Part shown: one piece after another, positions 1 through 64,000 of the stretch
How the letters are laid out: each line of letters begins with the position of its first letter
How positions within the stretch are numbered: the stretch's first letter is position 1
Assembly: GCA_965223265.1 (NCBI GenBank)
Contig: OZ244999.1
Coordinates: forward strand, 3,136,001 to 3,200,000
Direction: 5' to 3'
Length of the DNA stretch: 64,000 nt
Source of the DNA: Planctomycetota bacterium
GTDB taxonomy: Bacteria > Planctomycetota > UBA8108 > SXIK01
Position numbers and translations under genes: made by a program
Notes under the pieces: generated by a model
The model's database searches: none
What the model saw: only the letters and a program-made list of their open reading frames with translations
Told to the model about the DNA's origin: nothing

Positions 1-432
1 CGCTTGCGTCGTCATGTTCTGGATCGACTCTACGTCGTCGGTCTGGAACCCTACGAGACGTTGTCGCCGACGGACGGCGGGCGTGTGATCTGTGATATCG
101 CGCGGTTACGCGACGCGTGCATCTTGCTAGCCGGTGATCGCTGCTACCGCGAGTATCCGATGGAATGGGTCGTGAGGAATCTTGAGAACGTCGGCTTTAC
201 CGTCGACGAGGCTGAACGCTTCCCGATTTGCTATGGTGAGCAATTCATCGGGAAACAGCTGGACGTCTGTGAGCGCAAGCTGCCACGTATCGAGAATCGA
301 GCATTAGCGGCCGGTCTGAAGCGACGGATCGTGGATCTGCGGCGCCAGGCGACAGCGTACTGTCGAGCGCATGGCGGCATCCGATTCGGGATCGACTACG
401 TGATCGCGGCGAGGCCGGGCGAGAAGGATTGA
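1..432 (+). CDS. C-terminal part of a probable class I SAM-dependent methyltransferase-like protein (5' end outside window)
   Basis: Open frame from the window edge to TGA at 430-432. RLYVVGLEPY...RDACILLAGDRCYREYP...FGIDYVIAA resembles the C-terminal half of a conserved methyltransferase-like family. The SAM motif is not in the window. Confidence 0.55.
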   Translation, partial: RLRRHVLDRLYVVGLEPYETLSPTDGGRVICDIARLRDACILLAGDRCYREYPMEWVVRNLENVGFTVDEAERFPICYGEQFIGKQLDVCERKLPRIENRALAAGLKRRIVDLRRQATAYCRAHGGIRFGIDYVIAARPGEKD

Positions 433-519
433 CTGCAGAACCGTGTATTGGATAGGCTCCGGCGTGAAGAAGCTACGACGACGTGTGAATTCAAGAGGAA
501 GTGAACTCAAGGGGACGAA

Positions 520-1059
520 ATGACCGTCACTCCGGTGCGAATACAGTGTTCACGTTTCTTTTGCCGCTCCGCTTCCCTGCGCCGGTGTCGTCGTTCCGTC
601 TTCGGCGCGGCACGACGCAGTGTTTTATTCCGGCGTCTCTTGGTCGTCATCGCTTTTGGAGGCATGCTCGGCTGTTCCACGCTTCGAACGACTGCGCGCC
701 GTGGCGTCGGCTACGCGGAAAACACCGAGCGCTCGTATTGGACACGCGTGCCAGCGACGCTCGGCGCCGCCCTGGGCGAGGCTGTGGCATTTCCTTTCAC
801 TGTCGCCCTATTGCCGTCGTATCCCTGGGCGGAGAGCTACGGCTGGGGAATCGCGGAGCCGGTGCCGGCGGCTTCAGAGGAGGCGCCAGGTGACTACGCG
901 GTGCCGCTCGCCGGATTGCCGAGTGAGTATGCGGCTGGACTCGGCGCCGCGATCTTTGGGGCGCCGTTCGCCGTCCTTGCCGACGAGCCCATCGACGACG
1001 AGGCGTGGAGTCAAGAGTCGCCGCAAGCGCCCGACGTAGAGCTGGTTCGAGGCGAGTGA
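520..1059 (+). CDS. Hypothetical putative lipoprotein/membrane protein
   Basis: 179-aa ORF with a basic N-terminus, hydrophobic LLVVIAFGG, a lipobox-like MLGC, further hydrophobic segments and an acidic tail. Start uncertain. Confidence 0.55.
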   Translation: MTVTPVRIQCSRFFCRSASLRRCRRSVFGAARRSVLFRRLLVVIAFGGMLGCSTLRTTARRGVGYAENTERSYWTRVPATLGAALGEAVAFPFTVALLPSYPWAESYGWGIAEPVPAASEEAPGDYAVPLAGLPSEYAAGLGAAIFGAPFAVLADEPIDDEAWSQESPQAPDVELVRGE

Positions 1060-1202
1060 AAGAGTCGTGGTCGGCAGCCTCGTGTCGCTGAGGAAACCGG
1101 GACAATCAGGCGCGGTGGCGACGAGAACGTTCTTCCGCGTTCTCGATGCTGTCGGTTTTTCTGCGACAATTGAGATTCAAACAGCCCGCGGCGAAGACGC
1201 CG

Positions 1203-2423
1203 TCACTCTGTGGGGGACCGAGTCACCTTAGGGTGGCCGGTGGCTGGATCAATCGCCAGTGCAGTCTCGCCGCGCAGCCAACCGACGAGCGTGTCACCTA
1301 TGAGTCGGCGACGCCATCCCTTGAGAAGTGGGATGTCGCAGGAGTCTAACTGATTCCGAAACGCCGCCTCAGCGAGCCGGTAGAGCTGGCTGCGCGTCGC
1401 AATGTATCCCGGGCTGATCTCGACGTCAGCGGCATGCAGCTTGAGGAGCGATTCCAGCAAGTCGACATGGATCGCGAGCTCCGGATCTTTTGTGTTTTGT
1501 GGTATCGGTGCGGGATGGTCTTTCTTGGGCGCGGAGCGTGCTCTTTCGATGCAGGCGAGCATCTCGGCGCCGCCGCGTTTGATCAGACGAGGATGCAGCC
1601 CACGCATGGTTCGCAGGCCGTCGAGGTGGCGCGGTTTGCGACGCGCGAGCTCGACGAGGACTTCGTCTGACACGATGCGAGCTCGCGGTTTATCGCGGCT
1701 CTCGGCCTCCCGTTCTCTCCAGAGAACGAGTTCCTGCAGGAATATGAGGTCCTTTGAACCAAGGCGCCCTACGCCTTTGACGCGCTGGTAGAGTTTGTCG
1801 AGCGGACGGCGATAGAAGTCTGGGTCGTCGTAGATTTCGAACTCTTCGACGAGCCAGTCGCGGCGCCCGCGAGCGTCCAGCTGCTGAATCAGGTGCTCAT
1901 GTAGTGGCGGGAGATAGTGGACGTCGTCAAGGGCGTATTCCACTTGTCGCTCCGAGAGCGGACGCTTCGACCAGTCTGTGAAGGTTTCGTCTTTTCGCAA
2001 CTTGACGTTGAGAACCGTTTCGACGAGCCGAGCGTAGCCGATACTGTCGCCGTAACCGAGGAACGCCGCCGCGATCTGGGTGTCAAAGATGTTCTTTGGC
2101 GTCGCTCCCAGCAGGTCGTAAAAGATCATCATGTCTTGCTGCCCGGAGTGCAGAACCTTCTCGATTGCGGGATCGAGGAGCAGTGAAAGAAAAGTCGATA
2201 GATCTTGAACTTCGAAAGGATCGACCGCGAATTCTTGCTCCGGGTTGACAATCTGCAGGAGACAGAGGCGGGGGCGAAAAGATCTCTCGCTGATGAACTC
2301 CGTGTCCATGCCGAACCACGAGTAGCGTTTCAGCGACTCGACTTGAGCATCGAATTCCTTCTGGCGCGTCACGAGTCTTGGAGGGCTTACGCGCCGGTCG
2401 TTGCCAGGGTCTTTCTGTCCCAT
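1203..2423 (-). CDS. rnd: Ribonuclease D (3'-5' exonuclease plus HRDC domain)
   Basis: DEDD exonuclease motifs MDTEF, KVLHSGQQD, FDTQIAA, DWSKRPLSERQVEYALDDV. HRDC segment WREREAESRDKP...IVSDEVL. C-terminal GWRRRLIG. Confidence 0.95.
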   Translation of the reverse strand: MGQKDPGNDRRVSPPRLVTRQKEFDAQVESLKRYSWFGMDTEFISERSFRPRLCLLQIVNPEQEFAVDPFEVQDLSTFLSLLLDPAIEKVLHSGQQDMMIFYDLLGATPKNIFDTQIAAAFLGYGDSIGYARLVETVLNVKLRKDETFTDWSKRPLSERQVEYALDDVHYLPPLHEHLIQQLDARGRRDWLVEEFEIYDDPDFYRRPLDKLYQRVKGVGRLGSKDLIFLQELVLWREREAESRDKPRARIVSDEVLVELARRKPRHLDGLRTMRGLHPRLIKRGGAEMLACIERARSAPKKDHPAPIPQNTKDPELAIHVDLLESLLKLHAADVEISPGYIATRSQLYRLAEAAFRNQLDSCDIPLLKGWRRRLIGDTLVGWLRGETALAIDPATGHPKVTRSPTE

Positions 2424-2743
2424 GTGTGTGCTCTCGTGCCTTCGGCTGAGCGATTGCGACAGTGGAGGACGAAGTTTGTCCAGCGAGAGGTACCAGAGTC
2501 TCGTCCGTCAGCTCTTGAGGAGCGAAGCGACGAAGTTGCCCACCGTATCAGAACCAGCGCGGAATGAAAGGGATCAACAAAGTCGTGCCTACTTTCGTCG
2601 GCACGACAAACAGATCCTGATCGTGAAGAGTCTGGAAAGTCTCTCCGTCAAAGGTATTCTGTCTTGCAGAGTCCGAAAACGCTGCACCGACTGTGTCACC
2701 GCCAATTGCGGCGCGGCGTCCGCGCAGATCCACGGAGAGATTC

Positions 2744-5700
2744 ATGAATCGGTTCGTTTCGAGTTGCTGGTTGATCGTGGTCGCTTGTCTTCAGCTTTCG
2801 TGGCTGACGAGCGCTGCGGGGGCGCCCACTGGGCCGCTCTCGCCGCACGAATCCATGGCGCATCTTGACGTCGCTCCAGGTCTCGAGCTGACGCTGTTCG
2901 CGCACGAGCCCATGGTGGTGAACCCGACCAACATCGACATCGATCGACGTGGGCGGGTGTGGGTTACCGAGGGGGCAAATTACCGACGCTACAAGAATCT
3001 TCGACCGCAAGGTGATCGGATCGTCATTCTCGAGGACACGACCGGCGACGGCCGAGCGGACACGAGCAAGGTGTTCTATCAGGACCCGAGCATCGATTCC
3101 GCGCTCGGGATCTGCGTCTTGGGAAAACGCGTGATCGTCTCGCGCTCGCCGAACGTGTTCGTTTTCACCGACGAAGATGGTGACGACGTCCCCGATCGAC
3201 GAGAGCTGCTATTCACCGGAATCTCGGGTGAACAACACGATCACGGTGTCCACGCGGCCGTCTTTGGACCAGACGGTCGACTTTATTTCAATTTTGGCAA
3301 CAACGGCAAGCAGCTGCTCGATCGGAGAGGTCAGCCTGTCATCGATCTCGCGGGCCACCGCGTCGAGGCGGGCGGTCATCCCTACAGACAAGGCATGGTG
3401 TTTCGCTGCGAGCTCGACGGTAGCCGCCTCGAGACTCTCGGCCACAACTTCCGCAACAACTACGAGTTGGCCGTCGATTCATTTGGCACGTTGTGGCAGT
3501 CGGACAACGACGATGATGGCAACCGAGCAACGCGCATCAACTTTGTTATGGAGTTTGGGAACTACGGCTATCGAGACGAGATGAGCGGCGCTGGTTGGCG
3601 GACCAAACGGGACGGTATGCACACAGAAGTTCCGCTGCAGCATTGGCATCTGAACGACCCTGGCGTGGTGCCGAATCTGCTGCAGACAGGAGCAGGGTCG
3701 CCGACGGGGATCTGCATCTACGAGGGTGATCTGCTCCCCGCCGAATTGCATGGACAGATGATTCACTGCGACGCTGGGCCCAACGTCGTGCGAGCGTACC
3801 CGACAACGAATGACGGAGCCGGGTACAGCGCCACCGTCCTCAACCTCATCAAGGGACGAGATCAGTGGTTCCGCCCGGCGGACGTGTGCGTTGCGGCAGA
3901 TGGCTCCGTGTTCGTCGCTGACTGGTATGACGCGGGGGTTGGCGGGCACGACATGGCGGACCACGATCTGAAGACTTTGCGCGGACGGATCTACCGTCTA
4001 GCGCCGCCCGGGCACCGGCGGACCGTACCGGAGTTCGACGTCTCCACCGCCGCTGGAGCGGTGCACGGTTTGAAGTCGCCGAACCATGCCCGGCGTTTTT
4101 TGGCCTGGCAGGCGCTTTCTCGCATGGGAGAGGCCGCGGAGCAGGAGCTGGTGGGGCTGTGGCGGGAGACGAGCTCAAGGCTGCGAGCGCGAGCTCTACC
4201 GCTCCTCGCGCGCGTCGAGAGAGGGGAACGTTACCTGAGCGCCGCGCTCGACGACCCCGATCCAAACCTCCGCGTGGCGGCCCTGAGGACAGTACGGTCG
4301 GTCGGGGAGGATCGAGTTCTCGCCGTCGGGCGCTTGCTGCGCGATCCTTCGCCTCAGGTGCGGCGCGAATGTGCCATCGCGCTGCGGCATCTTGATCGCA
4401 TTGAAGCGCCGAATCTTTGGGCCGACCTGGCTCTGCAGCACGACGGCACGGATCGGTGGTATCTCGAGGCGCTCGGGATCGGGGCCGATCGTCAAGAAGA
4501 CCAATTCTTCGCGGCGTGGCTACAGAAGGTCGGCAAGAAGTGGAACAGCACCGCTGGACGCGATATCGTTTGGCGCTCCCGAGCCTCTGGCGCGGCCCCG
4601 CTTTTGGCGCGACTGGTGCGTGCGACTAGCCCGGAAGACCCATGGCGCTCGCGACTGATTCGCGCCTTGGATTTTCACTCTGGGCCGCAACTCGAGGCGG
4701 CACTGGCGACGCTTCTTGAGAGCGACGAGGTGGACCTGCGTGCCGCAGCGCTCGTTCGGAGCGACCGCGTGAATCCAAAACGGTATTCGAAGCATCGCGA
4801 GCTCGTCGACGCGGTTCTTGGAGCCGTCAGGGGCCAGGAAGTCTACCTCGACATCGTCGAAAAGTTGAAACTGGGAAGCGAGCAGGAGGGCGTGATCGAA
4901 GGCGTTTTGGAGGTTCTGGTCGCGCATGCTGACGCCTCTGCGGGGGCGCGCGCTGCGCGGTGGCTTCTCGATCACGAAGGTGGTTCCGACGCGCTGCGCG
5001 CGGCGGTGTCTCAAGACGACGACGGTGCCGCGAGTCGTGTCGCTCACGCGCTCGGCGGCACACGTGATCGACGCGTCGTCGGGATTCTCGTTCCGTTGGT
5101 GACGGACGAGGACCGCAGTCCCACGGTGACGGGTCAAGCGGCCCGGGCGATGGTACGAACAAAGGACGGTGCCGCAGAGCTCCTCATGCAGGTGCGGAGT
5201 GGCCGCCTGCCGGAGGAGATCAAACCCCTCGCCGGAATGTTGCTGCACAACGTGCGTTGGGACGACCTCCGTCGTGCTGCCGCATCGCACTTACCCCCGC
5301 CGCTCAGCAAGAACAAGGAACCGCTGCCTTCGATTCGAGAGTTGACGCGAGCGACTGCAGTCCCCGCAAATGGGCGAGCTGTCTACGAAAAGAACTGCGC
5401 TGAGTGCCATCAGGTGAACGGTTTCGGCAAGGATTTTGGCCCCAATCTCTCAGAGATCGGCGACAAACTCAGCCGCTCGGCGCTGTTTCGCAGTGTGCTT
5501 GATCCGAACGCTGGGATTTCGTTCAACTACGAAGGTACGATAGTGTCGCTGCGCTCGGGAGACTCCGTTGTCGGCATCGTTCAAAGCGAGACCAGCGACG
5601 ACATCGAAGTGAAACTCCCCGGAGGCATCGTCAACCGCTACGCGAAAACCGATGTCACCGGCCGCGAGCCGCTCAAAACGTCGATCATGCCGGCTGGACT

Positions 5701-5782
5701 GCAGGCCGCGATGACGAAGCAGGAGTTGATCGACCTCGTCGCTTACCTCACAGAGCTCCGCAAGGACACCGTGGGCGATTGA
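2744..5782 (+). CDS. PVC-type heme-binding CxxCH protein (membrane-bound dehydrogenase beta-propeller, HEAT repeats, cytochrome c)
   Basis: Signal peptide after ATG 2744 (GGAGAG upstream). LFAHEPMVVNPTNIDID, GHNFRNNYE and WFRPADV propeller motifs, HEAT-like DPSPQVRRECAIAL, C-terminal CAECH...GPNLSEIG...SIMPAGL. Confidence 0.92.
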   Translation: MNRFVSSCWLIVVACLQLSWLTSAAGAPTGPLSPHESMAHLDVAPGLELTLFAHEPMVVNPTNIDIDRRGRVWVTEGANYRRYKNLRPQGDRIVILEDTTGDGRADTSKVFYQDPSIDSALGICVLGKRVIVSRSPNVFVFTDEDGDDVPDRRELLFTGISGEQHDHGVHAAVFGPDGRLYFNFGNNGKQLLDRRGQPVIDLAGHRVEAGGHPYRQGMVFRCELDGSRLETLGHNFRNNYELAVDSFGTLWQSDNDDDGNRATRINFVMEFGNYGYRDEMSGAGWRTKRDGMHTEVPLQHWHLNDPGVVPNLLQTGAGSPTGICIYEGDLLPAELHGQMIHCDAGPNVVRAYPTTNDGAGYSATVLNLIKGRDQWFRPADVCVAADGSVFVADWYDAGVGGHDMADHDLKTLRGRIYRLAPPGHRRTVPEFDVSTAAGAVHGLKSPNHARRFLAWQALSRMGEAAEQELVGLWRETSSRLRARALPLLARVERGERYLSAALDDPDPNLRVAALRTVRSVGEDRVLAVGRLLRDPSPQVRRECAIALRHLDRIEAPNLWADLALQHDGTDRWYLEALGIGADRQEDQFFAAWLQKVGKKWNSTAGRDIVWRSRASGAAPLLARLVRATSPEDPWRSRLIRALDFHSGPQLEAALATLLESDEVDLRAAALVRSDRVNPKRYSKHRELVDAVLGAVRGQEVYLDIVEKLKLGSEQEGVIEGVLEVLVAHADASAGARAARWLLDHEGGSDALRAAVSQDDDGAASRVAHALGGTRDRRVVGILVPLVTDEDRSPTVTGQAARAMVRTKDGAAELLMQVRSGRLPEEIKPLAGMLLHNVRWDDLRRAAASHLPPPLSKNKEPLPSIRELTRATAVPANGRAVYEKNCAECHQVNGFGKDFGPNLSEIGDKLSRSALFRSVLDPNAGISFNYEGTIVSLRSGDSVVGIVQSETSDDIEVKLPGGIVNRYAKTDVTGREPLKTSIMPAGLQAAMTKQELIDLVAYLTELRKDTVGD

Positions 5783-5904
5783 GTCGTGTCCGCGAGTTCT
5801 GCCAAGATCGACACGGGACTCTTTTTCGGTGGCCTTCGAACGTGTGACGACCGCGCCCTCTTCTGACGCGCTACGCGACCTCGTAAATGCTCTGACGAGG
5901 CAGT

Positions 5905-8541
5905 TTAGTCTTCCGTCTTCTGCGGCGGCTCGAGAGTCGCGAGCAGGCGCCCATCGGCGACGGCCCAAACGCGGACCACGCCATCGTGATCGCCAGCCGC
6001 GACGAGAAGACCGTCCGGTGTTGCTTCGGTGCAGTGCAGGAAGGCTTTGACGCCTTCGAATCGGCGCTGCTCTTTGCCGTCGCTTGCCTTCAGTGCACGG
6101 ACCATGGGATCACCTGAGCAGGCTACAGTGGTGTCGCCGATGCCGGCGAACACGATGCCTGTGACCTGTTTCTGGAACCCGTCGATCGTTCGCTGCTGCT
6201 CACCTGTCTCGACGTTCCAGAGTTTGACAACGTTGTCCGCTCCCGAAGTGGCAATCGACTTGCCGTTTGCTTGCCACGCGACCCCGAGGACGTGTCCCGT
6301 GTGTCCCTCAAAGGAGCGGATGAGTTTCCCGTCGTCGGCGTTGAAGATGCGCGCGAACTTGTCGGTGCCGCCGGTGGCGATGATGCGATTGTCATACGAA
6401 AAGTCGATGTCGCAGATCGTGTCACTGTGCGCGTCACTCGTCGCCCAGACGAGGCTGCCGTCTTCGAGGTTCCAGAGTTTCAGATGGCCGGAACGGGATG
6501 GCTCACCGCCACCGGTTGCCAGGAATCGTCCGTCGCGGCTGAACCGAAGTGCCGTGACGCGGTCGACGAACTCCTTGCCGCTGTCCGGTGATCCGATCGT
6601 GCGCTCGAGTTTCCACTCGCGGTCGAGCGGCAAGGCCCAAACGCGGTCGCCAACGCGGACGCCAGCGTCGACAAAAGCGACTGAGTGGGAGTTGTCGGCG
6701 TCAATCTCTAGCGACGCAATTCGACCACCGTCGCGCCCAGCGTAAAGGTGCAGTCGATCGCCAGCGATGGCGGCCAAGTAACTTCCGTCGGCTGAGTACT
6801 TGAGCTTGGTGACAGGGTTTCGACTCGGCTGCGCCTCGGAACTCGCCTTCTCGAGACGTTCATCTGCAGCCGCCTTGGCCGCGGTCGTCGCCTCGAGTTC
6901 CTCTCCTGCCTTCTTGAGAGTCGCGCGTGCCTGCTTGAGCGTCAGCTGCGCATCCTCGAGCGCCTTCTGGTTCTTGTCGACGTCCGCCTTGGCTGCGGTG
7001 ACTGCCTTCTTAGCTTCCTCTGCCTTCTTTTTCTCGTCGTCAGAATCGCCCGTAGCGGCGGCAGCGGCCGCTTCCTTCTCCTTCAGGCTCTTTCTGGATG
7101 CGGCAAGGGTTTCGGTTGCTTTCTTCTCGGCCTCGACCGCTTCTTTTTCTTTCTTTTCCGCTTCGGTACGCTGAGCCGTCGCCGCTTTCTCCATGTTGGC
7201 GGCGAGATCGGCGCCTTGCCGTGCCATGAGGGTTCGATGTTCGGCGTCGACTGTTCCCCAACGCGTGGCGGTGAGCTTGCCATCCGCAGCGTTCCAGAAA
7301 GTCACATCGCCGTTCGCTGCTGCCGCGACAAACTGGGAGCCGTCGGGATGCGCTGCGAGAGATGTGATGGCTGCCTCTTGCTTCAGCTCACGGACTAGTT
7401 TTTTCGCGGCCAGATCCCACTGCCGGATTCCACCGTCGGCACTCCCGGTAAGGGCATGGGGCTGCCGCTTCTCCCCGTCGGCAAAATCGAATGTCGCGAC
7501 GGCCGTCACCGGCGCGGCGTGACCCTCAAGAGTTTCGGGAGCTCCCGGTTCGGCGTTCGTGAGACTCCAAACATAGACCTTGCCGTCGTCACCGGCACCA
7601 ACGACGGCGTTTGACCCGGCGGCGGCCGCATTGAGCTTCGTGGGCGACGTAATGCTCACTGAACCGGCGTCACGACGAACGGAGATTTCCTTGCCGTCGG
7701 CCGAGACCTCAACGGCTGGGCCCGCCGGTGCTGCGGCCGCGTCGGAACTGGCCTGGGGCGTCGCGTCGCGTCGCCAGACCTTCACGCAGCGAAAGCCGCC
7801 GGAGGCGATGACGTCGCCCTGCGGCGAGAAAGCGAGCGACTGGACGTGATCGAGATGAGCTACGCCAGGCTGCGAGTAGAGTCCAGACTCGAGCAGCGCC
7901 GGATCGGTCAATCGTGTCAGAAACTTCCCGGTTGGGGCTTCGTAGACGAAGATCTGATTCGCACGGGAAGCCGCCAGATACCGGCCATCGGCAGCGAGGC
8001 TAATCGCGAACACCGGCTGCACTCCCGGAGGCAACGGAAACCATTCGATCTCCGCGCCCTCTCCCGTCACGTCTCCGGTGGCGCCTTCGTCGATCCACAG
8101 TTTGAGAAGAGCCAGCTCCTCTGGCGTCAGATTCTTCGCGCCGACGTCGTTGTCCTCCGGCGGCATGACCGGCTCTTCCTTGTGAGCCGCAACTTGAAAG
8201 AGGAGGCTTTCGGCACCCTTGCCGGCTTCCAGGATTGGATCGTTGAATCCACTGGCAAGAATGGCTTTCGGTGTCTCCAGTACCACGTCGGCTTCGGCGT
8301 CGGTGGCGTTGTGGCAGGCAAGGCAGTTCTTGCGCAGAATCGGCAGGAGCTCTTTCTCGAAGTTCACCGGCTCAGTTCGCTCGAGTTGGGCGACCTTCAG
8401 CTCGTCGGCGTGGAGCCTTTCGCAGGGCACAATTGACGCGATGAGCGTCGCGCAGGCGAAAGCGGCTATGAACAAGAGATGCAAGCGGTAGAAACGGCTT
8501 GCGTCGCGACGGCGACGGGTCGGAGATACGAATGAGCTCAT
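5905..8541 (-). CDS. Planctomycete cytochrome c domain plus WD40-repeat protein with a central coiled coil
   Basis: VNFEKELLPILRKNCLACH...MPP...LLKLWIDEGA cytochrome domain. Many WD repeats (GHTGHVLGVAW, SGADNVVKLWN) and an Ala/Lys/Glu-rich insert. ATG 8541 follows the upstream stop with a 1-nt gap. Confidence 0.92.
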   Translation of the reverse strand: MSSFVSPTRRRRDASRFYRLHLLFIAAFACATLIASIVPCERLHADELKVAQLERTEPVNFEKELLPILRKNCLACHNATDAEADVVLETPKAILASGFNDPILEAGKGAESLLFQVAAHKEEPVMPPEDNDVGAKNLTPEELALLKLWIDEGATGDVTGEGAEIEWFPLPPGVQPVFAISLAADGRYLAASRANQIFVYEAPTGKFLTRLTDPALLESGLYSQPGVAHLDHVQSLAFSPQGDVIASGGFRCVKVWRRDATPQASSDAAAAPAGPAVEVSADGKEISVRRDAGSVSITSPTKLNAAAAGSNAVVGAGDDGKVYVWSLTNAEPGAPETLEGHAAPVTAVATFDFADGEKRQPHALTGSADGGIRQWDLAAKKLVRELKQEAAITSLAAHPDGSQFVAAAANGDVTFWNAADGKLTATRWGTVDAEHRTLMARQGADLAANMEKAATAQRTEAEKKEKEAVEAEKKATETLAASRKSLKEKEAAAAAATGDSDDEKKKAEEAKKAVTAAKADVDKNQKALEDAQLTLKQARATLKKAGEELEATTAAKAAADERLEKASSEAQPSRNPVTKLKYSADGSYLAAIAGDRLHLYAGRDGGRIASLEIDADNSHSVAFVDAGVRVGDRVWALPLDREWKLERTIGSPDSGKEFVDRVTALRFSRDGRFLATGGGEPSRSGHLKLWNLEDGSLVWATSDAHSDTICDIDFSYDNRIIATGGTDKFARIFNADDGKLIRSFEGHTGHVLGVAWQANGKSIATSGADNVVKLWNVETGEQQRTIDGFQKQVTGIVFAGIGDTTVACSGDPMVRALKASDGKEQRRFEGVKAFLHCTEATPDGLLVAAGDHDGVVRVWAVADGRLLATLEPPQKTED

Positions 8542-8542
8542 T

Positions 8543-11500
8543 TCAGAATTCCTCTTCGGGTGCATCGTATGCTTGGACGTTGACTTGAATTGTTCGAGTG
8601 CTGGTCAGGTCTCGGCCATTCCATTTGAAGCTGGCCTTCAGGGTAGCGTTATGCGTGCCGGGAGGTGTGTTCGGTGCGACCGAGATCGACAGAGTGCCGT
8701 GCGCGCCTTGTTTTGCAATCGTGACTGCGGCGGCGGCGATTCCCTTGGCTTTCTCCGGTGCTTCTAAGGCGACGGTGACGTCCTCTTGGAGACCGTAGAG
8801 CCGAATAATTTCGAAAGATAGCGGCACATTGGTGTCGCCCTGGTGCACGGTGATCGCGTTGGCGCGTGCGACGAGACCGAGCGGCGACGCCGTAATCGAC
8901 AGCTGCGTCGGCATGGCTGCCAGTTCGACTTTTCGCTGCTGCGGTTCATTGGCCTTCGTCGCGGTTTCGGCGCGTTTCACGGCAATGTCTTTTGCTTTTT
9001 GTGCCACCTCAAGTTGACTGGCGAGTTCGACTGAGAGCTTTTCAAGTTGAGCTTTTTCGGCGGCCAGCCCTTCCGCTTGCGCCTTGGCCTCCTTTGCAGC
9101 AGTTTCAACGGCAGCAAATTTGCCTGCAAGATTCTTTGCCTTTTCGTCGATGCCGGCGCTCGACTCCTTGTTCGCCGCGACGTTTTCTTTCGCAGCGGCT
9201 AGCTCTTTTTCCAGCCGATCGGCCAGCTGCTGGCTAACGTCGGCGAAGGTGCTCATGATGACCTCGAGCCGCTTCTTGGAAGTTTCGATCTTCGTCGTCA
9301 GCTCTTGAACCATCTTCTCAAGCTCTTGTTTTCGTGCGTCCGCTTTCGCTGCTGCCTGTGGGTTGCGCCGGTAGGCAACCTCAGACCGAGTCTCAACATT
9401 CAGACGGTAGGAGCCGACGGGTGCGTTCTCTTTGAGGACGATTTCCATCGGCTTGCTGCTCACGTTGCCTTCGATGGTGAGAGGCTTTGCCTCCACATTG
9501 CCTGGCAAGCCTGTCAGGGTGACCGTGACGTTTCCTGCGAACCCGTCGCGCCGGGTGACGTAAACTGGAACGGACAGTTTGCCCCCGCGCGCCATCTCAA
9601 GCGGCAGACCCGAGCCGACGCGTACCGAGAATGGAGCGGCTTCCACGGCGCTGACCGCCAGCGACAGTTCTCGCGTCACCCGTGCTTGAAGCGTCGCCTG
9701 CGAGGCGATCGCCGCCCAGACGACTGTCCCAGCGCGAGCGGCTCGCACAAGATCTCCGCGTGGGTGCTTGCCGTATCCGATCACGCGGATAGTTCCATTC
9801 CACTGCGGAGCATCTTCCGCTGCGGCGAGGATCAGGTCTGCTGAGTTCTTGCCCGCTTCAATCGTGGTCGGGACGCACTGGACGCCCGCCGGCAGGTTCT
9901 CGACAGCAAGTCGGATCGCTCCGCCGAACCCATCCCGGCGCAGTGCCACGACGCGTAAGCGTTCCGTGCCACCTCGACGCAGAAGTGGGCTCCAGACGTC
10001 CGGCAGGAATGCGGCGCCCTTTGCCTCAGCGTCTGGCATGACGGGAAACGCCACCAGAGAAAAGTCGGGCTGCTCCGGCCTGACGATGAGTCGATAGATT
10101 CGCCACGGATCCTTACTCAAGCCGTTGAAGTGGTCTATGACCAAAACTCGGTACGTCCCGCTCTCCGGGGCCGTGAAGCGGATCGCGGGATCGTCGCTCC
10201 TGGTGTCCCAGAGCAGACCGCCGACGTTGGTCGTGCCATCGTCCTGAGCGCTCACCTCCTGCACCGTTTCCTTTCCATCTTCGGAGCGGGTGATGCGCTG
10301 AAGCACAAGCTGCGGGTCGGTGGCTAAGCCGAGTCGGTGCGAGATGACCTCGATGCGATAGACCGATCCCTTGGTGGCTTCGAACTCGTAAAAGTCCTCG
10401 TCAAGCTCCGGATAGAACTGCCCCATGACTTCGCACGGCGGAGTGATCGTCTGAGATTCGGCCGCGGTGTTGTTCGGCTCCGCCTCGACGGTGACAGGCG
10501 CGGTCGCGTATCCTATACGCACGCTGTTGGAGGAGCCGCTGTCGCTTCGCAACCGATAGTTGAACGAGCCGACACTAGACTCAGCAGGGCCGATGGGGGC
10601 GCCGACGCGAGGTGGTGGGAGTGACTCGACTTGCACGGGAATCGTGACCTCGAGGCGTTCCAACTGACGTTCTCCCAACAACACGTCGGTTGGTTCTCCG
10701 CCGGGCAAGTTACGGCCGTAAACGGCGAATTTCTCTGTGGCGCCGGGCGTGCCCGCAGGAGGGAAGACGAAATCAATCTGCGGCCCGGTGCGGACGAGAA
10801 GTTGGTAGAAATAGTCATTACCGCCCCGAAACAGGAAGTCGTGTAGCTTGATAAAATAAGCGCCCGAAGCTGGCGCGGTCACGTCGAGCAGCGCGTCGCC
10901 GCCCGCGTTGTGGTGCGCACTCGCCAACTCGCGCCCGGCCGCGTCGAGGAACTTGATGACCGCCTCGAGGCGCGAGTCAATGCGCTGCGCGCGACACTCG
11001 ATGAAGACTCGTTGCCCTTGGATCAGATCGATCCGAATGACATCGACGTCCGCGGCCCCGTTGACGCGCCCTGAAAGAACCGACCGCAGGGGGATTGGGT
11101 TCGCTTCTTCGGTAGTGGCATTCGGTTCTTTTTCGATCGCGTGGACGCGATCGTCGACAGCAAAGACGCGCGGATTGGAGACACCGAAGCGGCCGCGAGC
11201 TCGCATTTCGTAGAGGCCAGGTTCAACGTCCGGGGCGATCGTCAGACGAAAGCGATTCGGCACCGGTTGCGGGTCTTTCTCCAGCGGACCGGGCGGTTCC
11301 GCGACTTGCTCCGCCGTGATGCCAGCAGTCGAGAAAAGGAGCGCTGACGTCTCGTCGAGGTCTGAACCTTCTAAAGTGACTTCGACGGTGGTTCCGACCT
11401 GTCCCCCGGGGGGGAAACATGAAAGCACACGAGCTGCTGGGAACTGTGCGCTCACCTGGCTACAGGCAAAGACGACGGCGCACAGGGGGAGTCCACCAAA

Positions 11501-11569
11501 CATGCGCCGAGGTTTGGCTGAACGAGTAAGACGCTCGCGCGAAGATTGCGCACGCCCGCGACGTAGCAT
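8543..11569 (-). CDS. PPC (pre-peptidase C-terminal) domain protein of the planctomycete DUF1549/WD40 cluster
   Basis: FPPGGQVGTTVEVTLEGSDL, GRFGVSNPRVFAV, repeated EKEPN/EAEPNN motifs and a coiled-coil insert near the C-terminus. Strong SD (AAGAGGAGG) before ATG 11569. Confidence 0.9.
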   Translation of the reverse strand: MLRRGRAQSSRERLTRSAKPRRMFGGLPLCAVVFACSQVSAQFPAARVLSCFPPGGQVGTTVEVTLEGSDLDETSALLFSTAGITAEQVAEPPGPLEKDPQPVPNRFRLTIAPDVEPGLYEMRARGRFGVSNPRVFAVDDRVHAIEKEPNATTEEANPIPLRSVLSGRVNGAADVDVIRIDLIQGQRVFIECRAQRIDSRLEAVIKFLDAAGRELASAHHNAGGDALLDVTAPASGAYFIKLHDFLFRGGNDYFYQLLVRTGPQIDFVFPPAGTPGATEKFAVYGRNLPGGEPTDVLLGERQLERLEVTIPVQVESLPPPRVGAPIGPAESSVGSFNYRLRSDSGSSNSVRIGYATAPVTVEAEPNNTAAESQTITPPCEVMGQFYPELDEDFYEFEATKGSVYRIEVISHRLGLATDPQLVLQRITRSEDGKETVQEVSAQDDGTTNVGGLLWDTRSDDPAIRFTAPESGTYRVLVIDHFNGLSKDPWRIYRLIVRPEQPDFSLVAFPVMPDAEAKGAAFLPDVWSPLLRRGGTERLRVVALRRDGFGGAIRLAVENLPAGVQCVPTTIEAGKNSADLILAAAEDAPQWNGTIRVIGYGKHPRGDLVRAARAGTVVWAAIASQATLQARVTRELSLAVSAVEAAPFSVRVGSGLPLEMARGGKLSVPVYVTRRDGFAGNVTVTLTGLPGNVEAKPLTIEGNVSSKPMEIVLKENAPVGSYRLNVETRSEVAYRRNPQAAAKADARKQELEKMVQELTTKIETSKKRLEVIMSTFADVSQQLADRLEKELAAAKENVAANKESSAGIDEKAKNLAGKFAAVETAAKEAKAQAEGLAAEKAQLEKLSVELASQLEVAQKAKDIAVKRAETATKANEPQQRKVELAAMPTQLSITASPLGLVARANAITVHQGDTNVPLSFEIIRLYGLQEDVTVALEAPEKAKGIAAAAVTIAKQGAHGTLSISVAPNTPPGTHNATLKASFKWNGRDLTSTRTIQVNVQAYDAPEEEF

Positions 11570-11901
11570 CCCCAACCTCCTCTTACAGTGGTTTAAAGGA
11601 ACGCACGCAGACGCCACCAATCGCCGCGCACGTCAAAGTGTTGTTTCGAATGCCTCTCACTTTAACTGCAGGCGAGATTGGACGGTACACAAAAAGAGGG
11701 GCGTCGCCCGCGGGCCTGACTCGTTCACCGCGCTTTGCGTGAACAAATGCCAGTCGAAGCCCCGCTCTTTCATGAACTGCGTCGCCGGTCGGATCGTTTT
11801 GGGTGGAAATCTCGCTCGAAGCTCGTCCGCGGTGGCGCGCCCTTCTGAGTGCGCGTAGCCGCCGCTGCGAGGAAGGGGCACACGCGTCGCTATGGAGCCG
11901 G

Positions 11902-13023
11902 TTAGCGGCTGTCGTCCGCGTCGTTGGCTCTTGCGTCCGCGGCCAAATCGGCGCGGATGCGAAGGGCGACACTTGGATCGACCATCGCCTGCGTCGCAAT
12001 GTGAGTGGCGTGGGCGCCCCGGGCCAAGTAGGCCTGGACGTCGGCGGCAGATCGTACGCCGCCGACTCCGATGAGCTGGAGGGCGCAGCGCTGTTCTGCA
12101 ATGATCGCCGCGAAGATTTCGGTCTGCACAAGCGAGGCGTCCAGCGTGGCAGCGCCGCAGATGCCTCGTCTCTCGCCGCCGAAGAGACGCCTGCCGCCGT
12201 GGTCCACAACCGTGGTGGCAACGCTGTTGGTCATCGCTAGCGCCGTGGCGTGAGGCGCGAGCGACTCGACGAGCTGAGCAGCTGCGGTATGGTCCGTGAC
12301 GTGGCCAATCTTGACGACCAAAGGCGTTGAGTCGATGGCCGCGCGAACCATCGCTGCCACCGTGGCCGCGTCTTGGGAATCCTGATAGAGCTGACCGTCG
12401 CAGGTAGCAACGTTAGGGCACGAGAAGTTGATCTCGACCGCGTCGGCGCCGCTTTGCACGGCCCATTGTGCACATTGAGCGTAGTCGGCTCCCAGTTCCT
12501 CTATCGACCAGCCATCCTGCATCGTGCCGACGACCGACACCGACAGAATCTTACGCTTCTCAAGGGCGTCGCGAGTGGCGGCGACATCGCGTCGCCACAC
12601 GTCGGGTGGCTGCGACGGCATACCAAACGCCACTGCCCAGCTGCCCCGCATTTCATCGATAGCAGGAACGTCGGTTTCATTTCCCTGCAGCGCGCCGCAG
12701 GCGACCGGCTGCAGGTTGGGAAGCTCGTAGCATGCGCGCTCGCGACTGCGAACCGTCTTGTAGGTCACCACGTCGAACCCGAGACTGGCGTAGTAGAGAC
12801 ACCAGCGGCCGTTCAGCAGTGGACCTGCCGGGACACCTAGCGGCGACGCGACGGGCAGGCCGCAGAATCGCCATTCGCCTGGAACTTCCGCCACCTCGCA
12901 GTCAAACGGCTCGGGGGCATGGTGGTAGTTCCATTTGTATGAGCGCGACCGATCGTACCTCGGGGCGCTTCGAAGAGCGTCGTTCGTCGGAGAAGCGTTC
13001 CTCCTCACGTCCGGATCGACCAC
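11902..13023 (-). CDS. Dihydroorotate dehydrogenase-like FMN TIM-barrel oxidoreductase
   Basis: PLGVPAGPLLN, VVTYKT, EINFSCPN (catalytic Cys loop), VVKIG, MTNS and LIGVGGV FMN-binding motifs. Confidence 0.85.
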   Translation of the reverse strand: MVDPDVRRNASPTNDALRSAPRYDRSRSYKWNYHHAPEPFDCEVAEVPGEWRFCGLPVASPLGVPAGPLLNGRWCLYYASLGFDVVTYKTVRSRERACYELPNLQPVACGALQGNETDVPAIDEMRGSWAVAFGMPSQPPDVWRRDVAATRDALEKRKILSVSVVGTMQDGWSIEELGADYAQCAQWAVQSGADAVEINFSCPNVATCDGQLYQDSQDAATVAAMVRAAIDSTPLVVKIGHVTDHTAAAQLVESLAPHATALAMTNSVATTVVDHGGRRLFGGERRGICGAATLDASLVQTEIFAAIIAEQRCALQLIGVGGVRSAADVQAYLARGAHATHIATQAMVDPSVALRIRADLAADARANDADDSR

Positions 13024-13185
13024 GTTAACAGCCCTCGCTGTACGCTGTTTCGAAGAGGAGGCTGAAACTCCAAGCGTGGGCTACCGTCATTGAGCAGAAT
13101 CGACTCACTTGATGCGAGCGCGTAAGGGGACTGCGGCCCCGCTGATGGCGGTTGCCCGGCCGGCATGAAGTCACCAGACGCGAGC

Positions 13186-15750
13186 TTAGTGATTGAAGAG
13201 AAACTCCTTGGTGTTCACGAGCGCCCAGATGATGTCCTCGAAAGCCTCTCGCGGTTTCTCAGTCTTTTCGAGGTGGGTCAAGGCAACTTTCGTCTCATCG
13301 CCTGTCGGAGCACGAGAGTAGACCCAATAGTAGAGATCCTCGACACGCTTCTCGACAGGCCTCTCGGTCTCCTTCGCGAAGGAGGCTGCACGGCCTGCGT
13401 CGGCCGTCAACATATCGTGGATTTCCTTCGAGTTGAGGAGATGGAGGCTCTGCGCCAGACTTGCGTCCTGTGAACGTTCGCACTCACACGAACTGTCGCC
13501 CTTCGGCTTGCCGAACACTTTCAGAAAGTAGTTGTCGACGCCGGCGTCCGGCAACTGAAGTGCTCGCGTCCCCGCCGGCAGGCCGGCAAACGTTCTCTTG
13601 TTGTCCGTTACCTGGTGCAGGGCGTCGTAGAGGACTTCCGCTTTCAGGCGCTGTGGGTAGTACCGCGAGTAGTTCTGTTTGTCCTTTTGGTTGTGCTCGT
13701 TCGGGAGCGCGCTCAACTGATAGGTACGTGACCGAGTGATGGTCCGCACCAGTTCCTTGAGGTCGAAGCCACTTTCGATGAATTGGCTCGCGAGAGCATC
13801 CAGCAGCTTTGGGTGAGATGCTGGATTGGTGAGCCGCAGATCGTCTTCTGGCTCGACAAGGCCACGGCCGAAGAAGTGCTTCCAGTAGCGATTGACGAGG
13901 GCGCGAGCAAAGAATGGATTGTCCTCGGAACCCATCCAACTCGCGAGTTCTTGGCGCGGGTCACGATCGGCTGCGATCTGGAGAGCCGTTCCTCCCAGTC
14001 CCGCCGGTCGCAGCTTCTCGCCCGAACGTGGATTGGTTGCGGTTGCAATACCACGCTTATGATAGATCCGCGGCTCATGGCGCGCCGAGACGCCGCGCCG
14101 CCCGTCTTTCTGGCCGACTTGGGAGAAGAACGCCGCGAAGCTGTAGTAATCCTTCTGGCTCCAGATCTCGAACGGATGGTGGTGACAGCGGGCGCATTGA
14201 ATGCGAAGCCCGAGAAAGAGCTGGGCCGTGTCCTCGACGCGCTGCTCTTGAGTCCGCACCGACTTGAACCAGGTGACGGGCGGATGGCGGACGACGTCAC
14301 CGCTGGCAGCAACGATCTCGCGCACGAACTGGTCGTATGGCTTGTTTGCCAAGAGGGCTGCGCGGATCCAGCCGTAGAACGCATAGGTGGCGCGGAGTTC
14401 TTGGTCGTTGAACTTTTTGTTGCGTAGCACTGCGCTCCACTTGTTGGCGAAGTTGTCCGCGTAGTCGGTGCTGGCGACGAGTCGTTCGATGAGCGCCTTC
14501 CGCTTGTCGGAGGACGTGTCAGCCAAGAATTCGCGCGCTTCGGGAGCCGTCGGCAACCGGCCGGCGATATCGACGGAAACGCGACGCAGAAATGCCTCGT
14601 CAGTCGCCAAGTCGGACGGTGGGATTCCGAGCGTCTCAAGCTTGGCGAAAATGTGTTCGTCGATGAAATTGTTCGCGGGCGGTAGTTCGACCGGCGCGCC
14701 GAGTGGGACGCTGGCACGGAAGACGCCGACGTTGCCTTGATAGCGCACCATGACAGCAACGACACCCGGCAACGTTCTCGTCTCGACGAGACCATTGGCA
14801 TCCACTTCAGCCATCTCGGTGTCGTTCGATTCGTACTGCGCCATGCGCGTGACATCTTCCATCGTGCCGTCGCTGTAGTGCGCCAAGACACTCAGCTGTT
14901 GCGGCTGATTCTTTTCCATCGTCCGCTCGGTGGGAAAGACTTCGATGCCGACCACCGTCGGGTCGTCGGCTGAGCCGTAGGGCATGCCCTGGCGCATCCA
15001 GCGACGCAGGAGTCGATACTCGTGCGACTCGCGTGTGATCCGCTCGCCGCCGCCGTGCGGCGCTTCGTTGGTCGCTTTGCGCAGAAGCAGGCTGTGCTCG
15101 GGAGAGAGCGGCGACACACGTCGCCCGCGAGACTCGTGGACGAGAAACTCGTAGTCCTCGTCGGGATAGAAGCCGAGCAGCGACAGACGAAAACCGTTCT
15201 GTCCGCCGGATTTGCCGTGGCAGCCGCCACCGTTGCAGCCGTACTTCGTAAAGATCGGGACGATCTGATTTGGAAAGTTCGTTGGCACCTCGGTGTCAAA
15301 CGCGACGACCTCAACTTCCAGCTCGGAGCGAAGGGCGTCCGTCTTTTCCTGCTCAAGAAGAGCGATGACGCTGGTCTTACCGTTGGCGAGAGGCGTGACG
15401 TAGCCGCTGTCGCTCACCTCGACGATGGCTTCCGGCGAGGTCGCGTAGGTGACGAGGTGCGAGATATCAGTCTTGGCTCCGTCTGCACCGATGCCAGTGG
15501 CGACCAGCTGGCGACGAGCGTCCCGTCCGCGCAGAAGGTGGCCATTCCTTGGCGCCAGTTCGATCGAAATCAAGTCGCTTGGAAGGGAGAGTCGGACGGC
15601 TTCGCTGGTCTCAGATTCCGGCTTGGCGTTCACAGCCGTGAACGCCAAAACGGCCACGAACAGGGTCGCCATCGGGACCGCGTTGACGACTGGGCGCCTA
15701 GTTTTGGGCTCAACACGAACGGAGTTTATAGACCGTGCCTCGGGCATCAT
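13186..15750 (-). CDS. DUF1549/DUF1553 domain protein with Ig-like domains
   Basis: CNGGGCHGKSGGQNGFRLSLLG, NNFIDEHI, DEAFLRRVSVDIAGRLPT, CARCHHHPFE, VNRYWKHFFGRGLV, CECER, EDIIWALVNTKEFLFNH. Confidence 0.93.
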   Translation of the reverse strand: MMPEARSINSVRVEPKTRRPVVNAVPMATLFVAVLAFTAVNAKPESETSEAVRLSLPSDLISIELAPRNGHLLRGRDARRQLVATGIGADGAKTDISHLVTYATSPEAIVEVSDSGYVTPLANGKTSVIALLEQEKTDALRSELEVEVVAFDTEVPTNFPNQIVPIFTKYGCNGGGCHGKSGGQNGFRLSLLGFYPDEDYEFLVHESRGRRVSPLSPEHSLLLRKATNEAPHGGGERITRESHEYRLLRRWMRQGMPYGSADDPTVVGIEVFPTERTMEKNQPQQLSVLAHYSDGTMEDVTRMAQYESNDTEMAEVDANGLVETRTLPGVVAVMVRYQGNVGVFRASVPLGAPVELPPANNFIDEHIFAKLETLGIPPSDLATDEAFLRRVSVDIAGRLPTAPEAREFLADTSSDKRKALIERLVASTDYADNFANKWSAVLRNKKFNDQELRATYAFYGWIRAALLANKPYDQFVREIVAASGDVVRHPPVTWFKSVRTQEQRVEDTAQLFLGLRIQCARCHHHPFEIWSQKDYYSFAAFFSQVGQKDGRRGVSARHEPRIYHKRGIATATNPRSGEKLRPAGLGGTALQIAADRDPRQELASWMGSEDNPFFARALVNRYWKHFFGRGLVEPEDDLRLTNPASHPKLLDALASQFIESGFDLKELVRTITRSRTYQLSALPNEHNQKDKQNYSRYYPQRLKAEVLYDALHQVTDNKRTFAGLPAGTRALQLPDAGVDNYFLKVFGKPKGDSSCECERSQDASLAQSLHLLNSKEIHDMLTADAGRAASFAKETERPVEKRVEDLYYWVYSRAPTGDETKVALTHLEKTEKPREAFEDIIWALVNTKEFLFNH

Positions 15751-16197
15751 GCACTTTCTCCCGCGTCGGACGTCGTAACGTATCGAACAATCACAGTTTA
15801 GCGTATCGCGACGTGACGATAACACGGATCCGGCTGGACGCGCAAGAACTTTGGGCGGGCGTAAGCGTCTCTCGGGCGTGCATCGCCGGTCGCTGGCGCT
15901 GCGCTGGGACCGCTGCCAGCCGCCGTCCGCATCGGTTGTCGATGTGGGCCGCGTGTGGTCTGTCGATTCAGCGCTTGGCTTGAGGTTCCCGACAGAGTGC
16001 GCGTTTGGGATACGAACGCAAGGACCGCTTTACATTCTTGAGCCTCCTCAACCTGTTGTGTCGCTTTGTAAATGTTTTTGTTTTAATGGTTTGAAGATCT
16101 TGTGCGGGATGGAGCGACGTTTGCTTCTTGTTTTGTCTCTGCACGAGTCCTTTCGTGGGTAAATCGCTGACCAGAGTCTCCATAAGGGGGGAGAGCT

Positions 16198-18672
16198 ATG
16201 AGTCCCGACCGCACACGGTTCGGTATGCGAGCTTGTTCCTCAGCGCCGCGTCTGTTGGCGCTGGATCCGTTGGTCCTGGCCCTTTCGGTTCTTGGGACCA
16301 TGACTTGGGTGTTGTTTCACGGCCCGTCGCTCGCTGCCGGCGAGGCTGTTGACGCCCGGGCGGCGCCGCTGCCGGCGATCGTTTTCGCTGAGCGCGATAC
16401 GATCGCCGCCGACCCCAGCGGCGTCATCACACGGTCGCGCCGAGGGCGTCTGGCCATTCGGGAGCCGGCCCGCGGCGACGTCCGCTATCTTGTCAGTAAC
16501 AGTGCCGGGGTCGGCTCGACTCCGGTCGACGTTACCGATCCCGACGTTTCATACGATGCCGAGCGCGTACTGTTTTCCGGCTATTCGCCCCGTGAACGCG
16601 CGTGGCGCATTTACGAGGTCCGCGTTGATGGCTCCGAGTTGCGTCAGATCACGACATCGGACGGCGACGAATTCAACGTCACGCTCCTCGGTGTCGGCAA
16701 CGCAGCGCTGCAGAGCTTTGACGATCTGGACCCTTGTTACTTGCCCGACGGACGAATCTGCTTTGTGTCGACGCGCTACCCGGCCTTGATTCCGAGTCAG
16801 CGCCAACGCGCAACGAACTTATTCGTCGTCAACCCCGATGGCTCGGATCTTCACCGCATCACCACCGAGCGTTTTGGAGCTGACACTCCGGCGGTCGATC
16901 CGATCAGCGGCAAGATTGTCTACTCGCGTTGGTGGCATTCGTTGCCACTCTCGTCAGTTGCGACCGGCACGACGACGACGGTCACCGACTCGATCCCTCC
17001 CGGCGGCTACTACAACACCGGGCCGCCACCACCACCGCCGCCAAGCGCTCTCTCGGGGGTTACCGAGTCGGCCTTCAGCGGGGTCAACAACTGGTTCCTC
17101 TCCGAGATCAACCCTGACGGTGAGGGATTGCGCATGTTCAGTGGCTTTCGGCTCGACCGACAGGCCTCACAAGCGTGGAAGCCTAGCTTTTTTGAGGACG
17201 GTACGGCCCTCTCGCTCTTTTTGCCCGAGCTTCCGAAGTTCGGCACTCCCGGGCGCAAGGGACTGCGGAAGGTCGAACCCGGCGCCACCGCGCCCGAAGA
17301 GCTTGCCGGCGTGCAGACGTTTCAGGGCGACGCAATTTCCGATTTCGAATACGCGAGCGCGGTGCCACTCGCCGACGGCCGAATCCTGGTAACAGGACGC
17401 TTCTCCAATGACCAGAGCGCGAATCTCTACATTCAGAGCGATCGACGTGCGCTGCCGTCCTTCCTGACAGGACAGCGCAGTTTCGCTGAGATCGATGCCG
17501 TGCCGGTCGTAACGCGCGATACGCCACCCGTGATTGTCGATGAGCTCGAGGATCGTCTAGCCGTGACTTCCGCGCTCGACGTCGAATCCGCCTACGAGCG
17601 TGGCACGTTCAAGTTCGTCGTCGAGAATCTGCATTTCAACGCTCCGGTCGACGTCGACATGCCGCATGCGCCGCCTGTCGGCTTTGGGCTGGCCATCGAG
17701 TTTTACATGGCTCCCCCGCAGGGCGACAGCGCCTCACCGAAGCCGATTCTGATCGAGCGCCGCGACGTCCCGGCCTCCGGCAGAGTTGAGGTGGAGCTCC
17801 CAGCCGGCGTGCCTCTCTTTGAGGTGCTGCGGCGGCCCAACGGCGAGATCGCCAGGGGGCGCGACGGTCAGGTCTATCATGTCGGTGGCATGAATTACGG
17901 TCGTGTGGGGACGCGATCCACGTGCGTCGGTTGCCATATGGGACATTCCATGATGGAGATGCCCGCGGATCCGGAGTGGACCAACTTAGCGACGAGCGCA
18001 GAGCTTGGGCTCCGCTCTCAGGAGAAACTTGTCGACCGCTCCACCGCGGAGGGTAGCACGGCGAGCGCCGGGACTGCATCGCTTGAGTGGCAGGAGCCAA
18101 TCTACGCTCGCGAAGTGGTTCTCTACGCGCCGCGGCCCGGGCCGCTCAACGAGCAGCGCATTTCCGCGGTGATTCTGCGCGCCTGGGATGGAACGCGGCG
18201 CACGGCGATGCTCGATCTGGAGCAAACCATCTCGCCCGAGGGGAGCAGGTTCGAGCTTGCGGCGAGTGACGGCGAACGCGTCCGTCTCGATCGTTTGGAA
18301 GTGATCGTTCCTGACGGCGGTGTTGAAGGAACATACCATGGGCGGGAGAGTCCGGTACTCGCTGAGATCGAGGTGATCGCGCGGGCAACAGGAACGGCGC
18401 GCTTTCGCCGCAGCGATACCAATTGCGATTCGGTCACGGACCTCTCGGATGCGGTGGCGACGCTCACGATGCTATTCGCTGGAAGCGACGACGTTTGTTG
18501 CCTTGAGGCGGCGGACTTCGACGCTGATGAGCGCGTCGATCTCGGCGACGCCGTGGCGCTGCTCAACCATCTCGTCAAAGGTGGACGAGAACCCGCCGAT
18601 CCGTTCGAATCCTGTGGCACCGTCACGAACACCGGTCGCCTCGGCTGCGAGGAGTCCAGGTGCCGTTCATGA
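16198..18672 (+). CDS. Secreted HzsA-related (hydrazine synthase alpha-like) beta-propeller/cytochrome protein with C-terminal dockerin-like module
   Basis: DPDVSYDAERVLFS, FDDLDPCYLPDGRICFVSTR, VEVELPAGVPLF, heme motif CVGCH. C-terminal RFRRSDTNCD...DAV...CLEAADFDADERVDLGDAV. SD GGGGAGAG upstream. Confidence 0.85.
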   Translation: MSPDRTRFGMRACSSAPRLLALDPLVLALSVLGTMTWVLFHGPSLAAGEAVDARAAPLPAIVFAERDTIAADPSGVITRSRRGRLAIREPARGDVRYLVSNSAGVGSTPVDVTDPDVSYDAERVLFSGYSPRERAWRIYEVRVDGSELRQITTSDGDEFNVTLLGVGNAALQSFDDLDPCYLPDGRICFVSTRYPALIPSQRQRATNLFVVNPDGSDLHRITTERFGADTPAVDPISGKIVYSRWWHSLPLSSVATGTTTTVTDSIPPGGYYNTGPPPPPPPSALSGVTESAFSGVNNWFLSEINPDGEGLRMFSGFRLDRQASQAWKPSFFEDGTALSLFLPELPKFGTPGRKGLRKVEPGATAPEELAGVQTFQGDAISDFEYASAVPLADGRILVTGRFSNDQSANLYIQSDRRALPSFLTGQRSFAEIDAVPVVTRDTPPVIVDELEDRLAVTSALDVESAYERGTFKFVVENLHFNAPVDVDMPHAPPVGFGLAIEFYMAPPQGDSASPKPILIERRDVPASGRVEVELPAGVPLFEVLRRPNGEIARGRDGQVYHVGGMNYGRVGTRSTCVGCHMGHSMMEMPADPEWTNLATSAELGLRSQEKLVDRSTAEGSTASAGTASLEWQEPIYAREVVLYAPRPGPLNEQRISAVILRAWDGTRRTAMLDLEQTISPEGSRFELAASDGERVRLDRLEVIVPDGGVEGTYHGRESPVLAEIEVIARATGTARFRRSDTNCDSVTDLSDAVATLTMLFAGSDDVCCLEAADFDADERVDLGDAVALLNHLVKGGREPADPFESCGTVTNTGRLGCEESRCRS

Positions 18673-18690
18673 CGCACAGGGCCGATGTGA

Positions 18691-18719
18691 GACGCATGTG
18701 ATAGCGACGCATGTGATAG
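18691..18719. repeat. Tandem 14-bp direct repeat GACGCATGTGATAG x2
   Basis: Exact copies at 18691-18704 and 18706-18719. Confidence 0.85.
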
Positions 18720-18731
18720 GCCTTGGCCGCC

Positions 18732-18904
18732 CGTCGAAGCGGAGCGGAGGGACTGTCAAGAGCGCGAGGCGCCGAGCGAGCGACGCACTCTTGACAGTCG
18801 CAGTGCGGCTCCGCTCGACGCAGGGGCGCCGAGGCCTGCCTCGCTCCTCCGCTACGACCCGAGCGGGATCGCGCCCGAGTCGCTCCTTGGCCTCGGCGCT
18901 CCTG
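18732..18904. repeat. Two adjacent long hairpins (palindromic intergenic element)
   Basis: Hairpin 1: GACTGTCAAGAG (18751-18762) / CTCTTGACAGTC (18788-18799), with outer arms CGTCGA..GCGGAGC / GCTCCGC-TCGACG. Hairpin 2: CAGGGGCGCCGAGGCC (18821-18836) / GGCCTCGGCGCTCCTG (18889-18904). Confidence 0.75.
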
Positions 18905-18946
18905 GCGCTGGCAGGCTCGACGCGAAATGGCCAAACTCGAGGCTAG

Positions 18947-19078
18947 CAGCCCCGGCCTCTTCACGCCCAGCTCAGCCGCGGCGAGCCTCGATCATCCCGA
19001 AGATTACCTACGTTCGCCGCGGCCGATCTGGACGCGAAACGACCAGTTTTCAGCTCGAAGCACTTTTTCAACGGGCTG
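18947..19078. mobile_element. MITE-like fold-back element, copy 1 (left arm internally deleted)
   Basis: Core CCGGCCTCTTCACGCCCAG...CTGGACGCGAA...CTTTTTCAACGGGCTG shared with the copies at 27031 and 63010. Flanked by CTAG/CTAG. The right CTAG contains the DUF1501 stop codon. Confidence 0.85.
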
Positions 19079-20560
19079 CTAGGCAAGGATTTTGTTGACC
19101 ACGTTACCGCCTACATCCGTGAGGCGAAAGTCGCGGCCTTGGAAGCGATACGTCAAGCGTCGGTGGTCGAAACCAAAGAGGTGCAGCAGCGTTGCGTGGA
19201 AGTCATTTACGTGGATTGGATCGTCGACGACGTTCCAGCCGATCGGGTCCGTGCGGCCGATCACTTGGCCGCCTTTGACGCCGCCACCAGCCATCCACAT
19301 CGAGTAGGCGAACGGGTGGTGGTCACGTCCCGTGTTGTACTTCCGTGAGCCTCGGTTCTCCCCAAGGGGCGTGCGGCCGAACTCCGAACCCCACACGACC
19401 AGAGTGTCATCCAAGAGTCCGCGTGTCTTGAGGTCGCGCAGAAGGGCGGCGATCGGTTGGTCCGCCATCGTCGCGTTGTAGCGCAGCTCAGGGTCCAGAT
19501 TGCTGTGATGATCCCACGACGCATGATAGACGTTGACGAAACGGACACCGCGCTCGACGAGACGTCTCGCCAGCAGGCAGTTGGTGGCGAACGAGCTGAA
19601 CACCCCCTGGCCGCTGCCGCGACCGCGGAGTTTCGGCTCCGGTCGACCGACGCCGTAATCCTCCAGCGTCCTTTGGCTCTCGTTCGACACGTCTATGAGC
19701 TCTGGTGCCGACGACTGCATGCGGAAAGCCAGTTCGTACGAGGCGATGCGGCTCGAGATTTCTGGATCCTGGACGGTCGAGAATCGCTGCCCGTTGAGTG
19801 CCCTAAGTGTGTCGAGACTCCGCCGCTGCACGTCGCGATCAACGCCCTTGGGATTGCCGAGGTTGAGAACCGGATCGCCTTGATTCCGAAACAGTACACC
19901 TGCGTAGGTCGAGGGCATAAAGCCGCTCGTCCAATTGGATGCGCCGCCACTAGTACCGCGACCGGCAGTGAGGACGACGTATCCCGGGAGATTCTCAGAC
20001 TCAGAGCCTAGCCCGTAATTGAGCCACGAGCCGATGCTCGGAAGGCCGAAGCGCGGCACCCCGGTGTTCATCATCAACTGCCCGGGATGATGATTGAACG
20101 CGTCGGTGTGCATGGAGCGGATCAAACAGATGTCGTCGGCGCACGAACCGAGATGGGGCAGCAGATCGGAAAGCTCCATGCCACAGCGACCGTGACGCTG
20201 GAATGTCCGCTTCGTCCCCAAGAGGGTCGCAGTCTCTTTCTGGATGAACGCGAAGCGCACATCTTTCGTCATCGACTCCGGTAGCTGTTTTCCGTGCAGT
20301 CGGTTCAGCTCGGGCTTTGGATCGAAGAGATCTAACTGGCTTGGCGCGCCCGCCATGAAAATGAAGATGCAATTCTTCGCGGTGCCAGCGAAATGGCCGG
20401 CTCGCGGTGCCAGGGGGTCTGTTCGTCCGGCGGGGTCGTTTGCTGCAAGGAGCCCGTCACGCGCTAGGAGTGAGGCCATCGCGACGGTGCCGATGCCGCT
20501 AGCCGACGTGGCGAGAAAACTTCTTCGAGTTGTGTCTACGACGCGTTCGCACGATTCCAT
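19079..20560 (-). CDS. DUF1501 domain protein (Tat-exported, sulfatase-like)
   Basis: TRRSFLA twin-arginine leader, CIFIFMAGAPSQLDLFDPKP, CLLARRLVERGVRFV, WDHH, SEFGRTP, GRDHHP, RLTDVGG. Confidence 0.95.
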   Translation of the reverse strand: MESCERVVDTTRRSFLATSASGIGTVAMASLLARDGLLAANDPAGRTDPLAPRAGHFAGTAKNCIFIFMAGAPSQLDLFDPKPELNRLHGKQLPESMTKDVRFAFIQKETATLLGTKRTFQRHGRCGMELSDLLPHLGSCADDICLIRSMHTDAFNHHPGQLMMNTGVPRFGLPSIGSWLNYGLGSESENLPGYVVLTAGRGTSGGASNWTSGFMPSTYAGVLFRNQGDPVLNLGNPKGVDRDVQRRSLDTLRALNGQRFSTVQDPEISSRIASYELAFRMQSSAPELIDVSNESQRTLEDYGVGRPEPKLRGRGSGQGVFSSFATNCLLARRLVERGVRFVNVYHASWDHHSNLDPELRYNATMADQPIAALLRDLKTRGLLDDTLVVWGSEFGRTPLGENRGSRKYNTGRDHHPFAYSMWMAGGGVKGGQVIGRTDPIGWNVVDDPIHVNDFHATLLHLFGFDHRRLTYRFQGRDFRLTDVGGNVVNKILA

Positions 20561-20618
20561 TCAGTGCTCCCTGCGACACAGGTTTTCTAACAAACTGCCG
20601 GCCGTCATCGAATCACAC

Positions 20619-22910
20619 TCACTCGCCCGAGTCCAGGTGGAATTGCGGCGCTCCGGCGAAGCCGGGCGTCTCGCCTTCGACGACATCTAAGATCTGGTCG
20701 GCGGGAAGGTCACGTAGGAGTTGAGTGTGTCCCGACGGCCAGTGGATCTCCACTTCGTCCACTTGCGCGGCCGTGCCCAACCCATAGTGCAAAGTTCGGC
20801 TTTGACACGAAAGATAGGCGCCGCCGCAGAGTACACTGCGCCACTGATTTGTCCCGGCTGCTTGAACTCGAACTCGCGCGCCGATGGCGTCGCCATGACT
20901 GCGAGTGCCCCGCAGCCGAAGCTGAAGCCAGTGACCTGTGGCGCCACGGCTGATGAGAATCGACGCAGGTTGTGCGTAGTTTTGGATCACGAAATCGAGG
21001 TCGCCGTCGTTGTCGAGGTCGGCGATAGCCAAACCGCGTGCGTCCTCGATGCGGTCAGCAGCGTTGACCCCAGCGACGTCAACGAGTTGGCCACCGTCGT
21101 TACGAAAGAGAGCATTGTTTTCGTAACCGTTGAAGGATTTGTCGCCGACGTGAATGAACGAGCTGACATCGCCGTCAACTATAGAACGCCGACCGACGTT
21201 CTCCAGAAAAGTCGGTCACAAATCATGACGGTCTTTCCCCGAAATGAAGCCGTTAGTTGCGTAGAGATCGAGGTCGCCGTCGTTGTCGTAGTCTAGAAAG
21301 CCAGCGCTCCAGCTCCAGCCGGTATTGTCCGTCCCAGCCGCACTCGCCACGAACGTCCCGTCGCCTTGGTTGCGGTAGAAAACGTTGCCGGACATCATCT
21401 CGTAGACGATGTCGAGGACGTCATTCCGAAACAGCATCGAGACTGGCCAAGGTGCCGGCGCCGGGTATGCGCGCTGGCGAATCATCCAGCGTGAGTTAGA
21501 GGTCATGGCCGCGACGAAGAGGTCTGGATAGCCGTCGTTGTCGAAGTCACCCCACGAAGCGCTCATGCTAGCGCGTCGGGCGGTCAACCCAGCCTCTCGA
21601 GTCACGTCGTCGAACGTGCCGTCGCCGCGATTTCGATAAAGCACATCGAAGCCGAAATCGTTGGCGACGAAGAGATCCACGTCACCGTCGACGTCGAAGT
21701 CCGCCGCCGAGCATGCGAGGCCGAAGCCGGAGTGATCAACGGAGGCCGCAGCTGCAGTCTCGCGAAATGTTCCGTCCGCGTTGCCCATAAAGAGCGCGTT
21801 GGGTGCGGCGTTGAGCGCCTGGTGAGGCGGATCGGGCGAGCACAGAGTCAGATTACAGCCGTTGACGATGAAAATGTCGAGGAATCCGTCGGCGTCGAAG
21901 TCTGCGCTGCAGACGCTCGTTGTGTGGCGTGTTGGGGTTAAGCCGACGTCGGCGGCGACGTCGGTAAAAGTACCGGTTTCGTTTTGGAGATAAAGAATGT
22001 TGGCCCCGTCGAGGCGGCCGACGAAGATGTCTTGGCGGCCATCGTTGTCGAAGTCTGCGATGAGTGCCGATCGCGACTTGCCCGGCAGCAGTGCGTCAAC
22101 GCCGGCCGATTCCGTCGTGTCACGGAACGTGCCGTCTTGCTGATTGAGAAAGAGGCTACAGTGGTCTCCGTTGACGAAGTAAAGGTCGACCCAGCCGTCG
22201 CCGTCGACGTCGCCGACAGCTAGTCCAGACCCCGCGGGGTAACGTTGGAGGCGACCCTGTCGGTCGGCGACGCCGTCGATGGCGGAAAGATTGGAAACGC
22301 CACGTTCGACGGCTTCCTCGGAAAATCGCACCTGGTCTTGAGCCACGATCACTGGCGTCGAGGCGTGCTCGGAGACGATTTTCCATTCGCCCGTCGTGTC
22401 GCGTCTGCAGACGACCGCCAGCGAACTCTCCTGGCACACGTCCCTTCGATCCTTACCCGTCCCACAAAGGCTGAACGAAAGTGTGGCGTGGGCTTCGCCA
22501 TGCCGAATCAGAAGTTCGTCGATCGTCGCTGCCACGCGGCGGACCACTTGAAACTTCTCCAGCAAGGCGCGTTTGCTCTCCTGCCACTCCTGCGTGTCAG
22601 CGAGCTCTTTCGTGTAGAGGCTGCTAATGCCCTCGAGGTCCCGCCGGGCGTGTTCTTGGGGGTAACGACGGTGCAGTAGCTCGTTTAAGGGGTTTACGTA
22701 GTCTCGTTTCGTTCTTTCCCACGAACCACACCCCGCCATGAGAAGAGCGAGGGTGGCGCCGAGCAAAAGTGTTGGCAGTCCGTGCTGCGGCTGAGGTCGA
22801 GCACACCGCGAGGGACTTGAAGCGAAGGGAAGCGAATCGATCACGAAACGAATCGGATGCGGCCTCAACAACGAAGAGCGTTCATCTCCCATCACGAGAT
22901 GGGGGTTCAA
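20619..22910 (-). CDS. CRTAC1/ASPIC-UnbV family FG-GAP lipoprotein interrupted by one in-frame UGA (21216-21218); 763 aa if read through
   Basis: ORFs 21216-22910 and 20619-21032 are in the same frame. The 61 intervening codons are stop-free and translate as family-like sequence (PTFLENV...KSFNGYENNALFRNDGGQLVDVAGVNAADRIEDARG). FG-GAP DxDxDG repeats, ASPIC GAYLSCQSRTLHYGLG...IHWPSG, lipobox-like MAGC. Start uncertain. Confidence 0.85.
21190..21218 (-). promoter_or_regulatory. Stem-loop at the in-frame UGA (candidate SECIS-like or recoding element)
   Basis: The minus-strand RNA reads U-GACCGAC-UUUUC-UGGA-GAAC-GUCGGUC-G. This gives a perfect 7-bp GACCGAC/GUCGGUC stem plus a UUC/GAA upper stem and a UGGA loop. 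The loop is closer to the UGA than in canonical bacterial SECIS elements. Confidence 0.45.
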
Positions 22911-23149
22911 GACGATCCGATTCTAACGCGCAATCTTCGTGAGTCCACTCATTGGAGCGCGAGACGTGAACTCTGCTGTCGACTGCGTCGGGACGCGCAT
23001 GAACTTTTTCGGATGATCTTCAGCTCGGTCTTTCGGAACATGGACGCAGTGAAGGGACATCCGGACAGTCACTGACGCCAGTGCCTCCCGTTGGGGAGCC
23101 GAGATGCCGTCGCTCGTTCCGTTGCCTTTCGAGGGGGGACACCACGCAG

Positions 23150-23641
23150 TCAATGATTCTGAGCGAGGATTTTGAGCGAGGCGTGCCAGTTGTCGGACGA
23201 ACCTGGTGATCGGAGACCCAGAGGAATTGAGCCCATGGTCGCACGAGTCGATGCGATCTGGCCAAGCGGCTCACCGCAACCTGCCGCCGGAACCGACTGT
23301 TCGGTCGCGGGCGTCGCCCACGCGTGCACCTCGGCGCCGCCGAGACGCCAACCGCGGAAGGTCGCTCCAAGTTTTTCGCCGACCGGAGTGAACCAGACGA
23401 GCGCCAGGATCGGGAGGACGAGCGCCGCCTGCGCTTTGCACCAAGGGTTGCCTAAGATGCGCGTCGGCGTCATAAGCGTCTCAGCGAAGATCTTGGCGCC
23501 AAGAAACATCAGAAGTGCATCGAGGGCAATGGTTGCGACTTCGAGCTCAGCTTGAATCTCGAACCAGAAGAGGCAGCGAAGAGCGATGATCCCAATCCAC
23601 ACAAAGGCCGGCGCGTGGAGTCTTGACTGTTTCTTTGACAA
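23150..23641 (-). CDS. Hypothetical membrane protein
   Basis: 163 aa with about three hydrophobic segments in the N-terminal half. AGAGGA precedes the TTG start. Confidence 0.55.
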   Translation of the reverse strand: MSKKQSRLHAPAFVWIGIIALRCLFWFEIQAELEVATIALDALLMFLGAKIFAETLMTPTRILGNPWCKAQAALVLPILALVWFTPVGEKLGATFRGWRLGGAEVHAWATPATEQSVPAAGCGEPLGQIASTRATMGSIPLGLRSPGSSDNWHASLKILAQNH

Positions 23642-23784
23642 CTGTTCCTCTTGACCGCATCGGTCGGCTGGTTTGGCGTTGACTTCGCTGAATCAGGCGG
23701 CTGGCGAGAGTCTTTGTGCAAATTCCATACCGAGGCCGACGGTGGTCGGCCGCCTTGGTGGCTGGGGGTGATAGAAGGAAGGAA

Positions 23785-24483
23785 ATGTCAAAAGCAGAGA
23801 AAGCGATCGTCGTCACCGGGGTCAGTCGGGGCCTGGGTCACGCCATGACTGAGGCGTTCATCGAACGCGGCCACACTGTGCTAGGGTGTGCCCGTTCGTC
23901 CGACGCCGTTGCGACACTGGCGCGTAGGTGGCCGGCACCGCATCGATTCCGCCAGGTCGACGTCGCTGACGACGCTGGCGTTGCGGCGTGGGCGCAGGAG
24001 TGTTTCGACTGCGGCGTGATACCCGACCTCCTTGTCAACAACGCAGCGCTGATCAATGCTAGCCAACCGCTGTGGGAGGTCGGCGTGGAAGAGTTCTCGA
24101 GAGTTGTCGACGTCAACATCAAAGGGGTCGCTAATGTCATTCGTCACTTCCTCCCGAGTATGATCGCCCGCGGCGCGGGAGTTGTCGTCAACTTCAGCTC
24201 CGGTTGGGGACGCTCGACCTCGGCAGACGTGGCGCCATACTGTGCAACGAAGTGGGCCATCGAAGGGCTCACTCAGGCCCTGGCGCAGGAGTTGCCGCGC
24301 GGCATCGCAGCCGTGCCACTCAATCCCGGCGTGATCTGCACCGAGATGCTCGAAAGTTGTTTCGGCGAGACGGCGCGCAGCTACCCCGGTCCCGCGGAGT
24401 GGGCGACGAGCGCGGTGCCCTTCATCCTACAGCTCGGCGCGGCGGACAACGGCAAGTCCCTCACGGTGCCTGGCGCCTTTTGA
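23785..24483 (+). CDS. SDR family oxidoreductase
   Basis: TGVSRGLG Rossmann motif, LLVNNAA, VVNFSS and catalytic YCATK. AAGGAAGGA before ATG 23785. Confidence 0.95.
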   Translation: MSKAEKAIVVTGVSRGLGHAMTEAFIERGHTVLGCARSSDAVATLARRWPAPHRFRQVDVADDAGVAAWAQECFDCGVIPDLLVNNAALINASQPLWEVGVEEFSRVVDVNIKGVANVIRHFLPSMIARGAGVVVNFSSGWGRSTSADVAPYCATKWAIEGLTQALAQELPRGIAAVPLNPGVICTEMLESCFGETARSYPGPAEWATSAVPFILQLGAADNGKSLTVPGAF

Positions 24484-24517
24484 AGTGCGTTCGAGCTGCA
24501 GATCGAGCCCTGTCGAT

Positions 24518-25993
24518 CTACGGTTCCCTGCGCTTCAGCTCGAAGTCCTTCTCGCTCTCGAGATCGACTCCGAATGCGTGCCGGAAGCTTGCGGCGACAG
24601 CTGCTGTCGTCTTCTGCGGTCCGGTCAACTTGAGGAAGTAGTTCCCCATGTTCGTCTGCACGATCGCCGCGAGCATTTTGGAGCCTGGCGTGCGCCGTGT
24701 CTGACGTCGAATCGGTGGCCCGATCGGTTTGTTGTAAGTACCCGTCACGTCGGCGAGGAAGAACGAACCTTGACGGCACTTGCCGGTCGTTAGACGAGAC
24801 TGACGTCCGTTCGCCTCAAACTGACGTACCCATCGATCGAGGTTTGCTTCGACGGTACCACCGCCACCCTTAAAAAAGAAGACCACCAGTTCTGCCGATT
24901 CGTCCTCCTTGACGCCGGGAATCGCGAACTGTGCGACCCGAAAAGGCGAAGTGGGCTGTGAGTAGACCCAGGTCGTCGGGACTTCAAGGCTCAGCGCGCC
25001 CGCCTTGACCACATGAGTCGACAGATCGTCGTGGCGCGGAAGTTCGGCGCCCGGAACTTTCATGTTGAGCGCATAGACACTGGTGCGGGCCGTGACGTAG
25101 AGAGTCTTGCGTCCCTCGCCGCCGAATGCACAATTGGAGGGCTTCTCCGGAAGCTCCACCCTACCGACGATTTCACCAGTGTGACTGATCACGACAAGTT
25201 TTCGGAAGGCAGTGTACAGGTTGCCTTTGGCATCGAGCGCCATGCCGTCAGGGCCGCGCCCGTCGACCGCTGGATCCGCTTTGAAGAAAACTTGGTGTTC
25301 GCCGAGTTTTCCCGGACCGGCGATCCGGTAGCGGTGGATTTCTGAGTCGGCCATATTCGCGACAAAGAGGTGGCGTCCGTCGGGCGACGTCACGATCCCA
25401 TTGGGCTGACGCAAGCTATTGATGACGCGACTGACGACTCCGTCGCGGGACACGTAGTAGACACCCATCACCGGCTGCGTGCGCTCTTCCTGACGACCGT
25501 AGTGTGGGTCGGTGAAATAGACACCACCGCTACCGTCGAGCGTTAGATCATTGGGGCTGTTGAACGGCTTGCCGTCGTACTTGTCCGCGATCACCGTAAC
25601 GCTCATGTCCGCTGGATCGATGCGGACGACCCGGCGAGATCCCCCTTGGCAGGCGAAGAGGTTGCCGCGGTGGTCAAACAGAAGACCGTTGGCACGACCA
25701 GAGGGTCGAAGGAAATCGCGCTCGGTTCCGTCGGGCAGTAACTCGACGATACGACTCGCTGGGATGTCGCTGAACAACAGTTGGCCGCGCGAGCTGAACG
25801 CCGGACCTTCCGTGAATTCAAAGCCGCTGGCGATCCGTCTTGGCTCGGCGGACTCGATCAGGCTCTCGAGTCCAGCTGCTCGAACCGCCGTGCCATCGGC
25901 AACGAGGACTCCGAAAAGGAGGATGAGTGCACCCAGGTGTGCCGGGCTGACCACGGTCGGTGCCGTGAGTCCGAGGACGAGCTTCGCGTTCAT
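24518..25993 (-). CDS. Secreted SMP-30/gluconolactonase family protein fused to a C-terminal domain of unknown function
   Basis: GFEFTEGP, LLFSDIP, FNSPND, VYFTDP, PNGI, PDGMALD, NCAFGG...LYVTARTSVY. Extra ~170-aa C-terminal domain (FRVAQFAIP...GGTVEANLDRWVRQF...YFLKLTGP). Confidence 0.9.
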   Translation of the reverse strand: MNAKLVLGLTAPTVVSPAHLGALILLFGVLVADGTAVRAAGLESLIESAEPRRIASGFEFTEGPAFSSRGQLLFSDIPASRIVELLPDGTERDFLRPSGRANGLLFDHRGNLFACQGGSRRVVRIDPADMSVTVIADKYDGKPFNSPNDLTLDGSGGVYFTDPHYGRQEERTQPVMGVYYVSRDGVVSRVINSLRQPNGIVTSPDGRHLFVANMADSEIHRYRIAGPGKLGEHQVFFKADPAVDGRGPDGMALDAKGNLYTAFRKLVVISHTGEIVGRVELPEKPSNCAFGGEGRKTLYVTARTSVYALNMKVPGAELPRHDDLSTHVVKAGALSLEVPTTWVYSQPTSPFRVAQFAIPGVKEDESAELVVFFFKGGGGTVEANLDRWVRQFEANGRQSRLTTGKCRQGSFFLADVTGTYNKPIGPPIRRQTRRTPGSKMLAAIVQTNMGNYFLKLTGPQKTTAAVAASFRHAFGVDLESEKDFELKRREP

Positions 25994-26066
25994 GTCTCTT
26001 CTCCCCACGCAGGTGGTGATTCACTTGGAGAGCTGGTGACCGAATTCACAAGATGGAACCCGCGAG

Positions 26067-26915
26067 TCACGCTGCTTCTTCCCATTGTGACCGGATAAAC
26101 TTGATGCCCTCCTCGTACACTTCTTCCCGCGACGGGAAGAAGTCACGCCAAACGCGCGTCGCGGCAGCTAGGTCCGGCAACGCGCGACCGAACGCTTCGA
26201 TCGTAAGCCACGAGTCGTACCCGCTGCTTCGAATCGCGCGAAACGTCTCGCGCCAAGGCACGTGACCCTTCCCGGGAGTGCCGCGGTCGTTCTCCGAGAT
26301 ATGGATATGCGAGATCACATCAACATGAGCAGTGTAGGCCGCGACGGGGTCCTTCTCTTCGATGTTGGCGTGGAACGTGTCGTACATCGTCCGCACGTTC
26401 GGGTGGTCTACTCGCTGAACGTAGTCTGCGGCGTCAGCCATCGTGTTGAGGAAATAACACTCGAATCGGTTGAGGTACTCGACACAGAGAGTGATGTTGG
26501 CGCCTTTCGCGGACTCTGCAACTTGGCGGTGAACGTCGGCGGCGTAAGACTTTTCGTCGTTTGTCGGCGCGCTGCCTGAAAACTCACCGAGGGGCTGGTA
26601 AAACGGGCCGCAGACGCGAGATCCGCCGAGAATGGCAGTGTGCTCAACGACCTGACTCAGGCTTTCTACCGCTCGCTGGCGTATCGTCTGGTCTGGGCTG
26701 ATCGGATTGGCGTCTGGACCGGAGACGGTCACCGTCGTGCACTCGAGTCCCAGGTCGTCGAGGACGCGGCGAACCTTCTGAAAGTGAGCGGCGTCACCTT
26801 CGAACAGCGGAATCTCGACGCCGTCGAAGCCGCACGCTTTGATCCGTTCCAGCAACGGGAAGTGTTCCTCGGTGACGTGGGTCGTCCACAGAAGCATGTT
26901 CATGCCGATCTTCAT
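26067..26915 (-). CDS. Sugar phosphate isomerase/epimerase (D-tagatose/D-psicose 3-epimerase family)
   Basis: GFDGVEIP, EYLNRFECY, YDTFHANIEE, HIHISENDRGTPG and TIEAF metal-binding motifs. Confidence 0.92.
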   Translation of the reverse strand: MKIGMNMLLWTTHVTEEHFPLLERIKACGFDGVEIPLFEGDAAHFQKVRRVLDDLGLECTTVTVSGPDANPISPDQTIRQRAVESLSQVVEHTAILGGSRVCGPFYQPLGEFSGSAPTNDEKSYAADVHRQVAESAKGANITLCVEYLNRFECYFLNTMADAADYVQRVDHPNVRTMYDTFHANIEEKDPVAAYTAHVDVISHIHISENDRGTPGKGHVPWRETFRAIRSSGYDSWLTIEAFGRALPDLAAATRVWRDFFPSREEVYEEGIKFIRSQWEEAA

Positions 26916-27030
26916 TGCCTGGATCGCCTTTCATGTCGACAAGGACTTCGGAAGAAAGCGCAAGCTTGTTTCGGGCCGGCGCGCCAGCTGGTCTCGGTCG
27001 TGCATAGCGGTCTGCTTGACGCGCGCGTAA

Positions 27031-27192
27031 CAGCCTGCCTGAAAAAGTGCTTCGAGCCGAAAACTGGCCTCTTCACGCCCAGCTCGACCGCGTCAATAAT
27101 CGAAAATCCCGAAGATTGCCTGCGTTTGCCGCGGCCGATCTGGACGCGAAGAGACCAGTTTCTTCGACCGAATGACTTTTTCAGGCGGGCTG
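27031..27192. mobile_element. MITE-like fold-back element, copy 2 (162 bp)
   Basis: Terminal inverted repeats CAGCCTGCCTGAAAAAG / CTTTTTCAGGCGGGCTG. Direct repeat GTAA on both flanks (27027-27030, 27193-27196). Confidence 0.9.
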
Positions 27193-27314
27193 GTAAGGTA
27201 CCAACACAGAATACCCTTGAACCGGAAAGTTTGGTGTAATTCAAGAGTTTCCCGTGGGGCACCGCGCCGTGCGATCATCGAGGGTCGTTCCTTCCGCGAG
27301 TAAGGAGTCAAAGC

Positions 27315-27665
27315 ATGCCTGAGACGAGTGAGAGAATCCCGCGGACCGTGTCGCGGAACCTGCGGTTCGCCAACGGCGAGGCGATCGGAATCAGCAACCG
27401 ATGGCGTCGGGGGCAGTACTGTACGATTTTGACGCCCGCCGGAATGGTCGGTTGCGGCATCTACGACGTCGCCACCGCGGCTGCGTTCGGTCAGGCAGTC
27501 GCGATCGCTCGCGGCACACCTGAGCGGCCGCTGGTCGAACCCGAAGATCTGCTCAACGCGAAGATCGTCGACGCCACGGCGCAGGCCAAGGCGCACGGAA
27601 TCAAGATCGGGATGCTGGGCAGGGACGCTGTCGAACTCCTTCTCGGCGTCACCGATGGTGATTGA
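27315..27665 (+). CDS. DUF1805 / YunC family protein
   Basis: GMVGCGIYDV...AIARG...EDLLNAKIVDAT..AKAHGIKIGMLGRDAV pattern. SD AAGGAG. Confidence 0.85.
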   Translation: MPETSERIPRTVSRNLRFANGEAIGISNRWRRGQYCTILTPAGMVGCGIYDVATAAAFGQAVAIARGTPERPLVEPEDLLNAKIVDATAQAKAHGIKIGMLGRDAVELLLGVTDGD

Positions 27666-27933
27666 GAGTTGCGTCGGGGCGAGTGTGAGGGTTTGTGCAG
27701 TGTAGGTGAACGTCGGCGTTCAGACTGTAAGCGACTGTCTCAATTGGGGTTGCGCTTGCAACGCGAATTGGTCAGTCGGCGCTGCGGAGAGGCTTTGCGC
27801 AAGTCTGCTAAACCTACCCGGGAGTGCTTGAGTTTGTCCGACTCATCGTTTTCAATAAGGTAGATCGAACGTTGGGAAATCAACTGGCCAATGTCATTTC
27901 GATTGGTCGCCTGTAAGGGTTGGGGTCCAATCT

Positions 27934-30900
27934 ATGAGATACGGGGCACCAGTACGCTTGCGTTTAGCGGTTGCCGCGTGTTTGCTTTGCGCGGTCTTGC
28001 CGATCTCGGTGAGGTCGCAGCTTGCAGCAGGGGAGGTGTATTTCGTCAGCGATGACGCTTACTACCTGATTTGGGCGGTGGACGCAGAGACGGGCGCGGC
28101 GGTGCAGGGACTGAGCGCCCCCGACGATGCGATCCTCGGAGTTTCTCCGCCGCCGAGCTCTGGCCTCGCCTTCGCTGCAGGAGAACTCTACTACACCCAT
28201 GACGCCACCCCGCTTCTATGGGTCTTGGACGCTGAGTCCGGTGATGTGGTGCGCTCGTTTGAGAAACCTGCGACAGACATTTCCGGTCTGACGTTTGCTC
28301 ATGGCGTTCTCTACGCTGCAGCGGAGATCGATTCACAAGGAACTCTCTATGGGCTGGACCCAATCACTGGCGTCGTTCAGTCGACGCTTGCGGTGCCACG
28401 GGCCAGCGGTGCACTTGCGGCGTCGGAGGCGCGTGGGTCGGTCTTTGTGCGCGTCGGTGCACTCGAGGTGCGTGAGATCTCGGCGGCGAACGGCGACGTG
28501 CTCGGTTCGATCGTACCGCCTGTCCCAACGACAGGACTTGCAGTTTCTGAAGACGAAGCGCGGCAGTCGCTCTTGTTTCTCAATGCGTCCGGCGAACTGA
28601 CGACTTACGACCTGTTGGCGGGCACAACGACAGATCCGATGGAGCTCGTCGAGACGGCCGGCAACCGCCTCGTGCGCACCGGAGGGTTGGCGACTGGCAC
28701 GTTGCCGCCACCGACCGAAGGTGGCGAAGGTGGTGGTGTTCCAGTCTCTGGCGCAGCGATTGAGGTTCAAGACACGAACGTTCGCGCCGACCGCACTGCA
28801 TCCGTTCCCATATTGATGACCAATGATCAGGCGCTTCAGGGCTACGTTATTGCTGCCGTGCACGACCCTGCTGTCTTGACGTTGGAGGATGTTTCCTTTG
28901 CGGGCACAGAGACTGAAGCGAATTTTGCCGAGTTCGTTGCAGCTGAGTTGCTCCCCAATGGAGCGACGATCGGCGTGATTTTCGACGTTGACGCTCCCTT
29001 CGAGAACAACGTGCTTCCGCCCGGTGTGGATCAGGTGGTCGCGCGGCTCGCTTACAGCTGCGTCAACCGCGACCCGACGGAGGAAACAAGCACCGAAGTG
29101 CGTCTGGTCGATGGGGTGATTGGTCAACCGGCTAAGGACAATCTGATTGTCGTCGATGGTGTCACTTCGACGCCGGAGTTGTTTCCGGGAACGATTCTGT
29201 GCGTTCTACCTCCGCCACCGTCCACCGAACCGCAGTTCCTTTGCGGCGGACCTCCGGCAGCGGATGGCCTCCCGACGCCGTTGACGGCTGGGCGAGGAGA
29301 AACTGACACGCTCTGCTTTTTCTACGCTTTTCCCAGTGACCGTCCGGCTGGCATTCAGGGACTCTCGATGGCGCTTGCCTACGACTGCCGCCTCGACTGC
29401 TTGGAAGAGACGTTTGGACTTGTGCCTGGCGGAATTGCGGACGTGATCGGTACCGAGTTCGTTGAGTTTCAATGCGATGAAGATCCGACCGATGGAGACG
29501 GCTGCGAAATGATTCTCGCGATGCTCCTCGACTCATCGCCGCCGTTCGACGGACAGACTCTGCCTCCGACATCTATGCCGTTTCCACTCGCCTGTGTGGA
29601 CTTGCGCGTGACGCCTGAAGCCACTGTGGGTGAGTGCCTCGACGTGCGTTTTCAGGACGGAGTGAACGGCGAAAACAAGGTGCCAACGAAAAACCTCGTC
29701 TCCGTCAAGAATGAGGCGATCGCAGCGCTGACGAGCTCCTGTGAAGTGTGCGTTGTGCCGAGCGGCCCGACGCTCTTTTGCGGCTCTGGGGCGCTGGACG
29801 TTCATGGCTTGCCTGGTCCTCTCGTGGGTGAGAACGGCGACGAGGTCGAACTCTTTTTCTGGTACCGTTCTCCGGTGGAGGAAGTGTTTAGTTTGACGCA
29901 AGCGGTGCGGATCGATTGTCGTGCTGCGTGTATCGCTGACACGTTTCTGGCCGACCCAGGCCTGCAGGGGGTCGTGAACCGAGGTGACCTCTCACTCGAG
30001 TGCGATTCGGATCCAGCGGATGGCGACGGATGCGAAATCGTCTTGCGTTTCGAGCGAACCGCAGGCAACCCGTCTCTTCCTGCCACTGACCTTCCAGTTC
30101 GATTAGGACGCGTGCGACTGCGCATCGGAGAGAACATCGCGCGCGGCAAGTGCTTGCCGATTGAGCATCACGACCAGATCGACGGAGAGGGTACGGAGAT
30201 CGTCGACAATCAAGTGATTACACCGTCCGGGATTCTGTCACCGGAGACGGTCGATTGTGAGATCTGCGTGCGCCCTGCACCGCTACCGCGGTTCTTTTGC
30301 GGCGGACCAAACCTCGATCCAGAAACCGGGCTCCCCGAGATTCCATCCGAGGTGCGACTCGGGGAGAGTGTTGAGTTTTCTCTTTGGTATTCGAGTCCCG
30401 ACGACGAGCTTGACATCACAGACCAGATTCAAGGGCTCTCGATGGCAATTCAGTACGATTGCAACCTGATTTGCCAAGAAGATACGTTCACTATCCCTCC
30501 CGACAGCGCGCTCGAGCTTGTCGATGCGGAGTTCGTCTCGTTCGAGTGCGAAAATGATCCGACCGATGGCGACGGGTGCGAAATGCTCTTTGCCGTCTTA
30601 GTCGATCTGAACCCGCCGTTCGATGGTCGCACGCTGCCGCAGAGCGACACACCGCTCAAGCTGGCGTCCGTGACGATGCAGGTAGGGCCCGGCGCGGTAC
30701 TTGGCACGTGCCTTCCGGTGCGCTTTCTCGATGGCGTCGACGGCAAAGGGATTGTTCCCAACAAGAACATTGTTTCGCTGAACAATGAAGGCGTCAGCCC
30801 CGAGACCTTCGATTGCGAAGTTTGCGTCCGGCCCCTCGGACCAACGTTTTTCTGTGGCCCGGAGGATTTCGCCCCGGACGGAATCATCGACCCAGCGCCA

Positions 30901-31737
30901 GGCGACGCCGTGCCTCTCTGTTTCTTCTATTCGTCGCCGACCGACGAGCTGTTTACCGCAATTCAGGGCTTTTCCATGGGCCTTACGTTTGATTGCCGAC
31001 TCACATGTCTTCCAGACACGTTCCGGCTCCCCGAAGACTCGATCCTTTTGGCCCTCGGCGCTGATTTCGTCGACTTTCAGTGCGACAACGATCCAGACGA
31101 TGGTGACGGCTGTGAGATGATCTTTGGCGTGTTGATGGACGCTACGCCACCGTTCGATGGTCAAACCTTGCCGCCAACGGATATCCCGCTCAAACTCGCC
31201 TGCGTCGACATGGTCATCCCGACCGATGCGGTCTGTTTCGAGTGCTTCGACGTCAATTTCGAGGACGGAGTCAACGGCAACAACAAGGTGCCGATCAAGA
31301 ATCAGATCGCCGTGGACAATATGGCATTCTTTGCCCGCACCCAAGACTGCGAGATTTGTGTCGACATGATCGTCGAAGAGAAGACCTTTGTCCGTGGCGA
31401 TTGCAACGGCTCGGCTGGATCCGAGGAAGAACCGGTCAACATTGCCGATGCTGCCAGCGTCGTGTCGCTTCTCTTTGGACTCGACGAATTGAAGCCAGAG
31501 CCAGTTTGCCTCGACGCCTGTGATGCCAACGACGATGGCCGTCTCGAGCTCACCGACACGCTTGCGATTCTTCTCTTTCTTTTCAACGACGGAACGCCAC
31601 CGCCGCCGCCGGGTCCCCACACAGCCGGCTTTGACCCGACGAAGGATGTCATCCCGTGCGGGGACCGGCTGTGTCCGACCGATGGAGACGATGAAACCGC
31701 GGACGGAGCTTCAGGCGAAGGCTCGCCTACTGGTTAG
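27934..31737 (+). CDS. Large secreted scaffoldin-like protein: beta-propeller-like N-domain, cohesin-like domain, four Cys-rich cohesin-like repeats, C-terminal dockerin-like module
   Basis: Signal peptide. Cohesin-like ASVPILMTNDQALQGYVIAAVHDPAVLTL. Four ~170-aa repeats with FCG, IQGxSMxxxYDC, CDxDPxDGDGCE and PPFDGxTLP. C-terminal FVRGDCN...NIADA...CLDACDANDDGRLELTD. Confidence 0.8.
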   Translation: MRYGAPVRLRLAVAACLLCAVLPISVRSQLAAGEVYFVSDDAYYLIWAVDAETGAAVQGLSAPDDAILGVSPPPSSGLAFAAGELYYTHDATPLLWVLDAESGDVVRSFEKPATDISGLTFAHGVLYAAAEIDSQGTLYGLDPITGVVQSTLAVPRASGALAASEARGSVFVRVGALEVREISAANGDVLGSIVPPVPTTGLAVSEDEARQSLLFLNASGELTTYDLLAGTTTDPMELVETAGNRLVRTGGLATGTLPPPTEGGEGGGVPVSGAAIEVQDTNVRADRTASVPILMTNDQALQGYVIAAVHDPAVLTLEDVSFAGTETEANFAEFVAAELLPNGATIGVIFDVDAPFENNVLPPGVDQVVARLAYSCVNRDPTEETSTEVRLVDGVIGQPAKDNLIVVDGVTSTPELFPGTILCVLPPPPSTEPQFLCGGPPAADGLPTPLTAGRGETDTLCFFYAFPSDRPAGIQGLSMALAYDCRLDCLEETFGLVPGGIADVIGTEFVEFQCDEDPTDGDGCEMILAMLLDSSPPFDGQTLPPTSMPFPLACVDLRVTPEATVGECLDVRFQDGVNGENKVPTKNLVSVKNEAIAALTSSCEVCVVPSGPTLFCGSGALDVHGLPGPLVGENGDEVELFFWYRSPVEEVFSLTQAVRIDCRAACIADTFLADPGLQGVVNRGDLSLECDSDPADGDGCEIVLRFERTAGNPSLPATDLPVRLGRVRLRIGENIARGKCLPIEHHDQIDGEGTEIVDNQVITPSGILSPETVDCEICVRPAPLPRFFCGGPNLDPETGLPEIPSEVRLGESVEFSLWYSSPDDELDITDQIQGLSMAIQYDCNLICQEDTFTIPPDSALELVDAEFVSFECENDPTDGDGCEMLFAVLVDLNPPFDGRTLPQSDTPLKLASVTMQVGPGAVLGTCLPVRFLDGVDGKGIVPNKNIVSLNNEGVSPETFDCEVCVRPLGPTFFCGPEDFAPDGIIDPAPGDAVPLCFFYSSPTDELFTAIQGFSMGLTFDCRLTCLPDTFRLPEDSILLALGADFVDFQCDNDPDDGDGCEMIFGVLMDATPPFDGQTLPPTDIPLKLACVDMVIPTDAVCFECFDVNFEDGVNGNNKVPIKNQIAVDNMAFFARTQDCEICVDMIVEEKTFVRGDCNGSAGSEEEPVNIADAASVVSLLFGLDELKPEPVCLDACDANDDGRLELTDTLAILLFLFNDGTPPPPPGPHTAGFDPTKDVIPCGDRLCPTDGDDETADGASGEGSPTG
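29230..31370 (+). repeat. Four tandem intragenic Cys-rich domain repeats (~510-560 bp each)
   Basis: Repeats begin at PQFLCG (~29230), PTLFCG (~29767), PRFFCG (~30286) and PTFFCG (~30841), and each ends in CEVCV/CEICV. Repeat 2 is the most divergent. Confidence 0.88.
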
Positions 31738-34429
31738 CGTTGTTTCCTGAACCACCCGCCGGATTCATTTGCGGCTGAGCGCCGGCAGCCGGTCGTGCCG
31801 ACTCGCGCTGAACGCCGACAGCGGCGCTGCCGCCGGAGGGGTTGCGTGTTCCAAAGCCGCGCTTGAGCAGCGTCTCGGCGACTGAGATCTCAGGCCGCAG
31901 GGCTGCGAGGCGCTCGACGATACTGCGCGCGCGTTCCGGGTGACTGCCAGCGAGCGCCCATGCTTGCCCGAGACATTCAGCGTAGGCGAGGGTGAAGTCG
32001 CCGCTCAGCTTCACGCTCTGGAGAAGCGAGTCGATCGCCTCGTCGTTTGCGCCGCGCGCGAGCGCCACCCGAGCTCGAAGGTAAGCATCGCGGGCGCGAA
32101 GATAGTTTCGCAGCGCCTTAGCGGCTCCTGAGCGGGAGGTGGGCGCACCCGACAATGCGGGCGCGGCTGATGATTCGATGAGCTGCAGCCACTCTTGCGG
32201 GGTCGTTGTGTCGCCGCTGTAGCTGAGGAGCGGTGCCACTGACGAGACTCGGGGCCGGTCGTCTGTATTGAGCTCCAAAGCGTCGCGCGTCCAGGCTCGG
32301 AGGACTTCCGCTCTACCGATGAAACGGCCGTTGAGCTGGAGCCTTCTTTGCATCTTCAACTCGCCGAGTGCTGCTTGCACCGGCGGTGGCCTGTCGATTT
32401 CGTCGAACGAGAGCTGAATGGGTCGCTCAGCGCCGACAAGTCCGAGCACCGGTTGAACAACGTTTTCGTCGAGCATCCAAGCTGACGCCTCTGGGAAGAC
32501 GTCAAGGAACGTGCGGACAATCAGGCGCAGTGTCGGCAGATCCAGCTGGTAGATCGGCAGCCACTGACAGAAGATTCCGCCGGCGGCCAGACGTCGGCGC
32601 ACGGCCAGAAAGTGCTCGCGCGTGTAGAGCGCACCGGCTCCGTCGCGCCCAGGATGGAATAGATCTGCGACGACGACATCGTAGGCCTCGCCGGTGATGC
32701 GAACGAAACGACGCGCGTCGCACACAAACATTCTCAAGCGTGTGTTGTCGAGCGCGGCGCTGCTGTACGGGCGAAAGTGATCCATCAGAGCGGCGACGTC
32801 GGCCAAGAGCTCAACACCGTCTGCGGTCAGGTGTGGGTAGTCTGCCGCGGCAGAAAATGTGATTCCGGTCCCGACGCCAAGAAATAGTGCCCGGCGTGGG
32901 TCAGGATGGATCAGCAACGGCACGTGAGCTTGAAGCCGTTCTCGCGCTTGGCTTGCTGTACTCCCCATCTGGAAACGGTCGTTGACGAGCAAGCGGCGAT
33001 CATCAGCAGCCGTGGCGACGACCGAGGCCGTCGTCGCGAGGCTCACGCGCCGTTCGATCACCTTCCCATAGCTCGCGTTTCCTCGATCGCGATCAGGAAT
33101 CAACTGCGGTGCTGTGACGATCACGAGTAGCCCGGCAGCCACAAGGCCAGTCGATGCGAGTCGTCGCGGGGGACGCGCGAGAAGAAGGGCGTACGCGAGT
33201 GCGACGCAGACCAGGGCACGGTCGATGTCGTCGTACGCGGCGAGCAGGAGCATGGCGAGAAGCGGCGCTAGAGCTCCGCCGATCAGGTTGATTCCTACCG
33301 CCACACCGAGGCCACCGCGGTCGTGTCGTCTCGCCTGTGCAAGAGCGCTAAAGAGGGCGCCCATGAAGAACGTTACAGGCAAGAGAGCTGCTAGGGGCAG
33401 GAGGGCTTCGACCGCGAGTGCCGTCGCGAGAGAACCGTCAAACCCCGACCGGAGCGTGTCATAGAGGGGCGCTGAGAATCGAATCACCAAAGCAGTCATG
33501 AGCGCCGTGACGACCAACGCGCAGAGCAGCGGCGGCACGACCTGCGCCGCCGGCCAGCGTACGGCCAGACGTTGAAAGGATGCAGCGCCGAGGGCGGTCC
33601 CCGCCAGATAGGCGGCGAGAATGAACGCCAGGGTGAAGACCGTGTTCTCAAGTACGAGCGAGAAGGCTCGGACCGCCAGAAGTTCAATCGAGATTCCGAT
33701 CATACCGCTAGCGAAGAGCAAGCAGTTGAGGCGACGATCCGAAATGGTGGAAGCTTCGGGGCTGCGCGTCGGCGGCGTCACGAGGGGAAGCGTGCGGTCG
33801 ATCCACAGAGAAGTTGCCGCCGCAGCAGCATTCAGCGCGGCCAGTGCCAAGAGACTGCGAGCGTGACCCAGTTGGGGCAGGAGGACGAACGCCACGGCGA
33901 GCACACCCAGCATCGCGCCTAGGGTGTTCGCAGCGTAGAGGCCACCGACGCGGCGGGTCGAATGGGTCAGTCGAGCCACCGTTCGTTCCATGGCAACGAG
34001 AGTGCCGCCCATGGCGAAGGCGCCCGGCAAGAGCGCGAGAAACGGCAGCGAAAACGTTGCAACTGTGAAACCGAAGCGACTCGGCGAATGGCCGAGGAGA
34101 CCTGCGATCTTGTCGGCGCCCCACGGCAGGACGACCGTGGAGGCAACGGCCCACGCACCGATGACGAGCTCGAGCGCGGCGTACGACCGTGCCGGTCGTG
34201 CGGCGGTGCTCAGCGGTCCGTCGAGGACCCAAGCGCCCAGCGCCAGCCCAGCCAGTGTGGCGCTGAGAACGACCGGGATCGAAACCGTCTCTGCGCCGAA
34301 GCTCAATGCGAGTTGGCTTGCCCACACCACCTCGTATGCTAAGCCGGCGGCGCCCGACAGGGTGAACGCGACGTAGGCTAGCAGGGTCAGTCGTGTGTCG
34401 GCGCGACGCGCGAAATCGGTCAAAGTCAC
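31727..34429 (-). CDS. Fused multi-pass membrane domain / spermidine synthase-like SAM-binding protein
   Basis: LSGAAGLAYEVVW and GGLYAANTLGA TM repeats, then ALFLGVGTGIT, DGVELL, DARRFV, YDVVVADLFHP, LYTREHF, GGIFCQWLP, NTDDRP. Overlaps the convergent gene by 11 bp. Confidence 0.9.
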   Translation of the reverse strand: MTLTDFARRADTRLTLLAYVAFTLSGAAGLAYEVVWASQLALSFGAETVSIPVVLSATLAGLALGAWVLDGPLSTAARPARSYAALELVIGAWAVASTVVLPWGADKIAGLLGHSPSRFGFTVATFSLPFLALLPGAFAMGGTLVAMERTVARLTHSTRRVGGLYAANTLGAMLGVLAVAFVLLPQLGHARSLLALAALNAAAAATSLWIDRTLPLVTPPTRSPEASTISDRRLNCLLFASGMIGISIELLAVRAFSLVLENTVFTLAFILAAYLAGTALGAASFQRLAVRWPAAQVVPPLLCALVVTALMTALVIRFSAPLYDTLRSGFDGSLATALAVEALLPLAALLPVTFFMGALFSALAQARRHDRGGLGVAVGINLIGGALAPLLAMLLLAAYDDIDRALVCVALAYALLLARPPRRLASTGLVAAGLLVIVTAPQLIPDRDRGNASYGKVIERRVSLATTASVVATAADDRRLLVNDRFQMGSTASQARERLQAHVPLLIHPDPRRALFLGVGTGITFSAAADYPHLTADGVELLADVAALMDHFRPYSSAALDNTRLRMFVCDARRFVRITGEAYDVVVADLFHPGRDGAGALYTREHFLAVRRRLAAGGIFCQWLPIYQLDLPTLRLIVRTFLDVFPEASAWMLDENVVQPVLGLVGAERPIQLSFDEIDRPPPVQAALGELKMQRRLQLNGRFIGRAEVLRAWTRDALELNTDDRPRVSSVAPLLSYSGDTTTPQEWLQLIESSAAPALSGAPTSRSGAAKALRNYLRARDAYLRARVALARGANDEAIDSLLQSVKLSGDFTLAYAECLGQAWALAGSHPERARSIVERLAALRPEISVAETLLKRGFGTRNPSGGSAAVGVQRESARPAAGAQPQMNPAGGSGNNANQ

Positions 34430-34555
34430 ACCCGCCTGAGCAACTCGGCGGTGCCGTCACCAGATGCGGCCGGCAACACGCCGGGGCGTCCCGTGACGTC
34501 GCTCCTCACGACGTCTGCAGACACGGTCGTCACCCCGGCGACGAGGAAGCGCGTG

Positions 34556-34738
34556 CTACTTGCGCTTGATCTTGTGAACGGTGTGGCGGCGGAGGCGCGG
34601 GCAGTACTTTTTGAGTCCGTCGCGAAGTCCCGTCGGGATGCCCCCTTTGACGTTCACAGACGTACGATAGTTCAGCTCGTTGCTTTCAGTGCACTGCAGC
34701 CAGACGTACTCTCGATTCGCTTTCTTCTTCTTTGCCAT
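34556..34738 (-). CDS. rpmG: 50S ribosomal protein L33
   Basis: REYVWLQCTE...NYRT...LKKYCPRLRRHTVHK, 60 aa, highly basic. Confidence 0.93.
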   Translation of the reverse strand: MAKKKKANREYVWLQCTESNELNYRTSVNVKGGIPTGLRDGLKKYCPRLRRHTVHKIKRK

Positions 34739-35271
34739 GAGCTATCCCTCGGCGAGCCGCGGTCGTGTTGACCGCTCTGCTCTAAGTTGCCTCGAAATCG
34801 TGAATTTTCTGATGCGGCAAGTTTGCCCGGCCGCTGAGACTCTCGGACCGCGAACGTCTCAGGTATCCGTCGCCTCGCAGGCCGTTATGGCAAAACCCGT
34901 CGTAAACGCCGCGATCTTATCACGACGGGGCGCGCCAGCTTGCAGGAAAAGGTTGGCTCGAACAAGGAATTTTAACGCCGGGCCCCGCTCGGTGCCGAGC
35001 GCGCCGGGCCTTAGGATGGCCCTCGCAGACACCGTTCGCGACCAGAAATCGACCGAGGAGCAGCTGAATTTTCGGGACAACGGCGCTCCCGTCAATAGAA
35101 TCTGGCAGACACGTCGGAGCCGGGCGCAACGACGATGGCGCCAGGCGCCGTTTGATGACCGGAGAGCCGGACGACTGAGCGACCGGACGAGGGATGACCA
35201 CCGCCAGGGCCGAAAGGACGTGTCCGGCCGGGTGCGTCTGATCGCGCCCTAGACGTCATGAGGAGACTGGT

Positions 35272-36372
35272 TTGGCAGAGACGGCTCAATTCGTCCGCTT
35301 TGGCGACAGCAACCCACCTTTCACGCTGAGCCGCTGTGGGTTGCCGTCGCTGGCGCCGGGCGAGTTGCTTGTGCAGATCCTGGGCACAACGATCGCGCCG
35401 GTGGATTTGGACATATTCTCGGGTCGCAGATCGGTGGCGCTGCCGTGCGTCCTGGGCAGAGAGACGTTTGGGCGCGTTGTTGCGCTTGGCGCCGGAGAGT
35501 TGCCGCTGGACGTCAACGGCGGCGAGGTCAGAATCGGGCAACGCATCACCTGGCATACGACCATCGCATGTGGCAATTGCGAGGAGTGCGATGCGGGATT
35601 CGACAATTGGTGCCGGGCCCCCTTCACGTATGGTGAGGGACCGTTTGATCCCGAAGCGCCACTACGCGCGGGCGGGTTCTCTTCGTACGGCCATCTTGCG
35701 GCGGGGATGCCGGTCGTCAGCGTTCCCAGCGGTGTCCCAGATGCCGTTGTGCCGCCGGCGACGTGGACGATCGCGAAGTGCAGCGCTATGTTCGCGCGCT
35801 TAAGTCCGCCTGAGGCGACGGTCGTGGTCGTGCTGGGGTGTGACTTCCTTGGCTTGATCGCCTGTGCTATGGCTCGGTGGGTAGGTGCCGAAGCCGTTGT
35901 CGCCGTCGATAGCGATGGGGAGCGCGTCGAACAAGCGACTCGGTTTGGTGCCACGGTCGGGGTGACATTCGACCGCAGCGATAAGAAACTCTCCTCGAGC
36001 GTGCGCGATCTCACGGCAGGACGGGGCGCGGGAATGGCAGTGCTCACGCGTGCGGAGCCCGCGTTTGTGACGCCAGGAATTGAGGTTCTCGCCTTTGGGG
36101 GAGCTTTGGCCGTGATCGGCGAGCCTGATCCTGCGAAAGTGGCGCTGGGGTACGAGGCGCTCGTCGGCAAGTCTCTACGCGTCGAAGGAGTCTCGCGGCA
36201 TGTTTCAGCGGACGTAGTCGATGCTCTAACGTTTCTGCGCGACGCCTGCCGCGACTACCCGTTCGCCGATCTTTGTAGCGAGCGGATTCCGCTCAGCGAG
36301 ATCGGAGAGGCGTTTCGTATTGCCGGTCAGCGTTCGACGCAACGAGTGACGGTTGTATCGGAAGGCTGCTGA
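35272..36372 (+). CDS. MDR/zinc-binding alcohol dehydrogenase homolog with degenerate catalytic site
   Basis: GELLVQI...LGRETFGRVV...GQRITW and intact structural Zn motif CGNCEECDAGFDNWC. Rossmann domain present. GAGGAG before the TTG start. Confidence 0.88.
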   Translation: MAETAQFVRFGDSNPPFTLSRCGLPSLAPGELLVQILGTTIAPVDLDIFSGRRSVALPCVLGRETFGRVVALGAGELPLDVNGGEVRIGQRITWHTTIACGNCEECDAGFDNWCRAPFTYGEGPFDPEAPLRAGGFSSYGHLAAGMPVVSVPSGVPDAVVPPATWTIAKCSAMFARLSPPEATVVVVLGCDFLGLIACAMARWVGAEAVVAVDSDGERVEQATRFGATVGVTFDRSDKKLSSSVRDLTAGRGAGMAVLTRAEPAFVTPGIEVLAFGGALAVIGEPDPAKVALGYEALVGKSLRVEGVSRHVSADVVDALTFLRDACRDYPFADLCSERIPLSEIGEAFRIAGQRSTQRVTVVSEGC

Positions 36373-36433
36373 CGAGTGAGGCGCCTGTCGCCAACTTGCC
36401 TGCGCGCGGAGGCGGAGCGGCGCGCGTCGATGA

Positions 36434-38218
36434 TTGTCAGAGATGGAAGAAGAACTGAACTGCATGGCTGGGCGTGAGCATTCTGGCGACCTTTCGATCC
36501 GAACGCGAGATGGAGAGTTCGTCTGGAGGGTCTCTCTCTCGGCACTGAAGGATGTAGGTTTCACCGACGTGGACTCGCTGACGGAAACCCTGACATCCTT
36601 TCCCACAGTCGATCGATTGCCAGGAGCTCAGGTACTGAAGGGCAATCGCCTGCGGCGCGTGTGCCGCGTCACGGTTTCGTCGGCAGAAGGCGACTCGAAT
36701 TCAGGCTTCACGATACTGACCAAAGAGTACCGCTACGTTTCGCTTCGGGACCGCGTTCGATACCTTTTGTGGCGTTCGCGGGCCGAACAAGAATGGTTCG
36801 CTCTCGGGCGTTTTCGGCAATTGGGGCTTCCCGCGCCGCGGGCCCTGGCGATCGCCGCACACCAGCAGGGCCGACATATCGCCGGCGGACTTGTGATGGA
36901 ATTCCTCAACGACACGAGGCCGTTCGTGGAGCTCGTGCACGCCGGCGATTCGCCTCTCCCGGATGGTGCGCAGATCGGGGCCGCATTCCGCGCGCCCGAT
37001 CCGACGGCACAGCACCTGCGTTGGCTTCAAACGGGGGCGCAGTGGGTGCGGACTATGCACGATCGTGGTGTTTGGCATCGCGACTTGCACGGCGGCAACG
37101 TGCTCGTGCATGAGAAAGAAGGACTCTACTTTATCGACCTCCATTCGTGCCGCTTTTTGCCTCGACTGGCCCGTTGGCAGCGCTGGGACGGTGTCTCCAT
37201 GCTTCTACACTCGCTTGCAGAGAGCATTTCGAGCGCGGGGATGGAAGCGTTCCTCGAAGCGTACGGTGTTGAGGTCCTCGGTGGCGGTGCGTCGCTGAAG
37301 CAAGTCAGTCAAGAGCTGCGGCGTCGTATCGCGCAGCGTCAGCGAAAGCGCTTGGCGAGTCGCTCCAAGAGGTGCTTTAAGCGCTCAACGATGTTCGAGG
37401 TGACGACCACAGCGAACGTCCGTACCTATCATCGTCGCGAGCTCGATCTCAGTCTGCTGGACGAAGTGTGGCAGGCGCCGAGCTCAGCCGAGCTGCTCAA
37501 GAAATCAGATCGCGGTTGGGTGGGGAGGCGTCGTCTCGGTGACCGTTCGGTCTGCGTCAAGTTCCATCGCCCGAGTCTACTGGAGGCACTGCAGTCGTTG
37601 TTTGAGTCGCATCGGCTGAGGCGAGCGTACGCTGCCGGGCACGCCTTGTGGGTGCGCCGCATTCCGACAGCACCAGTTCTCGCGCTGCGAGAAGAAAGGC
37701 GGTTCGGGCTGCCCCGAGGTACCTTCTTGGTCACGGAGTATCTGGAAAATGCTGTCTCTCTGGACCAGTTCGCGGCGCGCGCTTTCGCTCGTCCGGCCAG
37801 GGCGCGAGAGGGGCGTCCGGTCGTCGTCAGGCGGGGGCTCGTCGCTGCGGTCGCGCGGCTTGTGCGACGGGTGCACGACTACGGGCTCTATCCGCACGAC
37901 TTGTCGCCTCAAAATATCCTCGTCGTGGAGGGTACCCGTTCGTCGGCTGAGTCGTCCCAGATCTCCCTACCCGAAGTGTACCTCGTTGACCTTGACCATC
38001 TCTATCTATGGCAGCGGCTGACGGAGCGGGGGAGGGTGAAGAATCTTGCCCAGGTTGCAAACATGCCTGAGGGGCACGTGACAACCGCGGATCTCGTTCG
38101 CGGGCTGCGCGTGTACGCCAGCGGTGCTCCGAGCCTAGGCGGCCGAGAGATGCTGGAGGCGATTCGCGAACAGCTGCTCGATTTGCACCTGCGCCTGCTT
38201 CTTCGCCTCAACACCTAG
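36434..38218 (+). CDS. Lipopolysaccharide kinase (Kdo/WaaP/InaA family) with two tandem kinase domains
   Basis: Domain 1: SRAEQEW...LVMEFL...HRDLHGGNVLV...FIDL. Domain 2: LVTEYL...PHDLSPQNILV...LVDLD. Start uncertain (36434/36443/36464). Confidence 0.88.
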   Translation: MSEMEEELNCMAGREHSGDLSIRTRDGEFVWRVSLSALKDVGFTDVDSLTETLTSFPTVDRLPGAQVLKGNRLRRVCRVTVSSAEGDSNSGFTILTKEYRYVSLRDRVRYLLWRSRAEQEWFALGRFRQLGLPAPRALAIAAHQQGRHIAGGLVMEFLNDTRPFVELVHAGDSPLPDGAQIGAAFRAPDPTAQHLRWLQTGAQWVRTMHDRGVWHRDLHGGNVLVHEKEGLYFIDLHSCRFLPRLARWQRWDGVSMLLHSLAESISSAGMEAFLEAYGVEVLGGGASLKQVSQELRRRIAQRQRKRLASRSKRCFKRSTMFEVTTTANVRTYHRRELDLSLLDEVWQAPSSAELLKKSDRGWVGRRRLGDRSVCVKFHRPSLLEALQSLFESHRLRRAYAAGHALWVRRIPTAPVLALREERRFGLPRGTFLVTEYLENAVSLDQFAARAFARPARAREGRPVVVRRGLVAAVARLVRRVHDYGLYPHDLSPQNILVVEGTRSSAESSQISLPEVYLVDLDHLYLWQRLTERGRVKNLAQVANMPEGHVTTADLVRGLRVYASGAPSLGGREMLEAIREQLLDLHLRLLLRLNT

Positions 38219-38381
38219 TGACGCTCTTTTCGGGATCGGCCTGGCGCGTCGAGCCGGGAGAGGCGTGTGCAGCGAGACAGGGGGCTACGTGATCTTGCCA
38301 TCGGTAGCAGCGGCGCCTTCGGAACGGCGATCTTGGCGAGCTTCTGCGGCGAGGACGTACGGTCCACACACGAGCAGGCTG

Positions 38382-39443
38382 CTACGCAAAACTGAAGAGT
38401 GAGACCTCCCAGTCGTCCTCTTCGGTGAAGTGCGCCCATCGCAGTGCGCCGTTAGCGACGAGGCACGCCGGATCGCTCGGAACTTGCACCACCGCATGCG
38501 TTCCGAACATGTCACGCACGCCATCTTGCAGGCGCGCTGCGAGTCCGGGAATCCGTGCTCCGCCGCCGGAGACCACAATGTGTCCGAGAAACTCTTCGAT
38601 GGAATCGGACGGGCAGTTGGCGACGACGCGCTCGATCCCACTCAGTGTCTCGCTGACGAGAGGTTCACACGCACGCCGGACGATATTGGCGATGTCGACG
38701 TCCTTCGTGACGTCATCCAGAAGCACTCGCAGGGGGCATACCGCGTTGGCAGGTGAGACGTGAGCGAATCGCTCTTTCAGTTGATCGCCCGTGATCGGCG
38801 TCACGATGAGGCCGGGGAAGCGCTTCGTTAGATGTTCGTTCAGACGGGCGGTGATCGCGGCGCCACCGCCGGGGAGCAAGACAGACTCTTCCGAGGCGCT
38901 CGAGGAGGAACCTTGCACAGCGCAGAGGCGGGTGGCGTCCGCACCGAGATCGATCCAGATCGATTTTCTGGCCACGTCGCGCGAACCGAAACTTGTCGCC
39001 ATCAACAGCGCGTCGTTCATCAGTCGTGTCCGATCGAAGAGCTCCTGGGCGAAAAGCCGGACGAGCTCGACGCTCTCTTCGTTCGCTCCTGCCTGGACGC
39101 TAACGACACCCCAGAGTTCCTTGTCCGAGCGTGGATCCAAAACGCTCCGCAAGCGGGCTGCATAGTCCCGCAGCGCCCGGCGGTTGCGACGCTGGAGTGG
39201 GTTGAATGCCAGAACCTCGTGGCGCATCGAGAGCGCCGCGTCGCCAATCGCCACACGGTCTTCGGCGTCTGGCTCATTGATGTAAGCCAGCCACGTCGGA
39301 ATGTGCGTGGTTTTGGGAAGAAGCAACTCGCTGAGCTGGCCGGCGGTCTGGACGACCGTCGTGTGAGCCCCAAGATCAATGCCGACTCGAACGATTGGTT
39401 TCTCTGAAGACTTCGGCTGTGACTTTTTCTTGCGCGGTGACAT
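38382..39443 (-). CDS. Actin-like ATPase, MamK/MreB-like (divergent)
   Basis: Phosphate-1 VGIDLGAHTT, phosphate-2 IDLGADAT, LKERFAHV, RRACEPL, adenosine IVVSGGGARIPGL, connect-2 GALRWA. 353 aa. Confidence 0.85.
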   Translation of the reverse strand: MSPRKKKSQPKSSEKPIVRVGIDLGAHTTVVQTAGQLSELLLPKTTHIPTWLAYINEPDAEDRVAIGDAALSMRHEVLAFNPLQRRNRRALRDYAARLRSVLDPRSDKELWGVVSVQAGANEESVELVRLFAQELFDRTRLMNDALLMATSFGSRDVARKSIWIDLGADATRLCAVQGSSSSASEESVLLPGGGAAITARLNEHLTKRFPGLIVTPITGDQLKERFAHVSPANAVCPLRVLLDDVTKDVDIANIVRRACEPLVSETLSGIERVVANCPSDSIEEFLGHIVVSGGGARIPGLAARLQDGVRDMFGTHAVVQVPSDPACLVANGALRWAHFTEEDDWEVSLFSFA

Positions 39444-39482
39444 GTCGACCTGCCTATGTTACCCCTTTGATTGCCGCATGGC

Positions 39483-39836
39483 TCAGTTTGCCGCGCCGCT
39501 GTCGGCGGGCGTGCCTTTGAGAGCAGTTGGGACACTATACGGTGATAGCTGTCCCAGGACGTCCATGCAGGCAACCTCGTAGCGGAAATCGAGGACGAAC
39601 GCATCGTTCGTTATCGCGCCGTCACCGTTCTCCGCACGGAGAGGCTCTGCTCCTGTCTCGTAACAGTCGTACGCCTCGACGACGTAGGAGAGAATCGACC
39701 GGAGTTCCTGGATCTCAGCGATGAATCGCTCGTTGCGTTCCGCTTGTTCGGTTGCTTTGAGGCGATCTAACTTGGTTCCAAGGAAGGCGTCCATCTCCTT
39801 GAGAATCGTGACTATAGATGAGTTGCTGCTCTTCAT
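39483..39836 (-). CDS. Hypothetical small helical protein upstream of the actin-like gene
   Basis: 117-aa ATG ORF with natural composition and amphipathic helices. Stop lies ~40 bp before the actin-like start. Confidence 0.65.
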   Translation of the reverse strand: MKSSNSSIVTILKEMDAFLGTKLDRLKATEQAERNERFIAEIQELRSILSYVVEAYDCYETGAEPLRAENGDGAITNDAFVLDFRYEVACMDVLGQLSPYSVPTALKGTPADSGAAN

Positions 39837-39916
39837 CGCTTGAATCTCGTGGCGCCCAGAGGTGTGCCCGGTTTCGGTCGTTCACGCATCCGCAGCCGGC
39901 CAGCTCGCAGAGGTTA

Positions 39917-39958
39917 GAGAGGCCGGTTTTCTCGCCCGAATGACTTTTCAACGGGCTG
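39917..39958. mobile_element. Truncated MITE end, copy 3
   Basis: GAGAGGCCGGTTTTCTCGCCCGAATGACTTTTCAACGGGCTG followed by CTAA. Approximates the reverse complement of the left arm of copy 4. Confidence 0.8.
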
Positions 39959-40301
39959 CTAAGCCATCGTCACGTGCTGCAACGGCAGTGCCAACGGTGG
40001 AGGCGGGAGCATGTGAACGTGTCGGCTTTCGGCCCTATCTACCCGTCGGCGCAGCCTCTGCGGCGTTGGGCATGCGCGGACAAGTTGCACGCAGAGCTCT
40101 AGGAGGTGGCCCGCGATCGACGAGATAGTGTCTCAACGCTGGACAGGCTTTGGGCTCACAATCGCCGGAGCTGCCCGCATCGCCGCCACTGGATCGCGGA
40201 CAGGAGAGCCTGCAGCGACCAGTAGCGGTGATTCGCTCGCCCAGTGGACGAGGGCGGGAGACCTGCGTCGCGGGTAGTGGGGCGACGACGTGTGACGCGG
40301 C

Positions 40302-41282
40302 TTACGACGTGAAGACTTGAACCACGCTCGTCCTCCAGAGACGAGAGCAGTCGCGACGAAACGTCTCGTAGAACGACGGCACCGTGGCGTCGCTCGTCAC
40401 CTCAAGACAGGGAACGTCACCGTTTTGCAGAAGTGCTCGCCACGGCAAAACAAACATCGTGTCGTCAAACATCACAGCTCGCATCGTCGGCTTCTCGTTG
40501 TAGTACCGAATCTCAATTTGCGCCTCGGGCGAGCGTTCTGCGTTGATCGCCGCGATGGTGGCAACCGTCTTGTGGAGGCGCTTCATGTATGTGGCAGCCT
40601 GCATTTCCATCTCTGCAAGGACCGACTGATACACCGTCATCTGTCGGCGATCGGGGTCCATTTCTGAGCTCAAGGGGTTCAGAAGAAGCAGCGACACCGG
40701 CAAGTCAGTGGCTTTGTTGAGCAGCGGGATGAGAAGGCCTTCGGAGTTTGCTGGACCTTTGACGAGCAGCTCGTAGCCGCTCACGTCGACGACACTGATT
40801 CTCTTAGTGGCGGACGCCTTTTCGATCATTTGCGCGCTGAGGCGATTTGGCAGTTGGTTCTTGCTCAGGACCCAGACGCCTCGGAAACCGCAGCGGCTCA
40901 GCGTCGCGAAGGCTCGAAACCCCGGAAGCAACCACGAATAGGCGACGAACGATAGGACGATGAAGCTGCTGGCCAAGAATGCTAGGAGGCCGTAAAACGC
41001 TACGGTTGTGACTGAGTCGATCTCGTTGCGGATGACGGTGCCGTCGTAGATGCCGAGTCCGACAAAGACGGCCGCCGCGACGAAGAACCACATCTTCACG
41101 CAAAAGAGCGTTCGTCGAGCCGTTTCTTCGTCCGGCTGAAAGAGTGCTTGATTGGCGGTGCAAAGCACTGTCCGCCGCAGGCCGACTTGCAACAGGCCAT
41201 ACAAAGAACTCCAGCGCGTCGGGACGACCACGGTCACAAATGCGAAAGCTGCGACCAGGGCGATGGCGATCACTGCGTACAT
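40302..41282 (-). CDS. Membrane protein (3 N-terminal TM segments) with a soluble DUF5919-like C-terminal domain
   Basis: Hydrophobic N-terminal third. C-domain VSLLLLNP...IEIRYYNEKPTMRAVMFDDTMFV...SFYETF...RLW. SD AGGAGGAG. Confidence 0.7.
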   Translation of the reverse strand: MYAVIAIALVAAFAFVTVVVPTRWSSLYGLLQVGLRRTVLCTANQALFQPDEETARRTLFCVKMWFFVAAAVFVGLGIYDGTVIRNEIDSVTTVAFYGLLAFLASSFIVLSFVAYSWLLPGFRAFATLSRCGFRGVWVLSKNQLPNRLSAQMIEKASATKRISVVDVSGYELLVKGPANSEGLLIPLLNKATDLPVSLLLLNPLSSEMDPDRRQMTVYQSVLAEMEMQAATYMKRLHKTVATIAAINAERSPEAQIEIRYYNEKPTMRAVMFDDTMFVLPWRALLQNGDVPCLEVTSDATVPSFYETFRRDCSRLWRTSVVQVFTS

Positions 41283-41553
41283 ATCTCCTCCTTGCGACGT
41301 TGCTCCCCGTCGTCCTACTGCAAGGTATATGCCGCTAGCCGTCGAATGTCGTAAAGTGCTTAGCTGCTGGGAACTCTGCGGTCAGGGGCTCGACCGCCGT
41401 GGCGAGCTCCCCGCCCCTTCCTTGCCGTGGCGAACCGTTTTTTTCACGGTGGCGTCGACGGCGTCAGCATGTGGAGCCTTCCCAGCGCTGACTGACCGTA
41501 GAATCCCGGCGAATTTTGTCCGGCAGACCAAGGCGAAAAAGCCAAACTCGAGG

Positions 41554-44409
41554 TCAAGGCAGACAAGCATCGAAGCAGCCGTCGAATCGGCGACATGACA
41601 ATTCCAGCGTCGGCGCGGCGCTGCTGTCGAAAATGTGACGCAAAAGAAACAGGGCGTCGGCAAGGTCGACGGCCGAGTCCTCGTTGAGGTCGAGGCGAGA
41701 GCGATTTGCTTCGTCGCTGGAGCAGGGGCGATGTTCTGCGCCGGCGAAAAGACTGCGTAGGAGAACGACTGCATCGGTCACGTTGACGCGGCGGTCTTGA
41801 TTGATGTCGCCCGGTGCCTGGAGTCCACTTTCCAGTATTTGCGCATCGATCCACGCGGCGCGCGTCGTGACCCACGTCTTGAGATCGGCGATCAGATCTG
41901 GCCAGCCGCCGACCGGGCGAATGTTGTCCCAGCGCTCGAAGTTGCGCACCTGCGCCTCGTTGATCTCGGCAACAAGCGAATCGATGTGTGCTAAGAGATT
42001 CTCGTCCGAGGCAGGACCCTGCCGCCACTCGCGCCACCGCGACTGCGTGCGGCGCCAGAAGGCGGGATCAGAAAAGAGCCGGAACCACCACGACTGGTTC
42101 CACTTTCGCGACCAGCCCTCGGGGTTATCGAATCCGTCGGCGTGCGATACGACACCAAGTGCGATGTCGAAGTCCCAGATCGGACCCATGGACAGTTTGC
42201 CGTCTCGATCTTTGAACATGTACGTACTGAGAACGAGCGCGTCGGGGTTGCGCGCGAGTTCGATCAAAAGGAAGTGATCGATCCACGAGTCTACATCGAT
42301 GTACGACGCGTAGCCGTCCGGGTCTTCGAGACGGGATGAGCCAAGCGTCGCCGCGAACGCATCGACATAATCTTTGATCCACGCGGCCTGCGCCGTCGTG
42401 ATCTCGCTCTCCTTTGGATCGACGTACTGAATCTCGCGCCCGCCGGCGAAGAAGCCGACGTCGCCTGGGTCGCTGCGATCGATCTTCAGCAAATAGCCAC
42501 CACTTACCTCCGGTTCCGAATTCTCGAAAGGTTCGAGTTCCTCGACATCGACTCGACTCTTTCCGCGCTTGATCTTTTCCATGAACGCGTAGACACCGAG
42601 GTAGGTCTGGGAAGTCACCGTCGGGTCTCGCGTGTTGAGGAACAACTCAACGAATCTCGAACGCGGTGCGTAGCGTCCCACGGCTCGACTGAGACCGTAA
42701 ATGAACTGGTTGCGGATGAGCGTTTGGTCCGTATGCAGTGGGGGACTGAACAGAATCCAATCCGAATCCGACTCAAACCCGAGCATTGGGAAATTCGTGT
42801 CCTCTCCCTCCGAATCCCAGAGTTCGAGTGAATATTGGTTTCTTGGATCACCCTGGGAGCTCGACCCTCTGATCTTCAGTCCAGCGCTACCGACGTAGTG
42901 CGCGTTCCCCAGAGGGCGGCTGCGTCCACCGTTGTCGGTCGGGTCGACCACGACCATCAGTCCACGGGTAAATGATCGCGGTGTGACCCGATTGCCGAAC
43001 GTGCTGAAAACCACGATCGGAGTGTCGGAACTGAAGTCGACGAGCGCCAGATCGAGGATTGCGAAGTCGAAACGGACCACTGGGCTGCGAACCTGGCCGT
43101 CGACGAACGATCGTGCCGCGATGGTCGTGTTTTCCTCGATGGGAAGCGGCGCCGAATAAAGTAAGCCGTGGATCGTCGGTTCCGTTCCGTCGAGCGTGAA
43201 GCGAATCTCCGCGTTTGGCACCGAAGACGAGAGAGTGACTTCGAACGGCTCTGCATAGAGGCCGGTTTCATGCGATGAGCTGGGCGCCTCCGCGATGGTC
43301 TCGGCGCCGCGCGTGTTGTACCAGCCCGGAGATGGCGCGCCATAGAAAAGGTGTGACGTAGTGTCAATTTCGATTCGGCTCACGCTTTGAAGTTCGCAAG
43401 AGAACAGAAATGTCGGATTCACGGCTGCGGAGTTGAGGGCGTGGATGGCCAGGACGTTCTCTCCGGCGCGAAGCGATCCAAGGGCACGAGAGAGGTCGCG
43501 AGTTTGAAGCTGAAGCGCAGCCTCTGCGCCTCGTGATTTTGCTGCTTTCGAAGTTGCATTCAACGCATCTGGTGCCAGTTCGCGGAGGGCCTCTTCACCG
43601 TTGATGTAGGCGACGAAGCCGTCGTTGTATCGCAGGAGAACCTGAAGGGCTTCGAGCGTCGCGGGATCGTCGACTGTGAATGGGACACGGATAAACAGCG
43701 AGGCATTGACCCGGCGCATTTCAGCGGCAACATCCGTGGCGACGAGGTCGGCAAAGGTCGTGCTGCTTTGTTCATCGAAGCCGATCGGAGATGCGCCGAC
43801 TTGCCAATCGCTGTCGTCGAATCCGATCGTCGTCCAAGTTCGGTCCTCGCCGTCTTCGGGTGTCGGGATGCGAAACCGAACTTCATCTCCCTCCGAAACG
43901 AGAGTCGTCAATTCAGCCGACGTTTTCACTCCGTAGCTGACGTGCGAATAGAGGCGAGGGTACTCGGGGTCAAATGCAGAGCTGATGGACCCATCCGGGC
44001 GGACAAGTGCCAAATACTCTCCGCCTCGGCCGAGCTTGAAGTTCGTGTGCAACTCGCCTTCTGGATCTCTGCGGTCCTTTCCAGAGGCGAACACGACTCT
44101 ATACTCACCCGGCCCCAGGATGATCTCGGGGAGCATCCACTTTTGCGGCTCGTTCGCGCGGTCGGTCAGCGACCAGCCACCAAGTGATTCTACCGCGGTT
44201 CCGGTGTTGCCCACCTCAATCCAATCGGGGAAGTCCCCGTCGGCGTCTTGGATCGTGGCGGCATTGGCCGCCATGATCTCCGTGATGACGACGGCTGCAT
44301 CCAGCGGCTGGATCATGAGTCCGAGGAGCGCCAATGTGCCAGCCTTTCTCAAAAGACTGGTAAGCCAAGGGGCGCTCAATAGAGTTCGTTGTTGCATCGC
44401 ATGCTCCAA
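41554..44409 (-). CDS. Secreted CotH kinase family protein with lamin-tail domain, Fn3/chitobiase-like domain and dockerin-like C-terminus
   Basis: VVITEIMAAN...DWIEVGN...LGGWSLTD (LTD), IRFTLDGTEP, KIRGSSS, YLGVYAFMEKI, GGYLLKID, NPD, GPIWDFDIALG. C-terminal PGDINQDRRVNVTDAV. Confidence 0.92.
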   Translation of the reverse strand: MEHAMQQRTLLSAPWLTSLLRKAGTLALLGLMIQPLDAAVVITEIMAANAATIQDADGDFPDWIEVGNTGTAVESLGGWSLTDRANEPQKWMLPEIILGPGEYRVVFASGKDRRDPEGELHTNFKLGRGGEYLALVRPDGSISSAFDPEYPRLYSHVSYGVKTSAELTTLVSEGDEVRFRIPTPEDGEDRTWTTIGFDDSDWQVGASPIGFDEQSSTTFADLVATDVAAEMRRVNASLFIRVPFTVDDPATLEALQVLLRYNDGFVAYINGEEALRELAPDALNATSKAAKSRGAEAALQLQTRDLSRALGSLRAGENVLAIHALNSAAVNPTFLFSCELQSVSRIEIDTTSHLFYGAPSPGWYNTRGAETIAEAPSSSHETGLYAEPFEVTLSSSVPNAEIRFTLDGTEPTIHGLLYSAPLPIEENTTIAARSFVDGQVRSPVVRFDFAILDLALVDFSSDTPIVVFSTFGNRVTPRSFTRGLMVVVDPTDNGGRSRPLGNAHYVGSAGLKIRGSSSQGDPRNQYSLELWDSEGEDTNFPMLGFESDSDWILFSPPLHTDQTLIRNQFIYGLSRAVGRYAPRSRFVELFLNTRDPTVTSQTYLGVYAFMEKIKRGKSRVDVEELEPFENSEPEVSGGYLLKIDRSDPGDVGFFAGGREIQYVDPKESEITTAQAAWIKDYVDAFAATLGSSRLEDPDGYASYIDVDSWIDHFLLIELARNPDALVLSTYMFKDRDGKLSMGPIWDFDIALGVVSHADGFDNPEGWSRKWNQSWWFRLFSDPAFWRRTQSRWREWRQGPASDENLLAHIDSLVAEINEAQVRNFERWDNIRPVGGWPDLIADLKTWVTTRAAWIDAQILESGLQAPGDINQDRRVNVTDAVVLLRSLFAGAEHRPCSSDEANRSRLDLNEDSAVDLADALFLLRHIFDSSAAPTLELSCRRFDGCFDACLP

Positions 44410-44526
44410 GCGCTTGCAGAGCGATCCCCCCGAGCTACTGGCGCCATCACTCTTCTATCGTATCCACCGCGGCGCACATCAACAGCTCAAAAACGTCCGT
44501 GCACCATAGCAACCGACAAGCGACGA

Positions 44527-45672
44527 CTATATGGCCGATGCGCTCAGGCGCATTCCCCCGGTGAACTTCTCGACCGCATCGCAGTTCCACTGGTACCCAA
44601 GACCAGGTCCGTCGGGAATGCAGATGCAGCCGTTGGCGTCGAACTCGACGGGCGTTGCGAGCAACTCTTCGACGTAGGGAGCCGGTGTGATGTACTCCAC
44701 CCAGCGAGCGTTGCCAGCGGCGGCGACCAGCTGGAGATCGGCGGCAAGGCCCACTGCAGTGTTCCAGCCGTGCGGTACGAACAGGATCGAGTGGTCGTCC
44801 GCGCACTGGGCAATACGGTGTTCCTCCGTGATGCCACCCACCTTAGTAACATCCGGCTGGATGTAGTCGACGGCCCGGCGTTCGATCCACTCCAGAAAGC
44901 TTTGGCGCCGCGTCAGCACTTCGCAGCTAGCGATGGGTACTGGAGAATGTTCGGTCAGGCGAATGTACCCCTCGATGTCGTCGGGGCGGAGCGCCTCTTC
45001 GAACCAAGCCACGTCGTAGTCGCTGAGCATGCGGGCAGTGTTGATGGCCCACTTGTAGCCATGCGGCCAGAAACCGTCTGAGCCACCTGCGTCCACCATG
45101 AGCTCGCAATCGGGGCCGATCGTCTCGCGTGCGGCTTTCACGATCGCTTCGTCCATCTGACGGCTGCGACGCCCGAATGGTCCCCAACCGATCTTGAACG
45201 CCTTGAATCCGCGCGCCAGCGCTGCTTCGAGGCGCTGCGACATCTCCGGCGGCTCTGCCATCAGGAGCGACCCGTAGGGCTTGGCGGTGTGCCGTAGCCG
45301 GCCGCCGAGTAAGCGGCTGATCGGTTGTCCCGTCACTTTTCCGAGTATGTCCCATAGTGCGACGTCGATGCCGGAAATCGCGTGCGTGACGGCGCCGCCG
45401 CGTCCTTGCCAGAACGACTGCTGATGGAGAGTTTCAGAGGTGGCAGCAGGATCCAGCGCGGAAGCACCGATCAGGAACGGCCGCACGACGTCGAGCGCCC
45501 CTTGAATGAGCTGGGCCGACGTGAACACGCTGCCGACGCCGGTGACGCCTTCGTCGGTCATCACCTCGACCAGAGTGTGGAGGTTGTTCTCCGAATCGAG
45601 GAACTTGCTGTCCCAACCGCCGTCTGGGGTCGCGCCTCTGAGTGGGAGAAGGCGCACGTCTTGTATCTTCAT
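44527..45672 (-). CDS. Mandelate racemase/muconate lactonizing enzyme family (enolase superfamily), probable sugar-acid dehydratase
   Basis: AISGIDVALWDILGK, FKAFKIG, LMVDA, WFEE, CE, IQPDVTKVGGITE, VPHGW, PDGPGLG. Confidence 0.93.
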   Translation of the reverse strand: MKIQDVRLLPLRGATPDGGWDSKFLDSENNLHTLVEVMTDEGVTGVGSVFTSAQLIQGALDVVRPFLIGASALDPAATSETLHQQSFWQGRGGAVTHAISGIDVALWDILGKVTGQPISRLLGGRLRHTAKPYGSLLMAEPPEMSQRLEAALARGFKAFKIGWGPFGRRSRQMDEAIVKAARETIGPDCELMVDAGGSDGFWPHGYKWAINTARMLSDYDVAWFEEALRPDDIEGYIRLTEHSPVPIASCEVLTRRQSFLEWIERRAVDYIQPDVTKVGGITEEHRIAQCADDHSILFVPHGWNTAVGLAADLQLVAAAGNARWVEYITPAPYVEELLATPVEFDANGCICIPDGPGLGYQWNCDAVEKFTGGMRLSASAI

Positions 45673-46026
45673 GAGGCACACTCGATGGGTTTTGTAGAGG
45701 GTCGGTAGAGTACCGTGGCGTGCAGTTCAGTGCCACCGCGATTAGCGAAGGATCGTGGACTCCTTTGGCCAGCGTCGACCGCGGCGGCGCAGGGGTCGCT
45801 AGAGCCCCATAACGTCGTCCCAAATTGGAACCGAGTGGTCGTGCGGAGGACACGGGTTGGAAGTTCTCCTCGTTGGCAGGAGGAATGGCCAATAGTTAGG
45901 TCGATGGCACAGTTTCTGCCACGTGTTTGGTATTTCTCCGACGACCCGCTCGTGGGCCAGGTCAAATCCATTGGCGCCGATTTCCCGCCGTGACGGGCAG
46001 GCCCAATCGCCAAGACAAGAGGAGCT

Positions 46027-46473
46027 ATGGAAAACTTAACGCCGCTTTGGGGACAACTCGAAGCCGAGGCTCTCGTTCTCAGTAGCGAAGCGGAATCCTT
46101 GCCGCTCGTAATCAACGCGTTCGAGGCTCGTCTGGCCGGGTTCGATCTGGGGATCGAAAGCCGCATCGAACTCGCTCATCGTGAAGTCTCCGGGTTTCGC
46201 GATGAAGTCGACGTTCAGGACGTGACCACCTTCCTGCGCTTTTGCTGGGCCAACGGGCAGTGGGGTCTTTGGGTGCAAGAAGTCTGCTCGGACGGGGAGA
46301 GGCAACCGGTATTGGAAGGTCCGATCCGCCGGCTCGCTGACTGCCCACGCAACGTCCAAATCGATGCGATCTCCCGTTTCTCGGCACTCCTCACTAGCCT
46401 TGAGCGTGAAGCGCAATCGAAGACGAAGACCATTCGGTCGGCGAAGACGCAGCTCGGGATGGGCTCAGCGTAA
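46027..46473 (+). CDS. Hypothetical protein
   Basis: 148-aa ATG ORF with strong SD AGAGGAG and helical N- and C-termini. Confidence 0.7.
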   Translation: MENLTPLWGQLEAEALVLSSEAESLPLVINAFEARLAGFDLGIESRIELAHREVSGFRDEVDVQDVTTFLRFCWANGQWGLWVQEVCSDGERQPVLEGPIRRLADCPRNVQIDAISRFSALLTSLEREAQSKTKTIRSAKTQLGMGSA

Positions 46474-46534
46474 GACAGAGACCGCCAACTGCTGGCGTCT
46501 CGAAAACTCCCCCGCTATTGCAGGGAGCTCGCTT

Positions 46535-48880
46535 CTACTCGCACGGTGGGAAGCTAGTGCAGCTCAAATCGTCGCTTGTCGGATCGAAGCCGCATTCCGT
46601 AAATGGCGGACCTGGCGCCTCGCCGCTGACGAAGAGGTGGTTGAGGAGGAAGACCGCGGCGGCGAGATCAAGAACGCCGTCGTCGTTGGTGTCTGCCGAC
46701 TTTAGGCAGGACGGTTCCTCGCCGCTGGCGAACAGGTGCTTGAGCGTAAAGATGGGATCGCTGAGGTCAACGACCGCATCGGCGTTGGAATCACCTCGCC
46801 GGAATCTCGTGGTCTGACCACACTGAGCGGCACACTCGGGGTCAGCGCAGTCGACCAGAAGATCACCATCGTCGTCGAAGCCGTTGTCGCAGATCTCGAT
46901 GCTTTCACTCGTGCAAGGGAACTCGGTCAGAGGGCGTTGACGACCATGAAAGATCCAGTCCGGGAAGAACTCAGGGACGCTCGTGATGCGTTCCCCTTCG
47001 ATCTCGAGACCGAGGGAGAAACCCCAAGTGTCGGAGGCGATGGCGGCGTCAGATGCGTTGAAAGTGCCGACGAGAATGCGATGCATGCCAGGGACAATCG
47101 TGGCGTTTGCTGTGTATTCGCAGACCTCGCGGACACCACATTGATTGCGATTGAACACGAGTTGGTCGTCAATCCACACCTGGCCGCCATCGTCGAACGC
47201 CATGCAGAGTCCGATCTCGACGGGGTCGCGACCAGTGTATTCGATGTAGGTAGCGGCAAAGCTGACAGCGCCTTCCGGCTCAAGAAAACCAGGATCGCGC
47301 GTCAGGTCGGTGTCGCCGGTGTCAGGGGTGTCGTCATTGAGAAGACGCCAAAACGGCAATTCGTCCTCGGCGGTCGGACCGATGTAGCCAAACGAAACCG
47401 CCTCGTCCGGCGAGTAGCCGATGCGGTCGCCAAGGCGTGGGTACTGGCATTCGATGCGCGTGGGCGCAACGTAGTTGCGTAGTAGGTCGGAGTCGCGCTC
47501 GCGGCCGTTGCATTGGATGGTCTGAGTGAATGGACCCAGAACGAGCCAATTTTTGGTCGCGATGAAGCCGCTCTCATCGGTGCGCTCGGGGTGGCAGCAG
47601 TCGATTTCGGCGGCTTCGTTCTCGATGCACACTTCGTTGAGTGGCGTCGGTAGGTCCCCGCGAGCGAAAACCGTCGACGTGGTATTCCCCGGGACGGTGC
47701 GAGCGAGATCACCGTTGATGAAAATCGAGAGTACCTGTTCGCTGTCGGCATTGAGGGGGTTGCGCCACTGTAGCTCGATCCCTCCGTCGGGCCGGCGCAG
47801 ACACCGGTCGATCGAAACTGGATCCAGGCGCTTTAGGCGACAGCAATCCGAAAGACCGCTCGCATTCAAGACGCAAAGTTCGAACTCTCCATTTGCAGGA
47901 AGTTCACGGTTTGCCACAACGGCGGTCGTCGCGTCACCTGCCACTGACATCACCTCGCGTTCGTCGATGCGAATCGAGATGCCTTGGTTGGCGGCCGCCC
48001 CATCGGGGTTGCGCCAATTCACCGCGAGGTTGCCGGTGCGCTGCATTTGACAACCTTCTAAGGTGACGGGGAAGACGACACGCGAGCAGTTTGGCTCGAC
48101 GAGACCGTCTGGGCGCGAGATGCCATGGAACGTCCAACCCGGAGTTGAATCAGTGATCGGGACGCCACGGCGACGCAGTCCGAAGGTCACTCCCCAAGAC
48201 TCTCTGCCGCCGATCGATGCCACTGCCACGCGGTGCACTCCAGGAGTTACGCGCATGGCTCTGATGTTTTGACAGAGCTCACGTCGTCGGCACTCGATGT
48301 TGTTCAGTACGAGCTCGCGGTCCCACCAGAGCTGCGCACCGTCGTCGGCGCCAACGCAAAGTTCGACGTCGATCGGCTCGGCTCCAGAGTACTCGACATA
48401 AGTCACGAGCCAACTCACCACGTCGGCACACTGATGGTCCTCACCGCGACCGCATCGATAGCCCGTATCGGCGTTCAGATTGTTGTCGCCGTTGTCGCTG
48501 CCGTCATCGAATTGACGCCAGAGCGGCAAGAAACTGTCACTGAGCGGGCCAATGTACTCGATCGAAGCAGCCTCGAATGGGTCATAGTCTGCTTCGTCAC
48601 CAAGTCGAGGAAAAGCACATGGGATGGCCGTAGGGGCGACAAAGTTCTGCATCAGTGCGTCGGCCGAGTCGCTGCACGCGACCGCATGGCGAAACGGTCC
48701 GAGAACGAGCCATTGACTGGAATGAATCAACCCATCACCGTCGACGACCTGCTGCGCGTTGGCTGGCGGTCCAAAGAATGTGGTCGCACAACCGAGAGCG
48801 ACTGCGATCAGTAGCGTTCGTCGATTCGGCCGCCCCCGGCGTTCGTGCTGCAGCGTCGCTCTCTTCTCTCTTGCTGACAT
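46535..48880 (-). CDS. Secreted Cys-rich protein with two PA14-like modules, two Ig/Fn3-like modules and a C-terminal dockerin-like module
   Basis: Duplicated WLVLGPF...PRLGD...YIGP...DDGxQxWxD...PGxHR units. Duplicated WRNP modules. EICDNGFDDDGDLLVDCADPEC. RFRRGDSNADAVVDLSD. Start uncertain (ORF open to 49012). Confidence 0.8.
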   Translation of the reverse strand: MSAREKRATLQHERRGRPNRRTLLIAVALGCATTFFGPPANAQQVVDGDGLIHSSQWLVLGPFRHAVACSDSADALMQNFVAPTAIPCAFPRLGDEADYDPFEAASIEYIGPLSDSFLPLWRQFDDGSDNGDNNLNADTGYRCGRGEDHQCADVVSWLVTYVEYSGAEPIDVELCVGADDGAQLWWDRELVLNNIECRRRELCQNIRAMRVTPGVHRVAVASIGGRESWGVTFGLRRRGVPITDSTPGWTFHGISRPDGLVEPNCSRVVFPVTLEGCQMQRTGNLAVNWRNPDGAAANQGISIRIDEREVMSVAGDATTAVVANRELPANGEFELCVLNASGLSDCCRLKRLDPVSIDRCLRRPDGGIELQWRNPLNADSEQVLSIFINGDLARTVPGNTTSTVFARGDLPTPLNEVCIENEAAEIDCCHPERTDESGFIATKNWLVLGPFTQTIQCNGRERDSDLLRNYVAPTRIECQYPRLGDRIGYSPDEAVSFGYIGPTAEDELPFWRLLNDDTPDTGDTDLTRDPGFLEPEGAVSFAATYIEYTGRDPVEIGLCMAFDDGGQVWIDDQLVFNRNQCGVREVCEYTANATIVPGMHRILVGTFNASDAAIASDTWGFSLGLEIEGERITSVPEFFPDWIFHGRQRPLTEFPCTSESIEICDNGFDDDGDLLVDCADPECAAQCGQTTRFRRGDSNADAVVDLSDPIFTLKHLFASGEEPSCLKSADTNDDGVLDLAAAVFLLNHLFVSGEAPGPPFTECGFDPTSDDLSCTSFPPCE

Positions 48881-49039
48881 GGGTACTATCCTACTCGAAG
48901 GACGCGTCCAGGTCATAACTCCGAACGTCTTTGAAGTGCTCAAGCGGTTCTTTGTGTCTGTTCTGTAGCCGACCAGTCTTGGCGTCGGCCGGGTTCTGAC
49001 TTCATCGCGCATGCTTGGTCGTCTCTAGCTTGCTTGTAC

Positions 49040-52000
49040 CTATGGGCAAAAGCTATCCCCCGTGCAGTCGAGGTCATCCGTCGTTGGATCCGGGCCGCAG
49101 CTGAGCGAGGGTGGTGGCAACCCAGCGTGCCCTGCGAAGAGGTGGAGCAACATCCGCACCGCGTCGGTCACGTTGATGCGGCCGTCGTCATTGGCGTCTA
49201 TAGCTTTAGCGCACAAGGGGGGTGGGGCGGATCGGAAGAGGTAGGAAAGCGTGGTCATCACATCCTCGACCGAGATTTCACCATCGCCGTCGACGTCGCC
49301 GCGTTTGAACTTCGTCTCCGGCATCGAGGTGTCCAGCCCCCTGGAGTAGCTCGACACTACAGCGCCGCCGATGCGAAGAAAGTTTTCGTCAAGATACGTT
49401 ACTTGGGGCTCAATTGCCTCGCGCGGTTCTGGAGCGATGATTTCGACGATCGCGATTCCCTGCGCCGCGGGCAGATCGACGTGGGCAGGTAGATGGATCC
49501 AATAACTGATTCGTTGGTTGTGCCGGAACGCCGAATAGACCAGATCCTGGTAGAGCGTCACGTTTCGTTCAGCGTTCGGCCATCGCAGTGTCGCACTCTC
49601 TAGCGCGGCGATGCCTACATCTTTGTGCGGTTCTGGCTGGAATCGCTCGAGGAGAGAAAACGCACCGTGATCTTCGGTCTCCACCTCGATGCGCCAGAGC
49701 GGCAGTCCTGCAAGGCTGCACGAGGTGTACTGGATCTGTTCAAATGACTCCCCTTCGGTAAGGCTTGCATTCAGTCGCACCTGCCCTGACCTGATGGCTT
49801 CGTTGAGGCTCAAGGCCTCGAGCGCGCTCGAGCCGCCAAGGTCGAACTGAAGACCACTGAGCTCCAGGTCGAGAACGGCCCCGGAGTTCAATGTGAAGCT
49901 TTGATGAAAATCGAAGCGTACCGTTGCCTGACGGTCGCCGGATCCCGCTACGATGACGACATCCGCGAGACCCGGAGACGTGGGCGTCGCGACCTCTTGC
50001 CGCGGTCCGAACTGAACCGCCTCAATGAGGTCGATTTCGAATGCGTTCTCGTCGCTGGGCAGCAGAAACTCGCCGACACGAAAGCGCACGATGCTCTTGA
50101 GTTCGAAATCGCGCCGAGATCCGCGGCCCGTTCCAAAGAGGGCACACATCTCCGCGTCGGGCGCAGCTGTGAGGGTGAACGTGGGTCTTGGGATGGGCGG
50201 TGTTGGCAGAAGGAACGGGCGTACTTGTTTGACTGCCAGCTCCCCCGTTTGCGTCACCTTGAACTCGACTTCAAGAAGAACGTCGCGGCGATCGAACGCT
50301 CCCAGCGCCAACGGGAGGTTTTCGTCAATGTGCGCAAGCAGTGCGCCGAGTTCTCTCAGTTCGTCGTCTGAGAGCACGTGTGCGCCGGGTTCGGCGAGTG
50401 AGGACGAACGCGCTCGGACGATCTCCTCGACAGCGCCGTTTTCGATGCGAAGTAGCGACCGTTCGGTCGTGGTGCCGGGCTCTGGCGTGACGACGCTCTC
50501 CTCGCCGATCTGCGCCACGACCACGAAACGGCGTTCGTTCGTTTGCGTGGGATTGCCGGTCAGGGCGACGCCGTTCGCTCGTTCGTCCGTGAACGCTTTC
50601 GTCGCAAGGATCGCCATTGCGGCTCGGTTCTGCGGCACCGAGAAAAACTCTCGCTCCTCGAAAGCTCGGTAGTTCCATAGACTTGCCCACACTCTCTTCA
50701 AGGCACGGGCGATCCCACGCTCGTTGTCACGTTTGGAATCGCAGAGCGAAGGGCCGCGCGCATCGGAATCGAGGTCGTCCGCAGCGCATGCTGAAGTTGA
50801 GTCGTAAAGCCCCGCGCCGTTGAACTCGAGGGCGTCCTCGACGTTGGACGACGATCGAATACGGATTCGATCGCTCGTGGTTCCAAAGACCTCACCGATG
50901 CGTGTAGCAAGACGGCCGACCAAGTCAGGATCGACGATGCCTTGCTCGTTGGCATGATCCCGAAAGGCCTCGAGTGCACGGAAGCGAAATCCAGGGTCAC
51001 TTTGAAACAGAGCGCTGTTGAAGAGCTCGTCGAGGTAGGACTCATAGGTGACCGTGCGGTTCGGATCGAGGGCGGAAGGCATCAAGTTCGTCCGCATGAA
51101 CTCGACGTAGTATCGAAGCGGAACAGAGAATCCCGGCGCACGATAGCGGCTGTATTGACCGCTGAGGATCGATTGCAGCCTCGAAAAGTGGGAAGCCTTA
51201 CCGCCGAAGCGGCTTTCGGAAGCGTTCGGCCCCTCGAGGATGTCGTCGGCCGCGATCGCCAGGAGATCAGGCAGGTCCCCGAACGTAAAGTCGACGTTCG
51301 GCTCCAAGGACAGCCGCGGACGACTCGCCTGCCAAAATGCATCTGCCTCCTGAAAAGTGGCGATTTCGACGGTGAATCCGGAGAGCGTGACGTCGAGGCG
51401 TACAAGCTCGCCTTCGAATTCGATGAATCGCGCCGACGCAGCTTCGACAAACGCGTTGGGAGTCCCACGGCGTGCGGTCCGTACCGCCAAGTGACTCAAT
51501 TCGGTCTGGGGCTCCTGCGTGATCACGCCGCCGACGACGCCTTCGATGTCGCGCGGCGCCTCTTCCAACACGAGGATGTCCTGAAAGCTGAAGCGGCCGT
51601 TCTCGTTCAGAGCAGCGAAGCTTTCCGCATCGAGACGTCGAACGCGCCCGAACGTGGCCCCGGTCGTGTAGGCTTCGAATCGTCCAGTTTCGATCTGGTG
51701 TTCGAAGTCGATCGGAAATGGCGCTGACGTCCACTGACGTGCGACTGCGATGGCCGCAGCGTTCGTCGGCGCGTAAACGAGCGGCTCGAGTTCGAAGGCA
51801 TCGCTAAGCCGCGTGAAGATTGCCGTCATCTCCTCAAGCGTCAGCGCCTCGATCGACGAAAAATCGGCGAAGACGTTGAAGCCGAAGGTCGTCTCGCCGT
51901 CGCGAGTGAACCGTGTAATGCTGCCGACGAAGTAGTCGCGTGTCGCCCGACGACCGACGAGACGATCGTACTCCTCGACGCCGAGTGCCGGGAAACGCTC

Positions 52001-54517
52001 GGGAAACACCTGCGCGAGAAAGTCTTGGTGAAGAGGGAAGCGCTCAGTGTCCTGGAAGACGGTCGAAAGAAGCTCAGAATCGTCTCGTGCCGGTACCGTA
52101 AACTTGAGGAATCGGCCGCTGCGTTCATCGCTGTCGACAGGCGCTGAGAGCGAGCGAAAATCGACGAGCGTGCAGAGCGTGTGACGATACGGCATGACGT
52201 CGACGACGATCGATTCGTTGCGAAGGATCGTGAAACTCTTGCCAAGTCGATCCGGAGACACCAAGTCGATGTCGCCGTCGTCGTCGACGTCTCCTGGCAA
52301 GACGAAACGGAGGCCGGCACCGGCTGGAAAGTGTAGAGGCGTACTGAATCGTCCGTCACCAAAGCCGCGGAGCATCGACACCGTGCTTTGAATCTCGTTG
52401 GCGCTGACGAGGTCTAGGGCGCCGTCGCCGTCGAGATCGACGACCGTTACCGAGTAGGGCGCCTGCCCGAGACCAAGTTCGTTCTCGAGATTGAACGTTC
52501 CGTCGCCTCCGCCGCGCAAGAGAGACAAGCTCGACGCGGCAGTGCTGGCGGCAACGAGATCAAGGTGCCCGTCTTGGTTGAGGTCGGCAGCGACAACTGC
52601 GTCAGCACGTCCACGGAGCGGGTGTGTGCCACCCGGTGCGAAGAAGCCGCCTCGCTGATTAAGGAGAATGGTGACGTTCTGCGCTTCGGAAACCGCAACG
52701 GCGAGGTCGACCGCTTCGTCGCCATTGTAGTCGCCGACCGCAAGAAAGCGAGGTGAGGGGCCGACACGGTAGTCCATGCGTTCGACTTGCTCGACGAGTG
52801 TGGGCGAGGCGAGAAGGACGCTCACGTCGCCCGAGTTCAAGTTCGCGCTGGCGGCATCGAGATTGCCGTCACCGTTGAAATCGCCAAGCTTTACATCGAT
52901 CGGAGCTGCACCGACTCGGTGGATGACCGAAGGGCTGAACGTGCCGTTGCCGCGACCAAGGTTGGCGACGATCGACTCGTTGCGGTGGTCCACCGTGACG
53001 CAATCTGGGATGCCGTCCGCGTCGATGTCCGCGGCAGCGAGAGCGATTGGCTGCTCGGAATCGAAGGGCTGAGCCTCGAGCACGCGAAACCCTGTGGGTG
53101 TGTTGAGGGCAACGGAAAACGACCCCGGGACTGTGTTGGCGCCAACGATGTCAAGCCGACCATCGCCGTCGAGGTCGACCACCGCGCCGGAGTGTGGGGC
53201 GCAGCCGCGGCCGATGAAGCAGCCGGGAAGTTCGATGCGGTCGCTAGAGAATGCGAACGCGCCAGGACGATCGCTTGACCAGAGCATTCCCATGCTCGCG
53301 GGACTCGGGCTGACGAACGCGAAGTCGACGTCTCCGTCGGCGTCGAAGTCGGACGCCGCTAGGCCGTTGGCGAGGCGGTTCGTCCCGAAACGGCGTGGTG
53401 GCGCGAATCCTCCGTCCCCGTCGCCGAGCCACAGGAGCACCGACGGGGGGCGTGCTGCAGACACCGCAAGGTCGACTGAGCCGTCGGCGTCGAAGTCCGC
53501 GCTGATCAGTGATGCTCCGGCGGTCGGATAGGTGGCGTCGACGGTGAGCGTGCCGTTGCGACCGAGCAGCAGGACGATCGCCTCATTCGTCAGCAGGGCC
53601 GCATCCAAGTTGCCATCCTGGTCGTAATCTCCCGTGACCACTTCCGTCGGGCGACCGGGAACCGACGACTCGACGGGTTCTGCAAACGTCCCGTCGCTGC
53701 GTCGCGGCAACAGCGAGTAGCCTCCGACGCGTGCTACGAGCACATCGTTTCTGCCGTCGCCGTTGAAGTCTGCGGTAGTCGCAGCGACTGGGCTGGCGCC
53801 CACGGCGACGCGACCCTCGAGCCGGAAGTCTCCGTCTCCGGTGTTCAAGGCGACGAGCAGCTCAGAGGCTCCCTCGAGTGGCACGAGAAGATCAGGAGCT
53901 CCGTCGTCGTCAACGTCGTCGAGCGCCGGTGTGCCAGGCGCGTCCTGCAGTGCCAAGGTGGCGCCGCGTTCAAACTTGTTGCGCTCGCCGGCGTTGAGAT
54001 AGACGCGAAGCGTATCGGGATAGATCGCGATGAAATCCGTCAGGCCGTCACCGTTGAGGTCGCCGGCGTCGACATGTTCGAGGCCGAAGTTCGCATCGAT
54101 CACCGAAGGAGTGGTGAACGAGCCCAGTCCGTCGTTGTAGCTGACGAACACCTTTGAGCCGGTGGCTGACGTGCCCTGGCTCGCGGCAAGTAGGTCTACA
54201 GCTTCGTCGCCGTCGAAGTCGGCGCTAACGATCTGGCGCGGTACTTGGCTCAGAGGCAGAATCGCTAGCCCGGTTTGGAGATGGAGCAGGGAGGATTCGC
54301 ATTCGTCGGGTATGCCGCTGGCGTTGCAGTCGTCGCTGAGCCGGAGTTCAATATCCTCTGCGTCATCCCGGCCGTTTCCGTTACAGTCCTGCCCCATCGC
54401 GGGAGCTGCGACGACGAGGTGGAGCGTGGCCGCAGCGATCAGGGTCGTTAGACGGTGGCGTCGCGGGCCCACGCGGAGTGACCGTTCGGCGATCTGGCGC
54501 AGTGTCGGGAGCGACAT
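49040..54517 (-). CDS. Secreted FG-GAP repeat protein fused to phosphohistidine and PEP/pyruvate-binding (PPDK_N, ATP-grasp) domains and a dockerin-like module
   Basis: Signal peptide, DCNGNG motif and more than ten DxDxDG FG-GAP repeats. VITQEPQTELSHLAVR, FGGKA, RSSSNVED..FNGAGLYDS, KRVWASLWN, EVEFK...KQVRPF. C-terminal FKRGDVDGDG. Confidence 0.88.
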   Translation of the reverse strand: MSLPTLRQIAERSLRVGPRRHRLTTLIAAATLHLVVAAPAMGQDCNGNGRDDAEDIELRLSDDCNASGIPDECESSLLHLQTGLAILPLSQVPRQIVSADFDGDEAVDLLAASQGTSATGSKVFVSYNDGLGSFTTPSVIDANFGLEHVDAGDLNGDGLTDFIAIYPDTLRVYLNAGERNKFERGATLALQDAPGTPALDDVDDDGAPDLLVPLEGASELLVALNTGDGDFRLEGRVAVGASPVAATTADFNGDGRNDVLVARVGGYSLLPRRSDGTFAEPVESSVPGRPTEVVTGDYDQDGNLDAALLTNEAIVLLLGRNGTLTVDATYPTAGASLISADFDADGSVDLAVSAARPPSVLLWLGDGDGGFAPPRRFGTNRLANGLAASDFDADGDVDFAFVSPSPASMGMLWSSDRPGAFAFSSDRIELPGCFIGRGCAPHSGAVVDLDGDGRLDIVGANTVPGSFSVALNTPTGFRVLEAQPFDSEQPIALAAADIDADGIPDCVTVDHRNESIVANLGRGNGTFSPSVIHRVGAAPIDVKLGDFNGDGNLDAASANLNSGDVSVLLASPTLVEQVERMDYRVGPSPRFLAVGDYNGDEAVDLAVAVSEAQNVTILLNQRGGFFAPGGTHPLRGRADAVVAADLNQDGHLDLVAASTAASSLSLLRGGGDGTFNLENELGLGQAPYSVTVVDLDGDGALDLVSANEIQSTVSMLRGFGDGRFSTPLHFPAGAGLRFVLPGDVDDDGDIDLVSPDRLGKSFTILRNESIVVDVMPYRHTLCTLVDFRSLSAPVDSDERSGRFLKFTVPARDDSELLSTVFQDTERFPLHQDFLAQVFPERFPALGVEEYDRLVGRRATRDYFVGSITRFTRDGETTFGFNVFADFSSIEALTLEEMTAIFTRLSDAFELEPLVYAPTNAAAIAVARQWTSAPFPIDFEHQIETGRFEAYTTGATFGRVRRLDAESFAALNENGRFSFQDILVLEEAPRDIEGVVGGVITQEPQTELSHLAVRTARRGTPNAFVEAASARFIEFEGELVRLDVTLSGFTVEIATFQEADAFWQASRPRLSLEPNVDFTFGDLPDLLAIAADDILEGPNASESRFGGKASHFSRLQSILSGQYSRYRAPGFSVPLRYYVEFMRTNLMPSALDPNRTVTYESYLDELFNSALFQSDPGFRFRALEAFRDHANEQGIVDPDLVGRLATRIGEVFGTTSDRIRIRSSSNVEDALEFNGAGLYDSTSACAADDLDSDARGPSLCDSKRDNERGIARALKRVWASLWNYRAFEEREFFSVPQNRAAMAILATKAFTDERANGVALTGNPTQTNERRFVVVAQIGEESVVTPEPGTTTERSLLRIENGAVEEIVRARSSSLAEPGAHVLSDDELRELGALLAHIDENLPLALGAFDRRDVLLEVEFKVTQTGELAVKQVRPFLLPTPPIPRPTFTLTAAPDAEMCALFGTGRGSRRDFELKSIVRFRVGEFLLPSDENAFEIDLIEAVQFGPRQEVATPTSPGLADVVIVAGSGDRQATVRFDFHQSFTLNSGAVLDLELSGLQFDLGGSSALEALSLNEAIRSGQVRLNASLTEGESFEQIQYTSCSLAGLPLWRIEVETEDHGAFSLLERFQPEPHKDVGIAALESATLRWPNAERNVTLYQDLVYSAFRHNQRISYWIHLPAHVDLPAAQGIAIVEIIAPEPREAIEPQVTYLDENFLRIGGAVVSSYSRGLDTSMPETKFKRGDVDGDGEISVEDVMTTLSYLFRSAPPPLCAKAIDANDDGRINVTDAVRMLLHLFAGHAGLPPPSLSCGPDPTTDDLDCTGDSFCP

Positions 54518-55013
54518 GAATGTCCTGTCCGCTAAAGAAGCCCGTCAGCGCGTCTTGACACCAGCTGGAGCTCGCCAGCGGAGTCGCTCGCTCCGGGAAC
54601 CGGCGACCGCGCGTTTGCCGCCGGCTGAAGCAGCTTGGACAGCTCTGGCGACTCGTTTCGACACACAACAGGCAATCTTAGTGGACCTTGCGAAGGTGGT
54701 CAAATGACGCTTGTCTCCCTCTCGAGTACCGGACCGATCGCTCACCCCGACCCGCCGTCAATCCGGTCGGCTGGCGTGCGCCTGACTCCGCCGGAACACG
54801 GCTGCCGCCTTTGACGCGATCCTGCAGGCAGAACGTCGTGTTTGTCTGCTCAGCCGTTGCATCGGCGTGCGGCTTCTGTAAGGTTGTTACCGTTTGTTTT
54901 GTGTCCCCGATCGACCCCGGGCGCTGGGGCGCCCGTGAAGTGTCTGACGTTCCTGTTGCGACGCGGCCGGGGTCACGTTTTTCGTACTACGTGTCTCGCT
55001 ATCAGGAGGAAAC

Positions 55014-55454
55014 ATGGGAGCTGAAGCCAAAGCGCTTGAGCTGGGTCTGACCTTCCCCAAGCAGGAGCCTGGCTATCTGAATCTCTGCGCGCGCTCGGGA
55101 AATCTGTTGTTCACATCAGGGCACACGAGCGACATGAAAGGCAAACTCGGCGCCGACTTGAGCGTCGACCAAGGGTATGAAGCTGCGAAAGATTGCGCCA
55201 TCAAGATCCTCCGTTCCGTTCACAACGCTCATGGTACGCTCGATGGCTTGCGCGTCATCAAGTTGCTCGGCTGCGTAAACTCGACGCTTGAGTTCACTGA
55301 GCAGCATTTGGTGATCAATGGCGCCTCGGATTTGCTCCATGAGATCTTCGGCAAAGAAGGCGATGGTTATCACGCGCGCAGCGCACTGGGATTTGCGTCG
55401 CTTCCGACCGGGCCGGCCGTCGAAGTTGAGGCGATCTTCGAGATCAAATCGTAG
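55014..55454 (+). CDS. RidA/YjgF/YER057c/UK114 family protein
   Basis: LLFTSGH...GKLG...VIKLLGCVNS...VINGASDLL...HARSALG..SLP..AVEVEAIFE. SD AGGAGGA. Confidence 0.93.
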   Translation: MGAEAKALELGLTFPKQEPGYLNLCARSGNLLFTSGHTSDMKGKLGADLSVDQGYEAAKDCAIKILRSVHNAHGTLDGLRVIKLLGCVNSTLEFTEQHLVINGASDLLHEIFGKEGDGYHARSALGFASLPTGPAVEVEAIFEIKS

Positions 55455-55578
55455 AGCTGCGAGCACGGTTAACGCTGCAATCCGCGGCGCTGTTGGCGGT
55501 TTGCAGACGCCGCCCATGGCGCCGTGGAATGAGCGAGCTGAAGAGGCGGACTCGTGGCGGTACGGCGAGCGAGCGCAT

Positions 55579-58500
55579 TCAGGCTGTCGATGACTTCGCG
55601 CCGCCAACGCGTAGACATCGCACTGCGAAGCGCCGGAGCGCGGAGCCGCAGTCCTCCACGACAACCACGGTGGCTGGTAGAAGGAGTGATGTGAGAAGTG
55701 TCGAAAGGGCTATTCCTCCGATGACGACGTAGGCCATGGAATAGTAGTACGTACCGCCGAACGACGGGCGTTGAATCAGCATTGGGACCAGACCTATGAG
55801 CGTGGTCATCGCCGTCATCAGGATCGGGCGAAGCCGCTCGCGTCCACCCTTGAGAAGCGCCTCGTGGCGATCCATACCTTGGCGTCGATAAGTGTTGATG
55901 TGTTCAATCATGACGATGCCGTTGTTGACGACGATGCCGACCAGGAGGAGAACGCCCATAGCGGCGGGGATGTCGAAGTCGGTTCCTGTTAAGTAGAGTG
56001 TCCAGATTGCGCCAGAGAGAGCGAATGGCAGGGCGATCATCAGGGCTATCGCCTGTCGCACCGACTCGAACAGACTCGCCATGACACCAAAGACAAGCAT
56101 GAGCGCGAGGAGAAGGTTGACAACGTACTCGTTAGAGGTCTCTCGCTGTCGCTGTTGCCACGAGCCGAACGTCCACCCGTATCCGTACGGGAACGTCATC
56201 GCCGCTAGGGCGGCTTCGACCGCAGGGACGTAGTCGTCTCTCGTACCCATCTCATATTCGGCCCCGACCCAGACACTGGTGTTTCGATCGCTTCGTTCGA
56301 TTCGATGCGGACCGCGAACTTCGTTGAATTTGGCTACCGAGGCGAGTGGAAGCTTCTCACCCTGTTCGCTCCAAAACGGCAAGTTTTGCAACTGGACCAC
56401 GCTCTCGGCGTCCTTTTCATCAAGAGTCAAGCGCATTTCGCGCTCGCCCGCGGGGGTCCTGAATCGCTGCAAGCGACGACCTCGAAACGTTAGGCCGACG
56501 ACTTCGGCGACGCTTGCCGGGGGCACGTCGTAGCGGGACACCAAGTCTCGATCAAGAGTGACGTGGATCTCTTGGCGACCTTGTTCGTTGCTCGCGAATG
56601 TGTTTTCCAGGCCCGGAATTCTCGCGATGCGAGTGCGAGCCTCCTCTGCGAGATCGGCGAGGACTTCAGAATCCTCGCCGAAGACGCGAAAGGCGACCCG
56701 CTTGCCTCGATCATGACGCCACGCGCGGCGATTCTCGGTCACCTCGAGGCGAACGCCGGCGATTTCGGGGAGGATCTCCCTGAGTCGTTGCCTCACTCTC
56801 GTGACGTTTTCTTGTGTCGCTTCTCCATCCCTCAAATAGACTCGAGTCATCGACCAGCGATCACTCCACCAGCTGTAGATGGACTTTGCATTCAGCTCAT
56901 CTCGGTAGTCGTCAAGGAAGGTCTCAACGTGTGTGATGAGTTGTTCTCTTTCGTCGAGAGTCTTCTCCTCACTGAATTTGTAGTGAATTTGAGCAAAGAT
57001 GTCTTGTCGATCGAGTGTGAACTTGCGTTCGATCGAGAAGAAGGGATAGAGCGCTGAGGCTGTGACTGCAATGCCGATCACCGGCGCCATCCACGCGTGA
57101 CGTAAGTGAAGCGCGAGCACGCGTTCGTACTGCAGCTCGAGGCGTCGCATCCATGGCTCTTTTGGCCGAGGCTTGGTTCGAATGAACCATGACGTGGCGA
57201 GTGGAATCAGTGTTTGGCTGACGAAGAGAGACGCCAGCAGGGTAAGGCAGACGGTGATGCCGATCTCTTTGAGTGGGATGTTGAGCTCGCTCGGTTTGTT
57301 AAAGACGATCGGCAGGAACACAATGACGGAAGTTAGCGTCGCGGTCACGACGGCTACGGAGACTTCGCGCGCACCGATGAGTGACGCGCTGCGGCGGTTT
57401 TTTCCCTCTTCCTGGTGCCTGAAGATGTTCTCGATCACGACGACAGCATTGTCGACAAGCATGCCAATTCCGACGATCAACCCGAGCAAAGTGAGCGTAT
57501 TGAGCGTGCGACCGTTCAGCCACAGGATGCCGCACGCGACAATCAGGGAGAACGGGATGCAAGCGGCTGCGACGAGCGTCGTCGAGAAACGCCGCAGAAA
57601 CACATAAAGCACGAGTGAGGCGAGGAGTGCGCCGAACACTCCGGCGTAGAAGAGTTGACCCAAGGTTTTCTTGATTTCTTTACCTTGGTTAAACCAAACC
57701 AGAAACTGAAGCCCTTCCAGCTCGGGATCCGACCGGAGAGCCGCGATGCGTTTTTCGAGCGCGTCGCAGACGGCGACGACGTTGGCTTTCGACTCCGTGC
57801 TCACGGTCAGTCCGACTGCGAACTTGCCGTCGAGATGGCGGCCGTACTCGAGTGGGGGCTCGCGGTATTCGACGTCGGCGACGTTCCGCAGCCGTAGACC
57901 GTCGCCGCGCAGAGTGAGGTTGCGGATTTGCTCAATGTCGACGAAGCTGCCGATCGTACGCAGTGTGTAGCGGCGATCACCTTCGACGATCTTGCCCAGC
58001 GACTGATTGAAATTGCTTCGCCGCAGGATGCGCGATACTTCGCGTACGTCCATGCGATGAAGCTCGAGGTCTGCGAGCCGGAGATTGATCCGCACTTCGC
58101 GAGGATTGACGCCGTCGAGTCGGACTTGTGCGACACCCGGGATGCGCTGCAGTGGGCGCACGACTCGCTGCTCGAGGAGATCGTAGTTCTCGCTCAAATT
58201 TCGTTTCGAGCTCAATCGGCCTTCGAGCACCGGGTCATCGGCTTCCTGCGAGTTCCAATGTGTTGCCACGGTGATATCGCCGACGTCTTCTGGCAGCTCG
58301 CCGCGGATTCGGTCGAGTTTTTCCCACACTTCAACCCGCGCCAGGTGCATGTCTGTCGCCCAATCGAACTCGAGTCGAACGAATCCGGAATCGTCGCTAC
58401 AGCGTGACCACATCTGTTTGAGCCCCTTCACCGCTCCCAGTGCCTCCTCGACGGGGCGGACAATCATGCGTTCGATCTGCTCCGGTGAGGCGCTCGGGTA

Positions 58501-58650
58501 CGGCAGGCGTACGAAGAGTTCGGGCTCCTCCATATCAGGCAGAAAGGCGAGTGGTAGGCGTGTCATCGCGACGCCGCCGAGCACGACTAGGCTGACGATC
58601 AGCATGAGCGTCGTGACGTGGCGCTTGATGGCAAGTTCGGGCAGGGTCAC
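55579..58650 (-). CDS. RND efflux transporter permease subunit 2 (AcrB/AcrD/AcrF family)
   Basis: GMLVDNAVVVIENI, GIVVNNGIVMI, RLRPILMT. GTG start at 58650 overlaps the upstream TGA (GTGA coupling). Confidence 0.93.
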   Translation of the reverse strand: MTLPELAIKRHVTTLMLIVSLVVLGGVAMTRLPLAFLPDMEEPELFVRLPYPSASPEQIERMIVRPVEEALGAVKGLKQMWSRCSDDSGFVRLEFDWATDMHLARVEVWEKLDRIRGELPEDVGDITVATHWNSQEADDPVLEGRLSSKRNLSENYDLLEQRVVRPLQRIPGVAQVRLDGVNPREVRINLRLADLELHRMDVREVSRILRRSNFNQSLGKIVEGDRRYTLRTIGSFVDIEQIRNLTLRGDGLRLRNVADVEYREPPLEYGRHLDGKFAVGLTVSTESKANVVAVCDALEKRIAALRSDPELEGLQFLVWFNQGKEIKKTLGQLFYAGVFGALLASLVLYVFLRRFSTTLVAAACIPFSLIVACGILWLNGRTLNTLTLLGLIVGIGMLVDNAVVVIENIFRHQEEGKNRRSASLIGAREVSVAVVTATLTSVIVFLPIVFNKPSELNIPLKEIGITVCLTLLASLFVSQTLIPLATSWFIRTKPRPKEPWMRRLELQYERVLALHLRHAWMAPVIGIAVTASALYPFFSIERKFTLDRQDIFAQIHYKFSEEKTLDEREQLITHVETFLDDYRDELNAKSIYSWWSDRWSMTRVYLRDGEATQENVTRVRQRLREILPEIAGVRLEVTENRRAWRHDRGKRVAFRVFGEDSEVLADLAEEARTRIARIPGLENTFASNEQGRQEIHVTLDRDLVSRYDVPPASVAEVVGLTFRGRRLQRFRTPAGEREMRLTLDEKDAESVVQLQNLPFWSEQGEKLPLASVAKFNEVRGPHRIERSDRNTSVWVGAEYEMGTRDDYVPAVEAALAAMTFPYGYGWTFGSWQQRQRETSNEYVVNLLLALMLVFGVMASLFESVRQAIALMIALPFALSGAIWTLYLTGTDFDIPAAMGVLLLVGIVVNNGIVMIEHINTYRRQGMDRHEALLKGGRERLRPILMTAMTTLIGLVPMLIQRPSFGGTYYYSMAYVVIGGIALSTLLTSLLLPATVVVVEDCGSALRRFAVRCLRVGGAKSSTA

Positions 58651-61600
58651 GATTGAGCCTCCGGCAGAGCGGCACTTTCCCCGTCTTTGCCTTGGGGCGT
58701 CAACATGTAGGCTGCCGGAATCACGAGCAGCGTCAGAATCGTGCTCAGTAGTAGGCCAGAGGCGACCGTGATGGCGAGCGGCGCGCGCAGTTCCGCTCCC
58801 TGCCCCCACGGGAGAGCCATTGGCACGAGTCCAAGCACCGTGGTCAGCGTCGTCATCAAGATCGGACGCAGCCTGAGATGTCCGGCTTGGATCACTGCCT
58901 CAAAGCGTTCGACTCCTTGACGACGCATTCGGTTGATCGTGTCGATCAGAACGATGGCGTTGTTGACGACGATACCTACGAGCATGATACCACCGATCAA
59001 CACGATGACCGTGACCGTCGTACCGGTGAGGGCGAGCGCCGCGACAACCCCGACGAGCGACAGCGGGATCGTGAAGAGAACGACGAATGGATGGACGAAC
59101 GACTCGAAGATCGAAGCCATCACCAGGTAAACGAGAAAAATCGCCAGTCCGATGGCAAAGCGAAGACTTTGGAAAGACACCTGGCGCTCGCGATTCTGCC
59201 CGGCGATTTCAGCACTGACGCCACTGGGAAATGAGAAGTTGGTGAGCAGCGCTTCGACCTCGTCGATCGCCGAGCCAAGAGATCGCTCGCGTAGATTCGC
59301 TGTCACCACAGCCGCGCGTTGCTGCTGCACGCGATGCACCTCCGCGGGGCCTCTCCCAACGCGAAGGTTGGCTACGGTAATCAGCCGGATCGGCGTGCCG
59401 TTGGCGCTGGGGACGATCAGTCGTTGGACGTCTTCCAGACTGGCGCGGTCCGCTTCAAGATTGCGAATACGGACGTCGATTTGTCGTTCCTGTTGCTTGA
59501 AGCGTGTTGGAACGACACCTTGAATTCTGCTCTGCAGTGTGTTCGAAAGGCGCTCCATGTCGAGCCCGGTCGCGGCGATGCGGTCGCGATCGAACTTTAC
59601 TTGAATCTCTGGGCTTCCCGCCTCCAACGACGAGCGGACGTCCGTCATGCCGTCCATACTGCTGACGCGTTGTGCCAGGGCTAAGGACGCGCTGCGGAGA
59701 TCATCGAGATCTTCTCCGTAGAGGATAATCTCGACGGGTGTCTTGAGGCTGAAATACGACGGTCGCCCGAACTTGACATCCAAGTCAGGGATCTCTTGGA
59801 ATTCACCGCTAAGGTACCGGACGACACCATCCTCCGCAGCCTCGTCGCTGCGATCGTGCAGCACGATGTTCAGCTGCCCGAGGTTCTCGGCCTTCGTGTT
59901 GAGTGAGATGCCGCCGGCGACGAGGCGACTGCCGACAGTCGAGTAGATGCGCTCGATTCTCTGGTCTGCTTGTGCCAACCGTTCAAGATTGGAGATCGCC
60001 CTGTCTGTCGCTTGGAGAGATGCTCCTTCCGGGAGATTGACCTCGAAGTAGAATTCGCCTTCCGTCAGCGAGGGGATTAGTTCCGTCTCGAGTGTTCGTC
60101 CAGCGGCGACGACGGCGACCACGAAGAGGAGTGCCGCAGAGCTCAGCGTGACGAACCGGTGTTTGAGTACGGATCTTAGGATTCGATCGTAGAGTGCAGA
60201 GATGAACCCCAGGGAGCGCACTGAGGGGGGATTCTTCGCGACGGGCCGCGTCGAGGACGCGTTCCTCCGTCTGCCAACGGCACTCAACATCGGAATCAGG
60301 GTTACCGCGACGACGAGCGAAGCAATCAGACTGACCGTCACGGTGAGCGCCTGATCTCGAAAGAGCTGGCCCGCGATTCCTTCGACGAAGACGATCGGTA
60401 GGAAGACGGCGACGGTCGTCATTGTCGACGCCAGGACTGCAGGCCCAACCTCGCTCGCTCCCTGAACGGCTGCTTTCTGTGGCGTCTCGCCCGACTGCCT
60501 GCGTCGGTAGATCGACTCAAGCACGACGATCGAGTTGTCGACGAGCATGCCGACGCCGAGCGTCAGTCCGCCAAGCGACATGATGTTGAGTGAGATGTCA
60601 GCGCGGTACATGACCAGAAACGCGGCGATGATCGACACTGGGATCGAGAGCGCGACGATCAAGGTGCTCCGCAGATCGCGGAGAAATACGAAGAGGATGA
60701 GGGTTGCGAGGAGCCCTCCGATGGCTGCGGCGTCTCGGACGCCGCGAATCGCCAAGGAGATGAACTCCGATTGGTCGAAGAGAGTCACCAGCTCGTGGCC
60801 AGGAGGGAGCTTCGAACGCCAGTTCTCGAGTTTGTCTTCGAGGGCGCGCGCTGCATGGACCGTGTTCGCATCGCCTTCCTTGTAGATCGCGATTTCGACG
60901 CATTCCTTGCCGTCGACACGTGTGATTTCGTCTCGCTCTTTAGTTCCCATGCGCACGTCTGCAACTTCTCGCAGGCGGACCGTCGCGCTGCCGCTGCGCC
61001 AGACGATGAGCTCTCCGATCTCTTCCACTGTGCGGAACTCGTTGAGGGTGCGGACCAGGTATTGAAGGTTCTCCCCGCGTAAGGCACCGCCGGGCAGGTT
61101 GACGTTCGATACGCCGACGACGTCGCGCAAATGGTCGAGAGGAATACCGAGGGCGGCGAGGCGCTCCTGGTCGATCTCGATCTGCACCTCTTCTTCGAAG
61201 CCACCCTTGATCTGGGCCGAGGCGATCCCGTCAACGGTCTCAAGCTCAGGCTTGATGCGACGCTCTGCAAGGTCGCGTATGTCTGTCAATTCGCCTGGGC
61301 CTACCAGCGCGAGACGGATGATCGGGTCGAGCGCGGGATCGAATCGCAGCACGATCGGATCTTCGGCCTCTTCAGGAAGAATGAGGCGGTCGATCTTCTC
61401 GCGTACCTCCAGTGATAGGAGGTCCATGTCGGATGACCAATCGAATTCGAGCGTGACTTCAGACACCCCCGAACGAGATATCGAGTGTACTGACTGTAGG
61501 CCTCGCAGAACTCCGACAGCTTCTTCGACTTCGCGGGTGACGAGGTATTCGACTTCTTCTGGCGCGGTGTCAGGAAAGTTGGTCCGCACCGTGATTGACG

Positions 61601-61730
61601 GATAACTGATGTTCGGGAAGAGCTCGACAAGGAGGCGTGAATACCCGACGACACCGAAGACCACGACGGCCAGTGTCGTCATGACGACGGTGACGCGTCG
61701 AGCGACGGCGATTTCGACGAGCTTGCGCAT
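58647..61730 (-). CDS. RND efflux transporter permease subunit 1 (AcrB/AcrD/AcrF family)
   Basis: GMLVDNSIVVLESI, FLPIVFVEGIAGQLF, GIVVNNAIVLID, RLRPILMTTLTT. Confidence 0.95.
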   Translation of the reverse strand: MRKLVEIAVARRVTVVMTTLAVVVFGVVGYSRLLVELFPNISYPSITVRTNFPDTAPEEVEYLVTREVEEAVGVLRGLQSVHSISRSGVSEVTLEFDWSSDMDLLSLEVREKIDRLILPEEAEDPIVLRFDPALDPIIRLALVGPGELTDIRDLAERRIKPELETVDGIASAQIKGGFEEEVQIEIDQERLAALGIPLDHLRDVVGVSNVNLPGGALRGENLQYLVRTLNEFRTVEEIGELIVWRSGSATVRLREVADVRMGTKERDEITRVDGKECVEIAIYKEGDANTVHAARALEDKLENWRSKLPPGHELVTLFDQSEFISLAIRGVRDAAAIGGLLATLILFVFLRDLRSTLIVALSIPVSIIAAFLVMYRADISLNIMSLGGLTLGVGMLVDNSIVVLESIYRRRQSGETPQKAAVQGASEVGPAVLASTMTTVAVFLPIVFVEGIAGQLFRDQALTVTVSLIASLVVAVTLIPMLSAVGRRRNASSTRPVAKNPPSVRSLGFISALYDRILRSVLKHRFVTLSSAALLFVVAVVAAGRTLETELIPSLTEGEFYFEVNLPEGASLQATDRAISNLERLAQADQRIERIYSTVGSRLVAGGISLNTKAENLGQLNIVLHDRSDEAAEDGVVRYLSGEFQEIPDLDVKFGRPSYFSLKTPVEIILYGEDLDDLRSASLALAQRVSSMDGMTDVRSSLEAGSPEIQVKFDRDRIAATGLDMERLSNTLQSRIQGVVPTRFKQQERQIDVRIRNLEADRASLEDVQRLIVPSANGTPIRLITVANLRVGRGPAEVHRVQQQRAAVVTANLRERSLGSAIDEVEALLTNFSFPSGVSAEIAGQNRERQVSFQSLRFAIGLAIFLVYLVMASIFESFVHPFVVLFTIPLSLVGVVAALALTGTTVTVIVLIGGIMLVGIVVNNAIVLIDTINRMRRQGVERFEAVIQAGHLRLRPILMTTLTTVLGLVPMALPWGQGAELRAPLAITVASGLLLSTILTLLVIPAAYMLTPQGKDGESAALPEAQS

Positions 61731-61739
61731 GCCCAGATT

Positions 61740-62915
61740 CTACGAGCTGGGGGTGTCGGGAGCGGCGCCCGGAGTTGCTACCTGACTTGCCGCCGGAAAC
61801 TTGATCTTCTGGCCGTGCTGGAGCGAGCGTTGACCTTTGATGACTACAAGCTCGTCCGCATCGACCCCGCTGATGACTTCAGAAAAAACGTCGTCACGGA
61901 AACCCACCTCGACGACACGACGTTCCGCTTCGCCGCCAACCGAAACAAAAGCGACTTGGTCGCCTTTGTGTTCGAACACTGCTTCCTTCGGCACGAGGGT
62001 GACGCCCGTACGGCGCTCAGTGAGAATCTGCACCTTAGCGAAATCGCCCGGTCTGGTGTTGGCTGGATATTCCGCAATCTCGACCGTGATCGTGATGGTT
62101 CCCGTAGCCGGATCAATGACCGGGCTGATGAGTTTGATGCGACCCTGAAGCCGGGCGCCATCGCTGTCCAGCACGAGCTCGACACGCTGATCGACGCTGA
62201 TCGCTTTGAATTCCTTGGCCGGCACGTAGACGCGGGCCAGCAGCGGGTTCAAGTCGGCGACCGTGAACAGAGCCGCTCCGATCTCGACGTACTGACCGAC
62301 GTCGACGAATCGGCGTACGACCCGACCACTGAAGGGCGAGGACACTTTGGCGTAGGAGTAGCTCAACCGTGCCAAGCCCTGCTCGGCGACGGCCTTTGCG
62401 AGGTCATTCTTCGCCGTGTCGAATTCCTCGGCTGAGACCAGCCCTTGCTGCATTTTCTTGAGGCGCTCGAACTGCGACTGAAGATTACTTGTCGTCGCCT
62501 CCGCCTGTTCAAGTCGCAGCTTGTATTCATCATTGCCGATCCGCAAAAGAAGATCGTTCTCTTCAACAGCATCGCCCTCCTCGACGTGGATGGCCTCGAT
62601 CAAACCTGCGGCGCGGGCCAAGACGTCTGCCCGTCGCTCTGCTTCTAGGGTCGCAGTGGCGGAGTAGTATTTCGCGATGTCGCCTCGTCGAGCAGCCTTC
62701 ACCGCCACGGGCATCGGTGCCACCGCTGCCGCCCCTGCGTTTGCGCTTCCCTTAGAATTGGCCGACGTAGAGCGACCGGCGGTAGAGCTCGTGGCCCGCG
62801 TCTGCTTGCCGCTGTCGTCGCTTTCGCGCCCACAGCTTAGTAGGGACACGACGGCGAAGAGCAGGATCAAACGGTGTTCGCTACTGATTCGGTGTGTTCG
62901 TTTTGTCATTGGCAC
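61740..62915 (-). CDS. RND efflux periplasmic adaptor (membrane fusion protein)
   Basis: Lipobox-like LLSC, VEEGDAV, SPFSGRV...VGQYV, ISPVIDPATGT, LVPKEAV. Confidence 0.93.
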   Translation of the reverse strand: MPMTKRTHRISSEHRLILLFAVVSLLSCGRESDDSGKQTRATSSTAGRSTSANSKGSANAGAAAVAPMPVAVKAARRGDIAKYYSATATLEAERRADVLARAAGLIEAIHVEEGDAVEENDLLLRIGNDEYKLRLEQAEATTSNLQSQFERLKKMQQGLVSAEEFDTAKNDLAKAVAEQGLARLSYSYAKVSSPFSGRVVRRFVDVGQYVEIGAALFTVADLNPLLARVYVPAKEFKAISVDQRVELVLDSDGARLQGRIKLISPVIDPATGTITITVEIAEYPANTRPGDFAKVQILTERRTGVTLVPKEAVFEHKGDQVAFVSVGGEAERRVVEVGFRDDVFSEVISGVDADELVVIKGQRSLQHGQKIKFPAASQVATPGAAPDTPSS

Positions 62916-63009
62916 AACTTGCCCATTCTACTCTAACTTGGTCGCGAATCGAGAACTTGGAGTCGCTACCTCGCGCGGACGCGGGCGCCGCGGCCTCATG
63001 TTCCGCTAA

Positions 63010-63168
63010 CAGCCCGTTGAAAAAGTCATTCGGCTGAGAAACCGGCCTCTTCACGCCCAGATCAGCCGCGGCGAGCCTCGAAAATCTCGGAGATTACCTG
63101 CGTTCGCCGCGGCTGATCTGGACGCGAAGCGACCAGTTTTCAGCTCGAAGCACTTTTTCAACAGGCTG
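63010..63168. mobile_element. MITE-like fold-back element, copy 4 (159 bp)
   Basis: Terminal inverted repeats CAGCCCGTTGAAAAAG / CTTTTTCAACAGGCTG. Direct repeat CTAA on both flanks (63006-63009, 63169-63172). Confidence 0.9.
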
Positions 63169-63197
63169 CTAAGCTAACAGTGGGTGGTTTCCTCCGT

Positions 63198-64000
63198 TTA
63201 CGCTCGCCACGATTTCACTTCTTGGATGACGCGGAGGGCATCCGTGCGCTTTTTCTCAAAGAGCGCAAACAGCGCGATGATCGCGACGCCGAGGCAGATT
63301 CCACCGACGTACCAAAGCCAGGTCCAGCCGCGCGCGGACGCTGCGTGCCAGATCAGCGTGACGAGCGAAACGAGGAAGAACGCGGATCCCGTGAACAGGA
63401 ACGAGTGCGCCTTGAGAAGAATTCCGCCAAGGATTCCGGCGACGGACCAGGCGGCTAGGAGAAGCGGCAACCATGGCGTGCTCGCCACGCCGCTCAAAAG
63501 GATGTCCGCCGTTGACGAGCAGTACACGAACAGTAGGCAACCATAGCGGATCATCGCGACTTGGGCGGGGAGGAGGCGGTCTCTGACCAGATGGCACGCA
63601 CCCAAGACTGAGAGCGCGGGGGGAATGAGCCACAGCTGTGGGTGTTCCCAGAGTCTGAGACCGTCGATGCGGTGCCAATAGGACCAGAGCGCACCATTGA
63701 CGAGAAACAAGGCCACAACGCCGAAGCTGAAGGAGCGCCGCATTGCTGCGGCCGCGCCGTAGAAGAGGCTGGAGAGGAGAAACACCATGGCTGGGTGGGC
63801 GCTGGAGCTGAACCCCCATTGCCCGAGGAGAGCGACGACGGGCAAGAAGAGGCCGGTACGCAAGAGGGGTTGCGCGAGCACCGCCCGTCCCTGGCGCTCG
63901 AAGATGCTCCCGATTCCTGCACCGGCGTAGGCGAGAGCTAACACGATGAACGGCCAATAGCGTGAGAAGAAGCCGCTGAAGAGCCACGGCATCGTGACGC
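63198..64000 (-). CDS. C-terminal part of a large multi-pass membrane protein (5' end probably outside window)
   Basis: Continuous TM helices with HPQLWLIPPALSVL and ALFEKKR, running to the window edge. Confidence 0.75.
   Translation of the reverse strand, partial: VTMPWLFSGFFSRYWPFIVLALAYAGAGIGSIFERQGRAVLAQPLLRTGLFLPVVALLGQWGFSSSAHPAMVFLLSSLFYGAAAAMRRSFSFGVVALFLVNGALWSYWHRIDGLRLWEHPQLWLIPPALSVLGACHLVRDRLLPAQVAMIRYGCLLFVYCSSTADILLSGVASTPWLPLLLAAWSVAGILGGILLKAHSFLFTGSAFFLVSLVTLIWHAASARGWTWLWYVGGICLGVAIIALFALFEKKRTDALRVIQEVKSWRA

Follow-up and report, generated by a model that had tools for sequence, protein, structure and literature searches.

The tails shared by five proteins, and the tandem repeats of one of them, in a 64,000-nucleotide window of a Planctomycetota genome (the whole stretch of DNA that was analysed) are probably the two halves of a genome-wide, non-cellulolytic cohesin-dockerin docking system. 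The tails would be dockerins of a lineage-specific, cysteine-containing subtype and the repeats of protein P0002 cohesins too divergent for Pfam, and it is as one joint reading that we consider these statements likely. The evidence consists of the folds of the modules, matches of the module profiles to solved cohesins and dockerins, genome-wide counts, the phyletic co-distribution of the two modules and the kinds of cargo involved.

All five ORFs of the initial annotation were confirmed at their positions (Table 1), as was the claim that they end in one similar module, with the last ~90-120 residues aligning as a homologous ~90-aa module. The description of all five as secreted stands for four, P0002 among them, on the sole basis of an N-terminal hydrophobic segment in a Kyte-Doolittle scan, which detected none in the fifth. 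P0001 has two paralogues in the genome (a family of three), P0003 is a member of an 18-paralogue family and P0005 belongs to a 59-member paralogue cluster. Pfam matches were obtained for P0003 (CotH 8.6e-50, LTD 1.5e-10, Dockerin_1 32.5 bits for the whole protein and 36.1 bits for the tail alone) and P0005 (FG-GAP_3 1.2e-70, PPDK_N 1.4e-11). P0004 adjoins P0005 on the same strand, lying downstream of the P0005 stop after a 27-nt gap, and scores 33.2 bits with the NCBIfam family acid_disulf_rpt, under its cut-off of 41. Two earlier labels were abandoned, 'HzsA-like' for P0001 (NCBIfam hydrazine_alpha 18.5 bits against a cut-off of 800) and 'PA14-like' for P0004, neither repeat of which matches any Pfam family at E <= 1.

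Table 1. Proteins and modules of the putative docking system encoded in the window (positions are those of the window).
Feature	Position	Strand	Description and evidence
P0001, 824 aa	16198..18672	+	Exported, unassigned family; one CxxCH motif; weak propeller-like matches; C-terminal dockerin-like module
P0001 dockerin-like module	about 18388-18669	+	Dockerin_1 12.7 bits, under cut-off; lineage tail HMM 1.8e-37 (tail is a seed)
P0002, 1267 aa	27934..31737	+	Scaffoldin-like: signal-peptide-like N-terminus, beta-propeller, five cohesins, own dockerin
P0002 N-terminal hydrophobic segment and PQQ_2/BamB-like beta-propeller	27934..28746	+	PF13360 28.2 bits (cut-off 27.6), piece scanned alone
P0002 cohesin-like module 1 (divergent, Cys-poor type)	28747..29217	+	Recovered by HMMs whose seeds come from other proteins encoded in the genome; member of profile A5
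P0002 cohesin-like module 2 (Cys-rich type)	29218..29757	+	Folded module: AF2 pLDDT 94.6, pTM 0.90
P0002 cohesin-like module 3 (Cys-rich type)	29758..30273	+	33% identity to module 2; HMM domain E 3.3e-71 (seed of the model)
P0002 cohesin-like module 4 (Cys-rich type)	30274..30831	+	49% identity to module 2; cohesin HMM match
P0002 cohesin-like module 5 (Cys-rich type)	30832..31365	+	53% identity to module 2; cohesin HMM match
P0002 dockerin-like module	31372..31734 (core about 31384-31680)	+	Dockerin_1 12.6 bits; loop 1 insertion; acidic C-terminal extension
P0003, 951 aa	41554..44409	-	LTD, CHB_HEX_C/Fn3_assoc, CotH kinase and dockerin; tail about 41557-41850
P0004, 825 aa	46535..49012	-	Two ~215-aa repeats of unassigned family, two shorter repeats, acidic double-disulfide repeat, dockerin
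P0004 dockerin tail	about 46538-46822	-	Dockerin_1 16.6 bits
P0005, 1825 aa	49040..54517	-	FG-GAP/VCBS propellers, PPDK_N-type ATP-grasp ('dikinase-like'), dockerin
P0005 dockerin tail	about 49043-49330	-	Dockerin_1 33.1 bits; folded tail

Type I dockerins (Pfam PF00404) are built of two tandem segments of ~22 residues, each comprising an EF-hand-like calcium loop, D-x-[DN]-x-D...D, and then a helix. In alignments every window tail (5/5) follows this pattern with two Asp/Asn-rich loop-plus-helix repeats. Identity to the first sequence is 27-44% and 10 columns do not vary; loop 1 of the P0002 tail is interrupted by a 5-residue insertion and the P0003 tail lacks the conserved CG...DPT segment. 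Dockerin_1 is the sole Pfam family for four tails and the top match for the fifth, lying over the curated cut-off (22.9 bits) in two (36.1 and 33.1 bits) and under it in three (16.6, 12.7 and 12.6 bits); across the genome, 150 candidates were scored and gave 137 matches at E <= 0.01, mostly over the cut-off. The window tails match a lineage tail HMM, which all five seeded, at 1e-32 to 1e-42, and at the level of sequence the similarity among tail modules is far beyond chance. A profile of 25 tails matches solved dockerins, best the CelS dockerin (1daq/2mte, 6.5e-6), and no NCBIfam family, sorting-signal families included, matches the tail or the cohesin repeat.

The dockerin fold proposed for the tails was borne out by a model of the P0005 tail, the one tail folded (pLDDT 81), which has the three-helix architecture of dockerins. 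With Foldseek, ranks 1-33 were all dockerins (rmsd 1.4-3.5 A), with TM-scores on the target of 0.53-0.85 among the matches listed, and with VIA-align against 48,161 chains ranks 1-15 were all dockerins with Z from 10.6 to 3.2, the top match (Z 10.6) having an rmsd of 1.7 A over 67 residues and unrelated chains reaching Z <= 2.5. These matches cover residues 4-73 of the model, leaving a Cys-containing extension with no counterpart in solved dockerins. Each window tail holds 4-6 cysteines, rather than the 3-4 originally counted, and an alignment of 25 tails from the genome shows three invariant Cys columns and a fourth conserved to at least 90%, with one of these cysteines lying between the two calcium loops and three in the ~25-residue C-terminal extension. 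The conserved cysteines probably form disulfides that clasp the dockerin module; this clasp is something we infer, the tail model being of low confidence over its last ~25 residues.

In a tree of the 346 dockerin modules of the genome, the P0002 tail groups only with the tails of four paralogous Cys-rich-cohesin proteins (support 0.92), and the tails of cohesin proteins fall partly (19 of 47) into four small exclusive clades. A separate scaffoldin-type dockerin specificity was considered and rejected since the clades mirror whole-protein paralogy, and for the same reason the P0002 clade does not count as independent support for a binding specificity of its own. The motifs 'GDCN' and 'DACD' were likewise rejected as marks of cohesin proteins, counts showing neither to be exclusive to them.

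The five repeats first noted in P0002 proved to be real tandem units of ~175 aa, one divergent (28747-29217) followed by four Cys-rich ones (29218-31365) that share a conserved D-x-D-P-x-D-G-D-G-C-E loop. None of the five matches any Pfam family, Cohesin (PF00963) included, even at E <= 10. The model of module 2, the sole repeat folded, adopts the cohesin beta-sandwich, in keeping with the jelly-roll initially predicted, and gave 92 matches in the PDB at E <= 1e-3 with Foldseek; all of the matches listed are cohesins (types I, II and III), the best being 4ums at 1e-7, with TM <= 0.77 on the target. For modules 1 and 3-5 the cohesin assignment is by alignment (24-53% identity). With a profile of 24 modules (A5) that includes all five from P0002, the first 21 matches are solved cohesins (3l8q best, 3.5e-9). 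Other members of the same iterated cohesin family exceed the Pfam Cohesin cut-off in 4 of 40 sampled ORFs and at 3 places genome-wide. About 20 full-length homologues of P0002 (44-50% identity) all bear the name 'hypothetical protein' and lack a precomputed Pfam Cohesin match. Neither a CBM nor an SLH domain was found in P0002 with Pfam.

The 346 dockerin modules lie on 328 ORFs, about one ORF per 28 kb, being at the C-terminus in 264 ORFs, near the N-terminus in 50, internal in 2 and present in multiple (2-3) copies in 12; the C-terminal modules end a few residues past the last conserved Cys. The same genome encodes 71 cohesin-like modules on 40 ORFs, of which P0002 is the only one with five, and 39 of the 40 also bear a dockerin, with 32 of the 71 cohesins having one within the next 15 residues. 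The cohesin count derives from a self-iterated HMM which converged on the same set from three different seeds, with some drift possible. Leaving N-terminal segments aside, the most strongly hydrophobic segment among the 40 belongs to the sole cohesin ORF without a dockerin, at its C-terminus (residues 402-431, mean Kyte-Doolittle 2.59).

Both modules occur in 41/41 relatives of the same Planctomycetota class, so that tails in relatives devoid of cohesin-like proteins, the pattern named beforehand as counting against the proposal, were absent within the class. In a phylum sample of 151 genomes (7 of the class and 144 outside it), the cohesin-like profile matched 7/7 of the class (at least 25 matches each) against 4/144 outside (one match each), and the tail profile 7/7 (at least 33 matches) against 22/144, mostly with 1-4 weak matches. 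As kin are not independent, the class-wide co-occurrence represents essentially one evolutionary event, and a correlation of cohesin and dockerin copy number across relatives was rejected as evidence since, in addition, both scale with genome size. G052, a genome outside the class, yielded no cohesin-like match and 23 tail-like ones (best 9.5e-7); this is the pattern named beforehand, albeit from weak matches.

FG-GAP/dikinase-like proteins (59 paralogues) and CotH kinases (30 + 18) make up the dominant part of the cargo. In agreement with the claim that it includes no recognisable glycoside hydrolase (GH), no GH domain, of cellulase type or otherwise, was found in 45 dockerin proteins scanned with Pfam, which by cluster membership stand for 189 of the 328 ORFs. 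The only GH5 match in the genome lies in an ORF without a dockerin, and GH9 and GH10 have no match in the genome; the blank result for GH48 is uninformative as a control likewise gave no match. Among the 45 proteins scanned S8 and S11 peptidases are present, and M12B and M14 peptidases absent. HYR and TSP3 domains are found among the proteins involved besides LTD, which was seen on CotH cargo (P0003 and L047) and in none of the cohesin ORFs scanned.

In the mechanism we propose, about 328 exported proteins would carry a dockerin tag, mostly at the C-terminus, some after the signal peptide and a few with several tags, and would plug, in a calcium-dependent manner, into the 71 cohesins on 40 scaffold proteins. 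P0002, the largest scaffold, might bind as many as five tagged proteins while hanging by its own dockerin on another cohesin. As 39 of the 40 cohesin proteins are dockerin-bearing, scaffolds may chain or form networks, and the dockerin-less cohesin protein with its C-terminal hydrophobic segment is a candidate membrane root, predicted to anchor the assembly. A bolder picture, possible but held tentatively, is that the whole class runs the largest cohesin-dockerin system so far known by dockerin count, a lattice that would be self-chaining because almost every scaffoldin is itself dockerin-tagged. From a single membrane-anchored cohesin root it would display outside the cytoplasm hundreds of exported proteins with disulfide-clasped dockerins, among them dozens of CotH kinases and phospho-histidine dikinase-like enzymes that use ATP, with most of the cohesins invisible to current domain databases.

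The five proteins were at first viewed as one dedicated local complex encoded in 40 kb, a reading that now appears highly improbable. It would account for five tagged genes falling within 38.3 kb against a genome mean of 1.37 (Poisson P = 0.013, for a window picked by the reader beforehand and uncorrected for that selection), for the presence among them of the only 5-cohesin scaffoldin in the genome and for the adjoining genes P0004 and P0005. At least five dockerin ORFs are, however, reached in 3.3% of sliding 38.3-kb windows, the maximum being 7, and the clustering is unremarkable. The five genes lie on both strands, interspersed with unrelated genes (DUF1501, short-chain dehydrogenase, gluconolactonase-like, xylose-isomerase-like TIM barrel, spermidine-synthase-like, Kdo kinase, actin/MreB-like and enolase-superfamily), three of the four cargo proteins have paralogues dispersed through the genome (families of 59, 18 and 3 members), and all are part of a genome-wide set of 328 dockerin and 40 cohesin ORFs. 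The window is an ordinary stretch of the genome in which the biggest scaffoldin and four cargo genes happen to lie. Improbable too is the alternative offered initially, in which the tail would be a lineage-specific signal at the C-terminus, for sorting or anchoring, read by a dedicated export or processing machine. The position of the module at the very C-terminus in 264 of the 328 ORFs, ending just past the last conserved Cys, would suit such a signal, as would the Cys-containing extension unmatched in solved dockerins. It is disfavoured by the 50 ORFs with the module near the N-terminus, the 12 with 2-3 copies and the 2 with an internal one, by the folded, dockerin-type calcium-loop nature of the module, which has no trailing hydrophobic helix, and by the lack of any match to the NCBIfam sorting-signal families.

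A third reading dispenses with the cohesins, the dockerin-like module serving as a general calcium-dependent tag for envelope retention or adhesion on a surface glycan, peptidoglycan or another receptor, and the cohesin-like domains being ordinary beta-sandwich spacers that lie beside it by chance. Peer et al. are reported to have described in 2009 dockerin-like modules without cohesin partners in many organisms, which agrees with this reading. So do the 346 dockerin against 71 cohesin-like modules, the tail-like matches of G052 unaccompanied by cohesins, and the tagging of 39 of the 40 cohesin proteins, as might be expected of any exported protein of this genome. Yet both modules have expanded together, almost only in one class, the match to the cohesin fold is specific in that every listed match is a cohesin, and the ~5:1 dockerin excess is comparable to that in the cellulosome from Bacteroides (Pseudobacteroides) cellulosolvens as far as its published outline shows (PMC5590126), so that we regard a tag independent of cohesins as unlikely. 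Docking of the tails into cohesins is the reading retained in what follows.

Compared with the clostridial and ruminococcal type I cellulosome pairs (PF00963/PF00404; 1ohz, 4dh2, 5nrk), the modelled modules share the dockerin fold and the cohesin beta-sandwich, and there is likewise a multi-cohesin scaffoldin bearing its own dockerin and a number of dockerin ORFs far exceeding that of cohesins. In contrast to those systems, no cellulase cargo was found here and the scaffoldin gave no CBM match, four Cys are conserved in the dockerin, which also has a C-terminal extension of ~25 residues, the four Cys-rich cohesins of P0002 carry the D-x-D-P-x-D-G-D-G-C-E loop, nearly all cohesin proteins (39/40) are dockerin-bearing and the host is a diderm planctomycete rather than a Gram-positive. 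Dockerin-borne plant-cell-wall GHs, one criterion for a cellulosome, are lacking among the 45 dockerin proteins scanned. Another is a scaffoldin that combines several cohesins with a CBM and an SLH or sortase anchor; P0002 has the cohesins, gave no CBM or SLH match, and for an anchor the TM-like cohesin protein encoded elsewhere in the genome is a lead. Two non-cellulosomal examples are among the structural matches, the Archaeoglobus fulgidus cohesin 2xdh (module 2, 4.1e-6) and the Clostridium perfringens NagH/NagJ pair 2ozn (P0005 tail model, VIA-align Z 4.7), indicating that the cohesin/dockerin pair is used outside cellulose degradation; those systems comprise single pairs or few copies per genome, unlike the hundreds of tagged proteins here.

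The closest precedent is the planctosome hypothesized for freshwater Nemodlikiaceae, modelled, in the sections of that paper available, with one LTD-anchored cohesin protein, one adaptor and M12B/M14 peptidases (Andrei et al., 2019; PMC6461901). As outlined in those sections, it resembles the present system in having planctomycete cohesins and dockerins unlinked to cellulose degradation, a dockerin-plus-cohesin adaptor and Lamin-tail (LTD), HYR and TSP3 domains among its proteins. It differs, on the same outline, in being a small complex as opposed to the 328 dockerin ORFs and 71 cohesin modules here, in having LTD on the cohesin protein and not on CotH-kinase cargo, and in its peptidases, the dominant cargo here being dikinase-like and CotH proteins with M12B/M14 absent from the 45 scanned (PMC6461901). 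We would class the docking system as a large variant of this non-cellulosomal planctosome idea. In scale it is comparable to the cellulosome of B. cellulosolvens, described in the accessible part of its report as the most intricate known, whose 31 scaffoldins bear 78 cohesins and which has more than 200 dockerin ORFs (Zhivin et al., 2017; PMC5590126); the corresponding figures here are 71 cohesin-like modules, spread over 40 ORFs, and 328 dockerin ORFs. That system is cellulolytic, with interactions verified, according to the same part of the report, using 43 cohesins and 27 dockerins, whereas the present one is described from sequence and models and has non-cellulolytic cargo (PMC5590126). 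In the literature on the planctosome and on non-cellulosomal or planctomycete cohesin-dockerin systems, mostly as represented by titles and abstract openings, no Planctomycetota system of such scale appears; the PVC bacterium Limihaloglobus sulfuriphilus is termed merely 'scaffoldin-containing' in the part of the text available (Minor et al., 2024; PMC11557425).

To our knowledge, nearly all that is known of cohesin-dockerin assembly comes from cellulose-degrading Firmicutes. If tails and repeats do pair, a diderm planctomycete lineage would organise a large exported set (328 ORFs) by plug-and-socket, with cargo unrelated to plant cell walls, and the small planctosome proposal would grow into a proteome-scale system. 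Protein engineering would also gain a new dockerin type containing disulfides and a Cys-rich type of cohesin, and there would be a concrete handle on the site and work of the exported CotH kinases and dikinase-like enzymes that are puzzling in these bacteria. Censuses based on Pfam badly undercount cohesins in this lineage, where 3 places exceed the cut-off against 71 modules detected by the lineage profile.

The dockerin-like tails and cohesin-like repeats of the window probably belong to a cellulosome-like, non-cellulolytic docking system of dockerin-tagged exported proteins and cohesin scaffolds. The five ORFs named in the initial annotation are all present where it had placed them (Table), and they can be aligned over the C-terminal ~90-120 residues (10 invariant columns; identity to the first sequence 27-44%), each tail containing two Asp/Asn-rich loop-plus-helix segments in keeping with the shared module that had been described. 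The tails carry 4-6 Cys and not the 3-4 originally counted. Aligning 25 tails of this genome showed four conserved Cys columns, three of them invariant and one at least 90% conserved; one conserved Cys lies between the loops and three within a ~25-residue extension beyond the second helix, and these residues may form a disulfide clasp. The intramolecular "clasps" of some dockerins, described in a 2025 review (PMC12484212), would be a non-covalent analogue. Pfam Dockerin_1 was the sole family match for four tails and the top match for the fifth, scoring over the curated cut-off of 22.9 bits in two (36.1 and 33.1 bits) and under it in three (16.6, 12.7, and 12.6 bits), while NCBIfam gave no match for the tail or the P0002 repeat. 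The P0005 tail, the only one folded, was modeled using an alignment with 24 other tails (pLDDT 81), its three helices being well defined and its final ~25 residues poorly so. Foldseek returned dockerins throughout ranks 1-33 with zero matches at E <= 1e-3, and VIA-align, a Foldseek-independent search of 48,161 chains, placed dockerins at ranks 1-15 (best Z 10.6, rmsd 1.7 A across 67 residues) with unrelated rows at Z <= 2.5. By sequence comparison, too, the tail profile matched dockerins of solved structure (CelS dockerin, 6.5e-6), some EF-hand proteins ranking among them. The dockerin reading is thus right for the modeled P0005 tail and extends to the other four by alignment.

Table. Coordinates of the features discussed (window positions unless prefixed C1, the whole-genome contig).
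Feature	Position	Strand	Description
Upstream haem-protein genes	2627-16029		DUF7133 + cytochrome c, PSCyt1 + WD40, PSCyt2 + PSD1
P0001	16198-18672	+	tagged
P0001, haem-c motif region	16198-18387	+	single CxxCH
DUF1501 gene	19082-20560		
P0002	27934-31737	+	1267 aa, tagged, five cohesin-like repeats
P0002, Cys-rich cohesins	29218-31365	+	four repeats
P0003	41554-44409	-	tagged, CotH
P0004	46535-49012	-	tagged
P0004 interior	46913-48760	-	repeats: two of ~215 aa, two shorter of ~90 aa
P0005	49040-54517	-	tagged, dikinase-like
Dockerin-less cohesin ORF	C1:572938-574461	+	507 aa stop-to-stop, one cohesin
Tagged LTD + CotH ORF	C1:3216123-3220571		
Alternating protein, first	C1:7641935-7644073		Doc-Coh-Doc-Coh-Doc
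Alternating protein, second	C1:7766053-7768962		Doc-Coh-Doc-Coh-Doc

P0002, in which five cohesin-like domains had been noted, has one divergent and four Cys-rich repeats in tandem, each 157-186 residues long, and 0/5 match a Pfam family when the threshold is relaxed to E <= 10. Repeat 2, the sole repeat folded, was aligned with 30 related modules, drawn partly from P0002 itself and partly from the genomes of relatives, and gave an all-beta model (pLDDT 94.6, pTM 0.90) with 92 Foldseek matches in the PDB at E <= 1e-3; among the matches listed there were only cohesins, of types I, II, and III together with the non-cellulosomal Archaeoglobus cohesin (best 4ums, 1e-7; TM scores on the target up to 0.77). 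By sequence alone, a profile into which 24 cohesin-like modules of this genome were combined, the five of P0002 among them, had solved cohesins as its top 21 rows (best 3l8q, 3.5e-9). The cohesin assignment therefore holds for repeat 2 on the basis of its model and for the remaining repeats by alignment. The four Cys-rich cohesins share a near-invariant acidic loop, D-x-D-P-x-D-G-D-G-C-E, with Cys on its flanks, which resembles an additional Ca-binding or disulfide-bonded insertion and is not known from classical cohesins. The N-terminus of P0002 matches a PQQ_2-type propeller (28.2 bits, cut-off 27.6). Among the 24 homologues of P0002, about 20 are full-length proteins sharing 44-50% identity with it; every named one is a "hypothetical protein", and none has a precomputed Cohesin match. 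The public gene call of 1233 aa falls 34 residues below the ATG-started ORF, and because a signal-peptide-like N-terminus would be lost from the shorter form, the start at ATG 27934 seems preferable.

An HMM of the P0002 repeats matched seven ORFs, the six other than P0002 all ending in a tail, and cohesin HMMs iterated from three different seed domains out of those proteins converged on one set, 40 ORFs that together hold 71 cohesin-like modules (one module in 17 ORFs, two in 18, three in three, four in one, and five in P0002 alone). Pfam Cohesin scored over its cut-off in 4/40 sampled tagged ORFs (25.1-32.5 bits), all four within the converged set, which lends support to the iterated family. 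Genome-wide it matched just seven places, three over cut-off, and the cohesins are missed by public annotation as well. A dockerin is also present in 39/40 cohesin ORFs, and for 32/71 cohesins it lies no more than 15 residues downstream. Tagged, apparently exported proteins would plug Ca-dependently into the cohesins of such scaffolds, with P0002 as an adaptor scaffoldin offering five sockets, a propeller, and a plug of its own; with a tag on nearly all the scaffolds themselves, these might chain or form networks. Two proteins in which three dockerins alternate with two cohesins could form head-to-tail polymers or bind themselves. The sole dockerin-less cohesin ORF has a hydrophobic stretch towards the C-terminus (mean Kyte-Doolittle 2.59 over residues 402-431), the strongest non-N-terminal one among the 40 cohesin ORFs, and is therefore a lead, as a candidate, for the membrane anchor of the system.

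An HMM built from the five window tails matched, at E <= 1e-3, 338 of the 85,974 stop-to-stop ORFs (60 aa or longer) in the genome (one contig, 9,179,496 bp), leaving 328 ORFs with 346 modules once the domain had to span 40 or more model positions; among 150 candidates scored, 137 matched Pfam Dockerin_1. The initial annotation had proposed one complex encoded in 40 kb. This did not survive the census, as tags occur genome-wide and the five genes are split by unrelated ones on both strands: DUF1501, short-chain dehydrogenase, gluconolactonase-like, xylose-isomerase-like TIM barrel, spermidine-synthase-like, alcohol dehydrogenase, Kdo kinase, actin/MreB-like, and enolase-superfamily genes. The only adjacent tagged pair is P0004/P0005 (gap 27 nt). 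Tagged ORFs average 1.37 per 38.3 kb (maximum 7), and 3.3% of sliding windows hold five or more, the number found here being exactly five. A dedicated local complex is accordingly hardly credible, and the window is a sample of a genome-wide system with no standing as a locus in its own right. The module is C-terminal in 264/328 tagged ORFs, as a C-terminal sorting signal would be, but it lies no more than 220 residues into the ORF in 50, is internal in two, and occurs in two or three copies in 12; the N-terminal and multi-copy placements speak against a sorting signal, which we regard as very improbable.

It is somewhat less improbable, though still unlikely, that the tag has some binding partner other than cohesins, a question on which the distribution of the two modules bears. 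Cohesin-like proteins were found to accompany tails in relatives, both modules occurring in 41/41 same-class genomes sampled from six families (counting no more than 121 tail matches in any one genome), and six genomes of the same order have a P0002 orthologue whose open frame runs to about 1266-1353 aa. Across 151 evenly drawn genomes of the phylum with a completeness of 80% or more, the cohesin-like profile matched 7/7 of the class (at least 25 matches each) versus 4/144 outside it (one apiece), and the tail profile 7/7 (at least 33 matches) versus 22/144, most of the latter with 1-4 matches at much weaker E-values. One genome outside the class (G052) has 23 tail matches (best 9.5e-7) and zero cohesin matches. 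With both modules throughout the class and few or weak matches beyond it, tail and cohesin have co-expanded within one class, and this co-expansion is a single evolutionary event and no set of independent ones.

The feature noted in the window is real and is a very large new form of a known kind. The closest published idea is the planctosome of Nemodlikiaceae, proposed to be a small complex that bears peptidases and has a cohesin protein anchored through LTD (PMC6461901). In scale the set found in this genome resembles the most intricate cellulosome known, that of B. cellulosolvens with its 78 cohesins on 31 scaffoldins and >200 dockerin ORFs (PMC5590126), but differs from that cellulosome in its cargo, Cys-containing dockerin, Cys-rich cohesin, and near-universal dockerin on scaffoldins. 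In the excerpted part of a 2024 cellulosome-genome survey, a single PVC bacterium is named, and that as marginally "scaffoldin-containing" (PMC11557425).

The 328 tagged ORFs, clustered with tails masked, fell into 175 clusters, 145 of them singletons. The largest, the P0005 family of 59 ORFs (median 1819 aa), combines FG-GAP propellers with a PPDK_N-type ATP-grasp, and 38 tagged ORFs measure 1780-1930 aa; it is odd for a protein that is apparently exported to carry an ATP-using enzyme. A 30-ORF LTD + CotH cluster (including L047, the tagged CotH ORF in the Table) and the 18-ORF CotH family of P0003 both have N-terminal lamin-tail domains, making 48 exported CotH-like proteins. A Pfam scan of 20 representatives of clusters and 20 singletons picked at random, which with the five window proteins (45) stand for 189/328 tagged ORFs by cluster membership, found glucose/sorbosone dehydrogenase, metallophosphoesterase, SGL, subtilase S8 with NHL/PKD, S11 peptidase with FG-GAP, di-haem peroxidase, beta-helix, PD40, laminin-G/F5-8C, CHRD, PKD, TSP3, HYR, VWA, Lcl_C, and SdrD_B, with no Pfam match for 12/40. 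None of the 40 has a recognisable glycoside hydrolase, in agreement with the initial annotation; genome-wide, GH5 matched once, in an ORF without dockerin, and GH9 and GH10 not at all. Two of its names fared less well. The repeats of the "PA14-like" P0004 have no Pfam match at E <= 1, an acidic double-disulfide repeat directly ahead of the dockerin scoring 33.2 bits, under the cut-off of 41, and the "HzsA-like" P0001 shows only a trace of hydrazine synthase alpha similarity (18.5 bits against a cut-off of 800). P0001 has a single haem-c motif and two paralogues in the genome. In keeping with a Planctomycetota origin, the genes upstream of it encode typical planctomycete exported haem and "PSCyt/PSD" proteins.

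Follow-up and report, generated by a model that had tools for sequence, protein, structure and literature searches.

A conserved in-frame TGA, very probably a selenocysteine codon, in CRTAC1-like FG-GAP/UnbV_ASPIC putative lipoprotein genes of Planctomycetota

The window analysed here, by which we mean the whole stretch of 64,000 nucleotides taken from contig OZ244999.1 of a Planctomycetota bacterium, carries on its minus strand (20619-22892) the gene of a CRTAC1-like FG-GAP/UnbV_ASPIC putative lipoprotein with a single in-frame TGA at 21216-21218. The program-made ORF listing cuts this gene in two, 21216..22910 (564 aa) and 20619..21032 (137 aa), with 61 codons between them. Translated in full from the minus strand (20619-22910), the frame reads NGFISGKDRHDL, then the TGA, then PTFLENVGRRS, meets no second internal stop, and ends at the TGA of 20619-20621; along the 2.27 kb of the gene there is neither a frameshift nor a further stop. 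The original prediction, made from the letters alone, held that an in-frame UGA splits a CRTAC1/ASPIC gene and that the 61 “intergenic” codons are family-like, and both points are borne out, the frame being open and family-like past the TGA and the 61 codons being conserved coding sequence of the family. The coding sequence of the candidate selenoprotein (20619..22892, minus strand) comprises about 757 codons including the one read as selenocysteine (Sec; residue 509 of the window protein, P0001), counted from the ATG at 22892-22890, which is the most upstream of the open frame, the real start possibly lying further in. Pfam places FG-GAP_3 (173.4 bits) and FG-GAP (73.5 bits) before the stop and UnbV_ASPIC (70.8 bits) after it, all above cut-offs, and an NCBIfam search matched no family. 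Flanking genes differ among the 12 loci compared, with DUF1501 in the window, an acyl-CoA dehydrogenase and a TonB receptor at two loci (L025 and L026), and others elsewhere; a conserved operon partner was rejected on this variation, which gave no lead for the window’s clade.

The product is probably an exported protein of lipoprotein type, about 750 residues long, in which an alpha+beta domain is followed by an FG-GAP propeller rich in Ca loops and by an ASPIC beta-sandwich. Export is suggested by a lipobox-like LMAGC, read straight from the sequence (22728..22742, minus strand; Cys codon at 22728-22730), which closes a hydrophobic signal segment. As read by eye, with the start codon uncertain, LLMAG-C follows the hydrophobic stretch and its Cys is kept in 10 orthologues, and this N-terminal Cys is followed by x-x-W-(E/D/A) in the eight orthologues read as well as in P0012 and P0016. 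The N-terminal alpha+beta domain (22317..22721, minus strand; residues 8-142) has in the structure model helices at residues 8-32 and 51-62 and then four long strands; the Pfam search found no family over these residues, and the domain gives the impression of resembling NTF2/SnoaL-like folds. Next come the propeller (21243..22250, minus strand), with its repeated D-x-D-x-D-G loops and FG-GAP_3 matches in six stretches, and, downstream of the Sec codon, the UnbV_ASPIC domain (PF07593; 20688..20888, minus strand; residues 619-685). The predicted structure (pLDDT 90.4) joins both sides of the TGA in one fold, for which the top match in a structure search is murine CRTAC1 (9etn_A; E 2.2e-30, TM 0.57 by query and 0.73 by target), with PL11 lyases, fungal lectins and integrins as further matches of the propeller. 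In the phmmer comparison with CRTAC1 (E 3.5e-28, about 19% identity) the Sec-bearing insert is left unaligned. In the model, Sec may open a short helix within this insert, which joins the last propeller blade to the ASPIC domain; the placement at a helix N-terminus is tentative because the model is only moderately confident there (pLDDT about 72 and 64 for residues 501-520, under 50 for 520-529). No conserved Cys partner for a selenenylsulfide was seen in the orthologue translations of the close clade, read by eye and without a systematic count.

The TGA is shared widely among relatives. Each of the 67 best matches (E<=1e-60), which come from 24 of 61 related genomes, has exactly one TGA, and a sample of the phylum gave matches in 63 of 301 genomes, with at least one TGA in 86 of 101 rows (position checked for L150 alone); because a single TGA in a search row may be the gene’s true stop, as it is in two paralogues of the own genome, these two counts are exact only for loci at which the site was read. 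In all 30 loci examined the TGA occupies the identical aligned site, across three subfamilies that differ in their flanking peptides and down to about 35% protein identity, a recurrence far above chance. The UGA form also occurs in named records of Planctomycetia, Pirellulaceae and Planctomycetota and of one Akkermansiaceae MAG, two database orthologues (71% and 65% identity) are annotated as proteins ending at the same residue, and the 198 codons downstream of the TGA are conserved in frame. A search of genome contigs for related loci returned mostly distant homologues from other phyla instead of the close orthologues.

Such conservation bears directly on two readings of the TGA as something other than a recoded codon. 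Were the gene inactivated by a private nonsense mutation, or the TGA an assembly error or a miscalled base, one would understand why public gene calls end at it; the base check, in which contigs assembled from three public runs agree with the TGA and show no differences across the site, also draws on two samples of one study that may include the assembly’s own. That all 30 loci examined in other genomes carry this codon at the identical site nevertheless refutes this explanation; the agreeing contigs and a gene otherwise free of stops and frameshifts also speak against it, and we regard it as highly improbable. Variable residues among homologues with no conserved TGA, which the original prediction had named as speaking against it, are not what was found, since the TGA is conserved. 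Even less probable is an altered genetic code with TGA as a sense codon throughout, which would account for the open frame and for nothing else: in this genome (60.8% G+C) long frames end in TGA more often than in any other stop (959 of 1624 on the plus strand), and the codon terminates the window gene itself, occurs exactly once per homologue and is absent from the interior of selA, selB and selD. The idea is thereby refuted.

Just past the TGA lies a hairpin of the SECIS type, AGAACGUC-GGUC-GGCGUUCU (21183..21202, minus strand), an 8-bp stem capped by the tetraloop GGUC (21191-21194); it spans 17-36 nt downstream, and its loop begins at nt 25 when the U of UGA is counted as 1. The GGUC apical loop does not vary among the 30 loci, all of which place it 21-28 nt from the TGA. 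The covariation check called for by the original prediction is positive for this hairpin: in the tetraloop group all seven pairs show compensatory change and 92.4% of cells are paired, against 23-42% pairing in slid controls, and none of 500 shuffles scores as high. The close clade alone gives the same outcome, and in the large clade every hairpin cell is paired (100%), one pair varying among AU, GU, GC and UA. As a negative control, six homologues in which E, D, C or S takes the place of Sec were inspected, and none has a GGUC loop at that distance. Searches with Rfam SECIS_2-SECIS_5 gave no match at E<=10 for the family hairpins submitted (L022, L051, L031, L024 and L059).

The machinery for Sec insertion is encoded in the same genome. 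It had been correctly noted that the 64-kb window holds no sel genes, neither tRNA-Sec nor selA, selB or selD being found inside it; elsewhere in the genome there is a tRNA-Sec (70.3 bits; called SeC(tca) by ARAGORN), and selA, selB and selD all score above cut-offs without internal stops. Among the relatives, selA is above cut-off in 58 of 61, including all 24 that have the family, and with selA so nearly universal a phylogenetic profile against the Sec machinery does not discriminate. The genome provides its own controls in a scan for a TGA with a GGUC hairpin and long open frames on both sides, which recovers an FDH-like gene of the Molybdopterin family (PF00384, 258.7 bits; one TGA, in CSRA-U-HAP) and a CMD/AhpD-like gene (PF02627; one TGA, in C-H-Y-U). 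The hairpin of the FDH-like gene matches Rfam SECIS_3 (61.4 bits, E 3e-12), slightly below the gathering score of 63, and its GGUC loop lies 22 nt from the UGA, the distance of the Rfam SECIS_2 consensus.

A different stem had been singled out at first, namely GACCGAC (21211-21217) paired with GUCGGUC (21191-21197), enclosing inner pairs and a loop of UGGA (21191..21217, minus strand). This stem exists, and folding the 40 nt in isolation gives it as the minimum-free-energy structure (-12.3 kcal/mol; the SECIS fold has -10.5), a preference of 1.8 kcal/mol in the isolated RNA; it is mutually exclusive with the SECIS-type hairpin, whose GGUC loop is contained in its 3' arm. It does not behave as a functional element, however: in 12 close orthologues 82% of it is paired with no compensatory changes, 500 of 500 shuffles scoring as high, and two other clades differ directly after the TGA (UGAAGYUUYUUCUGG and UGAGC.GA.UUCAA). 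As the SECIS it was rejected, since it lacks covariation and the sequence after the TGA is different in two other subfamilies. With it falls the worry that the loop, at about 10 nt, sits too near the UGA, because the functional element would be the overlapping 8-bp hairpin with its conserved GGUC loop at nt 25.

The most stable local fold, with the UGA inside it and paired to that extent in close orthologues, is also what gives some colour to programmed termination or Sec-independent read-through, by which the gene would yield mainly a truncated propeller and occasionally a long isoform through near-cognate read-through, the hairpin being a stimulator or switch and not a SelB site. The truncated form is indeed what gene callers annotate, and partial termination is normal at Sec codons. 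We nonetheless judge this explanation unlikely: GGUC loop, distance from the UGA and stem covariation are all of the SelB type and are matched in the FDH-like and AhpD-like genes of the same genome, selA is present in every genome with the family, the conserved downstream codons fall within one predicted fold, and the competing stem is neither covarying nor shared by the other two subfamilies.

Taken together, the conserved TGA, the covarying SECIS-type hairpin, the complete machinery and the hairpins of the FDH-like and AhpD-like genes lend strong support to the proposal of Sec in an exported beta-propeller. With high confidence, though on sequence evidence, the TGA at 21216-21218 can be read as a Sec codon, presumably recoded in the standard bacterial way, in a family of probably exported beta-propeller lipoproteins, and the gene very probably belongs with the canonical bacterial selenoprotein genes, its family being essentially undescribed. 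On nearing the UGA a ribosome would open up the mRNA's 5' part and leave the 8-bp GGUC-loop hairpin free for the C-terminal domain of SelB with Sec-tRNA(Sec), and, once Sec had been inserted, translation would run on into the UnbV_ASPIC domain. Selenoprotein genes in general are expected to show partial termination at the Sec codon, and short and long isoforms may arise here as a by-product of release factor competition.

What the Sec residue does is suggested by the homologues that lack it. Alternation with Cys, which the original prediction had looked for beside a conserved TGA, is weak: two Cys forms were found, P0076 (KHDL-C-LDF) and L145, one among 119 database homologues and one among the 13 matches without a stop in the phylum sample, and the residue at the site is mostly E, D, G, S, V, I, M, F or W. 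In the search of representative proteins the best 150 are mostly giant multi-repeat proteins, and only a handful of the 150 span the site cleanly. The closest non-Sec relatives keep the motif DDL-[U/E/D]-SFFWR with Glu, Asp, Ser, Gly or, rarely, Cys, and within the same phylum DDL-U-SFFWRQVV stands against DDL-E/D-SFFWREVI. In a quick tree a trio of E/D forms is drawn among the Sec rows (SH-aLRT 96), and by an AU test a single clade of the 15 Sec rows, a grouping chosen once the tree had been seen, is not rejected (p 0.218); L138, on a very long branch, is probably a poor translation. As these relatives mostly carry Glu, Asp, Ser or Gly in the same motif, we infer that Sec may act at a functional site, either as an anionic nucleophile or by binding a metal or substrate. 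That it does not substitute for a redox Cys at all and is instead an anionic residue exchangeable with Glu/Asp, serving as nucleophile, base or metal ligand at the junction of propeller and ASPIC domain in an extracytoplasmic lipoprotein, is a more speculative proposal to which we give rather low odds. If it held, the ASPIC/UnbV/CRTAC1-like proteins of Planctomycetota would be enzymes or metal-binding proteins, and the family would exemplify a Sec/carboxylate exchange systematically overlooked by selenoprotein searches based on Cys pairs.

To our knowledge, no enzymatic function is known for CRTAC1 or for the window protein, nor is the fold known to take part in redox chemistry or catalysis; a conserved Sec indicates where in the ASPIC/UnbV/CRTAC1 family a functional site may lie, and which residue experiments could target by mutation. 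The neighbouring gene families and the named homologues agree with Planctomycetota as the phylum, in which the family is large and widespread and which the selenoprotein literature searched does not cover, the main text of a 2026 review containing no mention of Planctomycetes. Because public gene calls halve these genes, domain counts of “FG-GAP only” and “ASPIC only” proteins in these genomes are distorted. That the site mostly holds Glu, Asp, Gly or Ser and seldom Cys marks a blind spot of methods demanding Sec/Cys pairs, and prediction methods with that requirement (deep-Sep paper, PMC12013277) would tend to miss the family. In the literature searched, no earlier mention of it was found beyond Table S9 of a 2016 study (PMC4807772), which lists four TGA-split gene pairs, three of them positive by bSECISearch. 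Those pairs have the same domain make-up, TGA split and phylum, a likeness drawn without sequence comparison as the table consists of identifiers only, and there too the aligned residue of the nearest public homologue is not Cys (Gly is reported). The words ASPIC, UnbV and FG-GAP do not occur in the main text of that study, which for these pairs presents neither an alignment nor a distribution, and likewise no analysis of hairpins and no comparison of Glu, Asp and Cys.

Set beside known systems, the recoding mechanism is textbook and the kind of protein is not. Like fdhF-type SECIS elements (Rfam SECIS_2, RF01988; SECIS_3, RF01989), the family has a hairpin inside the coding sequence just past the UGA, with 6-8 bp in a G+C-rich stem below a GGUC loop, which lies at 21-28 nt in the family and at 22 in the SECIS_2 consensus; it differs in that its sequence outside the loop is unrelated, no bulged U is evident, and in the window an alternative stem competes. 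With the CRTAC1/ASPIC family, represented by murine 9etn and by bacterial proteins annotated “CRTAC1 family protein”, the window protein shares an FG-GAP propeller followed by UnbV_ASPIC, to which it adds the N-terminal alpha+beta domain, the lipobox-like motif and the Sec-bearing insert. BSepDB (PMC13326102) counts 111 bacterial selenoprotein families, among them FDH alpha, AhpD-like, peroxiredoxin and thioredoxin-like proteins, and the present family resembles them in having one Sec per protein, a SECIS right after the UGA and a restriction to genomes with the Sec pathway. Redox enzymes that stay in the cytoplasm or leave it by Tat export, and that have many Cys homologues, make up most of those families, whereas here the Sec would reside in a beta-propeller lipoprotein.

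The gene for the FG-GAP/UnbV_ASPIC protein occupies an open frame of 764 codons on the minus strand (20619-22910), which on translation carries a single internal stop, a TGA at 21216-21218 (minus strand) in the context ...NGFISGKDRHDL-TGA-PTFLENVGRRS..., and terminates at a second TGA (20619-20621, minus strand). With only one internal stop, the original prediction of an in-frame UGA that splits a CRTAC1/ASPIC gene whose frame stays open beyond it is borne out. A mechanical ORF list cuts the gene into ORFs of 564 and 137 amino acids, and the 61 codons between them contain no start codon yet are family-like coding sequence, as had also been proposed. In the read-through protein (P0001), Pfam places FG-GAP_3 (173.4 bits) and FG-GAP (73.5 bits) upstream of the TGA and UnbV_ASPIC (70.8 bits) downstream, while no NCBIfam model matches. 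Its N-terminus is a hydrophobic segment with LLMAG-C at its end, the Cys being retained in 10 of 10 orthologues whose N-termini were read, and the sequence, read from a tentatively placed start codon, suggests a lipoprotein. A single contig (C1) of 9.18 Mb, with 60.8% G+C, makes up the genome. Directly downstream, 58 nt past the stop, lies a DUF1501 gene (19079-20560, minus strand), an adjacency not seen in orthologous loci, and farther away a gene for a PSCyt2/PSD1 (DUF1549/DUF1553) protein with a Big_2 domain (13186-15825, minus strand); the DUF1501 and PSD1/PSCyt2 families are typical of Planctomycetota, the phylum also indicated by the named records of homologues.

Gene calls for two orthologues in the databases, which come from other assemblies and have 71% and 65% identity, end the protein at the same residue, ...DRFDL and ...DRDDL. 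A six-frame search of 61 related genomes with P0001 (E≤1e-60) gave 67 matches in 24 genomes, every one with exactly one TGA, and in all 30 loci fetched this TGA aligns at one and the same site beyond the last propeller blade, which refutes a private nonsense mutation in the window gene. The Sec forms fall into three subfamilies: that of the window's clade, ...DL-U-(P/M)xF(L/V)ENVGRRS; a second, ...DDL-U-SFFWRQVVS, with proteins of ~1300 amino acids, some with a TPR-like end; and a third, ...HDL-U-AEFN(S/T)GAV, which takes in the own genome's second copy (C1:5755064). A match flagged with one TGA can reflect the gene's true stop; this is so in two further own-genome paralogues, and of the ASPIC paralogues in the genome, about ten in number, two are therefore Sec forms. 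Across the phylum, an even sample of 301 genomes (E≤1e-50, three candidates scored per genome) yielded a match in 63; at least one TGA is present in 86 of 101 rows, none in 13 and only TAG in 2, the site itself having been read for L150 alone. This locus is one of two divergently oriented Sec-type ASPIC genes lying side by side in another genome of the phylum (G159:C141:42964-47514); one gene of the pair was flagged with 2 TGA, and the homologous site and a 7-bp GGUC hairpin were confirmed there. Named MAG records with a TGA at the same site are assigned to Planctomycetia, Pirellulaceae, Planctomycetota and one Akkermansiaceae (Verrucomicrobiota). The last, UBA7890 (L059), has a large-clade Sec form (...GDL-U-SFYWRQVVSQ...) and is placed among planctomycete sequences in a quick tree, which could be due to transfer between phyla or to a binning error. 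As to the base itself, contigs of three public runs (two samples, one study) span the TGA site with 0 differences and agree with the assembly, though they are not independent of it, since their study is a possible source of the assembly.

The stem originally proposed, GACCGAC/GUCGGUC (21191-21217, minus strand; G2-C8 with G22-C28, the U of UGA being 1), does exist and gives the RNA in isolation its lowest-energy fold (-12.3 kcal/mol), but the conserved element is a different, overlapping hairpin, AGAACGUC-GGUC-GGCGUUCU (21183-21202, minus strand; 8 bp, -10.5 kcal/mol), and covariation is found only in the latter. Over the same 12 close-clade loci, the GGUC hairpin has 91.7% of cells paired, 5 of 7 compensatory pairs and 0 of 500 shuffles scoring as high, versus 82.1%, 0 of 7 and 500 of 500 for the proposed stem, which is accordingly rejected as the conserved element; much of its pairing stems from invariant letters, namely the UGA itself and the 5' arm and loop of the SECIS. 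The two structures are mutually exclusive, because the 3' arm of the proposed stem contains the GGUC loop, and a ribosome decoding the UGA would presumably have melted that stem. In all 30 loci the GGUC tetranucleotide lies 21-28 nt past the U of UGA, between complementary arms. Among the 15 tetraloop loci, 92.4% of cells are paired and all 7 pairs compensatory, with 0 of 500 shuffles as high, and pairing drops to 23-42% when the 3' partners are slid by 1-3 columns. The 15 large-clade loci (GGUCG loop, 6 bp) have 100% of cells paired, one pair varying as AU/GU/GC/UA, and 23 of 500 shuffles as high. Six homologues in which the site is Glu, Asp, Cys or Ser served as a negative control, and none of them has a GGUC loop at that distance. 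Two Glu/Asp forms of the same phylum (L141, L136) retain a similar hairpin at the same place with the loop GGUGA, not GGUC(G), which may be what is left of an earlier SECIS or may follow from the conserved peptide W-R-E-V-I-A-R. The ASPIC-gene hairpins have no Rfam hit at E≤10, as expected from models that include family-specific coding sequence, and do not qualify as members of a curated Rfam SECIS family.

The absence of sel genes from the window had been noted correctly, and a genome-wide search locates the complete machinery elsewhere on C1: tRNA-Sec at 6669901 (70.3 bits; ARAGORN SeC, anticodon tca), selB at 7168194 (324 bits; 355.8 with a C-terminal piece), selA at 6642782 (548 bits) and selD at 3460739 (309 bits). 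The selD match (C1:3460739-3461653) sits in an open frame of 790 amino acids against a model of 311 positions, suggesting from sequence a fused or extended SelD. Among the relatives, 58 of 61 have selA above cut-off, including 24 of 24 genomes with the selenoprotein family. Long frames of the genome end in TGA (959 of 1624) more often than in any other stop, and the window gene itself ends in one, which excludes a reassigned code. In the window gene the UGA is conserved, the SelB-type hairpin both covaries and is conserved at the canonical distance, and the frame downstream is conserved, while the genome has the full Sec pathway; the TGA (21216-21218) is very probably a canonical selenocysteine recoding site. 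SelB carrying Sec-tRNA(Sec) would bind the GGUC hairpin and insert Sec, and the selenoprotein would be exported and lipid-anchored.

An AlphaFold2 model of P0001 built from a 55-sequence alignment (mean pLDDT 90.4, pTM 0.92) has murine CRTAC1 (9etn_A, E 2.2e-30) as its best PDB match, followed by FG-GAP propellers of PL11 rhamnogalacturonan lyases, fungal GlcNAc lectins and integrins. Sec509 is modelled at the start of a helix (509-518) that follows a strand (504-507), within the insert that separates the last blade from the ASPIC domain, with confidence of ~72 and 64 there and below 50 over 520-529. At the aligned position, 119 database proteins homologous to the C-terminal half have E (31), V (13), T (10) or other residues, many distant rows being poorly aligned, and only one has Cys (P0076, ...NGWISGKRKHDL-C-LDF...). 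Well-aligned phylum matches lacking a stop read DDL-E-SFFWREVI (L136, L138, L144), DDL-D-SFFWREVI (L141), DIR-S-LTWRQMV (L147) and KDY-C-TQFW (L145), and representatives of 1.84 billion proteins have Gly (P0179, P0257), Asp (P0174), Ser (P0217) or Glu (P0202); Gly also stands at the site in the nearest public homologue of the candidates of Kim et al. (PMC4807772). A quick maximum-likelihood tree of 60 rows gathers all Sec forms in one 54-row clade (SH-aLRT 100) of three subclades, each a mix of Sec and non-Sec forms, with at least five changes of the Sec state needed; it draws the Glu/Asp trio among Sec rows, but monophyly of the 15 Sec rows, a group picked post hoc, is not rejected by the AU test (p 0.218). 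At neutral pH a selenolate is anionic like a carboxylate, whereas a thiol is mostly protonated. Since the nearest relatives hold Glu/Asp in the same motif, Sec might here serve as an anionic nucleophile, base or metal ligand and not pair with a cysteine in redox chemistry, a role we regard as speculative and rather unlikely; in orthologue translations inspected by eye, no Cys that could be its partner was seen to be conserved within the close clade.

A full-text literature search on ASPIC, FG-GAP and planctomycete selenoproteins returned Kim et al. 2016 (PMC4807772) as the sole relevant report, whose main text never names the ASPIC-type candidates. Planctomycetes and propellers are absent, by term search, from the main text of a 2026 review of prokaryotic selenoproteomes (PMC13188914), and the part of the BSepDB supplement searched holds no ASPIC, FG-GAP, CRTAC1 or VCBS entry; current methods, according to the deep-Sep paper, lean on Sec/Cys pairs (PMC12013277). 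The ASPIC selenoprotein family is hence a previously listed, uncharacterised candidate, large and nearly undescribed, with an atypical Sec/Glu-Asp pattern; the window gene is a clear further member, and the comparative evidence presented here far exceeds that listing.

As a control, the genome was scanned for every TGA with a GGTC 17-30 nt beyond it, the GGTC being enclosed by a stem of at least 5 bp and the frame open to either side; the 96 matches are mostly short-stem noise. Those with long frames and stems of at least 7 bp comprise the two ASPIC genes, a Molybdopterin-family gene, a CMD/AhpD-like gene, an unexplained small ORF and C1:972166, the last (7-bp stem, 162 + 61 open codons) set aside as wrong-frame sequence on inspection by eye. 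The second Sec ASPIC paralogue, outside the window at C1:5755064 (L051:2563-2565, plus strand), reads ...NGWITGKKSHDL-U-AEFNTGAV... in a 1054-aa frame and has a GGUC hairpin of 7 bp; the ORF after this paralogue is fatty-acid-desaturase-like, and its orthologue L050 is succeeded by an AurF-like di-iron oxygenase and a desaturase. Also outside the window, the small ORF at C1:3487289 (L151) encodes a hydrophobic segment at its N-terminus and a WD40 repeat (42.9 bits). Its in-frame TGA (...AVAVDDG-U-NFDCYLVEV...) precedes a 9-bp hairpin whose GGUC(G) loop falls at nt 21; none of 40 relatives yielded a TGA-bearing orthologue, and the ORF is an unverified candidate selenoprotein. A further CMD-family match with one TGA lies at C1:7570098-7570283. 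The loci C1:8400141 and C1:8525443 are the FDH-alpha-like Molybdopterin-family gene (PF00384, 258.7 bits; 1 TGA, ...NCSRA-U-HAPTVAGL...) and the AhpD-like gene (PF02627, 45.5 bits; 1 TGA, C-H-Y-U). The hairpin of the FDH-like gene scores 61.4 bits (E 3e-12) against Rfam SECIS_3, whose gathering score is 63. The Rfam SECIS_2 consensus, ...UGCaGGUC.uGCa..., has its loop 22 nt from the UGA, and the E. coli fdhF element agrees with this SECIS_2-type GGUC loop and spacing.

Follow-up and report, generated by a model that had tools for sequence, protein, structure and literature searches.

A putative exported dikinase-type phosphotransferase with glucan-water-dikinase-like domain order on an FG-GAP and dockerin scaffold in a Planctomycetota bacterium

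The window analysed here, a stretch of 64,000 nucleotides from a Planctomycetota bacterium (contig OZ244999.1), contains a long reading frame that is open throughout and encodes a protein denoted P0001 (Table 1). From the N-terminus, the protein is composed of a signal peptide, about 14 FG-GAP blades, a family-specific region termed the N-domain, a phospho-His-type domain, a PPDK_N ATP-grasp domain, a beta-rich C-domain, a dockerin-like pair and a Cys tail. All motifs listed in a preliminary description of this DNA were found, i.e. VITQEPQ at residues 998-1004, LSHLAVR at 1007-1013, GGKA at 1105-1108, RSSSNVED at 1221-1228, AGLYDS at 1235-1240 and KRVWASLWN at 1274-1282, and the His codon at 51491-51493 is that of His1009. 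The same description had noted that a pyruvate barrel is missing, and this agrees with our data: PEP-utilizers_C has no Pfam match in P0001 at E<=0.1, and the region after the ATP-grasp domain, where ~385 residues still follow, is all-beta in the structural model with no TIM barrel.

Table 1. Features of P0001 and of the adjoining downstream reading frame (positions refer to the window)
Feature	Coordinates	Strand	Basis or remark
Whole ORF P0001, 1825 aa	49040..54517	-	ORF reading and translation
Signal peptide (predicted), aa 1-42	54392..54517	-	sequence, hydrophobicity heuristic, family comparison
Cys-rich N-terminal motif of mature protein, aa 43-76	54290..54391	-	kept right after the signal peptide in long forms
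FG-GAP/VCBS repeat region, aa 86-769	52211..54262	-	Pfam FG-GAP_3; motif count
N-domain, aa 770-950	51668..52210	-	model pLDDT; conserved residues
Swivelling phospho-His-type domain, aa 951-1075	51293..51667	-	Foldseek; sub-threshold GWD1_pHisD; invariant His
PPDK_N-type ATP-grasp nucleotide domain, aa 1076-1440	50198..51292	-	Pfam, Foldseek, profile alignment
C-domain, aa 1441-1732	49322..50197	-	model secondary structure, pLDDT, conservation
Dockerin-like EF-hand pair, aa 1733-1795	49133..49321	-	Pfam Dockerin_1; PDB profile match
C-terminal Cys tail CG.DPT.D.L.C....C, aa 1796-1825	49043..49132	-	conservation
Downstream ORF, up to 825 aa	46535..49012	-	gap of 27 nt from P0001 to the first ATG of this ORF

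At the N-terminus of P0001, a basic n-region is followed by an h-region (aa 23-41), the residues A-M-G precede Q43 (QDCNGNG), and the Cys-rich motif that would open the mature protein reads DCNGNG..D..DCN..G.PDECE. The h-region is the only TM-like segment of the protein. The N-terminal signal peptide noted earlier was again called positive, by a simple hydrophobicity heuristic combined with family comparison, and the same single N-terminal hydrophobic layout is present in 103 of the 118 relatives whose sequence opens with a start residue. In ~1070-aa forms a classical signal peptide stands directly before the core, and complete ~700-aa forms carry an N-terminal hydrophobic segment in 87 of 92 cases and a lipobox-like motif, detected by regex, in 66 of 92. 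Export by predicted Sec or lipoprotein signals is supported, on this heuristic call, as a family-wide trait. A Tat signal (RR in PRRHRL) was considered and rejected, as paralogues lack the motif. If the hydrophobic segment had been misread and P0001 were an ordinary cytoplasmic dikinase, its dependence on ATP would be easily accommodated, and the call is indeed a heuristic one; however, N-termini of the signal or lipoprotein type are found repeatedly in long, ~1070-aa and ~700-aa forms, which come from different phyla, P0001 itself has conserved Cys pairs besides its dockerin and FG-GAP repeats, and there is no internal TM segment to return the core to the cytoplasm. We therefore regard a cytoplasmic location as extremely improbable.

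FG-GAP and dockerin modules are typically extracellular. In P0001, Pfam FG-GAP_3 matches 11 stretches (E 1.2e-70), and the region holds 14 motifs of the Dx[DN]xDG type at a spacing of ~49 aa; we infer that it forms two seven-bladed propellers. When the full-length family profile was compared with the PDB, the result was dominated by FG-GAP matches, and this part of the profile matched propeller lectins, integrin alpha and Tc-toxin B-subunit propellers. At the other end, Dockerin_1 (PF00404) matches aa 1740-1789 with 26 bits (cut-off 22.9), and a profile comparison with the PDB gave matches to cellulosomal dockerins; the large window ORFs covered by the scan included no cohesin. Long and ~1070-aa forms keep the Cys tail as their C-terminal end, and dockerin and Cys tail recur together on four other ORFs in the window. 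The idea that a substrate is held by the propellers does not survive as the core mechanism, because the propellers are dispensable, ~1070-aa and ~700-aa forms being devoid of them.

Pfam PPDK_N (PF01326) matches aa 1205-1434 of P0001 (E 1.4e-11, 44.7 bits, cut-off 27), and the ATP-grasp span extends from GGKA, with K1107 encoded at 51197-51199, through KQVRPF. Profile alignment with PEP synthase 8a8e (E 1.5e-12) pairs GGKA with GGKG, RFRSSSNVED with VRSSATAED and LDxEFK...KQVRPF with DIEW...VQSRPI, so that K1107, R1221, E1418, Q1431 and R1433 line up with the PPDK ATP-site residues Lys, Arg, Glu, Gln and Arg, which matter functionally. Of 120 aligned cores, at least 97% keep His1009, K1107, R1219, R1221, E1227, D1228, E1418, K1420, Q1431 and R1433, and most of these catalytic-site residues are invariant in 40 relatives ranging from ~700-aa to ~1100-aa forms. 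An insert in the ATP-grasp domain bears C1244 and C1259, which are invariant in both alignments (74 and 40 relatives). The AlphaFold models are confident (pLDDT 90.1 and 89.7), and in Foldseek searches the ATP-grasp domain matched rifampin phosphotransferase (RPH) 5hv1 with E 1.2e-13 and the RPH ATP-binding domain 5hv6 with TM 0.68-0.71, and also PEP synthase, HpeI and PPDK. Entries for K22A and R337A mutants are present among the PDB matches of this domain. A single-sequence search of the PDB with the core gave PEP synthase matches only, which were marginal.

The domain upstream carries His1009, placed by the model at the N-terminus of a helix (model helix 235-243 begins at this residue). The concern that the His might not be conserved in homologs was examined: it shows no variation in the alignments, which comprise 74, 40 and 66 relatives, and all 66 loci of the last set, drawn from several phyla, keep it. 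Given this invariance and its conservation in at least 97% of the 120 cores, the motif is no chance match. In Foldseek the domain aligned with rifampin phosphotransferase over 115 columns (rmsd 3.5 A, 21% identity, probability 1.00) and also matched PPDK and other swivelling beta/beta/alpha domains; as modelled, its fold is that of a swivelling phospho-His domain. Its sole recurring Pfam match is GWD1_pHisD (PF22973), found in 20/40 and 34/66 relatives, in every case below the curated cut-off (12-14 bits on P0001 versus a cut-off of 27; best E among the matches 1.4e-4). By comparison, the PEP-utilizers His family PF00391 matched 0/40 and 2/66 relatives at E<=1, and an Atlas feature match points to a streptophyte GWD pHis cluster. 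A profile of N-domain plus His domain had no match among PDB sequences. Judged by its residues, the predicted ATP-driven phosphate-transfer unit of P0001 is intact.

The two remaining conserved parts resemble nothing known in our searches. The N-domain is an alpha/beta domain modelled with high pLDDT; no form of the family lacks it, and H830 (codon 52028-52030), R860, G865 and P917 are invariant in it. The C-domain is all-beta, with conserved C1458 and C1600 (the former invariant and the latter nearly so in 74 relatives) and the motif Y..A.RHN (H1666, N1667); it is missing from ~700-aa forms and also occurs as a stand-alone ORF beside family members at two loci (L060 and L051). Tested alone against Pfam at E<=10, the N-domain, the C-domain and the N-terminus each gave no match. 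Foldseek returned no PDB structural analogue of the N-domain, the C-domain had no usable Atlas match, and no homologue of it was found at E<=0.001 when it was used alone as query among 160-510-aa proteins. Propeller, AttH and Phm7 were rejected as analogues of the N- or C-domain (Foldseek probability <0.5, low TM), as was a ~400-aa lipoprotein adjoining the family gene in 7 Myxococcales loci as a detached C-domain (hhalign probability 0.3%). Across Pfam, PDB and Atlas, neither domain was recognised as a third catalytic domain of a known type. We propose the N-domain as the putative acceptor-site domain, and since both domains match nothing in these resources, this placement is a guess.

The family comprises 918 representative clusters at E<=1e-30, from Planctomycetota, Verrucomicrobiota, Omnitrophota, Myxococcota and Chloroflexota, and literature searches for this architecture found no characterised member or publication. 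About 18 putative paralogues appear to be present in the host genome, with mean identities of 59% in the ATP-grasp domain, 56% in the His domain, 38% in the C-domain and 30% in FG-GAP, the least conserved region. It could be argued that the His and ATP-grasp domains belong to a surface adhesin, on which they would sense a nucleotide or ligand or play a structural part: adhesin-type repeats dominate P0001, and no source of ATP is known outside the cell. Yet pseudo-enzymes usually lose catalytic residues, and here every expected one is kept across phyla and ~18 paralogues, which makes a non-catalytic module very unlikely.

Gene neighbourhoods were examined by clustering 498 ORFs from 79 loci, and no universal partner emerged; nor was any substrate-hinting partner (phosphatase, glycoside hydrolase or transporter) conserved across these loci. 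The largest non-self cluster, from 8 loci, consisted of antisense ORFs overlapping the family gene and was discarded as an artefact. In the window, the ORF downstream of P0001 contains two internal repeats and ends in the same dockerin and Cys tail; this tail is 45% identical to that of P0001, and no Pfam match of the ORF lies above threshold. Scans for a terminator between the two genes, and for promoters, gave no signal above chance, and the two may be co-transcribed. At 4.6 kb from P0001 a CotH kinase is encoded that has a signal peptide and likewise bears the dockerin and Cys tail, and a CotH homologue also adjoins a family member at another locus (L037).

An alternative is a delivered effector or toxin, exported but active only inside prey or competitor cells, where it would phosphorylate a target or drain ATP to AMP. 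Such a protein would find abundant ATP in the target cells, which would solve the ATP problem, and its lipoprotein forms might possibly be exported on outer-membrane vesicles. The family is common in Myxococcota and Omnitrophota, lineages that are predatory or attached to other cells; moreover, its short forms are putative lipoproteins by their lipobox-like motif, its FG-GAP profile resembles Tc-toxin B-subunit propellers, and its paralogues have expanded with variable outer modules. However, neither P0001 nor the 79 neighbourhoods showed a recognisable translocation, secretion-system or immunity module, the putative toxic part is the most conserved while the outer parts vary, the reverse of polymorphic toxins, and the conserved Cys pairs and Ca-binding repeats suggest a function outside cells. 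We consider an effector distinctly unlikely.

In GWD and PWD (EC 2.7.9.4, 2.7.9.5), the phospho-His domain stands immediately before the nucleotide domain. The order of P0001, with the His domain before a C-terminal-side ATP-grasp domain, is the same, as had been pointed out in the preliminary description, and differs from that of PPS, PPDK and RPH. In the accessible part of one source (PMC5575247), the nucleotide domain of GWD/PWD is C-terminal and the N-terminal modules are CBM45 or CBM20. The likeness includes the PPDK-type nucleotide domain following the His domain, the LSH motif round the His and the position of non-catalytic modules N-terminal to the catalytic unit (FG-GAP in P0001, CBM45/CBM20 in GWD/PWD). 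On the other hand, P0001 has no CBM45 or CBM20 (Pfam, E<=0.1) and its N-terminal part is FG-GAP, it has an extra conserved N- and C-domain without Pfam match, and it is a bacterial, predicted exported protein with dockerin and Cys tail, whereas GWD works in plastid or cytosol, where ATP is made. Of the earlier label glucan-water-dikinase-like, we retain the domain order and the intact, invariant His and ATP-site residues; P0001 is not regarded as a member of the GWD family, because CBM45/CBM20 are absent, the pHis match is below threshold and two extra conserved domains are present.

RPH orders its domains as ATP-grasp, substrate domain and His domain, and is cytoplasmic, whereas P0001 has the His domain first and then the ATP-grasp domain; both share a three-part logic without PEP barrel, and P0001 finds its best structural match in RPH (PDB 5hv1, 5fbs) with its ATP-grasp domain as well as with its His domain, a top rank that is biased because the PDB holds no full-length GWD. 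PPS and PPDK align with P0001 in ATP-grasp motifs, catalytic residues and folds, but they place the nucleotide domain first and have the PEP/pyruvate TIM barrel; their His domain belongs to PF00391, which just 2/66 relatives of P0001 match, although the fold is common to both. The ATP-grasp fold also matches HpeI of HpeHI (PDB 9goj; E 2.8e-9), and HpeHI and phenylphosphate synthase perform dikinase chemistry on a non-pyruvate acceptor, though as separate, cytoplasmic subunits with phenolic substrates.

These matches raise the possibility of an exported small-molecule phosphotransferase, comparable with rifampin phosphotransferase, phenylphosphate synthase or HpeHI, by which an antibiotic, phenolic or signal compound would be inactivated or activated before it enters the cell. 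Besides the RPH and HpeI structures, weak partial NCBIfam matches to RPH, PigC and RedH models and the minimal ~700-aa form, with no obvious polymer-binding module, point this way. The structural ranking is, however, subject to the bias named above, and all NCBIfam scores are far under their cut-offs, e.g. 12.9 bits versus 999 for the RPH model NF041857. Moreover, the domain order is unlike that of RPH, Foldseek found no RIF-binding-like domain in the P0001 models, and the FG-GAP propellers, LTD or dockerin modules carried by many members fit macromolecular or surface targets. A small-molecule acceptor is, in our judgement, quite improbable. That the best structural matches, RPH and HpeI, act on small molecules and not on polymers still counts against the main reading given below.

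We propose that P0001 is an exported dikinase-type phosphotransferase acting outside the cytoplasm, an account that we hold to be probable on balance and whose cycle is modelled on PPDK, PEP synthase, rifampin phosphotransferase and GWD by homology. The Sec signal would export P0001, and the dockerin-like, Cys-tailed C-terminus would hold the protein, which probably stays periplasmic or on the cell surface. ATP would be bound by the ATP-grasp domain, the beta-phosphate would be passed to His1009 on the swivelling domain and the gamma-phosphate to water or phosphate, and AMP would be released. The phosphorylated His domain would then swing to a second site and phosphorylate the acceptor; this site is proposed on the family-specific N-domain, with its invariant His830 and conserved Arg and Tyr, and the C-domain of longer forms may contribute to it. 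The two FG-GAP propellers, the C-domain and the dockerin tail would be accessory, for targeting or anchoring, and would diversify among the ~18 paralogues while the phosphotransfer unit stays conserved. The acceptor would be a polymer or surface macromolecule and not a metabolite. To our knowledge, an extracytoplasmic ATP supply has not been established for these bacteria. For the location there are precedents: Lig E, described in the accessible part of the source as a DNA ligase that is directed to the periplasm and depends on ATP, and the CotH kinase of the window likewise combine a signal peptide with an ATP-dependent catalytic domain, but their folds and chemistry are unrelated to P0001 and the precedent extends to location only.

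A broader reading, which we think rather unlikely, is that the members of the family phosphorylate polymers outside the cytoplasm at the expense of ATP and make up a widespread class of enzymes, so far unrecognised, as a bacterial counterpart of plant GWD. If it were true, glycans that are insoluble or crystalline, or other polymers of the surface, the matrix or prey, would be phosphorylated and opened for degradation or remodelling, Planctomycetota, Verrucomicrobiota, Myxococcota and relatives would supply ATP to the periplasm or cell surface, and the exported CotH kinase encoded nearby, which shares the anchor tail, would draw on this ATP pool as well. As far as we know, dikinases with a swivelling-His phosphate relay have been described only as cytoplasmic or plastidial enzymes. 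The accessible part of a preprint (bioRxiv 10.64898/2026.09.25.754361) regards the GWD type of wiring as a eukaryotic hallmark of starch metabolism. Here an apparently intact GWD-type unit sits behind predicted signal or lipoprotein signals in at least five phyla and hundreds of clusters. Recognition of the family would give a name to many proteins now annotated just as 'VCBS/FG-GAP repeat' or 'PEP/pyruvate-binding domain', and if these proteins are active where they are sent, there would be either an extracytoplasmic supply of ATP or action inside other cells, and either would be new biology.

The open frame 49040..54517 on the minus strand encodes P0001, a protein of 1825 aa, and all motifs quoted in the preliminary description were found in its translation, with His1009 at codon 51491-51493 as given there. 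In Pfam searches P0001 matched FG-GAP_3 in 11 stretches (E 1.2e-70; FG-GAP was also matched), PPDK_N at aa 1205-1434 (44.7 bits, cut-off 27) and Dockerin_1 at aa 1740-1789 (26 bits, cut-off 22.9), and at E<=0.1 neither PF00391 nor PEP-utilizers_C was matched, i.e. the pyruvate-binding barrel is absent, as claimed. NCBIfam models of PEP synthase, RedH/PigC and rifamycin phosphotransferase gave only short matches far below threshold. The layout was based on alignments and two AlphaFold models, a large one (aa 770-1825, 74 sequences, pLDDT 90.1, pTM 0.70) and a small one (aa 775-1075, 66 sequences, pLDDT 89.7, pTM 0.76). We infer that the FG-GAP blades make up two propellers. For the N-domain and the C-domain, Pfam gave no match and Foldseek against the PDB no convincing one; nothing was found for the N-domain (together with the His domain) in a profile search against PDB sequences, nor for the C-domain in the Atlas or in a homologue search among proteins of 160-510 aa (E<=0.001).

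Features of P0001, of the window and of loci encoding relatives (L numbers)
Feature	Position	Remark
Signal peptide (predicted)	P0001 aa 1-42	
Cys-rich motif DCNGNG...PDECE	P0001 aa 43-76	
FG-GAP blades, 14	P0001 aa 86-769	14 Dx[DN]xDG-type motifs, spacing ~49 aa
N-domain	P0001 aa 770-950	alpha/beta
His domain	P0001 aa 951-1075	
ATP-grasp domain	P0001 aa 1076-1440	GGKA to KQVRPF
C-domain	P0001 aa 1441-1732	all-beta
Dockerin-like pair	P0001 aa 1733-1795	
Cys tail	P0001 aa 1796-1825	
Dockerin + Cys tail	46556-46810	on ORF 46535-49012 (-)
Dockerin + Cys tail	31360-31677	on ORF 27934-31737 (+)
Dockerin + Cys tail	18400-18648	on ORF 16198-18672 (+)
Dockerin + Cys tail	41593-41871	on CotH gene
CotH-type kinase	41554-44409 (-)	951 aa, Pfam E 8.6e-50; 4.6 kb from target
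~400-aa lipoprotein	L046:7935-9143, L054:4437-5684, L056:4530-5741, L063:4697-5812, L064:4461-5666, L074:7938-9158, L067:969-2555	
Antisense-ORF artefact	L004, L020, L029, L036, L044, L047, L064, L074	minus strand over match
Putative paralogues besides P0001	P0003, P0024, P0032, P0052, P0055, P0057, P0074, P0077, P0079, P0082, P0083, P0089, P0108, P0110, P0113, P0115, P0120	17 in all, full-length

For the ATP-grasp domain of the large model, the top Foldseek matches in the PDB were rifampin phosphotransferase (RPH; 5hv1, E 1.2e-13) and its isolated ATP-binding domain (5hv6, target TM 0.68-0.71), followed by PEP synthase 2ols, HpeI 9goj and many PPDK entries. The His domain of the small model aligned with that of RPH (5hv2) over 115 columns (rmsd 3.5 Å, 21% identity, probability 1.00); Foldseek also matched this model to PPDK and to further swivelling beta/beta/alpha domains (MccF, LD-carboxypeptidase, aconitase X, RraA, AF_0055), and its helix 235-243 begins at His1009. 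A reading of P0001 as an RPH- or HpeHI-like enzyme that is exported and phosphorylates small molecules seems unlikely. The family profile matched PEP synthase 8a8e (E 1.5e-12), where GGKA pairs with GGKG, RFRSSSNVED with VRSSATAED and LDxEFK...KQVRPF with DIEW...VQSRPI. Among 120 cores, H1009, T1000, Q1004, R1013 and R1017 on the His-domain side and K1107, R1219, R1221, E1227, D1228, E1418, K1420, Q1431 and R1433 on the ATP-grasp side are at least 97% conserved. His1009, whose conservation among relatives had been named as decisive, is invariant in alignments of 74, 40 and 66 sequences, the latter two each taking in several phyla. Because residues of catalytic type are conserved or invariant, a decayed module does not fit; we regard a non-catalytic sensor or structural module as improbable.

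In the plant glucan dikinases GWD and PWD the His domain precedes the nucleotide domain, and PPS and RPH are ordered otherwise. P0001 has the GWD wiring, its nucleotide domain lying on the C-terminal side of the His domain, and the order proposed earlier is thus borne out. By sequence, the only Pfam resemblance of the His domain is to PF22973 (GWD1_pHisD), always under the curated cut-off: P0001 gave E 0.03 (14.3 bits) and E 0.14 (12.2 bits), and sub-threshold matches were seen in 20 of 40 relatives (best E 0.0037) and 34 of 66 (best E 1.4e-4), with PF00391 matched in none of the 40 and two of the 66. An Atlas feature search with aa 775-1075, taken as a lead only, returned PF00391 clusters and one GWD1_pHisD cluster from streptophytes (score 0.91, 188 shared features). 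Judged from sequence, the His domain may be distantly related to GWD. As parts of the literature describe them, GWDs carry CBM45 or CBM20 modules at the N-terminus, and their C-terminus is a homologue of the PPDK nucleotide domain (PMC5575247), and GWD is treated as a eukaryotic marker of starch metabolism in a section of bioRxiv 10.64898/2026.09.25.754361. P0001 differs in that no CBM45 or CBM20 was found in it and in that it carries the N- and C-domain without match; it is outside the GWD family, though wired like GWD.

A hydrophobicity heuristic gave one TM-like segment in P0001 (aa 23-41, after a basic stretch and ending in A-M-G ahead of Q43), and no internal TM segment was found by hydrophobicity scan; 35 of 226 relatives have marginal hydrophobic stretches, at scattered, unconserved positions. 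Of 118 relatives whose sequence opens with a start residue, 103 have a hydrophobic segment at the N-terminus, and the rest are mostly fragments. Forms of ~1070-1100 aa are without propellers and carry a classical signal peptide immediately ahead of the core, and ~700-aa forms end at KQ[IV]RPF, consisting of N-domain, His domain and ATP-grasp only. The 124 proteins examined included 92 complete ~700-aa forms, of which 87 have an N-terminal hydrophobic segment and 66 a lipobox-like motif by strict regex (several more by eye). Cys1244/Cys1259 in the ATP-grasp insert are invariant, lipoprotein forms included, and among forms with the C-domain Cys1458 is invariant and Cys1600 at least 90% conserved. 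The N-terminal export signal noted before is thus predicted for P0001, and N-terminal signals recur across the length classes of its relatives. Because of these signals, the Cys pairs and the Ca-binding FG-GAP and dockerin modules, the most economical prediction is that the family is extracytoplasmic; a cytoplasmic enzyme with a misread signal is very improbable.

In the initial homologue search 278 proteins reached E<=0.001 (best 44-50% identity over the core), and the named ones are all Planctomycetes MAG proteins, labelled 'VCBS repeat-containing', 'FG-GAP-like repeat-containing', 'PEP/pyruvate-binding domain-containing' or hypothetical. An exhaustive representative search gave 2537 clusters at E<=0.001, of which 1944 remain at E<=1e-10 and 918 at E<=1e-30, with giant relatives of 3336 and 6419 aa. 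In a set with a single genome for each GTDB species, relatives are encoded in at least 567 stretches. Of these, the best 79, all from MAGs, belong to Planctomycetota, Verrucomicrobiales, Kiritimatiellae, Omnitrophota, Myxococcales, Nannocystis, Anaeromyxobacteraceae, Sumerlaeia, Anaerolineae and Ardenticatenales. Forms of ~700-790 aa (559 matches) are for the most part from Myxococcota and have only generic names. In P0193, P0199, P0202, P0211, P0213 and P0216 an LTD-like (lamin-tail) N-terminus was seen by eye instead of FG-GAP propellers.

Among 120 listed relatives, 18 appear to come from the source genome, P0001 included, and the simplest reading is that it holds ~18 paralogues. Their mean pairwise identity is 59% in the ATP-grasp, 56% in the His domain and 50% in dockerin plus tail, falling to 44% in the N-domain, 38% in the C-domain and 30% in the FG-GAP region, which indicates that the catalytic unit is conserved and the outer modules diversify. 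In at least one pair the His and ATP-grasp regions are 100% identical and other parts differ, suggesting recent duplication or gene conversion. C-domain-only ORFs adjoin full-length family genes at L060:2637-3695 (+) (352 aa, HMM E 8e-65) and L051:5122-6087 (-) (321 aa, 4e-55); since it occurs as separate ORFs, the C-domain is an autonomous module.

GC is even along the window (about 0.58-0.64), and neighbouring genes carry the planctomycete hallmark domains PSCyt1, PSCyt2/PSD1 and DUF1501. Dockerin plus Cys tail (pattern CG.DPT.D.L.C....C) stands at the C-terminus of four more window ORFs, including the gene directly downstream, and of many neighbours in other loci; three of the four have no Pfam domain above threshold. 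The module seems to be a signal that the organism commonly uses for sorting or anchoring; no cohesin turned up among the large ORFs of the window that were scanned. The CotH kinase, which also bears an LTD domain (the only one confirmed by Pfam), CHB_HEX_C/Fn3-associated domains and a signal-like N-terminus, is a second ATP-dependent phosphotransferase of predicted export in the window, and a CotH protein 37% identical to it adjoins a family member at L037:9493-13212.

The downstream ORF (up to 825 aa) has two long internal repeats, both opening WLVLGPF..., and a weak PA14 match (E 0.12) as its sole match; a signal-like segment near residue 65-88 suggests a true start 3' of the first ATG. Upstream, on the same strand, a tandem pair of AcrB-type genes for RND pumps (1076 and 1027 aa, ORF calls overlapping by ~160 nt) and a HlyD-type membrane-fusion gene occupy 55579-62915 (-), with a RidA/YjgF-like ORF at 55014-55454 (+) between them and the target. 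The window also holds a Kdo/WaaP-family kinase-like ORF (594 aa, 36434-38218 (+)) and an FG-GAP-only ORF (564 aa, 21216-22910 (-)).

Across the 79 loci no conserved partner gene was found, and an apparent 'conserved neighbour' cluster was an artefact of antisense ORFs of 500-1200 aa overlapping the family gene in high-GC loci. In seven Myxococcales-type loci a ~400-aa lipoprotein without Pfam match lies directly beside a ~700-aa family gene; kinship with the C-domain was rejected (hhalign probability 0.3%), and the lipoprotein may be a partner or substrate.

An extracytoplasmic dikinase relay is the best-supported mechanism, and we hold it to be somewhat more probable than all else: outside the cytoplasm, ATP would phosphorylate His1009, and His1009~P would pass its phosphate to an acceptor. 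We take the N-domain as the candidate acceptor site, since no other non-relay domain is shared by all forms and since it has an invariant His830. Of the earlier dikinase interpretation, which is supported in part, the GWD-like order, the intact unit and the predicted export stand. An effector acting within prey or competitor cells would solve the ATP problem, and we give that reading a low probability. Lig E, described as a periplasm-targeted ATP-dependent enzyme, is a precedent for such a location; since the dikinase-type protein and the CotH kinase share export and anchor features, the ATP question belongs to the organism and not to one gene.

The family was not described in the literature searched, outside which lay subscription journals and bioRxiv supplements. 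There, no paper joining Planctomycetes, dockerin and FG-GAP was found, and nothing relevant on glucan water dikinase in Planctomycetes or on secreted dikinases with signal peptide, ATP-grasp and phosphohistidine; for PPDK_N/PF01326 with dockerin, FG-GAP and VCBS, the one find was a preprint about giant genes in Omnitrophota, a portion of which interprets PPDK-type domains in 'Archaeovorins' as pyruvate/PEP enzymes (10.1101/2023.11.21.568195). P0001 is a dikinase superfamily protein new in architecture and predicted location, from a large uncharacterised family, and its interest comes from the extracytoplasmic ATP paradox and the ease with which it can be tested.
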